From: Octopus bimaculoides | Taxonomy: Eukaryota | Length of the DNA stretch: 50,788 nucleotides | Assembly: GCF_001194135.2 (NCBI RefSeq) | Contig: NC_069000.1 | Span: 9,955,056-10,005,843, forward strand | Direction: 5' to 3' | Shown here: in pieces, positions 1 through 50,788 of the stretch | How positions within the stretch are numbered: position 1 is the stretch's first letter | Layout of the letters: each line of letters begins with the position of its first letter | The notes under the pieces: generated by a model | Databases searched by the model: none | What the model was told of the DNA's origin: nothing | Seen by the model: the letters and a program-made list of their open reading frames with translations, nothing else | Position numbers and translations under genes: made by a program

Positions 1-911
1 TGTCTTCAGACATCCTTTCAACCAGCCATCCCCTCTCCCACGGGAAGAGAAAGCACAAACAAACACACGCAAACCGCCGCAAAGCAGCACAAAAAAAAAA
101 CTATTGAAAAGAAAAGAAAAAAAAAAAACACCGACACAAAATTACAACTGGCACGAACTGATTTGATTTTCGGATCTATCCGAAACCGGACAAGGATTAT
201 TTTTATTTATTATTTTTTTTTACATAAATTTTGAGGGCAGTCGGGTTCATTTTTAGTATTCTCGTTTGTGAGAGCAATCGAGTTTATTTCAGATATTCTC
301 ATTTTAAAAAATCATCTCTGCCTAATCATTGATAAGACGTCAGTGTTTCTTTGGTGGACGCTTGCGTTCTGAGTGCTCTTGTTTAAAGTTAATCTTGGGA
401 TTGTAATAGCGTTGGAAATTTACGAAAATTACATGCTATTAGGAATCTTTAAAAACAGAAATTGATGTTAGATGTTAAAAGGAATCAAATTTATAGCTGT
501 TATTGCAAAGCAAACGTACGCGGTAAAGACCTTAATAGTTGGCAATACGTAAAGTTATCTCCCGCTCTCTCATTATATATAGCATATGAAATGATTAACC
601 GAAATCTGCGACGGTAAAAAACCCGCTAAGAAAGCAGTAATCACAAGGTTTTGAGCAAATATTTTCGTGCGATACTTTATAATGTAATGCAGTAGATCGA
701 AATGTATACGGGTATTCAGTTGTGTGGTAGGCATTACAGGTATCAAACGCAAAAGTAGGTATGGCATCGTGTGAAATGCGGCAGGTTTTCCGTCAAGTTC
801 GGGGTATAAAATTCAATAAAGTAACATGGATTATTATTATTAATATTAGCAATAAAATTATGCTCATCTTTCTCTTTGAAATTCTACATACATATCCAGA
901 GTAAGATTGTT

Positions 912-1164
912 GAAAGGGTTAAAATTATTGAAAAGGTTAAAATTATTGAAAGGATTAAAATATACTGAAAGGGTTAAAACTAGTGAAAGGGTTAAAACTA
1001 CTGAAAGGGTTAAAACTACTGAAAGGGTTAAAACTACTGAAAGGGTTAAAACTACTGAAAGGGTTAAAACTACTGAAAGGGTTAAAACTACTGAAAAGGT
1101 TAAAACTACTGAAAAGGTTAAAACTACTGAAAAGGTTAAAACTACTGAAAGGGTTAAAACTATT
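912..1164. repeat. 18-bp minisatellite (gaaagggttaaaactact), 14 units
   Basis: Units start at 912, 930, 948 (19 nt), 967 and then every 18 nt to 1147. This array explains the overlapping ORFs at 864-1306. Confidence 0.95.
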
Positions 1165-1346
1165 GAAAAGTACAACTGAAAGAATATTAAGCTCCAACAG
1201 TTTGGTCACCGTATTTATAATGTTTGATTACATTTTATCTACAATCCTGTTTAAAAAACAGCAAGTCAAATGTTCAAAAGTTAAAACAAACTACGTGGAA
1301 ATATAATATAAAACAAGAATGATCGAAAATAGAAAGTTGAAGTTAG

Positions 1347-2639
1347 TTACATGTTTTCAAGAGTTGTAGATCTCAATCTGATACACTGTACAAATAACAG
1401 AACAGATAGCAAGATACTACTGATAAAAATGGCGAGGGTAATCTGAGTATAATGTAAATTGAAGATAATGACAGCAGACAACAGATTAAGGCTCGTAGAC
1501 AAGAGACTGTAGTTGATAGTGCTATTCGGAAAAACTAATCTTCGCTTCCAAATCGGGGAAAAAATGCAGAAGATTATGGACGAGTTGAATAATATAATCG
1601 TGCTCAGAATAACACTCCAATAATCAGATATATTTGGATATTTGCGAACCATCGTCAACAGATATGTAAAGCTGCAGGATAAATTGACTGAACTCAACAC
1701 CAGACAACCAATTATAAACAGCCAGTGTATATCAGAAGACTTGGTCGTGTCACGTTGATTTTGATGTTGCCGAAATCGTCCAAGTGCGGTCATTTCTTCG
1801 TTTTCCTCTTTGCTAGAAGTAGAAGAAAGTGACAAACGATGTGTCGTCCTTGATTCTGCTGTGGTTGGTGTCGGAACCATTATCGAACTGTCTACAGAAC
1901 TATTGCCATCTGTTTCTTCCATTTCTTTCGAACTAGCCATTAATTTTTTCAAGGTATAGCACTCTCTTTTCAAATCAGCCATTAATTTTTCGAAGGTATG
2001 GCTTTCTCCTTCCGAATCCTCCGTTGCTGATTCGCATACATCGTCGTCTAAAAGGCTCTTTTCTTCTGAATCCGCCGTTGCTAATTCGCATACATCGTCG
2101 TCTAAAAGGCTCTTTTCTTCCGAATCCGCCGTTGCTAATTCGCATACATCGTCATCTAAAAGGCTCTTTTCTTCCGAATCCGCCGTTGCTAATTCGCATA
2201 CATCGTCGTCTAAAAGGCTCTTTTCTTCCGAATCCGCCGTTGCTAATTCGCATACATCGTCGTCTAAAAGGCTCTTTTCTTCCGAATCCGCCANNNNNNN
2301 NNNNNNNNNNNNNNNNNNNNNNNNNNNNNNNNNNNNNNNNNNNNNNNNNNNNNNNNNNNNNNNNNNNNNNNNNNNNNNNNNNNNNNNNNNNNNNGCTAAT
2401 TCGCATACATCGTCGTCTAAAAGGCTCTTTTCTTCCGAATCCGCCGTTGCTAATTCGCATACATCGTCGTCTAAAAGGCTCTTTTCTTCCGAATCCGCCG
2501 TTGCTAATTCGCATACATCGTCGTCTAAAAGGCTCTTTTCTTCCGAATCCGCCATTAATGCTTCGTGTGTATCGTTCTGTTCTTCCCAATACGCTGTCAT
2601 TTCTTCGGACGTGTCGTTCTTTTGCTGGTTTGATGCCAT
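1347..2639 (-). CDS. Orphan 4-TM family paralogue 1, with a 54-bp repeat expansion in the N-tail
   Basis: MASNQQKND start. The C-terminal ~125 aa have four hydrophobic segments that align with the seven other paralogues (W..LVLS..SCS; IIFC.F.P..KR; LLSA.IIF.L; ..LENM*). A 101-N gap (2294-2394) makes the true length and frame across the repeats uncertain. Confidence 0.85.
   Translation of the reverse strand: MASNQQKNDTSEEMTAYWEEQNDTHEALMADSEEKSLLDDDVCELATADSEEKSLLDDDVCELATADSEEKSLLDDDVCELXXXXXXXXXXXXXXXXXXXXXXXXXXXXXXXXXXXADSEEKSLLDDDVCELATADSEEKSLLDDDVCELATADSEEKSLLDDDVCELATADSEEKSLLDDDVCELATADSEEKSLLDDDVCESATEDSEGESHTFEKLMADLKRECYTLKKLMASSKEMEETDGNSSVDSSIMVPTPTTAESRTTHRLSLSSTSSKEENEEMTALGRFRQHQNQRDTTKSSDIHWLFIIGCLVLSSVNLSCSFTYLLTMVRKYPNISDYWSVILSTIILFNSSIIFCIFSPIWKRRLVFPNSTINYSLLSTSLNLLSAVIIFNLHYTQITLAIFISSILLSVLLFVQCIRLRSTTLENM
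2021..2551 (-). repeat. 54-bp coding tandem repeat (ADSEEKSLLDDDVCELAT), 8 visible units
   Basis: Five units at 2021-2290 and three at 2395-2551, separated by an N gap. Confidence 0.95.
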
Positions 2640-2689
2640 CTTACACGGAAAATGTTTCTCTGTTCAATTTTAGCAGTTTTGTATTTATT

Positions 2690-2880
2690 CTGTAAGAAAC
2701 AATAGAAATGAAGCAAATCTTTGTTCTGACTTTAGAAACTGACCTTAAATAAACTATTCCAAAATTTCAACGTCCGTCTTTTTTTTTTCTTTTATTCAAT
2801 CTCATTGTTTTGCATGGAGTGCATTCCCATCAACGACGCGGTTTCAATTCTTAGTTGAAGTTATCAAACTTTCATTTCAA
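2690..2880 (-). promoter_or_regulatory. Family-conserved upstream block (AAGTTTGATAACTTCAACTAAGAATTGAAACCG) plus putative 54-nt 5'UTR intron (2743-2690)
   Basis: The same block is upstream of all 8 paralogues. Donor AAG|GTCAGT and acceptor TTTCTTACAG| on the minus strand. Confidence 0.6.
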
Positions 2881-3062
2881 GATATCGGTTGAATTGTATG
2901 AACAATACTTTTTTTCAGTTTCCCTTTCCTATAGACATCTTAGAGACAAAAAATCAATATTATAAATGTGTTGATATTTTCAGAGTAAGAGTGTAAACTT
3001 GTGACAAGCTGCAAACACTTCCCTGTCTTAATTCTTGTTTAAGAATATTACACTCCAGGTCT

Positions 3063-3257
3063 TTATGGCTCTGTAAGAGAGTGACAATCAAAATTTTTCA
3101 GGGTAACATTGGCAACACGAACGATGCTATTCTTCGCTGGAGGTCTTGCTGCGAATGCTGGAAGCGGATTCTGGTGATGATTATAAATGAACATGACTAT
3201 TAAAATGATCAACCACAAAGCAGGGACGGTCGCTTCGGTGAGCTTCCAAATAACCAT
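3063..3257 (-). CDS. 64-aa small ORF with signal-peptide/anchor-like N-terminus (copy A)
   Basis: MVIWKLTEATVPALWLIILIVMFIY... It is homologous to 12800-12994 with the same ATG and TAA positions and two compensating 3-nt indels. Coding status is unproven. Confidence 0.4.
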   Translation of the reverse strand: MVIWKLTEATVPALWLIILIVMFIYNHHQNPLPAFAARPPAKNSIVRVANVTLKNFDCHSLTEP

Positions 3258-3389
3258 TTCCCAAATTTCACTCTTAAAGGCCTTGGTCCGCCCGAACCTA
3301 TGATAGAAGACACTAACTCAATGAATCACGCAGAGGGATTTGACCTGAAACTACAATGTTTTGAATCCCACAGCTATATCTGTGCTCAT

Positions 3390-3773
3390 GAGTGGAGGCG
3401 CAATGGCCCAGTGGTTAGGGCAGCGGACTCGCGGTCATAGGATCGCGGTTTCGATTCCCAGACCGGGCGTTGTGAGTGTTTATTGAGCGAAAACACCTAA
3501 AGCTCCACGAGGCTCCGGCAGGGGATGGTGGCGAACCCTGCTGTACTCTTTCACCACAACCTTCTCTCACTCTTTCTTCCTGTTTCCGTTGTGCCTGTAA
3601 TTCAAATGGTCAGCCTTGTCACACTGTGACACGCTGAATATCCCCGAGAACTACGTTAAGAGTACACGTGTCTGTGGAGTGCTCAGCCACTTGCACGTTA
3701 ATTTCACGAGCAGGCTGTTCCGTTGATCGGATCAACTGGAACCCTCGACGTCGTAAGCGACGGAGTGCCAACA
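3390..3773 (+). mobile_element. Full-length tRNA-derived SINE (family 1) with target-site duplication
   Basis: tRNA-like head ggcgcaatggcccagtggttagggcagcggactc...ggtttcgattccc. Flanked by atctgtgctcat (3378-3389) and atctgcgctcat (3774-3785). Near-identical copy at 49960-50331. Confidence 0.9.
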
Positions 3774-5699
3774 ATCTGCGCTCATATTTACGATGTTCAT
3801 CACTAGTGGTACCCCATTTCAATGTTCAACTCTCTGTTACAAAACGAAGCGCTTCAAATACTCCATTTGATTGGTATGTTTATTTTATACTTTCAGTGCC
3901 AATAAAATAAAATACCAGTCAAGTACGGATGGATCAATGTAATCGAATAACTACTTCTTCCCGCTCTTCCCCGCCCCAAAACTATTGGCCTTGTGCTTAA
4001 ATTAGAATCGTGGAAGGTTGATGGATTGGCAGAATCGTTAGAATGCGGGGGGAAAAGGCATTATGACATTATGCTTTTCGCAGAAATACCTATGAACATT
4101 ACAGTTATCCAGACAAGTAAGGTAAAGCGCCCTCTCACAGCCTCTACTTTACAGGTTTATTCAATCGGACCGTGCTCACCACTAACGTTTACTTTTCATT
4201 AAGTTTACTGGGAGGTAGGATTTCCTCCCTCACTTCCCTTTTCCCGTGACATAAAACGGTTGATGCGGGCTTGACCAGAGAGGAAAGTGTTTATCTTCTG
4301 CCTTTTCAGTATCTCAGTTTTTAGTGAGTAAATTTTATAAATGGAAACTGTGTGGAGAATCATCATATATGTATCTACAGACTGAAAAACCGTGTGTTGC
4401 CCGGAAAAAAGAGAACAAAATTTCATTCCAGACTTGATCTATTTTTTCAATACTTATTATGATTAGCGATTCTAACATTACTGGCCTAACAGCAAATTGG
4501 TCAACTGGTTTTCGAGTACATAGGAGACAAACAGAGAAACAAACAAACGTATAATTAATTTTATATTTGCAGAGAGAGAGAGAGAGAGAGAGAGAGCTGT
4601 GTATGTGCTTGTCCCGCACCACCGCTTGACAAACAGTGCCGCACAGTGGAACTGATGCCGAATCTGTGTGATTTCAAAGCAACTTTCATAATCACACAGT
4701 CAATTCTTATGAAACAATAATTAACACAAGATATAGACACTTAAAAAAAAAATTAGAATTACCCGCCTCCACATTGGCGGTAACTTTGTTAACATTCGTG
4801 TAAGCTAGATGATAAACAAAACACAGCAAGAGATTAATTTTCATGCTTAGAAATATGTACTGTGGTCGATTTGTCCGATTAAACCCAAGGCGGTGCTCCA
4901 GCATGGCCGCATTTCAATAATTTAAGCAAATAAAGAATAATTTTAATTGTCAATCCGACTGTTGGATAACATGTTGACACCAATATTTCTTCATCCCACA
5001 AATGGTTTTTGTAACTTATTGCATGTATTTCTGTGAATTCTTGTTGCTAAGAAACCATTATAGTGAGCCTGAATTGGTGTATTTAATATCGTTTTTGCTA
5101 TTAGTGTCAGGATTACAGCAGTTTCCAAAATTATATATTTCAGAGCTTGGATTTGTTTCATGTCATGTAAAAGTTTTCGCAAGGAACAATTTATTCTATT
5201 TTATTTTATTTTATTTAACCTTTAGCAAAAGTATTTCCTTGACGTTTTGGTCTGGTTTCATATTTGATGCAGTAACCGGTGAGAGTTTTGATACACAAAA
5301 ACCATTGGTTCGAGGGGAGATACCTGCGCTGAGAAGCCAACGTAGTAAAAATGATTGCATTGTAACAATTAACGAGAACATTTCAAGCATTCTTTATTCA
5401 AAAATTTACAAAATTTTGATCTAAGTTGCGAGTGTAGAATTGCAACAGGACGAAAAATTACAAATTTAAAAAAAAAAAAAAAGATTGACATTCCTGAGGG
5501 CTTTACATATGTAAAAGGACTCTGTTGTAGACCCTACAGCGTTTTTTTTCTCGCACTCAGACACGTGTTGTAATCAAGAAATATGTGATGGTCTGCACCG
5601 ATAAAATTTGCGTGAAAATCTACAAACCATAAAGCAGGAGATTCAGAGAAAATATTTTCCTATTATCAATATTGTATTGCAATGGGTCGGAGAAATTGG

Positions 5700-6130
5700 G
5701 GAGTTGTGTAGTATCTTTGTGCGTGGGGTTTACGATAAGTTTACGATGGATGACTTGATAGCTGAGAGGAAATATTCCAGTAATGCGTTGTTCTTGAGCT
5801 GAGAAAGAGATCAAGATGGTATGGCGTATCTAAGTATCGATTTCAAAGGTGAAGAAGGGATGCAACAAGTTTTCATGCAAGGAGCTGAGATTTGCAAGAG
5901 ATTTAGCCTCTGTCCTGGTAGCATCGGTGTTGGAGGAGTGTGAGAGCTACGATCAGTTGTGAGCGTTGAAGCAATCGAGAACGAGGACTTCAGAATGGGA
6001 TGATGTGAGACATATTACAAATACAAAAGGGTAGATTTTCTAAGAGCTGCTAGTGATTCAAACTGTTCGGAGAGTAGATGTATTTATGGATGATAGTTTG
6101 TAAAAGCTAGTGGTGGTTGATGCAAGGAAA
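5700..6130 (-). mobile_element. Decayed LINE apurinic-endonuclease fragment (CR1/L2-like)
   Basis: The minus strand gives remnants resembling HP.SEVLVL.D.FNAHN, with stops and frameshifts. Similar to 24855-25390. Confidence 0.4.
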
Positions 6131-6314
6131 ATTACCAAGAAGTTATGAATATTAAAAAGGAGACTACACTATCGGAGACTAATTTTTCTGATTTAAAAAG
6201 GTTTGGTTACACTTATTTTATCAAATATTAAAAAAACAAAAAAACAAATTATTTGATTGTTCTGACAAATTATATGAAAATGTATTTTAAAGCAGGAATG
6301 AAGGTTGAAGTTGG

Positions 6315-6920
6315 TTACAGGGTTTGATGAGCTCTAAAATTTGATATCAAACTCGGTATACACAACAGAAGCAAAAGTAAGAAACTACTGATAATAATGG
6401 CAGCCATAATCCAATCATAATATAAACCGAAACCAATCGTAGCGGACAACAGAATAGATATGGTGGATAGGAGACAGTGGACGAGGCTGTGATTTGGGAA
6501 ATATGCTTTTCGTTTCGAAAACGGAAAGATGATACAGAAGATTGTCAACGAGTTGGCGGCTGTAAACACGTCTATAATAATACTCCAAAATTCTGATGTA
6601 TCTGAAAAATTGCGAACTTGTTGCAATAGATCGATAAGGCCGCAAGATAAAATAATCACCGACAACACCAGGTAGAGGAGTATACAAAACCAGTGTATAC
6701 TATAATAGTTAGTAATGTGCCGCTGCGTCTGAGGCTGATCGCCGTGTTCTTGTTGCAGACATTCTCCAGACTCGTTCATTTCTTCGTTTTCTTCGCTGAT
6801 AGATGATAGACGACGTGTCGGCCATAACTCAGTGGAATTTCGTCGCGAATTGCTCGTACTTGGAGCATCATTCGAGTTCTCCACAGGACTATCTCCATCA
6901 ATTCTTTCAGAGTTCTCCAT
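6315..6920 (-). CDS. Orphan 4-TM family paralogue 2 (201 aa)
   Basis: Intact ATG-to-stop ORF: MENSERIDGDSP, PTRRLSSISEENEEM, four hydrophobic segments, ends SNFRAHQTL. Confidence 0.9.
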   Translation of the reverse strand: MENSERIDGDSPVENSNDAPSTSNSRRNSTELWPTRRLSSISEENEEMNESGECLQQEHGDQPQTQRHITNYYSIHWFCILLYLVLSVIILSCGLIDLLQQVRNFSDTSEFWSIIIDVFTAANSLTIFCIIFPFSKRKAYFPNHSLVHCLLSTISILLSATIGFGLYYDWIMAAIIISSFLLLLLLCIPSLISNFRAHQTL

Positions 6921-8912
6921 TCTTTCTAGAGCTGTAATTTTCTTTCGCTGATTCGAAATAGTTTCCTCCGTTTAAACTATTAAGTGTTGACCATGTTTTT
7001 GTTTCTTTATTCTCTGAAAACAATAGAAATTCGAAAAATCATTGACTCTAAAAAGCGACCTCGAAATGAATTATTCCATAATTTCAACATCTGTCTTTTT
7101 TTTTTTTTTTCCTTTAGTCAATAGGCATTTCTTGCTTGCATATCATTCTAATCCACGAAGCGGTTTCAATTCTTAGTTGACATTATCAAACTTCACTTAC
7201 ACTTCAAGATAGTGGAAATGTATAAACAGAGAAGGAATAGTTTCCACAAGGAAGCTGTGCATTATCTCCCTAGAAGACAAATGAACCAAACTATAGGACT
7301 TTATTCAGGAAAATTGAGGTGGCAGCCTTTACGCCCCACCTATAAATTTTGGCTGCATCTACTAGAAATATGTTACTCACTTTTGTTAAAAAGCCGTCGC
7401 CTGGTGATGGCTTCGGAAATTTTTTTAGAAAGAGCCCTCTACAATGTACGGCAAGGCAACTAGTATCTATCTAGGGCTAGGCAGATTGGTGGAGGTCGAA
7501 GTCCTATTTGTGACTGGGGTCCTCGTACTGCAGTACTCAGGGGTCGCCTGTCGCTGTGAAGACGCTGCTTTCTTTCGCACTTATTTGAGAAAATGGACAG
7601 AGAAGCTGCCAACACGAGGGATCCACCAGAACTGGCTCTTTGGTGGATACTGGCCAGCATCGAGTTGGTGAACTAGGCGTTGTAACTAGTGTTGGACTAC
7701 ATCAATGTTCATTCTCTGAATAAAACCTAATCATTTCCAAAAGACTCCAAAGCTCATCTCCGTGTCAAATTGGGTGGAGTTGTGGGTAACTGTAGAGGGC
7801 AAAAGACTGATATGTTATTCGTGTGGAACAACTAACCACCTGATAATATTCTGCCCTCACAACTAAAACAGGAAATAAGAAAAGGGAGTCACAGTATCAT
7901 CTCTGCAACGACAACAGCATGCAGTAACAAAGGCAGAAGCAACAACAATAGCAAGGGTAAAAACCGAAGCAACATGTCTAACCTTTCTACGATGTGTCGC
8001 ATGAAGTAGATGTTCGATTATCGTGGAGAGACCGGTCTGTATGGCGCACGTCTACGCTTTCTCGACCACGCTGTCGACAACGTATACCAAACTTTTCACT
8101 AGCATGTTAATTAAAATCTTAAACTTTACTTTTATCAGGCCGGAAATTATCGATTACATTCCCTTCGTCCGTATCTTTGCTCAACAGTGCTTTTACTTCA
8201 TGGCATATTGAACTGTGAATCGTCTGTTCTTCAGCTAGTTGCAAGTATTTCTTTATTAGCCACTGGGGCCCAGACATAGAAGGGACGGCACAAGGACAGA
8301 CAACACAACTTGGGGACATAAAAAGTCAGATGAATGAGATGAATTATAATTTAGAAGGTAAAAAAAAGAGGAAATAAATTAAAAAAAAAAAAACGGGGAA
8401 AAAAAAGATGCGAAAGGAAAACAAACTTTCATAAGTTGTATAAATTAACAGTAAAACGGTCCTGCTTGAGAAGTGGGGCTCAATCCAGCCATTTCATTAT
8501 CATCGATTTTATTATACATTTTTTTATTTTCATTCATTTTATATTTTTGTCCTCCACCGTAATGTCCTGTCTGTCCTTGTGCTGTCCCCTCTGTGTAAGA
8601 ACCTGAGTGCTTAAATAAAGAAATACTGAGTCATGAAACATTGGCATTAGATGCCCAAGGGGTATTTGATAACATCCACTATGAATTGAAACCGTATCGC
8701 GGATTACAATGATATGCATGCAAGAAATTTAGATTGAATAAAGAAAATAAAAAAAAAAACGAAAATAAAACGTTGGAATAGTTTATTTAACGTGACATTT
8801 AAAAAAAATCAGAACAAATATTTCTGTAACATCTATTGTTTCTTAGACTATAAATACCAAACATGATCCAGTTAAAAAAAAAAAAAGAGTACACCTGAGA
8901 AGAAAACGAAAT

Positions 8913-9512
8913 ATGGAGAATTCTGAAAGAAGTTACGAAGAAAGTTCTGCAGAGAATTTGAATAATGATTCAATTAAGGACAATTTGCCGCTGTGGAATG
9001 AATCGAGGCGGCCAACGCGTCGTATGTCACTTCTCTCCAACGAAGAAAATATAGAAATGAATGTGCTGGAAGGATCTAGACAACACAACCAGGATCAGAA
9101 CCAACAACGCACTCATAATTCTTATATTGTACATTGGATCTTTCCCCTTCTCTACCTTGTGCTGAGTGTATTCAATTTTTCTGGAAGCCTTACACATCTG
9201 GTGCCACTTGTTCGTAATTTTTCAGATGCCTCAGACTATTGGCGTATTATTCTGGATGCAGTTATAATCATTAACGCCTGGACAATCTTCTGCGTTGTTT
9301 TCCCGATTTTGAAGCAAAGATCAGTCTTCCCGAATCTCACCCTCGTTCACGCTCTCATTTGTACTTTAGGCAATCTGTTGTCTGCTGTCATTGCCTTCTA
9401 TTTACATTATGACTGGATTATAATAGCTATTATTATATGTAATGCCGTATTTCTTTTTCTGTTGTGTTTACACGGCATGAACGTGCAATTTAAAGCCTTA
9501 GAAAATCTATAA
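8913..9512 (+). CDS. Orphan 4-TM family paralogue 3 (199 aa)
   Basis: MENSERSYEES, PTRRMSLLSNEENIEMNVL, four TM segments, ends FKALENL. Conserved upstream block at 8659-8704. Confidence 0.9.
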   Translation: MENSERSYEESSAENLNNDSIKDNLPLWNESRRPTRRMSLLSNEENIEMNVLEGSRQHNQDQNQQRTHNSYIVHWIFPLLYLVLSVFNFSGSLTHLVPLVRNFSDASDYWRIILDAVIIINAWTIFCVVFPILKQRSVFPNLTLVHALICTLGNLLSAVIAFYLHYDWIIIAIIICNAVFLFLLCLHGMNVQFKALENL

Positions 9513-10716
9513 TCAACTGTGTATATTCGATCCTGTTTTAATTACTTTTCCATGTCGTATCTTAATTGCTTTTAGAAATAATTGTAGATAAAAATGTAAA
9601 CTAGTGACAAATTGTAGTATAACCAAACCTTCTAAATACAGCTACTTCACTGTTGGAAACTTTTATTTCTTAGGAATCCCCCCTCCTATTTCTACTTGTC
9701 TAATCTCATTACATTAGTGAATTTTACACCATGAACTTCGCAGAATGTCAATAACAGCTCGGACGTACTTGTGCGATTAGCTTATGTGTGTGTATATATA
9801 TATATATATATATCGACCTTCTTTAAGTAATTCACCCTGACTATTACTAATTTCTTCAGATACATATATATATCTCAATCCCGACTTAGTTTTTTTAATG
9901 AGGTTCTTCATGACTGAGTCCAAACGTTGCGTTTTGCTCTGTCTAAAATGCATTTTTACTTTAATTGAGATCAACAGAAAAGGCGAGGCATTCATAAATC
10001 TTCAAGTGTCTAAGTTCGTTTAATAAAGCATTCTCCCCCCCCCCCCNNNNNNNNNNNNNNNNNNNNNNNNNNNNNNNNNNNNNNNNNNNNNNNNNNNNNN
10101 NNNNNNNNNNNNNNNNNNNNNNNNNNNNNNNNNNNNNNNNNNNNNNNNNNNNNNNNNNNNNNNNNNNNNNNNNNNNNNNNNNNNNNNNNNNNNNNNNNNN
10201 NNNNNNNNNNNNNNNNNNNNNNNNNNNNNNNNNNNNNNNNNNNNNNNNNNNNNNNNNNNNNNNNNNNNNNNNNNNNNNNNNNNNNNNNNNNNNNNNNNNN
10301 NNNNNNNNNNNNNNNNNNNNNNNNNNNNNNNNNNNNNNNNNNNNNNNNNNNNNNNNNNNNNNNNNNNNNNNNNNNNNNNNNNNNNNNNNNNNNNNNNNNN
10401 NNNNNNNNNNNNNNNNNNNNNNNNNNNNNNNNNNNNNNNNNNNNNNNNNNNNNNNNNNNNNNNNNNNNNNNNNNNNNNNNNNNNNNNNNNNNNNNNNNNN
10501 NNNNNNNNNNNNNNNNNNNNNNNNNNNNNNNNNNNNNNNNNNNNNNNNNNNNNNNNNNNNNNNNNNNNNNNNNNNNNNNNNNNNNNNNNNNNNNNNNNNN
10601 NNNNNNNNNNNNNNNNNNNNNNNNNNNNNNNNNNNNNNNNNNNNNNNNNNNNNNNNNNNNNNNNNNNNTTTTTTTTTTTTTTTTTTTTTTTTTTTTGTAT
10701 AGGGCGGGTAGATTCT

Positions 10717-10829
10717 CAACAATTTGATCAATAACACCTATGTCGACTGGAGAGGACATATCGTTCGTTTGTGTTATGAGATCTGCCTTGGGCTGGAGGT
10801 CAAATTTTATAGCTCTTCTAAATCTGTAA
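10717..10829 (+). pseudogene. 3' remnant of the 4-TM family (R1)
   Basis: Ends ...ALGWRSNFIALLNL* (aatctgtaa), matching the family C-terminus. Homologous to 15942-16036, including the 3' flank. Confidence 0.55.
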
Positions 10830-11429
10830 GCAAGTTTTGTATTCTAGTTGTACTTTTTTTGATAAAGCTCAACTTTTAATATTTTTATAAGCAGAGTTAA
10901 AAAAAAGACAGCACTCAGAGAACGCAAACCGCCACCAATGTTTCTTTATTTTGGCACTACGCCCTCAACACATAGGGAACACTACAAAGACACCACTGTG
11001 TGGACAAAAACATAAAACGAATGAAAAATGAAATGGCTGCATGGGCCCCACTCCCATGCAGTACCATTTGACCGTTTATATAAAATGAAACCATTTTACT
11101 TTATTTCTTTCTTCAATAAAACAACTTTACTATTTTTTTACTTTTTAATACCTCATGAAGGGTTCTAAATCCTTTAGCTCCATTACTGGTGGCAATTCAT
11201 CGAACTTCACCATCACGCCTGGTGAGTCAATCCCTTCTCCACACATGTCTTTTAGTCTGTTGTAGGTTTCTTTGTCAACCACGATGGCCTTCACATTCTC
11301 GGAATACACATCCGTGGGCAACTTAAGTCTTATGTTTAAACTTTACTACTTTTTTTTCACCGGAAAAAGAGAAGGAAGAGAAAAAAATATAAGTCCAACA
11401 CATACAGAACTTCACCCTACAACTACTCG

Positions 11430-11830
11430 AGGCCCACCCATACCCTCTTTGTCCCACCCTCGCCCTGAAGGCTCTAAGCCTTCCCCCTCCTCTCCATCAC
11501 AAAAACAAACGAAAAGAACACTTTCACACATTGGCTGTTTTGCGTATGATGATGAACTGTTTGAAAGGGGCAATTGAATGGGAGAACACAGTTCATGTTG
11601 ATGCAGAGAACGAAGAGTGTAAAGGAGTGGTAGGGACGGTTCTGTTAATAACGGAACAGCAAAGGATGGAATTAAAGAGACACGAAGGGGAATGTGAACT
11701 GTGGAAAGTAGACTTTAACAAAGAGAAACTACCACAGTTTATAGAATATAAAGAGCTTAAAAAAAGGTATGGGGTAGACATAACGGAGAACAGAAAACAT
11801 TTAAACGCAAATTATAAGTGTTTTTCAATG
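11430..11830 (+). mobile_element. Decayed repeat with coding remnants, related to 27170-27610
   Basis: LPQFIEYKELKKRYGVDI resembles IPDNIPCDELLAKYGTDV at ~27.5 kb. Both follow a cccacccataccctct segment. Probably a retroelement ORF1-type remnant (inference). Confidence 0.35.
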
Positions 11831-12799
11831 ACAGGAGCCTTGCTTCTCTTATGGACAATTGTATGTTGGATGCTCACGTGTTGGAAGTCCAATCAATCTT
11901 TTCATTTATACTTCACTGGGAAAAACTCATAATGTTTAGTATAAAGAAGTTTTATCATAATTTGCGTTTAAGTGTTTTCTGTTTCAAGTTTATTATCGTT
12001 GTTGATCTCACAGAATATGTTGTTAGGTTAATACTGTTAGAATCACTAACCACAATAAATATTGAGAAAATAGATCAAGTCTAGAATGAAATTTCATTCA
12101 TTTTTTTCCGAGCAACGCAGGGTTTTTCTGATAGTATATAAACATATGATGAGCCTCCACATAGTTTTTTATCTACAAAATTCACTCACAAGGCATTGTA
12201 GTGATGAAAGGGCAGAAGATAAACACTTCCCTCTTTGGTCAGATGGCATGAACTGTTTCATATTTCACGGGAAAAGGAAAATGAGTAAGTGCTGTTGATG
12301 AGAAGATGAAAGAGGGCGCTTCCAGTAGTCTGGACAAGTGTTATGTTCATGGGTACTTCCGCGAGTAACATAATGCTACAATGCATTTTTTTTCGACAGT
12401 CTAGTGATTCTGCGAACTCATCACACTTCCTCGTTTCGGTTTTAATCACAAGGCCAGAAGTTTTGAGGAGGAGGAGGAGGAGGTAGTTATTCGATTATAT
12501 CGACCCCAGAATTTGACTTTATTTTATTTATTTTATTGTTGCTTTATTTTATTGGTCCCGAAACTCTAAAATAAAATACCAGTCAAATGCAGTATTTGAA
12601 ACGTGTCGTTTTGTAACAGAGAGTCGAACTTTGATTGTGGTTACCACTTGCGATAAACAGCATAAATATGAGCGCAGATATAGCTAAGGGACTCAGAACA
12701 TTGTGGTTTCAGGTTCAATTCCTTTGTGTGATACATTGAGTCAGTGTCTTCGATCGTAGGCTCGGGTCGGCCACGACCCTTAAGTGTAAAATTTGGTAA

Positions 12800-12994
12800 A
12801 TGGTTATTTGGAAGCTCACCGAAGCGACCATCCCTGTTTTGTGGTTGACAATCTTAATAGTTACGGTCATTTATCATAACCACGGTCCAGTTCGAGCATT
12901 CGAAACAAGACACCCAACTAGGAATAACTTCTTTCGTGTTACCAATGTCACCCCGAAAAAAGTTTATGACCATTACTCTCCTACTAAGCCATAA
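12800..12994 (+). CDS. 64-aa small ORF with signal-peptide/anchor-like N-terminus (copy B)
   Basis: MVIWKLTEATIPVLWLTILIVTVIY... The first 10 codons are identical to copy A. It ends 444 nt upstream of the paralogue 4 ATG, on the same strand. Confidence 0.4.
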   Translation: MVIWKLTEATIPVLWLTILIVTVIYHNHGPVRAFETRHPTRNNFFRVTNVTPKKVYDHYSPTKP

Positions 12995-13438
12995 AAAAAA
13001 ACCAAGTGAAATGTTTTCAGTCACGAATTGAAACCAGGAGGTGTTTTAAGCATGCCACGTCTTTATGGCTTTTCTCTACACCTCTCAAGACATTTATAAT
13101 ATTGATTCTTTGCGATTAAATCACATATTTTTTTTAAGGAAGGGAAATTGAGAGGATGTTAATATTCATACAATTTAACCGACATCTTGCAGTGAAAGTG
13201 AAGTTGATGATGTCAACTAAGAATTGAAACCGGGTCGTAGATGAGAATTTACTGCATGCAAAACAACGTGATTGATTGAAAGAAAAGAAAAAGGCGGATG
13301 TTGATATCATGGAATAGTTCATTTAAGGTCACTTTCTAAAATGAGAACAAAGATTTGCTTAATTCCATAGTTTCTTACAGAATAAATTCAAAACATGGTC
13401 AACTGTTTCGGAGGGAGAACGGAAACTTTTCATGGAAG

Positions 13439-14041
13439 ATGGCTTCAAATCGGCAAAATGACAATATATACGAAGAACTAATGACTTATTCGTTAGCATT
13501 GAATGACAGAATAAATAGCAATAGTTCTGTGAATAATTTAAGACTTGCTCGAACTACACGCTCTCCGATAGTAACCACTGCAAGGCATCGTTTGTCACTT
13601 TCTTCCACTGCCAACAGCGAGAGAAATGCGAGCATTTCCGCGTTTGGACGATCTCGGCAGCATTCAAACCAGCGTCACCTGACCAGGTATTCTGAAAGAA
13701 ACTGGCTGTTTATACTTTGCTGCCTAGTGTTGAGTTCGGTCAGTTTATCCTGCAGCTTTACATATATGTTGATACTGGTTCGCAAATATCCAAATACATC
13801 AGATTATTGGAGTGTCATTCTGAACACAATTATATTATTCAACTCGTCGATAATCTTCTGCGTTTTTTTCCCGATTTCGAAGCGAAGACTAGTTTCCCCA
13901 AATAACATTATCGTCTACAGTCTCTTATGTACGATGTTGAATCTGTTTTCTGCTCTAATTCTCTTCAATTTACAACATACTCCGATTACACTCGCTATTC
14001 TTATCAGTAGTATCGTACTTTTTGCTCTATTGTTTTCATAG
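13439..14041 (+). CDS. Orphan 4-TM family paralogue 4 (200 aa; premature TAG removes a 12-aa tail)
   Basis: Start assigned to ATG 13439 (MASNRQND) by homology to paralogue 1. After the TAG the frame continues SIGLRFTALENL* to 14080. Confidence 0.8.
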   Translation: MASNRQNDNIYEELMTYSLALNDRINSNSSVNNLRLARTTRSPIVTTARHRLSLSSTANSERNASISAFGRSRQHSNQRHLTRYSERNWLFILCCLVLSSVSLSCSFTYMLILVRKYPNTSDYWSVILNTIILFNSSIIFCVFFPISKRRLVSPNNIIVYSLLCTMLNLFSALILFNLQHTPITLAILISSIVLFALLFS

Positions 14042-14665
14042 AGTATCGGGTTGAGATTTACAGCTCTTGAAAATCTGTAACCGACTTCATCTTTTTTAAC
14101 TTTTAAATATTTGTAGTCTGTTGTAACTTTTAAATATTTTAACTTCTGTTAAAATTATTATAGATAAAATACCACACATTCTCATTATAGTGTTGGAGCT
14201 TAATATTTTTTCAGGTTTACTTTTAATACTAATTCCTTATCAACGTTACATTCGTGAATTTTATAACCTGAATTTCACAGAAAACCATAACATTTTACAA
14301 CATGATAGACTTGCTTGTGCGTTTGGATTTTACCATACAAACCCACACCTGTATATAATTCAAACTACTACTATAACAGAAAAACTTCAGGATTTTCGCT
14401 TCTCTTCTGCAAACCGGCCGTCATTGAATAATTTACACAGACCACCACTTTTTCATATACATGTATAACCATCACTATTGTCTTTTAATGCGACTCTTCA
14501 CGGCTGACGTCAAAAAGTTGGTTTGCTCTGCGAGCTTTAAACACTTGGAGTTTACTTTACGCAAGATGAAATGGAAATATTTGGCATTCATAAATATCCA
14601 GGCATAAATTCGAGACTGATAAAGCATTCTGCACCCTGTCACACACATTTAGAATAAATACAGGG

Positions 14666-15349
14666 TCTTTTCTGTTGCTGTCACAGTTTTTGAAATTTTA
14701 AAATGATGTACGAATTTTCAAATTTGGTATACTGATGCATTTTTTCAAGCAGAATCTAATTCTATTAGTCACTTGTTCAAGAATGTTTTTTTAATGTTAC
14801 AGAGGTTTAAAGTTTGATCAGTTTTACCCAGTCAGAAAAAGGGATTTGGAAGCTGTTATTTTTTGTGTGACCGGTGTCCATCACAAATGAAAACTAAACA
14901 TTAATACGAAAATTCGAAGTTTTGATGAATAAAATCATGAGAACCGGTTGAAGAAATCCCCAATGAAAATATCTTGCAAAAAAACCACCCAAAAAACTGT
15001 ACGTTATTCTGTATTAAGTACATGTAAACTATACATTTTTATATATATATATATAGCGGAAAATCGGTTCAGAAAATAGGCACTCGTCAAAGATAGACAG
15101 CTCAAGAAAATATATGCGGTGATAGTTTTATGCAGACGATAATTTGATTTGTGACTATGAAAACCGGCACCAATAGCTGTGGCTTTCGATTGGCTAAAGT
15201 TACACTAAATTTAAAAGCTATTAACTTTTTATTTACCAATTTTTGTTAAGATTGAACTTCATTTTCTTAATTAGCGTACAAATTTTCAAAAACCTTTGTA
15301 ACAAAATAAAATTTAAAAAAAAGTAAAACTGTGACAGCAACAGAAAAGA
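14666..15349. mobile_element. MITE-like element with a perfect 25-bp inverted repeat
   Basis: tcttttctgttgctgtcacagtttt (14666-14690) and its reverse complement (15325-15349). True termini not determined. Confidence 0.5.
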
Positions 15350-15941
15350 TCGTAAATACAAGACCTGGTCAATTTCCGACGAAGCAAATTTTATGTTATT
15401 TCGCTTAAAATCTGCAAAGGAATAATTTTCTTAGAAATAATGTACGGTTCTGAAAGAACTTATGAAAAGAGTTCCGTGAAGTAGTAAACAATAATACAAG
15501 TTGTTGTAACTCTGAAAATTTTATTTCTGGCTATTTTGTTAGGAGTACGCCATCTTTTCTTGGTAAGAGATCTTAAATCAATGATCGGAGCTATTTTGCG
15601 AATGCAAACATCGATCCTCCATCCCTTTCCCCATTCAGTGCCGGTTCTATCCCGTTACATATGGGTAAAATATGAAGTGTCAAGCATCAGAGGTTATGAG
15701 GCAACTGAGCTCCGTTAAACCTGTGGTTCTTGAGAAGGCAACCTTTGATATATCGCGAGGGGGAATCCTCGGGACGATAAGCGACCATCTTGGAAACCAG
15801 ACACCTGACTGTGTTCTTTCTGTCGTACGGCTGCCAGGGCACCTAAAATAGACCGACTACACTCACACATAGGGACCATGCAGGCATGCTTACTCTCGCT
15901 TAAGATTCTCACATATTGGTGTTTCAGGGAGGGAAGGTTCC

Positions 15942-16036
15942 CAACAACTTGATCAATAACACCGATGTCGACTGGAGGACCTACGATATATGCCTTGGGA
16001 TTGGGGTCAATTTTTGTAGTTTTTGCAAATCTGTAA
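15942..16036 (+). pseudogene. 3' remnant of the 4-TM family (R2)
   Basis: Ends ...ALGLGSIFVVFANL* (aatctgtaa). Shares caacaa.ttgatcaataacacc.atgtcgactgga and the 3' flank with R1. Confidence 0.5.
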
Positions 16037-16690
16037 CCAAGTTTTATATTCGATTATTCCAGTTATAAATTTTTAATAAAGCTCAACGTTTGATATTTTG
16101 TTATCTAAAAATAAAAGAAAATTTCTAAATTCGAATAAAATATCTTAAATACTCTAGCTACACTAATCACCGGTTAAACCAGTGCTGGATTAACCATTAA
16201 GCAAAATAAGCATGTGCTTAGGGCGTGAAGTGAAGGAGGGGGCACCACAGAAATGGTAAATGGTTTACGGCACAAAAGAAATCACTTTCAACTTGCTAAA
16301 ATAATATTCGGGATTCCTTTACCTCTGCTAAGTATAGCTGCAGGTGTGTTACCTAAGATTAATTCTGAAGATCTGATCAAAGACTCTGCAATTCAAAAAA
16401 GTAGGGGGAAACTTTTCATATAAATAAAGTGGAAGTATACAAAAATAAACATTTTCCCTCCTACTGTTTTGTTTCGTTTTGAGAAATAAAAATTCATTTT
16501 TATGGCTTGTTTATATTTTGAATTGCATAATCTTTTATGGGGGGCGAAAGCATGAAAGGCAAAGTCGATCTCCGCGAAATTTGAACTCGGAATGTGAAAA
16601 CGGGCGAAATATCTGTAAACATTTTCCCCTGCGTGCTAACGATTCAGCCAGCCGCCGCCGCCGCCTTCTTCTTCTTCTTCTTCTTCTTCT

Positions 16691-16723
<33 letters not shown>

Positions 16724-16808
16724 CGATGATGATGATGATGTTCGTCATTTGTATCGAACACCAAACACATCAAAATGACTGATCGCGCGAAGAGAATACG
16801 AAGCAGTA

Positions 16809-17131
16809 GCGAGAGAGAAAATGCCTGACTGCGAAAACATTTGAGAGTCGATGGAAGAAAGTAACACGAATGTTGCGAGTGGATGTGACCTCATGAACGC
16901 GGCACGAGCTTTATCTGAGGTATCAGTGGCGAGGCGCGGGCTCGTGCGGTCCGTGCTGAACCCGTCTTTCCACTCCGTCCGTAATGTCTTCCGGTCTGTC
17001 TTATCGTTCGTTTTATGTATTTTGTGTTAAATTTTTAATGTCATCTTTTTGTTTTTTCTCATCCGTTTCTCTGACCCCAAAATCAGATGCATTGTCCCCT
17101 GTGTTGGCCCCTTGTGGGCAATAAAGAAATA
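16809..17131 (+). mobile_element. 5'-truncated LINE 3' end (L1/Tx1-like) with 20-bp TSD
   Basis: gaagagaatacgaagcagta at 16789-16808 and 17132-17151. Remnant TFESRWKKVTRMLRV*. The tail ttggccccttgtgggcaataaagaaat recurs at ~27760. Confidence 0.7.
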
Positions 17132-17685
17132 GAAGAGAATACGAAGCAGTAACAAAAGCTAAGTCGGTGATCATACAGCTTGGAACCTACGATAGTAGGT
17201 TCACGTACAGGTGGTATCAAAAGGTTCTCAGACTAGCTATGTTTAATAAAAATAACTTATTTAGCTAAGTTTTAACATAATCTCCTTCGAAATAATCTCC
17301 TTGCGCAACAATACACCGGTCCTATCGTTCCTGCTACACTTGGAATCCGGTCCGGAAGTCGTTTTCCGGAAGTCGATTACATAGACCTCAGTACTCAACT
17401 GATACTTATTTTTTAGATTCTGAAAGGATGAAAGGTATAGTCAACCTCGGCGGAATCTGAACTCAGAACGTAATAACAGACGAAATGCAGCTAAGCATTT
17501 CGCCCGGTGTGCTAACGATATTGCTTGTTCCCCGCCTAATTCATTACTGTAATATTACCAAAAAATTACGAGTATTTACAAAGCATAAAAAAGTCTCCGA
17601 CCGTGTAATCACGGTTTTTAGCTCGTCCTGGTTATATATAAGTTTAGGTACAAATATATTTTAAAGCAATTAGAATATTTATACA

Positions 17686-17950
17686 TTGGCCGAGGTGCTA
17701 GCAGAAAGATTGACGCGTGTCGCGGGTGGCCTGATCGGGAAAAGCACAAACCTGTGCGGGCCCCGGCAGAACCATCAAGGACAACCTTCATCTTGTACGC
17801 TATACCGTAGAAGGGTATGGTAATGATTCTGGCAAAAGTGGGGCACTGGTCCATTTAGACCAAGCTAAAGCATTCGATAGGGTAGACCATCGTTACCTGG
17901 TTTCTGTTCTCGCGCAGTTTGGACTGGGTCTTGGTTTCCTCAGGTGGATC
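17686..17950 (+). mobile_element. L1/Tx1-clade reverse transcriptase fragment
   Basis: Translates (one frameshift) to PGRTIKDNLHLVRY...ALVHLDQAKAFDRVDHRYLVSVLAQFGLG..FLRWI, matching the LDxxKAFDRV RT motif. Confidence 0.85.
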
Positions 17951-18976
17951 ATAAGATTTTAACCAAGATGCGAATGAAAATGTTTCTACTTTTCGTCGGT
18001 AGCGCATTCGGGAAAGTGCAAATGGGTACGATACCGACCCCGTCTATCCAAGATAACCGAACCTCGACTTTATGCTATACACTGTAGGGGTGGTTAGTAG
18101 TAAACCTGGATTTGTGTAAATCAAATAAACTTGGATCAATTTTGATAGCCTGCGCCATTGCTTCTTGTAGGCTGTCTTCTAGGAAAACAGTTACCGTCCT
18201 CTCTTCAACGGCATTTACTCGGTGGTCAAATCAAATCTATCGGAACCGTTTAAAATCAAGTGTTTGGTTCAAAGATGTCTTCTCTCAGCTTTTCTGTACA
18301 AAATGACTCTCTCTCGAACCACTAATGCAGACATTGGAGCTGTTGGAGGGCACCTCGTTCGAACGGGAAATCGAAAGCGCCGACTCGACATATGCAGACT
18401 GTCATCTTTCTGGAGTTTGATACCATGAAAATCGAGAGGTGGGATCATATTGTACTGTCCCCTCTGTGTTCGTCCTTCATGGATAGTAATAAAATCATTC
18501 GCGAAAAATCATTCGATTACATCGACACTAGTTTTTTTTTTTTTTGACTTTCTCAAATCAATAAAAAAATCACAATACCAAACCAATAGCGAGTTAAACA
18601 GTAAAATGGAGTATATCACTGGTGATAAACAATATCAATATGAGCGACAAGTAATGTTCATATATTTCGAATAATATTTTGAAGCACAAATTAAATTTGA
18701 TAATGTCAACTCTAGAATTGAAACCGCACGTGGATTAGAAATATCTGCAAAGTATAATTGACTTGGAGGGAAAAAAAACCTGAAATTGAAATGATGGAAT
18801 AGTTTATTTAAGTGATTTTTTTAAAAACTCAACTCAAGGTATTTTAATAATTTCTATTGTTTCCTAAGACAACCAAACATGGTGAATTGGTTATAAATAT
18901 TAGAGTAGGGGGAGAACTTCTTTTATTGTATCAGTTAGCTTAGATTCTTAAAGAGAAGATTACGTCTCGAGAAAGA

Positions 18977-19699
18977 ATGGCGGATTCGAAAAGAAGTAAT
19001 GAAGATAATCCCAATGGTTATGGAAAAAATGATAATGGAAGAAATAGTGATGGAAAAAATGGTAATGGAAAAAATGGTAATGGAAGAATTGGTGATGAAA
19101 AAAATGGTGATGGAGGAAATGGTGATGGGAAAAACGATGAAAGCAGAAGCAGTTTTCTACAAACCCCGAATATTTCGGGGCCGACACGTCGTCTGCCACT
19201 CGTTTCTTATGTCAGCGATGGAAAAAATATAGAAATGACCACGTTAGGAGCATCTCAGAAACCTGAACTCTGCTCTAAACAACAGCAAACCCAGCAGAAC
19301 ACTACTTCTGATCATCGTATACAATTGCTCAATACAGTAGCCTACATGGTGCTGTCATTTGTCGGTTTATTCTGCAGCAGTATAGATGTAGCGGAAAGAA
19401 TTCGCAATTTTTCAGCTATGCCAAACTATTGGTATATTGTTTTAGACGCGGTTATAGCCATCAACTCGTTGATAATCTTTTGTGTTGTCTTTCATCTTTC
19501 AAACAAAAGTGCAAGTTACTCAGACCGCATGTTCTTCGTCGGTCTCTTTTGTTCCTTGCTTAATCTGGTGTCTGCTAGCGTTATGTACCATCTACATGAA
19601 GAATGGATAGCTGTAGTTGTTCTTATCAGTGCTACGATGCTTTTATTTCTGCTGTATATACCATGGTTGATGTCGAATTTTGCAGATAAAAATAGCTAG
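18977..19699 (+). CDS. Orphan 4-TM family paralogue 5 (240 aa), with GKNG(N/D) repeats
   Basis: PTRRLPLVS..KNIEMTTL and four TM segments. Conserved upstream block at 18693-18735. 15-bp repeat x8 at 19021-19140. Confidence 0.9.
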   Translation: MADSKRSNEDNPNGYGKNDNGRNSDGKNGNGKNGNGRIGDEKNGDGGNGDGKNDESRSSFLQTPNISGPTRRLPLVSYVSDGKNIEMTTLGASQKPELCSKQQQTQQNTTSDHRIQLLNTVAYMVLSFVGLFCSSIDVAERIRNFSAMPNYWYIVLDAVIAINSLIIFCVVFHLSNKSASYSDRMFFVGLFCSLLNLVSASVMYHLHEEWIAVVVLISATMLLFLLYIPWLMSNFADKNS

Positions 19700-20900
19700 A
19701 CACTGCGAAAAACGTGAGTATACTGTCGGAGAAAATTCTGTTTTAATATCTATTTAACTAGATTTAATTAGTGAATTCTACTCTCAGAACTTTGCAGAAA
19801 GCGTTTAACATTTTATATGATTTTTGTACATGTGGGACGGAATACCAAAATGCATTCCACAAGACCAGATTCACACAATGAATGTACTAAAATCTACCAA
19901 CGGCTACAATAATTGCAAAGACTTCTTTGCTGTAAACACCAAAATTTCAGCTTCCCTCCTGTAGTATCTCTTGCGATTCCCAGTCCTCTACATGAGCTTG
20001 TATCCCTATGTGGGGATTGACACAGTCCATACACTGTTGCTTGATCTTTCTCTCCTCGAAACCCTAAGCATTACCAAACCGTAATCATCTTATCAGATCA
20101 TCCGGCCACTGCCTTATAACCCCACCCCTCCCAACACAAACCTACTACAGTTCTCTCCAGCACCTGATCTACTGTATTACAATATATAATCATAGGAAAA
20201 TATTTGTATAAAACCTCATCGATTTCCTATCGTTTTTACCGACGCAAGCTTCGGCTAGTTACTTCATACATGCTATATAGGAGCGAGCGGAAGATAATAT
20301 ACTACGTGTTACCGATTACTAAAGCCTTCACTTTTTTTTTTAAACTAGTTATAATACTGACTCCTTATGACATCTAACGTCCATTTCTATTTTCCAGGGA
20401 TTACTAAGAGGACATAATCTTCTTAAATTTCCAATGCTATTACAATCTAAAGAATGACTTTAAGTATTAATACCATGTCAAAATGATCGGTCTATAATAA
20501 TCGTAAATGACTAAAACATGAACCATTTCTTTCTTTAAACCGTTTTCTCAATTGAAAACGGTAAATTATCTTTTACTTTCCATTGTTTATTAGGTAATGC
20601 AGTGGAGAAAAAGAATACAATGAGTTGAAGGTACTTTTGGTGGAGGAAATTGTTCATGTTAGTTGGCTTCATATCGGCACAGGTGACTTCGTCAGAAATA
20701 TGGATTGTTATACTGGAACATAGAGAAACTTGTGGCTTCAAAAGTATCTATATTTGAAATTTACTACGAACATCGAATAATTTGAGGTTAAAACCGTCGC
20801 TGCATATAGATATCCTCCATCAAAGACCATCTAGATATCCACACCACCTCAAATATCACAACCAACTTCACACTAACAATTAGAACTTGATTTTTTTTTC

Positions 20901-21084
20901 TCTATCATTTTCCCGTTTTTCAAACGATGGTCAGTTTTTCTCAACTCGCCTTCTCGTCCACTGTATTCTATGTGATTTATTTAAACTGTTGTCTGCTACT
21001 TTTGACTTCGGTTTACAATATAACGTTTGTATTTTATGTGTTCCGACGTTGATGTCGAATATTTACAAGTTTCAAAATCTGTAA
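20901..21084 (+). pseudogene. Frameshifted, internally deleted 3' remnant of the 4-TM family (R3)
   Basis: SIIFPFFKRWSVF, then a frameshift into STRLLVHCILCDLFKLLSATFDFGLQY..LCVPTLMSNIYKFQNL*. Most of TM4 is deleted. Confidence 0.8.
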
Positions 21085-22004
21085 CTAACTTCAACTCTTT
21101 AGATTCCTTTATTCTGGTTTTATTTTCTGCCACCTGGCAGAACCGTTAACCTGCCGGGCAAAATGCTTAGCGCCGTTTCGTCCATCTTTACATTGTGAGT
21201 TGAAATTCCGCTAAGTTCGACTTTGCCTTTCCTCTTTCGGAGGTCGATAAAATAAGAGTTGAATGGGTTATCAGCTTCGCCCTCTCTCGAAATTGCGAAA
21301 ATTTGAAATACCCTGGCTACACTTTTACCTGTAAAACCTTCAGATTTTTTCTTTTCTAAATTTGTCATTTCTTAAACCTATTGCAATTTTATACTCTAAG
21401 CTTAACTGCAAATTTTGTAACTATTTGAATAAAGAATACTTGAAATGTTCTCGTTGGTTGTTGTTATAATGCATTTTTTTTTTAATTTTTAAATCTCTGT
21501 CGAAACTTTCACTTGACACTGCAATTCAAAGATCAAATAATTTTTCTTGTAAAAAAAACAAAAAAAAACACATATGAACAAACCTAGGCTTCGAAATCTT
21601 TAATTTTAGAAACGGCTGTAATCCCGACATCAACAGCATGATATAGAAGAAGCACCTCAATTCAAGATAACTCTAATGGCTTCTAAGCAGCAACAGTTCA
21701 TAACTAAAAAAAAAACAACCTGCAATAAGTTATAGAAACATTCGGGATCATTGGTGTCGGAATGTTATACAATAGACGGATTAAAAATTAATATAATTAC
21801 GTTACTTGCTTAAGTTACTGGAGTGTGGCCATTCTGGGGTATCGCATGGAAGCATTTCGTTGGATAAATCGACCACGGTACATATTTTCATATCTGGTAA
21901 TTGATCTATCGTTGTGCTTTGTCGATCGTTGCAATCATCTGTCCGAGTAGATCGTAATTCTTGTTTGTGCGTTGTTCGAAAGGTTTGGCGTAAGTTGTAA
22001 TATT

Positions 22005-22320
22005 TACATTTGACGGATATTTGTCCTCGTCTTGTTTAACGCAACGTTTCGGCTGATATACCCTCCAGCCTTCATCGGGTGTCTTGGGGAAATTTCGAAA
22101 CTAAGGTATTTTTCGATATTCTTATTAAGGTAACTGCCTGGAATCCAACTCGGAATCTTGGTTAGTAGCCCGCGCTTTTAACCACTCCGGGCATATGGCG
22201 TAGTAGTTAAGAGCGCGGGCTACTAACCCCAAGATTCCGAGTTCGATTCCAGGCAATGACCTGAATAATAATGAAAAGAATAAACTCGAAAACCACTTTA
22301 GGAATGAGAACACACAATGC
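22005..22320. mobile_element. Two head-to-head copies of a tRNA-headed SINE
   Basis: Inverted arms at 22128-22186 and 22202-22262 (gcgcgggctactaacc..aagattccgagtt.gattccagg). The minus-strand copy retains its tail. Confidence 0.75.
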
Positions 22321-23682
22321 TCAACCACGAAAAAGGAAACAAACATTTAGGCATTCAATATATATTTAAGGCAAACGTGATAAACAACACGTTACATGCG
22401 ATAAACACATTACAATTTTTAACTGAAAGATTTGAAAGAATTAGATGAAAGTTCTCCGGTAATTTACTTTCATGTAAATAAATGTTTATGTTAATTTAGA
22501 AAAATTGCCAGCAAAATTTTATAAAATGACAATGTTTCAAAAGATGTACATGGTTTATATGTTATATACGAAATTAAGAGTAATCAAAATATGCTTAAAA
22601 AACAAACATTTTAGCATGCAATAAGCAACACATTACAAAATATTTTTTAAATTGAAACGAATTAGAAATGCATTCAATTAATTTATCAAACAAATCACAG
22701 TTTTCATAGAGATATGAATCTATCACAGAACGGCGAGTGCCACAACGTCGTTTATTACCTCACTTCACAGAGCCCCACATACTCTACAAGTGTGTGTACT
22801 ATATTTCGGGTTAACAAACCCAACGCTGTGGTTCACCGTTCTGTGCTCAAAATTGTAGCCATCAATTTCAGGAATGTGAGAGTATACGCCCTCCACAAAT
22901 CGCTGAAAATTGTGGTTCCTGGAAGAATCGAGTAACGTATGCATTCTTCCAGTGTGTCACGATTCCGACATCGCACTGCATACAGAAAACCCTGTCTGGT
23001 CTCGCGATACACTCCTCCGAAAACCCACTGCTCAGGTGGGACCCTTCCTCGGTTGTACTTACGTTCTGTTGCTAGTTGCAGTAGATGCCTGGCAAGACGC
23101 CGGCCAACACTACTGGCAAATATGCATAAAGCTCGTAGGGAAGGCCTCCAAATCAGGCGATCCGCACCGCGTACAACCAGTTATCAGATCCCGGACCTCT
23201 GCATCTTCTACCGTGGGCCGCGGTAAGCTGTCGAGGTATGCTGTGAGGTCTTCTACCATCTACAGTTCGACCGTCCATCCAGAACAATTCAGTAAAGTGT
23301 TGCTGCAAAACTATACACATCTATTTAAAAACGAGTAACTTCCTGGTCCATGAAACATCAACATTAGAAGCCAAAGTGAAGTTTGATGACTTCGACTAAG
23401 AATTGAAACTGTGTCATGGATTACAATGATCTGCAGGCAAGAAATTTTGATTGACTGAACAAAAATGAAAAGACTGATGTTGAAACGCTGGAACAGTTTA
23501 TTTAAGGTCATTATTTTAAAATCAAAACAGTATTTTTTTCAATTTCTATTGTTTTTCAGACAATAAGTACAAAACATGATCAAATATTAATATTTCACAG
23601 AGAAGAAAAATGTTAGTGCAAGTTTGCTTCAAATCAGCAAAAGAATAATAAGTTCCAAGAAAGAACGGAGGACTCGAAAAGA

Positions 23683-24297
23683 ATGGAGAATCCTGAAAGA
23701 ACAAACGAAGATAGTGTGAATGATGTGAATAATGATCCAAGTACGGGTAATTTGTTACGAACATCGAATGATCCGAGCCCAACACGTCGGCTGTCATTAA
23801 CTTCCGATGCCGGTAATGAGGAAAACATCGAAATGACAGCGCTAAGAGAATCTCAACAACATCAACACAACTACCAGCTTCAGAACCAATGGTTCCCTAC
23901 CATTTCTTATCGTTTACCCTGGACCTTAATACTCAGTTATCAGCTGTTGTCGTTATTCAGTTTGTTCTCCGGCCTTATACATCTCGTAAACACAATACAC
24001 TTTGTTCTAAATACTAATGAGTATGTGACTATTATTCTAGATGTGTTCATAGTCGTCAATTCGCTGATAATTATCTACCTTGTCTTTCCATTTTCGAAGC
24101 AAAAGCCAGTTTTCTCAACTCGCAACCATCTCCTCTGTTTTGTATGCACCATTTTTATTATCTTGTCCACTTTCCTTATCCTTATGTTACATTACGACGG
24201 GATTATTTTGGCAATTCTTATCAGTACTTTCATACTTTGGCTTCTGTTGTGTGTGCCGAGTTTTCTGCCGAATTTTACAGTTATTCAAAATCTGTAA
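23683..24297 (+). CDS. Orphan 4-TM family paralogue 6 (204 aa)
   Basis: MENPERTNEDS, PTRRLSLTS..NEENIEMTAL, four TM segments, ends NFTVIQNL. Upstream block at 23373-23421. Confidence 0.9.
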   Translation: MENPERTNEDSVNDVNNDPSTGNLLRTSNDPSPTRRLSLTSDAGNEENIEMTALRESQQHQHNYQLQNQWFPTISYRLPWTLILSYQLLSLFSLFSGLIHLVNTIHFVLNTNEYVTIILDVFIVVNSLIIIYLVFPFSKQKPVFSTRNHLLCFVCTIFIILSTFLILMLHYDGIILAILISTFILWLLLCVPSFLPNFTVIQNL

Positions 24298-24854
24298 CCA
24301 CCTAACTTTCTGTATTTGATCACTCCATTTTCTTTTTCATAATTTTTTATGGAATTTATTTCTTATTACATTTTAAGCATTTCAAATGACTTTTAAAGAT
24401 TTTTGTAAATAAATTTAAATATAACCAAACATTCTAATTACAGTGACTATACTGTCGGAAACATTCTCTTTTAACACAAAGCGCGACAGACCACGAACGT
24501 GGCCCAGATAGATGCATTTAATTTATGGGCGTTTGTTGAAATGTCTGTCAAGAGATAGATCAACTAATGACTTTTCAGATAATGTAAATTTTGTCACTGT
24601 GTGCATGGTAGTCTCATTTTCATAAAATGCGCTCAGCAGTCCACGCTATGTAATTGCAAATCCCAGCGCTTTATGGGGTAATATTCGCAATTTCCTGGTT
24701 GCGTTGAATTACTGAATTTTACACCCTGAACTTTGCTGAAATCGTATTGCATTTCACATGATGTAAGAAATGCTTGTAAGATTGAATACTGAAATGCCGA
24801 CGATACACAAAACTCAGATTTCATTAATTTAGTAAAACCTAAGAATCACTACAG

Positions 24855-25390
24855 GGTTAGTGGTGGAGTATTATTCGCTAAAAACAGGTTATCCGTCTTC
24901 CTATTGCAAAAAAAAAAAAAGATCTTCACAAAACAATTTTACTAGGGTGGACCACCTAACGTTTTTATACTATAACCTCTAAATACTACATCTACTTTCC
25001 GAACACCTCAAACCAGTAATTCTTTGACCATATCACCTCCTACATTAGGAATGTCTCACTTCACCCCTTTCTGAAATCTTCGTCCTAGTGACTTCAACAC
25101 TCACAGCTCCTGGTCACTCTTACACTCATTTCATATCGACGCAGAAACAGAACCTTTTGCAACTGTCAACTCCCTCGTCACCTTCTCCCCCCCTACCTAC
25201 CCCAAATCTCGTTCTGGATCGATATGACATTAATACTCCAAACACTTGAACTCTTCCTTGCCTCAAATTGCACTCAATACCGTTACCGTCTACGCAACTA
25301 TGAGATTCTCTGATCATTGCCTCGTCGTAATATCCAAACACAATAACATGCTACTCAGCTCCTCTTTCCCTCTGGACAAGTGAACTACTA
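24855..25390 (+). mobile_element. Decayed LINE apurinic-endonuclease fragment (CR1-like)
   Basis: Remnants resembling GGGV, IY.PN and SEIFVL.DFNTH, interrupted by stops. Confidence 0.45.
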
Positions 25391-26092
25391 TAAAAAAAAT
25401 GATAAAAATATGGTATACAGAACTTCGAATAAAAAATCCGACGTTGACCTTCACTAGTTTCTTCTGACTACGAACGTGTGTTTGTGTGCGTGCATGAAGC
25501 TATTGTCAACTACCAATGCTGTCATTTTGCTCTGTTATTCTCAACAATCCTGTTGATTCTTTATGACCGGGCACATTTTTTTTCTTTTTTAAATTTTCTG
25601 CGGGGAAAGGGGCGTTCTAAATGAACTTCAAATAAGTATTGAATATTTGCTTAAAGCGTGAGAATCTCGTCTCCTTCCCGCGCATACAACTTCACTAAAT
25701 TTTTATGTTGCAGACCGCTATTTGTTTCTTTAACAAAAATAGTAACACGATGTCTGTTAAAATCTTAGTGTTATTCGAGTGTACTAAATCTGAAATTCAA
25801 CCGGCAATGTGCATGTCCTTATAGTTATTCAATAAAGAAATAGAGAAATTGTAGAGCTATAGTTTGAAATATTTATAATTTAATGCGGTAATTAACTTAT
25901 AATACTCTAAGGAATAGATTGCAAGTAGTTTGTCGCGGTTGAAATGATTTATTAGTTCAATTTGGCAACCAATTATAATAAAGAAATGTATACTTTGAAA
26001 CTAACAAGGCCATTTCATAACCCTGAAAAAATTCTGTTTCGCCTCAAGTTATGGGAAAATGAAAAATTCTAGTTTGTTGATCCTGCTATACA

Positions 26093-26971
26093 ATGTCTCT
26101 TTTTCTCCTCAGATCTGAAAAAATTAAGATCAATAGAGCAACAATAAGAGACTTTCTCTTCACCGACGATGCGGCACTTGTTGCTCACAGTGAATTAAAT
26201 CTACAAATAATGATGGACCACCTTTCATCAGCATACAAGGCCTTCAGTCTGGTCATCAGTGTAAAGAAGACAATCATTCTCACTCAGGAGGGCGCAGTGA
26301 AAGGCCATATCAGGCTTGATGACAAAGAGCTTGAGACAGTGGACAGGTTCTGCTATCTAGGGTCTACCGTTTCCTCTTCTACTTCACTTGATGATGAGAT
26401 TAACGTCAGGATAGGGAAGGCAGCAACGACTTTCGGAAGGCTGACAAAACGAGTTTGGAAGAACAAGAGATTAGACATCAAGACAAAGGTCAGGATTTAT
26501 GAAGCATGTGTTCTCAGCACACTCCTCTATGGATCTGAAACATGCACCTTGTACAGCAGACAGGAAAGGTGCCTCGGTATTTTCCACGTCAGATGCCTCT
26601 GCAAGATCTCAGTCCTAACATGGCGCGACAAGGTCACGAATGTTGAAGTGGTGGCCCAGGGGAATCTTCAAAGCATGACAGCTATCTTGTGTATGAGAAA
26701 ACTGAGGTGGCTGGGGCATGTTAGGAGAATGGATGACCATCGAATCCCGAAGCAACTGATCTATGGAGAACTGGCCCAGGGCAAGAGACCAAGAGGAAGA
26801 CCAAAACTGAGGTATAAGGACACTTGCAAAACTAGTTTGTCCAAGTGTGAGGTGGATGTCAGCACCTGGGAAGAGAGGGCTGAGGACAGAAAAACATGGA
26901 GGACTGTGGTGAAGGAACTGCTTCGCAGTGGAGACGCTGAAAGATTTGGTGGAGACAGTGTCAATTGGTGA
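26093..26971 (+). mobile_element. RTE-clade LINE, 5'-truncated reverse transcriptase C-terminal part
   Basis: LFTDDAAL, FCYLGS, RIGKAATTFGRL, LLYGSET, LRWLGHVRRMDDHRIPKQLIYGEL and RPRGRPKLRYKD are typical RTE RT/C-terminal motifs. Confidence 0.9.
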
Positions 26972-28329
26972 ACTGGTATTGAAAATGTGGCCAAAAAGGC
27001 CACATTAGAGCACACTGCCCTCTGCAAAAGCGAAAAACAGAAGAAATGCCGGCAAAGAAGCAAGAGAAGGAAAAAGAAAAAGAGGTGGAAAGAGAAGAAG
27101 AATGGAAAGTGGTTGATGGAAAAAGGAAGAAGTTGAAAAAATGTAATGTGGGATCCCAATCCTTGCCCACCCCACCCATACCCTCTGAGGCCCATCCTCT
27201 CCCTACATTCACTGAAACCACCCATTCCCCTCCTAAACAAGCTGAAAAGAAAAACGAATCGCAGACACAACAAAGCACAAAAACTTTTCCTCCCCATCAA
27301 GTAAACTATGCGTGCATAATGACGGACGAGGAAAATACGGAGCTAATCCGGATGGTAACGGACTGGAAGATAGCAAAGTTTGTGAGTACATATGGTTACC
27401 AGGGTAAAATAGGGTGGAATATGTGCATGCTGTTTTCAGAAGGACAGATGGAACAAGTTAAGAAATACATAAAAAAGATTTGAAATGCTGGAAAATAAAT
27501 ACAGACATTAAGGATATACCAGATAACATACCATGTGATGAACTATTAGCAAAATATGGTACAGACGTGATAGTGGGGCTAGAAGAAATAAAGGGACTCG
27601 AAAGGAAGTAAGTGCTGTTGCTTGCTGTGGGGCGAGTGGCACATTTCCATATTTTCATTACTCATTTCATATCATCATATTTATAGTTTTATTTAGATTT
27701 TAATTTTAATTTTCTGTTATATGTCCCCACAAGTGTGTTTGTTTGTCCCCTCTTCGTTGGCCCCTTGTGGGTAATAAAAGAAAGAAATATATAAATTGAT
27801 AATTTCTCAGACGGTGATCTGGTACGTTTGTTTAAATCGTAGGATGATGTTTTCTTTTTCTTTTTTTCTTTCTGGTGTTTATGTTTTTAGTTCAGATCTA
27901 ACCGCGGTGAGAATACGAACATCTTATTTTTGGTAAGTAAAATTTTAGGAGCATGACACCAAAAGGTAGGCTGGTCCTACTGATTTAATGAATAGCAGTG
28001 TAGTTGACATAGAACTAATTTATTTTAAGAAAAACAAACAGAAAGGATATGTCGTTCCAAGTACATCAAATAAATTTTTTTGACTTAACTAAGAATTGAA
28101 ACCGTGTCGTAGTTTCGAATGATAAACGAGAGAGAGAGAAAGAGAGGTGTTGGAATAGTTCATTTAAGACAGTTTGAAAACCAGAACAAGATAAGTAGAC
28201 TTTTTTATTTTGTTAATTTCATTGTTTTTTTTAGATAATAAAGAGAAAGCTTGGTCAGTTGTTCTGTTGGAGGAAAATTTTGATATCAGTTTGGTTTCAT
28301 ATCAGTTGGAGATTATATCCCTAGAAAGA

Positions 28330-29241
28330 ATGGAGGACTCGGAAAGAACTGATGGAGACGATTCTGGGGAAAATTTAAGAACAGATGGAGATAGCCCTGA
28401 AGATAATTTGAGAACGGATGGATATATCCCTGAAGATAATTTGAGAACGGATGGATATATCCCTGAAAATAATTTGAGAACGGATGGAGATAGCCCTGAA
28501 GATAATTTGAGAACGGATGGAGATAGCCCTGAAGATAATTTGAGAACGGATGGAGATAGCCCTGAAGATAATTTGAGAACGGATGGAGATAGCCCTGAAG
28601 ATAATTTGAGAACGGATGGAGATAGCCCTGAAGATAATTTGAGAACTAGTGAAGATAGTATGCGGGTTAATTTGTATAATGCTCCAAGTATGAACAATTT
28701 GCAACGAGCCGCGAATATTTTGTGGTCAAGACCCTCACCATTAATCATTTCCAACAATCTCAGCAACGAAGAAAGCATAGAAATGACTGCACGAAGAGCA
28801 TCTCAGCAACCCCAGCAATACGGCCGACATCGGCTCGCTACTAATTATTATAAGATACACTGGCTCTATCTACTCGTCTGTCTGGCGTTATGCGTACTCA
28901 GTTTCTCATGCAGCACAATACATCTGCTGAAGGTAGCTTACCACTTTCCAAAGACAGTAACTGAATACATGAGTGCTTTTTTAGACCTGGTTATAGATGG
29001 CAGTGCGTTGATAATCTTTTGTATAGTTTTCCCATTTTCGAAACGGGGAGCTGTTTTACGCAGCCGCCGTCTCATCCAGTGTCTCTTATGTGCCTTATGT
29101 AAACTCATGTCTGCTACAGTTATCTTTGGTTTACTACATGATTGGATTATGCTAGCTGTTCTCGTCAACAGTATCACACTTTTGACTTTGTTGTGTGTAC
29201 TGGGCTTGCGGATGAATTTCTCATCTCTTCAAAATCGATAA
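28330..29241 (+). CDS. Orphan 4-TM family paralogue 7 (303 aa), with a 33-bp repeat expansion
   Basis: Start assigned to ATG 28330 (MEDSERTDGD) by homology. EDNLRTDGDSP repeats, NEESIEM, four TM segments, ends NFSSLQNR. Confidence 0.9.
   Translation: MEDSERTDGDDSGENLRTDGDSPEDNLRTDGYIPEDNLRTDGYIPENNLRTDGDSPEDNLRTDGDSPEDNLRTDGDSPEDNLRTDGDSPEDNLRTDGDSPEDNLRTSEDSMRVNLYNAPSMNNLQRAANILWSRPSPLIISNNLSNEESIEMTARRASQQPQQYGRHRLATNYYKIHWLYLLVCLALCVLSFSCSTIHLLKVAYHFPKTVTEYMSAFLDLVIDGSALIIFCIVFPFSKRGAVLRSRRLIQCLLCALCKLMSATVIFGLLHDWIMLAVLVNSITLLTLLCVLGLRMNFSSLQNR
28399..28629 (+). repeat. 33-bp coding tandem repeat (EDNLRTDGDSP), 7 full units plus partial flanking units
   Basis: gaagataatttgagaacggatggagatagccct; two units read GYIP. 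Confidence 0.95.
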
Positions 29242-31019
29242 CGTCTACTTCTCAATACATATGATCATTCGTGTTTTGTTTTTCGGTTTTTATATAGTTT
29301 AACTTTTTAATATTTTGTCTATAAAAAAATTGTTTTAAAAAAATAACACGTAACCAAACCTTTTAAATAAGGACTACACTCGTACATAGTGATTTTATGC
29401 TTATTTCTTAAATAGTTTCTGTAAATTAAACATAATTTTTCAAACGCTTTACATTAATCAATTGTACATTGTTTCGCGTTATGGAATCCCTCTAGTCTTT
29501 ACATAAGAAATGCACGTGGTATTTAATCCTAATATATCAAAAATTCACATTCACACATAACAAAGTGACGAACTACATTTGCGACCTACTACAATTGTAA
29601 GGGAAAGATTCTTTGCTAGAAACGTCAAGATTCCCACCTCCCGATGGTAAATAGACTTTCACAAAATAATTTTACTGTTGAAGACAACCACTAACATTTT
29701 GTGACTATAACATATAAGTACATGTGTTTTTCTAACTCCTCAAACCACCAGTAACTCTTTGACACTATCACCGCTTGCATTGGAGATTCTCTCTCATATT
29801 ATCACTTCACATGTGAAAATATTTCAACAAAATGGTGTCCTTTCAACCAAACAAAGCTGAAAACGGTGACACAACGTTACATTTTCCATTTTCAAGATGT
29901 TATTGTCCATTTTATAAAACTCGGAACGTTCTCCTTGTATACTAAAACTGTGGAATACAACAAGCAAGCGATCGTAATGTGACTGTAACATACACAAAGA
30001 ATTGGGGAGGGGAAAATCTATAGTTCTTTCCTTAAAAAAAAGTAATGTAAATATAAGCGGAATAATCTAAGGATTAAATTCCCGTCTTCTTGATGTAATC
30101 GATACTATTTATTGGATCGATCTGGTTTGTGGCATTGACAGCCATCAAAACTAAAGTGTGATATGACACTAACCAGGCGTTTTACTAACACTGAGAAATA
30201 TATGGCTTCGCAACACGCTAAGAAAATTGAGATATTGTCTTGGTTTCAGGACAAGGCTCCTCGAATGATCAGATACCGCATCAACAAATACTGAGGTGTT
30301 GTAGAGAACCTTAGCACTTGCAGTGAGTGCATGACACTGGTTCAGCCTAATTCAGGAACATTAAGTTCGATATACATTACTAGATTCACTCGCATGGACG
30401 AATGACTCCAGCATCGTGTTTGTCTTTTTTTTTTTCTTTTCCTTTTCATTTATGAAGATTTTTATCAATAGAAAGAATAATACAATAATAGAAGAGTGCT
30501 TCATAAAGCTCAAAGGCTCAGAAATGATGGATAGCTGGTCGGTTATATTGAGCAACAGTAATGCCAATGTCAACCAAAGGCGTGATTATGGAAAGTGAGT
30601 TTGCCGGTCTGTCCATATTTGGTATTCAAGCAATCAATAGCTATTGGATTGTCGATATTAGCTTTTGGTATTCGTTAGCATTAGTTATAATGCTTAACTG
30701 TTAAGAATTCACCGTACTATTACGTCTAATATTGTGAACGGTTCAGATTAGTGAGCTGTGTACAACAGAAACGGCGAATGTGATGGGCTTTAGCTACATA
30801 CTATCAATCACAGTCAATATTTTATTGATCCTGTCTTTAGAGTTCGGGTTCAAAACATTGAGTGAGATAAAGTGACAACGAAAATAAGGTTGATCCGGAC
30901 AATAAAAGGGTGAAGAGGTGCATTTGCTCTAGAGCAAATCTAGATCGTTTAACTTTTACTAGTTTCAGTCATTGGACTGCGGTCATGCTGGTGTACCGCC
31001 TTGAAAATTAAGACTTTCA

Positions 31020-31119
31020 GCATTTAGCTTCCAAGCAGTCAACCATCAAAGTACTGACTTGGCTCGACGTTGCTTAACTTCGATGGTCGAACGAAAAACC
31101 AATGCTTTCAACGTGATTA
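31020..31119 (-). pseudogene. 5S rRNA pseudogene / 5S-derived fragment
   Basis: The minus strand reads atcacgttgaaagcattggtttttcgttcgaccatcgaagttaagcaacgtcgagccaagtcagtactttgatggttgac, colinear with animal 5S rRNA but with many substitutions and degraded ends. Confidence 0.8.
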
Positions 31120-32604
31120 TATTTTGCCTAATAAAATACAAATAGTGTTCTCGTAATTTGCTCTGGAAAAAAAATGGAGTAATTCCTATTTTTTTTTTTT
31201 CCTCTTGCGAAAACAGAATATCCAAATTCAATAAAGACGGACACAAAATTCCTCCTTGAGTCAATTAAACCAGCTACATAGAAATGGTTTTAAATTTTAG
31301 CACAGGGTCAGCATTCATAGGGNNNNNNNNNNNNNNNNNNNNNNNNNNNNNNNNNNNNNNNNNNNNNNNNNNNNNNNNNNNNNNNNNNNNNNNNNNNNNN
31401 NNNNNNNNNNNNNNNNNNNNNNNNNNNNNNNNNNNNNNNNNNNNNNNNNNNNNNNNNNNNNNNNNNNNNNNNNNNNNNNNNNNNNNNNNNNNNNNNNNNN
31501 NNNNNNNNNNNNNNNNNNNNNNNNNNNNNNNNNNNNNNNNNNNNNNNNNNNNNNNNNNNNNNNNNNNNNNNNNNNNNNNNNNNNNNNNNNNNNNNNNNNN
31601 NNNNNNNNNNNNNNNNNNNNNNNNNNNNNNNNNNNNNNNNNNNNNNNNNNNNNNNNNNNNNNNNNNNNNNNNNNNNNNNNNNNNNNNNNNNNNNNNNNNN
31701 NNNNNNNNNNNNNNNNNNNNNNNNNNNNNNNNNNNNNNNNNNNNNNNNNNNNNNNNNNNNNNNNNNNNNNNNNNNNNNNNNNNNNNNNNNNNNNNNNNNN
31801 NNNNNNNNNNNNNNNNNNNNNNNNNNNNNNNNNNNNNNNNNNNNNNNNNNNNNNNNNNNNNNNNNNNNNNNNNNNNNNNNNNNNNNNNNNNNGAAATGAG
31901 ACAGAAACAATAAAATTTATCTTACAAAAAGCAGGATACGTTCATTTAGCTCTCAAATGTCTACAATTCCTACAATACAACTGTTTTTTTTTTCTTAACT
32001 CTTTTATAATATATATGAAATTCAACAAAGGTAAATTTGTCGCTGACAGGGTTTGAACTCAGTTGTGTCTTGTTTTGTCTATCAACTGTGTATATGTTTT
32101 GCATTTAAATTTTTAATCGCATCTCAATGTTGAATCATACGTTTTCATCTGACCTCAGAATCAAATTGTGTTGGCCCCCCTCTATGTTGGCTCCTAGTGG
32201 TCAACAAAAAATGAGAGAGGAACGAATTAAATGTTGCGACACAAGAAGCTCCCGATAATTTTATAACCTTTCTAGATGGGTGTTCGAACTTTAGAAATTC
32301 CTCCCTACATACAATATCAAATAATGCAGAAAGAGGAACTCCAAAAGTCATGAAAACCTTACGTGCTCCCCTTGTGTGCTTCGTCGGGTAACAGCGTGTT
32401 AAACTTTGAAACGGGTTAAAACTGACGTCTTGGTATCTTTCGTATTAAACAGTGTAAATATGGACGCAGATATGACTGTGTGGTTAGGAAGTTTGCTTTG
32501 CAACTATGCGATTCCAAGTTCAATCCCTCTGTGCGACACTTTGAATGAATGTCTTCTACCATATCATCAGGTCGAGTAAATCCTTTATGAGTAGAATATG
32601 GTAA

Positions 32605-32825
32605 ATGACTATTGCGTAAAGGCTTAACGGAACGACTACTCTTGTTTTTTGGTTGGTGGACTTAATCGTTTTCCTCATTTAACGCCATCACTTGGCCAAC
32701 CTGCGGAGTCTACCCTGGAATAAACATTCAAACCAAAGACCCCGTCTTGGAATAACTTCCTTCCTTCGTGTTACCAATGTCCTGCTGTAAAGGATCTTGA
32801 AGGTTACCCTATCACTAAGCCATAT
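32605..32825 (+). pseudogene. Disrupted third copy (C) of the 64-aa small ORF
   Basis: MTIA*RLNGTTTLVFWLVDLIVFLI*RHH...FLRVTNV aligns codon for codon with copies A and B over the first ~28 codons. It has in-frame stops and later frameshifts, and is preceded by the same SINE head (32465-32605). Confidence 0.65.
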
Positions 32826-33842
32826 ATATAGATTTTTAAAAAAACACGAAAAAAATATCATGAAGTGAGATTTTTTTCCAGTCACGAATTGAAACTGTGG
32901 TATGACGTCAGTGTCTGGGGAGGCTGACCGGAAGGGGAAAAAGGGCAGAGGGAGCCTCGATCGGGATTCGTGCCCTTTTTCGAACGGGGCTGCGGTCAGT
33001 ACAAGACGTGTTAAGCGACGGTCCAGGTTTGGGAAGGTTTGGGAGAAGCAGCTGCTATTCCTGGTGTACTTTGGGTCGGGGCAAGCTTCAAGGATCGGAT
33101 ACCGCAAGACGGACTCGCAGTCGAGGAAAGGAAAACTGAGGGAAGGCGATTACATCTACTCGTACGCACACGCCACAGAAACCAAGAAATGATTGTAGCT
33201 AGTCAGAAGTTTACGTTTTAATGTGCAGCTCTCAACACATTTATAAAGTTGATTCTTGATGATTAGATACAAATTTATATGACTCCTTACCGAGTCATAT
33301 AAACTAGACGGGACACCGGTCCGTCGCAGGGTTACTTATTTGCTAGCTGAGTGGACAAGAACAAAGTGAAATGAAATATTTTGCTTAAGAACACAACGCA
33401 TTACCTAGCCCAGGAATCGAAACTGCAATCTTATGATCATGGCTACTAACACCTTAACAACTGAGTTACAGGCCTCCGCCACTGGATACAAACCGAAAGG
33501 TAGCATTCATACATTTCTAACAACATTAAAAACCTAAGTGAAGTTTGATGACCTAGACTAAGAATTGAAATTGTGTCGTAGATTCGAATGCAAAAATACG
33601 TATAGTGATTAACCAAAGAAAATGGAAGGGAAAAAATGGAAAGCAAAGCGCGCGCAAGTCGAAATGGTGGACTAATTCATTTAAGGTGAGTTTTAAAATT
33701 TAAAAGAAAAATAGGGAAGTAGTTTTTCTTTCTTTTTAATTTCCATTTCCGGAAGAACAAATACAAAACAAAACCGGCTGTTAATATTTCAAACGGAGGA
33801 AAGCTCTCATATCATTCGGTTTCAAAACGGCTAAAGAAGATT

Positions 33843-34460
33843 ATGTCTCGAGAAAGAATGGACGGTGATTCTAGAACTGATGGAAATACAAATACTTTGG
33901 AGAGTAATCCAAGTATGAGCAATTTCCTGCGAACATCGAACGATTCCTGGCCAACATCACGTCCACCACCTGCTTCCAGCAGTCATAACAACGAAGAAAA
34001 CATAGAAATGATAGAGCTAGGAGAATCTCGGCAGCATCCGAACCAACAACGCATTATTCCTAGTCATTATGAGCCACACTGGCTCTATCTACTCCTCTAT
34101 CTGGCGTTATCTATGTTCAATTTCTGCAGCAGCATTATACATCTGTTGAAATTATCTCACGAACTTTCATATACTATAGCAGAGTATTTAATCATCCCTC
34201 TAGACTTGGCTATATCGGCCGGCTCGTTGATAATCTTCTGCATCGTTTTCCCGTTTTCGAAACGAAAGGCGGCTTTCCCAAATCGCACTCTCGTCCACTG
34301 TCTCATATGCAGTTCGTTTAAGCTGGCGGCTGCAACCATTATCTTCGGTTTACAACATGACTGGCTTATGTTGGCAATTCTTATCAATTGTGTCGCGCTC
34401 TTTAGCCTGCTGTGTGCACCGAGAATGATGTCGAATTTTAAAGTTGTTCAAAATCTATAA
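33843..34460 (+). CDS. Orphan 4-TM family paralogue 8 (205 aa)
   Basis: MSRERMDGDS, NNEENIEMIEL, four TM segments, ends SNFKVVQNL. Upstream block at 33536-33583. Confidence 0.9.
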   Translation: MSRERMDGDSRTDGNTNTLESNPSMSNFLRTSNDSWPTSRPPPASSSHNNEENIEMIELGESRQHPNQQRIIPSHYEPHWLYLLLYLALSMFNFCSSIIHLLKLSHELSYTIAEYLIIPLDLAISAGSLIIFCIVFPFSKRKAAFPNRTLVHCLICSSFKLAAATIIFGLQHDWLMLAILINCVALFSLLCAPRMMSNFKVVQNL

Positions 34461-35019
34461 CGAACTTTACATTCAATCATTACATTTATTAATTTTTTAC
34501 TTTTTCATGTACTTCAGCTTTTAATATTTCAATTGGGTTAATTAAAACAAGTTAATTAAAAACAACTAAATATAAACAAATGTTTTAAATACAGTGACTA
34601 CGCTGTCACGGGTTAAAACCCGAGTAAGGTTATATATATATTTTTTCAATATTTCTTAACTTCATTGCATTAGTTTTATACCTCTTTTTATCTTTTTTAG
34701 CTTTGCATAAGGTCTTATGTTTTAAACGATGCCAGAAATGCATGTAGGATTCAATACTTAAACTATGTCTACAACACAAAACCAGATTCCTGTAGAATAA
34801 CAATAATTCCATTTTGTGAACTATTTCTGTAATGGTGGGGTGGAATTGCACGAAAATTTCTGCTCAAAACGTTGAAACTCGTGTCTCCTAAGGGAAGTGG
34901 TTCTCAGTTGAGGTCTACATAGCCCCCAGGACCCATATAAGACTTTTGAGTGTTCACAAAATATAATAAACTGAGGATCCACAATTATATTTTAAAGGCC
35001 CCAGAAAAAATTTTACTCT

Positions 35020-35659
35020 TGGTGGTTCCCAAACTATGAGTCGCGACCCATCAGTGGGTCGCAAAAAGTTATAAAATTACGCATTAGCTTTGATTAACTG
35101 CTGCTGTCTATCGAGATAGTTCAAGACTCAGGTTTTCAATACCAGACTGGTTGTTTTATCAAGCAGTAGGCTTTTTTCACGAACTTAACAAATCAGAGGT
35201 GGTCATTTTTTCAAGTTATTTATTCGTACGTAATCGTAAAAAGGAAAAGTCTGTTTTTACCTATTTATAGAGAACTTTAACTAGGCGCAGTACAACACTG
35301 ATCGAGCCGATAACAGTTACTGCTTCGAGGTTTTGTATTAGAGTTAATACCTGCCCATAGGGTATGGAGATGTTGAAACAGTTATAAAACGTTTTGGTTC
35401 ACATTTAATATAAATAGTAAAAAATTTAAATAAATAAGACAGTATGGATTTCGCTAATAAGTTTATAACTTATTCAAAAAAAGTATAGGAGTGATCACCA
35501 GGAGGCTCTTAATTAGCCAATGAAATTATTGGAATAGACAGCAGCTAGACGGTAGATGGATCAATAGAGTCTATCTGATAAACGGTAGGGTTAAGTGGGT
35601 CGCCATAAACTGGTGTCATAAATAGTGGGTCGCGCCTCTAAAAAGTTTGGGAACCACTG
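35020..35659. mobile_element. hAT-type non-autonomous element (MITE)
   Basis: Terminal inverted repeats gtggttcccaaact (35022-35035) and agtttgggaaccactg (35644-35659), with subterminal gggtcgc motifs. Confidence 0.7.
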
Positions 35660-36825
35660 CCTAGACATATGTATTGGTATGTATTGCAAGAAACAGCTAG
35701 GTTTCTTTCTCTTACATTTTACATAGTTCAACCTACGTAAGTTAATATGGGGGGAAAAAAACAAAAGAGAGATTTTGAAAGAAGTTTCTATAAATGTAGT
35801 TTTTATATATCGAATGGGTATGGAGGCCCACCAGAATAAAATAGTAGTAACCAAAGGGGTCTTTGGGCAACAGATGGTTGAGAAACACTGCCTTGAGGCA
35901 TATAGAACTTGTAAACAACTTTTGCCGATGGAGACCACAACTATTATCTTCACGCATTAAACTCGTTTCTTCACGATGTCTTTTTTTTTAATAACTTTTA
36001 GTTGGATACGGTGTGAATCTACGTTGGAGGGAGGGGAAAATGGCTTCTAATTTGCAAGTCAATTGTAATTTCTGATTTTAAGTTATTTCATTAAATATAT
36101 TCAAAGATTATATCTAGTTGTCTGAATTACCTTTTTAAATTGTGTGTGATGGAGGAAACGTTTTCTGATCAAAACATTTCTATAAACTCTTGAGTCTCTA
36201 AAGTTTTAATGCCCAATCGTAATTCTACCATTTTGATTACTGGGTAAGGCACGAATATAAAACTCACTCTCTCCTCCCCTCCCACTCTCCCTCCCCTCTC
36301 TCCTGTGCTCTCTAAAGCTAACTCACAGATTCAGTTGGTCACAAATACTTTTAAAACAAAGTTATATATATCTTCTGTAATATAAATTTGTCCTGTCGCG
36401 GAATTAAAACGATTTCAAGTAAGTGAGCGGAATCTTTTGACTTACGAATTATTTATGTTCACCATATCCTAATTATCAAATATCTACTGCATAAAATCAC
36501 AACTGAACAGTAGGACTAAATAATTTAGGTGCTGTGTTGAATCGGATTTATGAATTGTAGTAGTTAAACCGGGTTTGATATTCTCAAAGCAATGTCTCTT
36601 TTACTTGTTTCAGCCTTTTGACTGCAGCTACGCCTTAAAGGTTTTAATTTTTTTTTTTTTGTCGAAAAGATCGACTCCAGGACTTATTCTTTGCAAGCCT
36701 AGTATTATTCTATCCTACTCTTTGGCCGAACCGTTAAGTTACGGGGACATTAACACGTCTACACCGATTGTCAAGTGGTGGGGGACACAAAGACACACAT
36801 TTATATATGTATGTATACATGTATA

Positions 36826-37973
36826 CAGGGATTGGACAAAATAATGGAAACCCTTTAAAATTTCAAACAAATTTATTTTAATATGAGACAGGACCGTCTT
36901 TGGCAGTAATTACAGCTTGAATTCTACAAGGCGTGGACTCGTACAAAGTTTGTATTGTTTCCAAAGGAATTTTTGTCCATTCTTCAGCTGATAGTCTCTA
37001 GTTCTTGTAGTGATGATGGTGGAGGATATCGACTCCTTATTTGTTTTTCTAAAATGCACCATAAATGTTCAATAATATTCAAATCTAGGGGCTGTAGTGG
37101 CTAGATAAGATGTTCAACTTCACTAGAATGTTTTACATGCCATTCAGTAACAACTTTAACTGTGTGAATTGGTGCATTATCATCCTGAAAGATTGTGTTT
37201 CCCTCCAGAAATAGTTCCGCAACCATAGGATGAATTTGATCAGATAAAATGCTTAAATAGTCTTGACTATTAATTCTGCCATGAAGGGTAGCCATTTCCA
37301 AGATATAGCCCCGCCCCCGCCACCAAGATCATCATAGATCCTCCTCCATGTTTAACAGTTGGAAGAAGGCAGTCTGGGTCAAATGCTTCTTTTGGCTGTC
37401 TCTACACGTATACTCGGCCGGAGGTCGGAAATAAGGTAAAGGATAATTCGTCCCAGAAAATAACATTCTTCCACTGCTCTAGGGACCAGTTTTAACTTCA
37501 ATCTAAACGCTTTGCAACGTTTGCTTTTGAAAGTAGTGGTTCTGCAGTAATTTTTGGAGCTGTAATTTTGTGATCCTTTCTAACAATTCGCGTAAGAGTC
37601 CGACGGTCCCTGTCTGAAAGTTTTGCTTTTTTTCCGGAGTTTTGTTTCGATGACGAGGTTTTTCCCTCTTTCTCAAAGACTGCCATTACTTTTGAGACAG
37701 TACTTCTTTATACACCAAACATTTCGTCTATTTTCGTTACGCTAGCGCCTACTATACAATTTGACCTCTTTGAAAGTCCGATAGATCTGTCATTTTAATG
37801 AATTTTAATTACCTTTTTCTGATCATATCTGAAAAGAAACAGCAATTTTAGCAAGACATATTAAGCAACACTACTAATAAATAAAAAATAAACAAGCTTT
37901 TGACGGTTTTATAGATATTTCAAAATTATGATGATATGATGCTAGGTGTTTACATTATTTCGTCCAACTCCTG
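36826..37973 (-). mobile_element. Decayed Tc1/mariner transposon
   Basis: Left TIR TA|cagggattggacaaaataatggaaac with a degenerate inverse at 37948-37973. Transposase remnants IFQDDNAPIH, (W)PQ.PDLNIIEHLW and GKKAKLSDRDRRTL. Confidence 0.9.
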
Positions 37974-38377
37974 TGTATGTGACGGGCTTTTTTGTCCTTT
38001 TTGTTTTTCAATTTCGAAGAATTTTCTTCTTTAGGTTGTCGCCTGAGTATAATTTTATTTTTTATTTCCGTAAGTGCACTGCGTTAATGTTCGGGCATCG
38101 CTTGAAAGGGTTCGTCGAACAAATCGATGCCACAACTTTTTTCTACGTCTGGACTTATGTCAGTTACTTTTGCCCGAACTGTTAAGAAGTGGGGGGCGCA
38201 CACACAAACATACACGTACACACTGTCTACTAAATTCCCTCACAAGACATTGGTCGGCTCAGGACTATAATTGAAAACACTTGCCCAAGGTGCCGCTCAG
38301 TGGAACTGAACCTGAAACCACGTGGCTGTAAAGCGAGCTTCTTAAACTTTCTCTCATGCTTGAGTATCTGAAACACT

Positions 38378-38562
38378 GTGGAGGTGCGATGGCCCAGTAG
38401 TTATAGTAGCGGACTCGCGGTCGTAGGAACGCGGTTTCAATTCCCAGACCAGGCGTTGTGAGTGTTTATTGAGCGAAAACGCCTAAAGCTCCACGAGGCT
38501 CCAGCAGGGATGGGGGGTGGGGGTGGCGAACCCTGTTGTACTCTTTCACCACATCTTTCTCA
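38378..38562 (+). mobile_element. SINE family 1, 5' part
   Basis: Homologous to the head of 3390-3773. Confidence 0.8.
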
Positions 38563-39034
38563 TATACAAAAGTATGGAGTAACCCACTGGATTAATGTAA
38601 AACGGTTTTTATTATAACTGAACATAAAAATAAACATTAATATATANNNNNNNNNNNNNNNNNNNNNNNNNNNNNNNNNNNNNNNNNNNNNNNNNNNNNN
38701 NNNNNNNNNNNNNNNNNNNNNNNNNNNNNNNNNNNNNNNNNNNNNNNNNNNNNNNNNNNNNNNNNNNNNNNNNNNNNNNNNNNNNNNNNNNNNNNNNNNN
38801 NNNNNNNNNNNNNNNNNNNNNNNNNNNNNNNNNNNNNNNNNNNNNNNNNNNNNNNNNNNNNNNNNNNNNNNNNNNNNNNNNNNNNNNNNNNNNNNNNNNN
38901 NNNNNNNNNNNNNNNNNNNNNNNNNNNNNNNNNNNNNNNNNNNNNNNNNNNNNNNNNNNNNNNNNNNNNNNNNNNNNNNNNNNNNNNNNNNNNNNNNNNN
39001 NNNNNNNNNNNNNNNNNNNNNNNNNNNNNNNNNN

Positions 39035-39065
<31 letters not shown>

Positions 39066-39599
39066 GCAAAAATGCTATTTCTAAAATCTCTCTCAGAGAT
39101 CAACACAGTAGTTGTACTGACAAGTAATATTCGTAGCCACTTTAACATGACTGTCCATTCTAGCAGACTCTACTGCTATTTTTTAACCCCAAGAAGACAT
39201 CACCTCCAGCTGGTTAACGATGCACAGCTACATCCAATCGGAGTTCACTAGAACGAACAGCCATGTTAAAATGGCTATGAATATTACTTACACACACACA
39301 CACACACTGAATGTTTGAAGTTTTGATCCCTTCCAGTAACAGGATTATAAAAATACTGTTAATGGCAGTACAATGATGAAACCTGTCTCCTTCACTAATT
39401 CTGTCGTACACAACGCATTTATTGTGACCAGACCATATTATCAGGAACAATACTTTGGTGAATAGCAGGCAAGAAGCTATTTCATTGCACTGGTTGGCCT
39501 GCAAAGGTCCTGTACTGATGCCATGTAAAAAAGCACTCATGCCAGTGCCACCTAAGTGTGAGTATGTGTGGTGTCACATAAAAGCACTTGGTACACTAT

Positions 39600-39845
39600 G
39601 TGGAGGTGCAATGGCCCAGTGGTTAGGGTAGTGGACTCGCGGTCAGAGGATCGCGGTTTCGATTCCCAGACCGAGCGTTGTGTGTGTTTATTGCGTGAAA
39701 GCATCTAAAAAAGCTCCAAGAGGCTCCAGCAGGGGGTGGTAGTGATCCATGTTGTACTCTTTCACCCCCAACTTTCTCTCACTCTTTCTTCCTGTTTCTT
39801 GAGTAATGCTGCAATGGACTGACGTCCTGTCCAGCTGTGGTCACA
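39600..39845 (+). mobile_element. SINE family 1, 5' part
   Basis: ggaggtgcaatggcccagtggttagggtagtggactcgcgg... head. Confidence 0.8.
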
Positions 39846-40231
39846 AAATGACAGACAAAGCCTTTCATTGAAAGATAGCTTTATCCAGCAGCTACTTTGA
39901 CAAAAATTGTATTAAATAGACTTCTTCTTGAGCTCTCATTTTCGTTGCATTTTCAGATGTTAAACTTCTGCTTTTAGAGTCATGCTTGAATGGAGCTTCA
40001 AGTTGAAGGCAATATCTGTTTCAGTATCAGAGACCAATATTGTTGGCCTGAAGGATTCTATTCTAAAACTGAAAAAAGCAGTGGGCAGAATACTAGAGAT
40101 ATTTTTTTCAGCAACATTGTCTTTTTAACTGAATATTTTGTTATTTTTACCTCTAGCTGTGAGATGAAAATGTAATAGATTTGTTTTTTTTCTTAAATTC
40201 CAATTTAATATTAGCCATTTTCCCCCCTTAG

Positions 40232-40298
40232 ATTCTCCAAGATTGGTGGACGGCAACTTGCTGTTGATAATGACTCAAATACTTGGCGTGTTTTAGCT
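40232..40298 (+). CDS. Putative internal coding exon of an unidentified plus-strand gene
   Basis: Acceptor ccattttcccccccttag| and donor |gtgagt. Only one frame is open: FSKIGGRQLAVDNDSNTWRVLA (phase 2 to phase 0). Confidence 0.35.
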
Positions 40299-40942
40299 GT
40301 GAGTAACCTCATTTTCTGTTATTTAACCTCCAACCATTTATAGAAATTAAATTACTTTATTTAACCTGAGGTCATTGAAAAGAATTCAATAAAATCTCTT
40401 ATTTACTCTCTGTCTGCTATGAGAAAAAATGAATAATTTCTCTTAATTTTAGAAGAAATTGTTATTTAACCTTTCTGAATCTGAAGAGATCGGATGAAGA
40501 ACGTTTTAGCTCTGGGTGGTGGATAGCTAAATAATCGAACTGAATATTAATGGTTTTCACATGAAAAGAAATACCCTAACTATTCACCAATAGAGAACCA
40601 AACCAGCAAACTGATGCTGAGATTCATCAATTCACAGTTTTAGTCCTGCATAACTTCATTTCATGGTTGTTCACTTCTCCATTGGAAAAATCTTTTAACA
40701 TTCACTAAACACAAATAGAAAAAAAGAAAATGTTTTACAGCACAAGTTCCTAAGGTGAAGAAAGATTTGGACTTCTGTTTTTCATCCCAGATGTGGTTGT
40801 GTGGTAACAGGCTTGCTTGCCAATCATGTGGTTCCAAGTTCAGTCCCACTTTGTGGCACCTTGGGCAAGTGTCTTCTACTGCATCGGGCTGACCAAAGCC
40901 TTGCGAGTGGATTTGGTAGACAGAAACTGAAAGAAGCCCGTC

Positions 40943-40988
<46 letters not shown>

Positions 40989-43811
40989 ATTTATATTTAT
41001 ATATATATATATATTTATATTCATATATATTTATATTTATATTCATATATATTTATATTTATATATATACATATATATATTNNNNNNNNNNNNNNNNNNN
41101 NNNNNNNNNNNNNNNNNNNNNNNNNNNNNNNNNNNNNNNNNNNNNNNNNNNNNNNNNNNNNNNNNNNNNNNNNNNNNNNNNATATATAAATAAATATATA
41201 TATATATATAAATAAATACATATATATATATGTGTGTGTGTGTCAAGGCATGTGGCTCAGTGGTTAGAGTGTCATGCTCACCATTATGAAGTAGTAAGTT
41301 TGATTCCTGGTGGACTAGGCTGTGTGTTATGTTCTTGAGTAAGACACTTTATGTTGCTCCAGTTCACTCGGCTGTAGAAATGAGTTTGTATTGTCACTGG
41401 TGCCAGACTGTACTGGCCTTTGTCTTTCCCTTGGATAACATCGGTGTCGTGGAGATGAGATGGATGGGTGACTGCTGGTCTTTCATAAAAACAAGCCTGC
41501 CTGAACTTGTTCCTTGGAGGGTAACTCTCTAGGTGTAATCCCATGGTTGTTCATGACCGAAAGGGGTCCTTATATACATACATGTACATGAAGACCAAAC
41601 AGTACATTTACTGATGTTTTGAAAATACAAAGGGGAAAGAAAAAAAGATAATCAAAAAAAAAAAAGCACACAAATATTGGCAAAGTTGATTTATTAACTT
41701 ATTTTGTAATTATTTTTTCTGTCTTGACATTGCTTTTTACATTAAATATATTTTCCACAAGAAATCATTGCTACAAGTAACCACCTGGTTTCCATCTGAC
41801 ACCTCTGTACAACGTTACACATTTTGCCAGTCAAAAACAATCTGTCCTTCACTCTCCACTTATTTCTTTTCTTTTTTTGCTTGTTTAATCTGTTGTAATT
41901 GCTGTAAATTGCAGGACGGAAGGAAGACTCCCTTCCAACCGTCTTTGAATCAACAGAATATAGAGTAGGAACTAAGACAGATAGGAAGTGACTTTCTCTT
42001 AGCAATCTGTGGATATTTTTTAGTTTTTAGAATGTGGTGGGGGTGGTGTTTTTTTCTTTATAACCTTTATATACTTTTTTTATTTTTTAATTATATTTTT
42101 TTTACAAATAGTTGGCAATATCTGAGGAGGGGTAGGGGGCAGACAAAACAAGGTAAAGTTATTTAATATATAGAGAGAGATAAGGGAAAGGATGATAACA
42201 AAAAAATCAAGGAATTGCATTGGGTTGGGTTTGTTTGAGGACAGCAGCAGACATAGAATGGTTGGGCGCTTGAATGAGTGGCTGGTTGGTAGATACTAGG
42301 GAAAGGAAAGCATCATGATGGCCTTGAATGGCTCGGGATATTTCTCTAACATTGATGGATGGGAGGAAGGGATTAGAAAAAGATAACAAAAACTTAACGA
42401 AACAAATACTTTAAAATTTAAAAAAAAAAAACAAAATAAAAACACGAAGAATACTTAAGAAGGGAAGAATACAAAATAAATTTGCATGAAAAATGTGAAA
42501 AAATAAATAAGTAAAAACCATTAGGACAAAAAACCAACAACAGATGAATTTCATGTGATAAAATAATGTGTGTGTTTTTGAATGAGTATATATATGTAAA
42601 TATATATATATATGTGTACATATACACACACGTATACATACATGCCTACAGTTGATTTGTGTACGTATACATCTGTTTATTAATGTATCTGAAGAAATCA
42701 AACTTCAATACCATTGGTAAAAATTTGTCTTCTTCTCAAAGAAGTCCGTTTCATTTGATAAAAGTTATTAAACTTCATTTCATTAATCATCACATCATTA
42801 TAATAATCAACAGGCTTGATTCAAGAATGTAGTATCCAGTTTATTTTGTTTTTTCTTCACTTTTTCTTTCTTTTTTGCAGAAGAAATTTATATCTTTGTG
42901 ATTTAAAAAAAAAAAAAAGAATATTCAGATGTTTGTCAATGTTTAGTAAAAAAAGAAACAAAAAAGATTTTACTATGTAGCATTTTCAGCACACCCCCTC
43001 CCCTCAAATTATCACCCAATACTGACCAGACAGTAATACGGCTTGAAAATACAGATTTGTGAATGGTGGGGGAGAAAGNNNNNNNNNNNNNNNNNNNNNN
43101 NNNNNNNNNNNNNNNNNNNNNNNNNNNNNNNNNNNNNNNNNNNNNNNNNNNNNNNNNNNNNNNNNNNNNNNNNNNNNNNNNNNNNNNNNNNNNNNNNNNN
43201 NNNNNNNNNNNNNNNNNNNNNNNNNNNNNNNNNNNNNNNNNNNNNNNNNNNNNNNNNNNNNNNNNNNNNNNNNNNNNNNNNNNNNNNNNNNNNNNNNNNN
43301 NNNNNNNNNNNNNNNNNNNNNNNNNNNNNNNNNNNNNNNNNNNNNNNNNNNNNNNNNNNNNNNNNNNNNNNNNNNNNNNNNNNNNNNNNNNNNNNNNNNN
43401 NNNNNNNNNNNNNNNNNNNNNNNNNNNNNNNNNNNNNNNNNNNNNNNNNNNNNNNNNNNNNNNNNNNNNNNNNNNNNNNNNNNNNNNNNNNNNNNNNNNN
43501 NNNNNNNNNNNNNNNNNNNNNNNNNNNNNNNNNNNNNNNNNNNNNNNNNNNNNNNNNNNNNNNNNNNNNNNNNNNNNNNNNNNNNNNNNNNNNNNNNNNN
43601 NNNNNNNNNNNNNNNNNNNNNNNNNNNNNNNNNNNNNNNNNNNNNNNNNNNNNNNNNNNNNNNNNNNNNNNNNNNNNNNNNNNNNNNNNNNNNNNNNNNN
43701 NNNNNNNNNNNNNNNNNNNNNNNNNNNNNNNNNNNNNNNNNNNNNNNNNNNNNNNNNNNNNNNNNNNNNNNNNNNNNNNNNNNNNNNNNNNNNNNNNNNN
43801 NNNNNNNNNNN

Positions 43812-43866
<55 letters not shown>

Positions 43867-44410
43867 CATAATACCACACTAATCACTGAGGTCACATGTC
43901 AAACTATATTCAACCAATCACTGAAGAGGAATTATTGCCCATAAATCCTTCCTCGGTTCAGTGGACACAGCCTTTTTTTTTTCTTTTGCTTTTTGTTTTT
44001 TGAAAGTTGTTCATCTGACCAGTTAAAGGTATTTAATTAGTTTCTTTGAATATTTTCATTTTTTTTTTATTATCTTTCTTCTCAGTACAAAATACTTCAA
44101 TTTATTTAATTTTTTTGTGTGTGTGTGGTTTAGATCCACTTTTCTTCCCTTCCATAGGATTTCTTTATTTTGTGCTTGTTGCCTTGCATGACCTAGTCAT
44201 CCAGCAGAGTGAGTCAACCAAGTAGTCTTTCATATCACATGGCTGTTTCTTTCCTTCCTTCATTCCTTCCTTCTTTCTTTCTTTGAATTTTTTTTTTTTT
44301 TTTTTATACCTTTACAGCAAGCATGAATTCAGTTACCTCCATCTGTGCGCTGAACAAATCTCACTGAAAAAGATAACAAATGATGAAAATTCTTTTACAT
44401 GCATACATAG

Positions 44411-44573
44411 GTGCAGGAGTGGCTGTGTGGTAAGTAGCTTGCTTACCAACTACATGTTTCCGGGTTCAGTCCCACTGCGTGGCACCTTGGGCAAGTGTCT
44501 TCTACTATAAGCCTCAGGCCGACCAAAGCCTTGTGAGTGAATTTAGTAGACGGAAACTGAAAGAAGCCCGTCG

Positions 44574-44604
<31 letters not shown>

Positions 44605-44985
44605 CTGTNNNNNNNNNNNNNNNNNNNNNNNNNNNNNNNNNNNNNNNNNNNNNNNNNNNNNNNNNNNNNNNNNNNNNNNNNNNNNNNNNNNNNNNNNNNN
44701 NNNNNNNNNNNNNNNNNNNNNNNNNNNNNNNNNNNNNNNNNNNNNNNNNNNNNNNNNNNNNNNNNNNNNNNNNNNNNNNNNNNNNNNNNNNNNNNNNNNN
44801 NNNNNNNNNNNNNNNNNNNCTGGTGTGTTTACGTCCCCGTAACTTAGCGGTTCGGCGAAAAGAGACCGATAGAATAAGTACTAGGCCTACAAAGAATAAG
44901 TCCTGGGGTTGATTTGCTCAACTAAAGGCGGTGCTCCAGCATGGCCGCAGTCAAATGACTGAAACAAGTAAAAGAGAGTAAAGAG
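44411..44985 (+). mobile_element. tRNA-derived SINE (family 2) with internal (TA)n
   Basis: Head gcaggagtggctgtgtggtaagtagcttgc and tail aaggcggtgctccagcatggccgcagtcaaatgactgaaac. Other copies at 45785-46173, 40790-40945 and (minus) ~36587-36800. Confidence 0.85.
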
Positions 44986-45784
44986 TATATATACATCAGC
45001 TATATTCCATCTGGTGAGAGATACTGTAATTCATTGTGTTTTTGTTCACTTAGACATCAGTTAGGCTTCTGCTGTAGATACGGTACTTCAGCCCCTCAAA
45101 AGAAGTATCCATGTAATAGTTGACCCCATAAGTTTGACATTAAAAAATGGTCTAAAACATCTGACTTTTACACAAGTATATATATTCAGTTTCTTTCAAC
45201 CAAATCCACTCACAAGGCTTTGTAATTGGCCTGCTTGTGTACAGCCATTACATTCACATGTGCTCAAAGACATGCAAACAGAAAGAGCTCGAAACAGGTA
45301 TTAAAAATGACAAGTGGTCAAGGATGGACTACACCGACAAAAGATCCTGATAAACTCATACTTGTGATCATTGCATGCAAACTATTTCAGACCATTCAAA
45401 ACCCTGACCCTGTCTACCTACACATAAGTGTTATACTCTTATATTAGTTTCAATCACTGTTCTATGGTACATCTGCAGCACTGGATTCAAGGGTCCCCCT
45501 CCCTTTTCTTTTCTTTTAATAAGTTATATCAACCCCACTACTTATTTTGGTATTCATTGTAATATTTGAATTAGTTAAGTCCACAAGAGTTATGTAGCTT
45601 TAAAGAGTTACTTCCCCTATAAAGTTTTCACTGTCGTATCTGCAATGCATGCGCATATCTGAGTTCACGATAGGCTTCGTACAGGGCTGCCAACTTTGTG
45701 CCTGTTGCACTAAATTTAGTGCCCTTTTCACTATTTTCAGCGCAAAAATTCATTTTGTCACATGCTTTCGCAATTTTAATGTTT

Positions 45785-46173
45785 AGGAGTGGCTGTGTGG
45801 TAAGTAGCTTGCTTACCAACCACATGGTTCCGGGTTTAGTCCCACTGAGTGGCACCTTGGGCAAGTGTCTTCTACTATAGCCTTGGACCTTGTGAGTGGA
45901 TTTGGTAGACGGAAACTGAAAGAAGCCTGTCGTATATATATATATATGTGTGTGTGTGTGTATATGTTTGTGTGTCTGTATTTGTCCCCCCCAACATCGC
46001 TTGAAAACCGATGCTGGTGTGTGTGTTTATGTCCCCGTAACTTAGCGGTTCGGCAAAAGAGACCGATAGAATAAGTACTAGGTTTCCAATGAATAAGTCC
46101 TGGGGTCGATTTGCTCGACAAAAGGCAGTGCTCCAGCATGGCCACAGTCAAATGACTGAAACATGTAAAAGAG
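45785..46173 (+). mobile_element. tRNA-derived SINE (family 2), complete copy
   Basis: Colinear with 44411-44985. Confidence 0.85.
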
Positions 46174-46943
46174 TAATATACATCTTTAAAAGAAAAGTAT
46201 GAAAAGAGAAAATTACCTGTGCCAGGAACATTCTGTGCAAAGAAAGAAAGCAAAAAAGCCCAAGATGAATGATGATAGATAGATAGATATCCTATAATAT
46301 TACATCAAAGGGTTGAAATTTCAATTTAACTTCAAAAATTCACCTCAAAACATTACAAAACTCAAAGAGAATCTTTAAAATATTTAAAACAATAATTCCA
46401 TTAAAAGAATTTGAATTATTGAATCTAGCTTTTAACAGAACTATTTAACCCTATCACCACCCCCTTCAAATATGCTGAAAGTTGGGGGAGGGGTCTCTCA
46501 AGATACCATCCTATCTAACCTATTATGTTATCAAAAAATATAACAACCATTGGGGATATATTTAGTGATGTCTGTAATTTATGGACACCCTATATATATA
46601 TATATATGTATATATGATATTTATCATGTGAACTATGATGAATAAATATGAAAGATATGGTATGCAATTTTTTTTTGTGCAGGGGTTCCTTGAGACATGT
46701 AATTTATTTCAAGTATTACGCAAGGTTAAAAGGGTTGTGAAACACTGGTGATGAGATTTTGAACCTAAATTGTAAAGGGATGTTACAAATTCCATAAATA
46801 TTTTGTCTGACATTAATAGGAAAAGCATGAACGTCACAACAGCCTACTTAGTTCCCCATAAAAGTGAGGCCATTTGTCTTTAATGTAGAAAGTCGACATG
46901 TTACTCAAAAGTTATTGGGATTTATTTATTGTAAAAATTATCA

Positions 46944-47995
46944 TTAACTAAACGGAGTTAAAGGGAGATGAACATGCTTACAATATTGTCTCCTCTCAGC
47001 ACTTGATGGTCTTCGTATTCGCCGGCTCTCGAGTTGCTGCTGTAACTGTTGATGCTGCTGCTGTAACTGTTGGTGCTGCAGCTGTTGATGTTGCAGTTGT
47101 TGTTGAATGTGGTGTTGCTGTTGGAGGTGCTGCTGTTGTAATTGCAGTTGAATCTGTTGCTGTTGTTGGTGCGGTGATAGCTGAGAGTGTGTCAGCTGCT
47201 GTTGTAATGTGACAGGACTGACGCTGCCAGTGGGGGGGAAAGCCCCACTTGGTATCGATCCTCGAGGCAAGCCTGTGGCCTGGGGTGCAAACAGTTCGGG
47301 GTTCATTACATGAGCCCCTTGATTTCGCTGTACTGCTGCAGCTGTAACAACAGCCGGGCTGCCGATTAACGAATCGACGGGCTCCTGTTTAATTTGTACA
47401 GCGGCAGGGTGTGGCTGCGGCGCAACAAACAACGGGGGCGATGATTTGGTCATGAGGGCCAGGTTCTTCAGTGGGTTGCTGCCGCTTTTGCGAAACGGTG
47501 ATGTCCTTTGGTGTGCAGCTTGCGCTTGAGCAGCCTGTGCCTGAGCAGCTTGGAGGTTGTCTATTTCTCTGAAGAACTCTCCTCTATTGGCAGCATGCTG
47601 CTGTGCACCTGTTATTTGTGCATACATGTTCAAACTTCCCATCGTGTTGGTACCAGGATAACGGCAGTCACTACGGTTGCCATGGAGAGCCACTGACTGC
47701 AACTGAGCTTGGGACGGTGGGCCTGGCTGGGGTGGACCTCCTGGCTGCATGCAGCTAAAAGGGCCGTTACCTGGTGACATACGCTCTAGCTTGATGGGTG
47801 GAGGAGCAACGACGGTGGCTGATGGATATGTTGGGATAGCCTGAGAGGTTGGAAGATATGTAGGAGTGTTCATAGAAGACGTCTGGCTGGAGCTCACTTG
47901 TGCCGTTAACGCAGCGAGGCTGCCGAGGGGGCCAGGGTTACCTTGATTTGTAGAACATGAGAAATCTGTGGGCTCCCTTTTTATTTGAACAGCAC
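46944..47995 (-). CDS. Exon of a polyQ/proline-rich nuclear protein (probable transcriptional regulator)
   Basis: Acceptor ttcag| at 47996, phase 1: GAVQIKREPTD...IKLERMSP...IKQEP...polyQ/H...RRIRRPSSAERRQY. It either ends at TAA 46944 (AATAAA ~15 nt later) or splices at T|GTAAGC 46981. Confidence 0.8.
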
Positions 47996-48329
47996 CTGAA
48001 AATTAAGAGAAATATTTTAATATAAATCACTTAAAAAACACAATATCAACAACTACATATATACAAACATGTAAACAGGATTTATACATGAATTAACAAA
48101 CATGTGGGGAAAAAAATAATATCAAGCAGTTAAACACAGGCACAGAGTCAATTAGTTTATAGTGTTATGTTTCATGTGGCATCATTTGTTTTACATGTTT
48201 TTCCATAGTAGCATGGGTTAGATGAATATATTATCAATGCATGCGCTTCCTGTTTTCCCTTATTTGTTTCTCAAGTAAGGTAGCTCTTACTTTACATGTC
48301 TCCAAAGTAAGCATACAGTTTTGCTGACA

Positions 48330-48445
48330 GAAGTGACACCCTCGGAACTTTCCAGGATGTGCCATAGGGCTCACCACGAAGTGCCACCCTCGGAAATTTC
48401 CAGGATGTGCCCATGAAGTGCCACCCTCGGAACTTTCCAGGAATG
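48330..48445. repeat. Three ~37-bp intronic tandem units, each with GGAA(C/A)TTTCC
   Basis: gaagtgccaccctcggaa(c/a)tttccagga at 48330, 48378 and 48415. Confidence 0.85.
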
Positions 48446-48872
48446 CATATATGTATATATGCATATATACATATATGTGGAAGTGTAATGGCCCAGGGGT
48501 TAGGGCAGAGGACTCGCGGTTGTGGGATCATGGTTTTGATTGCCAGGCCGGGTGTTGTGAGTGTTTATGTATACACACATATATATATGTATGTATGTGT
48601 AAATATATGTATGTGTATATATGAATGTGTGTATATATATATATATATAGGTGCACTTCGAGTTTTTGCCTACCAAATATATATATATAAATATATATAT
48701 GCACGTTTTTGCCTACCAAATGCACTGCCCAAGGTGCAAGGCAAAACTATGTGGCTGAGATGCAAATTTCCTAACTACACAGACATGTTTGGGCCTGGAA
48801 ACATAATAAATGTAATGTTAATGACAAAAGTGGATGTTTCCATGGATAAACAAGGAATGGAACAACACTAAC

Positions 48873-49456
48873 CTGGAAATGGAGGGACTGGGGCTGCAAA
48901 CTGTGGATTCGAATGGGGTCGTTCATGTGCAGGAGGTCGCATTTGCTGTTGTAAAGTGAACAGACTTTGATGTTGGCTGTTGTCTTGTAGCCACGGTACC
49001 TGGTTGTTTGACTGTTCAGCCTGTGACATTGAGAAACTGGGATCTAGGCTGTTACCAACATTTGTTCGAACTGGCTCCGACAAGCCAGGCTCCTTCTTGA
49101 TGACAACAGTGGGCCACGATATCCCGGGCGGTGCGTTGGGATGTAGCTGCATGTGTTGCATCTGTGATTGCTGTTGTAGCTGTTGATGAGGTGGCAGTTG
49201 ATGTGCAACCACTTGCTGCTGTTGCGGCTGCTGGAGATGATGTGGAAACTGCTGGGAAGCATGTGAAGGCGGTGGTAAGGTTGCAGCACCTTGCTGGACC
49301 TGTGGCAGAGAGTTCATGGCAAGCTGTGGAATACCCAGTTGTCGTATGCCAGGAATGTTTCCCACATTCATGGCTTGCGATGTCTGTAATACCGATTGCT
49401 GTTGCTGCTGCTGCTGTTGTTGTTGTTGATGATGATGCTGCTGTTGTTGTTGATGG

Positions 49457-49500
<44 letters not shown>

Positions 49501-49736
49501 CTGCTGCTGCTGTTGGTTGGAAAGTGTTTCAACTAACTGTTGTTGGAACTCTTTACTGTTTGGAGAGAATTTCAAACATGAAGGCAGATTGGTTGATTGC
49601 ATGGATTCAAGTTTGGGAATTTCAGGAACAATTGGTGGCGGCAGATCGGAGAGTTTGGGGGGAATTTTAAACTCTGGCACTTGTAAATCTGCTTCTTTGA
49701 AAAGTTCTCGGACTTGAACACAAGCATCTCCGATAC
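48873..49736 (-). CDS. Upstream exon of the same polyQ protein
   Basis: Acceptor (t)18aaag| at 49737. Reads GIGDACVQVRELFKEADLQVPEFKIPP...polyQ...IKKEP...PPFP. Donor CCAG|GTTAGT at 48872. The 864-nt exon is phase 1 at both ends, compatible with the 47995 exon. Confidence 0.85.
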
Positions 49737-49959
49737 CTTTAAAAAAAAAAAAAAAAAGGGTGAAGAATTAGTTTTATCAACCAACACTAGTCAATGAAAT
49801 AAAAGACCAATATACAGGGTGTCCACAAAGTCTGGGTACATTATAATTTTTATAATTATTACCTTTGAGGTTTTTTATTCCCATGCTGACCACCTGATGA
49901 GATCGGTATTTTAAATAACGATCTTATCCTTATTTATATATACATATATATATATATTC

Positions 49960-50331
49960 ATGGCCCAGTGGTTAGGGCAGCAGACTCACGGTCATAGGAT
50001 CGCGGTTTCGATTCCCAGACCAGGCGTTGTGAGTGTTTATTGAGCGAAAACACCTGAAGCTCCACGAGGCTCCGGCAGGGGATGGTGGTGAACCCTGCTG
50101 TACTCTTTCACCACAACTTTCTCTCACTCTTACTTCCTGTTTCTGTTGTGCCTGTAATTCAAAGGGTCAGCCTTGTCACACTGTGTCACGCTGAATATCC
50201 CCGAGAACTACGTTAAAGGTACACATGTCTGTGGAGTGCTCAGCCACTTGCACATTAATTTCACGAGTAGGCTGTTCCGTTGATCGGATCAACTGGAACC
50301 CTCAACGTCGTAAGCAACCGAGTACCAACAA
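49960..50331 (+). mobile_element. SINE family 1, near full length
   Basis: Near-identical to 3390-3773. Confidence 0.9.
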
Positions 50332-50737
50332 CATATTCATTATAAGTGATGGAAGTCACAGATCTGCAGTATTTATCTTGAGGAAGCATCTCATACAAAT
50401 GCAAAGTACTACTAATAGAAGGCCAGTAGCAGAAGGCCAGTAGCAGCTGCAGATTGTCCAGCAGTAGTGGTGCCACAGAAATCTTGATTTAGCAATTTCA
50501 TCATTGCTGTGGGATGATTTTTATCTGCCACTGATAGTCTTCTGCGCGTTTTCGTACAATACGTCCACAAGAAATGCTTTCTTGAGACGAAAACCATGGT
50601 TGTGCAGCTTTCTACAATATATTTGCATTATGTAAGGTATATACACACACATATGTGTGTGTGTGTATTTATATGTATGTATATAGACAAACGCATGCAT
50701 ATATGTCTGTGTGTGTATATATATATACATATATATG

Positions 50738-50788
<51 letters not shown>

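Follow-up and report, generated by a model that had tools for sequence, protein, structure and literature searches.

A single tandem array in the genome of Octopus bimaculoides encodes a family of small four-helix membrane proteins that has so far been found only in octopods. We consider the account given here, taken as a whole, probable on balance; the part of it that casts the members as phospho-regulated adaptors or auxiliary subunits is tentative and somewhat less likely than not. The genomic and evolutionary evidence is set out first, followed by the structure and possible function of the proteins.

Results

A single array of intronless genes

The window analysed here is a stretch of 50,788 nucleotides of contig NC_069000.1 (positions 9,955,056 to 10,005,843, forward strand). 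It contains eight homologous, intronless ORFs of 199 to about 430 aa, all of which were found where a sequence-only reading had marked them (Table 1). They can be aligned over a block of ~130 aa with four hydrophobic segments, with 26–62% identity to g1; the reading had described this block at ~125 aa, and it is evident in the alignment of all eight. Matches to the family HMM have E=1e-38 to 6e-50 and span HMM positions 1–130, with g4 covering 1–117. As none of 100 shuffles of bases 1–35000 yielded an ORF of at least 199 aa (longest 180 aa), compared with nine observed, the eight ORFs are not the product of chance. Rfam and tRNA scans found no RNA genes in the window, and the assembly gaps at 10047–10668 and 31323–31892 are intergenic, overlapping no family ORF or conserved flank.

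The eight window genes form the right-hand part of an array of 14. The complete array spans 58 kb and comprises 14 intact genes, one truncated copy and at least eight relics, all confined to G000:C20:9,931,592-9,989,512 with no other locus in the 2.34-Gb genome; the same single cluster was recovered with the divergent Argonauta proteins as queries. Its suspected continuation to the left was confirmed, with six further intact genes, the truncated copy and many relics lying beyond the window. Each unit is self-contained, measures ~1.1–1.9 kb and is spaced ~4.5–5.5 kb from the next. Three remnants had been proposed in the window: one retains coding similarity, and the other two are flank-only relics, the first of which has lost all coding similarity between its two flank matches. 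A mobile element was considered and ruled out: the copies are confined to one cluster, and homology in the flanks tapers off without common termini.

Table 1 Family genes, upstream modules and relics in the window.
Feature	Position	Strand	Evidence and remarks
g1, family gene	1347..2639	-	Four-helix domain encoded at 1362-1736
Upstream module of g1, promoter/5'UTR-like	2601..2878	-	nhmmer E=1e-64; motif order
g2, family gene, 201 aa	6315..6920	-	
Upstream module of g2	6918..7208	-	E=1e-61
Upstream module of g3	8649..8873	+	E=1e-48
g3, family gene, 199 aa	8913..9512	+	Orthologue is P0005 of another octopod
Upstream module of g4	13186..13458	+	E=6e-67
g4, family gene, 200 aa	13439..14041	+	Short C-tail ending ALLFS
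Relic copy	15353..16092	+	Weak upstream-module match 15353-15439 (E=1e-3); 3'-block match 16001-16092 (E=5e-6)
Relic, lone 3'-flank block; minus-strand copy otherwise lost	17538..17681	-	E=4e-10
Upstream module of g5	18679..18979	+	E=1e-52
g5, family gene, 240 aa	18977..19699	+	G/N/K-rich repeat tail
Pseudogene remnant	20539..21107	+	Partial upstream module 20539-20680; TM2-TM4 coding remnant 20890-21081 (E=1e-9); 3'-block start 21064-21107
Upstream module of g6	23366..23665	+	E=2e-71
g6, family gene, 204 aa	23683..24297	+	
Upstream module of g7	28063..28332	+	E=4e-40
g7, family gene, 303 aa	28330..29241	+	Orthologue is O. sinensis XP_036366638.1
Upstream module of g8	33531..33860	+	E=3e-56
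g8, family gene, 205 aa	33843..34460	+	Rightmost array member

Several genes call for comment. The N-tail of g1 repeats an acidic 18-aa unit (ADSEEKSLLDDDVCELAT; 54 nt) at least eight times, and an assembly gap of 101 Ns (2294–2394) breaks the repeat. Because the gap lies within the repeat, the length of g1 is 397 + 18n aa rather than firmly 430; the repeat register requires a true gap of 2 mod 54, which is 2 mod 3, as is 101, and the reading frame is therefore preserved at any copy number. The orthologue of g4 in another octopod, P0008, has the same short C-end, which therefore does not reflect a recent truncation. In g7 the 11-aa repeat DGDSPEDNLRT occurs 8.3 times (33-nt unit, 28372–28646). 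Translation of g8 probably starts at Met6 (33858), giving 200 aa, as in its orthologues, which are an intact unannotated ORF in O. sinensis (84% identical) and P0001 (67%).

Each gene carries its own flanking modules

The gene units share a fixed order: an upstream module of ~300 nt with six motifs in constant order, the intronless coding sequence, and a conserved 3' block of 150–250 nt in which an (A/G/T)ATAAA hexamer lies ~100 nt past the stop codon. All eight window genes have the upstream module (E=1e-40 to 2e-71), the 3' block and a coding sequence that is a single ORF. Between paralogues, the upstream module aligns as well as the sequence coding for the membrane domain, and flank homology is gone past -300 and +250. 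The g7 and g8 modules are 93% identical to those of O. sinensis, while dS is 0.15–0.25; the upstream modules thus evolve more slowly than synonymous sites.

Purifying selection on the membrane domain

Pooled dN/dS for the membrane domain was 0.45 (Fisher p=1.3e-9), clearly below 1, indicating purifying selection; the coding sequences are therefore not near neutrality throughout. The N-tail, with a pooled dN/dS of 0.81 (not significant), is near neutral apart from its motifs. A dN/dS above 1 for the g7 tail was not accepted as positive selection, as the repeats cannot be aligned reliably.

These values bear on the possibility that the ORFs are mere leftovers, either untranscribed or without function, and that the "family" is an annotation-free duplication accident. 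Public protein sets include one of the 14 intact array ORFs (g5), a single orthologue is annotated in O. sinensis, and the relics, together with a frameshifted family copy in O. sinensis, point to ongoing decay. Against this, 14 ORFs of 197–430 aa have stayed open at 30–60% identity in a genome of 35% G+C, where no shuffled ORF was longer than 180 aa; two other Octopus-grade species retain intact orthologous ORFs, and Argonauta still has the family. With the constraint on the membrane domain (p=1e-9) and the slow evolution of the upstream modules, we regard this explanation as very improbable.

Homologues found so far are all from octopods

Searches of 1.84 billion representative proteins returned octopod homologues only, from Octopus sinensis, another octopod sampled in SRA runs and Argonauta hians, the last of which also has tandem, intronless copies. 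One HMMER pass over predicted proteins found no squid or Nautilus homologues, and word-indexed protein searching contributed no more than P0001, g5 itself and a pair of Argonauta proteins. The expectation of a lineage-restricted family therefore holds, with a range narrower than the "cephalopod" first suggested: all sequences found are from Octopus and Argonauta. Logan contigs containing orthologues are genomic rather than cDNA, being collinear with the window far past the gene and having microsatellite ends.

In the phylogenetic tree, Octopus species are linked by one-to-one orthologues and the Argonauta sequences fall mostly in separate deep clades. Along with the frameshifted O. sinensis copy and the many relics, this bears out the birth-and-death evolution proposed earlier, the family expanding and contracting through tandem duplication and decay.

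A disordered tail and a compact four-helix bundle

AlphaFold2 predicts a compact, antiparallel up-down four-helix membrane bundle following a disordered N-terminal tail (pLDDT 84, pTM 0.74). The tail is mostly acidic, 70–300 aa long and often built of paralogue-specific tandem repeats. Within it lie a site of basophilic-kinase type, (P)xRR(L)S(L)xS, and the motif EENIEM, both of which are kept from Octopus to Argonauta, although the RRxS-type motif is short and some paralogues (g7, g8 and La) lack it or have it in degenerate form.

The loops of the membrane domain measure ~12, ~11 and ~4 residues (mean 11.6 for loop 1), and the C-tail 12. Loop 2 averages 2.4 K+R against 0.4 D+E and the C-tail is net positive, with loops 1 and 3 net negative. 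Because loop 2 and the C-tail are basic, the N-terminus, loop 2 and the C-terminus are predicted by the positive-inside rule to be cytosolic, in agreement with the N-in/C-in arrangement put forward by the sequence-only reading. The KRK-type loop 2, HYD/HDW loop 3 and ENL/QNL end that it had picked out are all visible in the alignment. Further landmarks of the window ORFs are HW...SCS..H in TM1, (D/E)Y...LD...NS in TM2, the FPFSK(R/K) loop, C..C...N..SA in TM3, the H(Y)DW loop and ISS...LL in TM4. A possible internal duplication, in which the TM1-2 hairpin would correspond to the TM3-4 hairpin (EYW../DW.., NS/SS and FC.VFP/LLCVP by eye), was rejected on an hhalign probability of 1.5%.

The conserved face of each helix (C12-S16-S19-S23-H26; D49-I52-S56-F60; C81-C84-N88-A92; S110-S111-L114-L118) coincides with its polar/small face to within 3–38 degrees. 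Such a conserved polar face would suit a conduction path as well as helix packing.

Singly or as homo-oligomers, the proteins could provide a pathway for ions, protons or transition metals, in which an outer-face cluster (His26, Glu42, Tyr43, Asp49, His/Tyr100 and Asp101; alignment A4 numbering) would lead to a Ser/Asn-lined core and an inner-leaflet ring of cysteines (C12, C61, C81, C84 and C119), with the cytosolic RRxS tail as gate. Constraint is strongest in the membrane domain, where conserved polar, acidic, His and Cys residues sit on the conserved helix faces in successive layers along the membrane normal. Cys-lined four-helix copper storage proteins are among the fold matches, as generic bundles only (TM 0.60, E=1.6). 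Yet one tightly packed bundle of four helices offers little space for a pore, Ser/Ala/Cys faces are equally typical where helices simply pack together, and none of the candidate residues is invariant among 28 sequences (His26 20/28, Asp49 20/28, Cys84 22/28). Similarity to known channels or transporters was absent from Pfam, PDB sequence and PDB fold comparisons. We therefore treat a pathway as unlikely, though it ranks second among the readings.

The sequence-only reading had guessed at a receptor, channel or immune/sensory role, and cell-surface chemosensory or immune receptors, with paralogue diversity reflecting ligand diversity, would fit a tandem birth-and-death array in which the proteins evolve fast and every gene has its own promoter, resembling chemoreceptor and immune receptor clusters. 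An N-x-S/T sequon is present in loop 1 in 36% of sequences. The outward surface is tiny, however, with loops of ~12 and 4 residues, and so speaks against a surface receptor of the classical kind. Most variation, including repeat expansion, occurs in the cytosolic tail rather than the outer loops, and conservation centres on cytosolic motifs and the helix core. A receptor role thus seems improbable.

Searches for relatives

Pfam comparison of 28 members and the window proteins gave scattered sub-threshold matches only, with no family common to the members; the MFS_1 model matched two of them below cut-off (best E=7.5e-5). No match at E≤1 was found in the 28 members for the CD20, MARVEL, tetraspanin or claudin models, and the tetraspanin model (PF00335) had none at E≤10 in the window proteins. 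A PDB sequence search with two family profiles found nothing below E=0.19. Foldseek searches of the PDB with two models returned generic four-helix bundles and GPCR fragments only (best E=0.2–0.26), and a search of the literature found no description of the family. The family thus stands as unrecognised, with the MARVEL/CMTM group included in the comparison. It also lacks, as had been noticed, the large EC2 with CCG of tetraspanins, the TM3-TM4 loop being four residues (Q/H-H/Y-D-W), and the W-GLW-C-C motif of claudins, which is absent from loop 1, with no match to PF00822 or PF13903.

That the family is a strongly diverged offshoot of some known tetraspan superfamily (MS4A/CD20-TMEM176, MARVEL/CMTM/synaptogyrin, claudin-like or similar), with a homology too remote for these searches, is a further possibility that we consider quite unlikely. 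It is encouraged by an MS4A-like plan of four TMs, N-in/C-in topology, an RRxS-type N-tail and tandem birth-and-death arrays, and by a low-ranking synaptogyrin match (8a6m) in the first Foldseek search (E=0.77, TM 0.36/0.43). The missing Pfam matches speak against it, as does an hhalign probability of 0.7% for the family profile against human CD20. The 50 best fold matches of the second, better model contain no PDB tetraspan, neither CD20 nor synaptogyrin. Loop 3, at just four residues, differs from the sizeable second outer loop of those families, and the genes are intronless.

Discussion

Our preferred reading is that the proteins are tetraspan adaptors or auxiliary subunits, a proposal based on architecture and the placement of conservation that we offer tentatively. 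The bundle would serve as a membrane anchor or interaction module, packing through the conserved small/polar face of each helix. The cytosolic tail, switched by phosphorylation and specific to each paralogue, may be shown to partners, as may the conserved basic loop (FPFSKRK..FPNR) and C-end (SNF..QNL). Such adaptors would tune or traffic another membrane protein, in the manner of FcεRIβ/MS4A, TARPs and phospholamban-type regulators, to which the likeness is one of working rather than ancestry. A conserved promoter on every gene could allow cell-type-specific or alternative use of paralogues.

Cephalopod novelties are often credited to lineage-specific gene families, few of which have been defined at the sequence level. 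The array described here is a clean case, with 14 or more membrane proteins of one octopod-restricted family maintained by selection. With one member annotated here and one in O. sinensis, the family has been missed by expression atlases and orthology tables. A more speculative idea, to which we give little weight, is that it forms a new phospho-regulated class, octopod-born or diverged past recognition, of small ion/metal pathways or dedicated auxiliary subunits, with at least 14 paralogues deployed in distinct cell types of octopod-specific tissue (suckers, skin, nervous system). If true, this would be a molecular novelty tied to octopod biology that annotations have overlooked. Another tetraspan adaptor would be a modest addition; a new conduction or regulatory module of octopod tissue would be of real interest. 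Experimental handles include a confident fold model, candidate regulatory sites (RRxS, EENIEM and the basic loop) and the promoter-like module of each gene.

Among known families, MS4A/CD20/FcεRIβ proteins (PF04103) are likewise small, with four TMs and both ends cytosolic (predicted for the octopod family), and share a cytosolic N-tail with a basophilic RRxS-type site: the N-tail of CD20 carries ...FRRMSSL..., and g3 has PTRRMSLLS. They too form tandem arrays under birth and death, and some MS4A members are signalling adaptors or chemoreceptors. The octopod family differs in showing no sequence or profile similarity and no fold match in the top 50, in a second outer loop of four residues against tens in MS4A, and in its intronless coding sequences and restricted range. 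MARVEL proteins (CMTM, synaptogyrin, physins and occludin; PF01284), which have roles in vesicle and membrane organisation, share the four-helix membrane domain, N-in/C-in topology and, in some cases, short loops, but none of the 28 members matches their Pfam model and the synaptogyrin fold match is non-significant. Tetraspanins and claudin/PMP22 proteins also have four TMs and cytosolic ends and form multigene families; the outer loops of ~12 and 4 residues in octopods hold neither a CCG-containing EC2 nor a W-GLW-C-C ECL1, and Pfam matches are lacking.

Phospholamban (PLN; RRASTIEMPQQARQ) and related pump regulators have a cytosolic RRxS, followed by ..IEM.. and a Q-rich stretch before the membrane segment, a succession also seen in the octopod family (RRLSL..EENIEM..SRQHQNQ). 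PLN has one TM as opposed to four, and the likeness, being confined to a short motif, may be due to chance and serves as a lead only. In genomic organisation, although the octopod array is without shared constant exons, it resembles clustered protocadherins and chemoreceptor arrays in having one conserved upstream module per unit, with motifs in fixed order.

An array of fourteen genes

Re-reading the window reproduced exactly the coordinates that the sequence-only reading had given for all eight ORFs (g1 to g8, left to right), and its count of eight genes plus three remnants also holds. A family HMM run on the six-frame translation recovered the eight genes (E=1e-38 to 6e-50) and one coding remnant, and profiles of the conserved flanks added two relics in which coding similarity is gone. 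No ORF of at least 199 aa arose in 100 shuffles of bases 1-35000 (longest 180 aa), against nine observed. The proteins encoded by g1 to g8 share an alignable C-terminal block of ~130 aa with four hydrophobic segments, preceded by an N-terminal part of variable length and low complexity that is acidic for the most part; g2 to g8 are 26-62% identical to g1.

Family genes and remnants found in the window
Feature	Position	Strand	Basis
g1	1347-2639	-	ATG-to-stop ORF, standard code
g2	6315-6920	-	ATG-to-stop ORF, standard code
g3	8913-9512	+	ATG-to-stop ORF, standard code
g4	13439-14041	+	ATG-to-stop ORF, standard code
g5	18977-19699	+	ATG-to-stop ORF, standard code
g6	23683-24297	+	ATG-to-stop ORF, standard code
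g7	28330-29241	+	ATG-to-stop ORF, standard code
g8	33843-34460	+	ATG-to-stop ORF, standard code
Coding remnant	20890-21081		Family HMM on six-frame translation, E=1e-9
Relic, coding similarity gone	15353-16092	+	Conserved-flank profiles
Relic, coding similarity gone	17538-17681	-	Conserved-flank profiles

The window occupies G000:C20:9,955,056-10,005,843 of the 2.34-Gb octopus assembly. With g8 as query, matches across the whole genome were confined to C20:9,931,592-9,989,512, and the same single cluster alone was hit when two highly divergent Argonauta members served as queries. The earlier suggestion that the array might continue leftward proved correct: the 40 kb left of the window carry six further intact ORFs (197-266 aa), a copy truncated at its N-terminus (109-aa ORF) and several orphan flank modules. 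Because all these queries match this cluster alone, and with the six left-hand ORFs included, the whole family makes up a single array, with 14 intact genes in mixed orientations. Gene starts in the plus-strand run are spaced 4.5-5.5 kb apart.

An assembly gap (2294-2394) splits a 54-nt repeat in g1, coding for the 18-aa unit ADSEEKSLLDDDVCELAT, into stretches of 5.3 and 2.9 copies. The repeat register demands a missing length of 2 mod 54, which is 2 mod 3, like the 101 Ns; the frame would therefore be intact at any copy number, and the predicted length of g1 is 397 + 18n aa, 430 not being a firm figure. Gaps 10047-10668 and 31323-31892 fall between units, clear of any ORF and conserved flank. 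There are two in-frame ATGs in g8, Met1 and Met6 (33843-33860), and because both orthologues begin at the Met6 position (33858), the true protein is probably 200 aa.

A 292-aa ORF (26093-26971, +) lies between g6 and g7, accompanied by an antisense one (26761-27297, -). The 292-aa ORF has only a weak Pfam match, to DUF6451 (E=4e-5, below cut-off); by eye it resembles the C-terminal end of a reverse-transcriptase ORF from a retroelement, and it is probably an inserted LINE fragment. The 158-aa antisense ORF at 28302-28778 (-), whose SGLSPSVLKLS repeats are the reverse reading of g7's 33-nt repeat, is most likely not a gene. Two Q-, P- and H-rich open frames of 309 and 244 aa (46944-47873 and 48868-49602, both -) contain IKxE-type motifs and match no Pfam model; they probably belong, as exons, to a glutamine-rich nuclear protein, the array's right-hand neighbour. 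The left-hand neighbour is probably represented by a 263-aa open frame, TPR-like by eye, ~6.5 kb left of the leftmost family gene (G000:C20:9,924,265-9,925,053; 9210-9998, +, of the fetched piece L018, past whose edge it reaches). Several assembly gaps right of the array (window 38647-39034 and 43079-43811; 1-2500 of the piece L022) are bordered by (TATA/TATG)-type microsatellites that translate as YIYIYI, which suggests that these gaps are long simple repeats.

A conserved promoter-like module

Every family CDS is a single exon. Between paralogues, nucleotide homology begins near -300 and is lost beyond about +150/250, and the upstream 300 nt align just as well as the coding sequence of the membrane domain. 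This block holds motifs of fixed order and spacing relative to the ATG: GAATTGAAACC (-210 to -283), TGCATGCAA, GATTGA, GGAATAGTTTATTTAAGG, TCTATTGTTTC and AATAAATA (-50 to -121), two of the six being TATA-like. An (A/G/T)ATAAA hexamer is conserved in position ~100 nt past the stop. For g7 and g8, the upstream 300 nt are 93% identical to O. sinensis, compared with a synonymous divergence of 0.15-0.25, and the module is therefore slower-evolving than silent sites. We infer a putative promoter plus 5′UTR, in which the TATTTAAG or AATAAATA box would be a candidate element with transcription starts downstream.

Two further likenesses were noted by eye only. The far end of the module (e.g. 13186-13458, 23366-23665) has the consensus TTTGATGAYGTCRACTA, similar to a CRE/ATF-type site (TGACGTCA), and the TCTATTGTTTC...ACAATAAATA pair recalls SOX-type sites by its inverted ATTGT/ACAAT cores.

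Relatives and selection

Word-indexed protein searches returned almost no relatives. When 1.84 billion representatives were scanned exhaustively with HMMER, 21 proteins came up, with none outside Octopoda among the predicted proteins covered. Relatives comprise one O. sinensis RefSeq protein (‘uncharacterized LOC118766890’, the g7 orthologue), five clusters from octopod SRA runs SRR11869385-94 and fourteen Argonauta hians ‘hypothetical proteins’, many adjacent on one scaffold. The Argonauta locus has four same-strand genes, each drawn as an uninterrupted interval and separated by about 3-10 kb; all three complete genes read as single ORFs. At the O. sinensis locus (L027) the g7 and g8 orthologues are intact, the latter 84% identical, and one copy is frameshifted. 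In the tree, Octopus genes pair or triple 1:1 as orthologues across species and Argonauta sequences fall mostly in separate deep clades. This pattern is that of an old octopod family evolving by birth and death. The sequence-only reading of an unrecognised, lineage-specific, birth-and-death membrane family was right.

Pooled over five orthologue pairs, dN/dS was 0.45 for the membrane domain (Fisher p=1.3e-9; individual pairs 0.17-0.58), so on this measure, proposed earlier as a check, the domain is not near 1. The tail gave 0.81, no different from 1; a value of 3.4 for the g7 tail was disregarded, as repeats there are unalignable. Frames stay open in three Octopus-grade genomes and in Argonauta. 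The combination of dN/dS, open frames in several genomes and constrained promoter-like modules argues strongly that the genes are functional, and makes it highly improbable that they are functionless ORFs.

Annotation is sparse. Public protein sets hold g5 alone among the 14 intact genes, and the O. sinensis annotation includes the g7 orthologue only, leaving the g8 orthologue and the frameshifted copy (L027 19094-19696 and 5141-5760) unannotated alongside. The g7 orthologue XP_036366638.1 (366 aa) has one 11-aa repeat unit fewer than the continuous 377-aa genomic ORF (L027 10001-11134), and the missing 33 nt lack GT..AG ends. One possibility is that the model was fitted to transcript data, another that the number of repeats is polymorphic; as support for transcription, the difference is a weak hint at best. 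Logan contigs were rejected as transcript evidence, being genomic.

Structure and possible function

AlphaFold2, given a 28-sequence alignment, predicted the membrane domain as a confident up-down four-helix bundle (pLDDT 84, pTM 0.74; helices 3-32, 38-61, 73-96 and 100-130), and the full-length model showed disorder over about the first 75 residues. Loops 1, 2 and 3 and the C-tail average 11.6, 11.0, 4.0 and 11.8 residues, respectively. Loop 2 has 2.4 K+R versus 0.4 D+E, the C-tail is net positive, and loops 1 and 3 are net negative; under the positive-inside rule, this distribution predicts a cytosolic location for the N-tail, loop 2 and C-end.

Several landmarks are kept from Octopus to Argonauta. 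The tail has the RRxS-type site (P)xRR(L)S(L)xS and the acidic motif EENIEM. TM1 opens with HW and has SCS..H at its outer end, where TM2 has (D/E)Y and LD. Loop 2 carries FPFSK(R/K) and FPNR, TM3 carries C..C...N..SA, H(Y)DW forms loop 3, TM4 has ISS, and the C-end has SNF...QNL. Conserved and polar/small faces coincide within 3-38 degrees on each helix. The conserved parts are the helix core, the C-end, two tail motifs and cytosolic loop 2; elsewhere the tail is variable and repeat-prone, with paralogue-specific repeats of 18 aa (g1), 11 aa (g7), G/N/K-rich (g5) and SERLED type (one left-hand member).

The membrane bundle is compact, with almost no outward-facing surface. We tentatively favour, at somewhat below an even chance, a tetraspan adaptor or auxiliary subunit, in which the bundle would serve for anchoring or interaction, and the cytosolic tail would be a paralogue-specific effector arm switched by phosphorylation. 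The conserved outer-face His/Asp/Glu cluster, Ser/Asn core and inner-leaflet Cys ring could instead line a small ion, proton or metal pathway, which we consider somewhat unlikely. A surface chemoreceptor or immune receptor is quite improbable given the tiny outer loops.

Comparison with known families

No Pfam model was common to family members, and a PDB sequence search with family profiles gave no match below E=0.19. Matches from Foldseek against the PDB were no more than GPCR fragments and soluble four-helix bundles of a generic kind (TM 0.66 for pectin methylesterase inhibitor), the best of them at E=0.26. Tetraspanin and claudin defining loops are absent, as had been noted from the sequence. 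An internal hairpin duplication was tested and rejected, and hhalign against CD20 gave a probability of 0.7%. The family is unclassified by these Pfam, PDB sequence, PDB Foldseek and hhalign comparisons; membership of a known tetraspan superfamily, as a divergent branch, is unlikely.

The family itself is undescribed and nearly unannotated, and its kind, small tetraspan membrane proteins encoded in tandem arrays, is already familiar. Octopod-specific tissue expression or ion conduction, if true, would raise its interest. The tail motifs offer two leads only: CD20 carries the similar-looking FRRMSSL, and phospholamban carries RRASTIEM.
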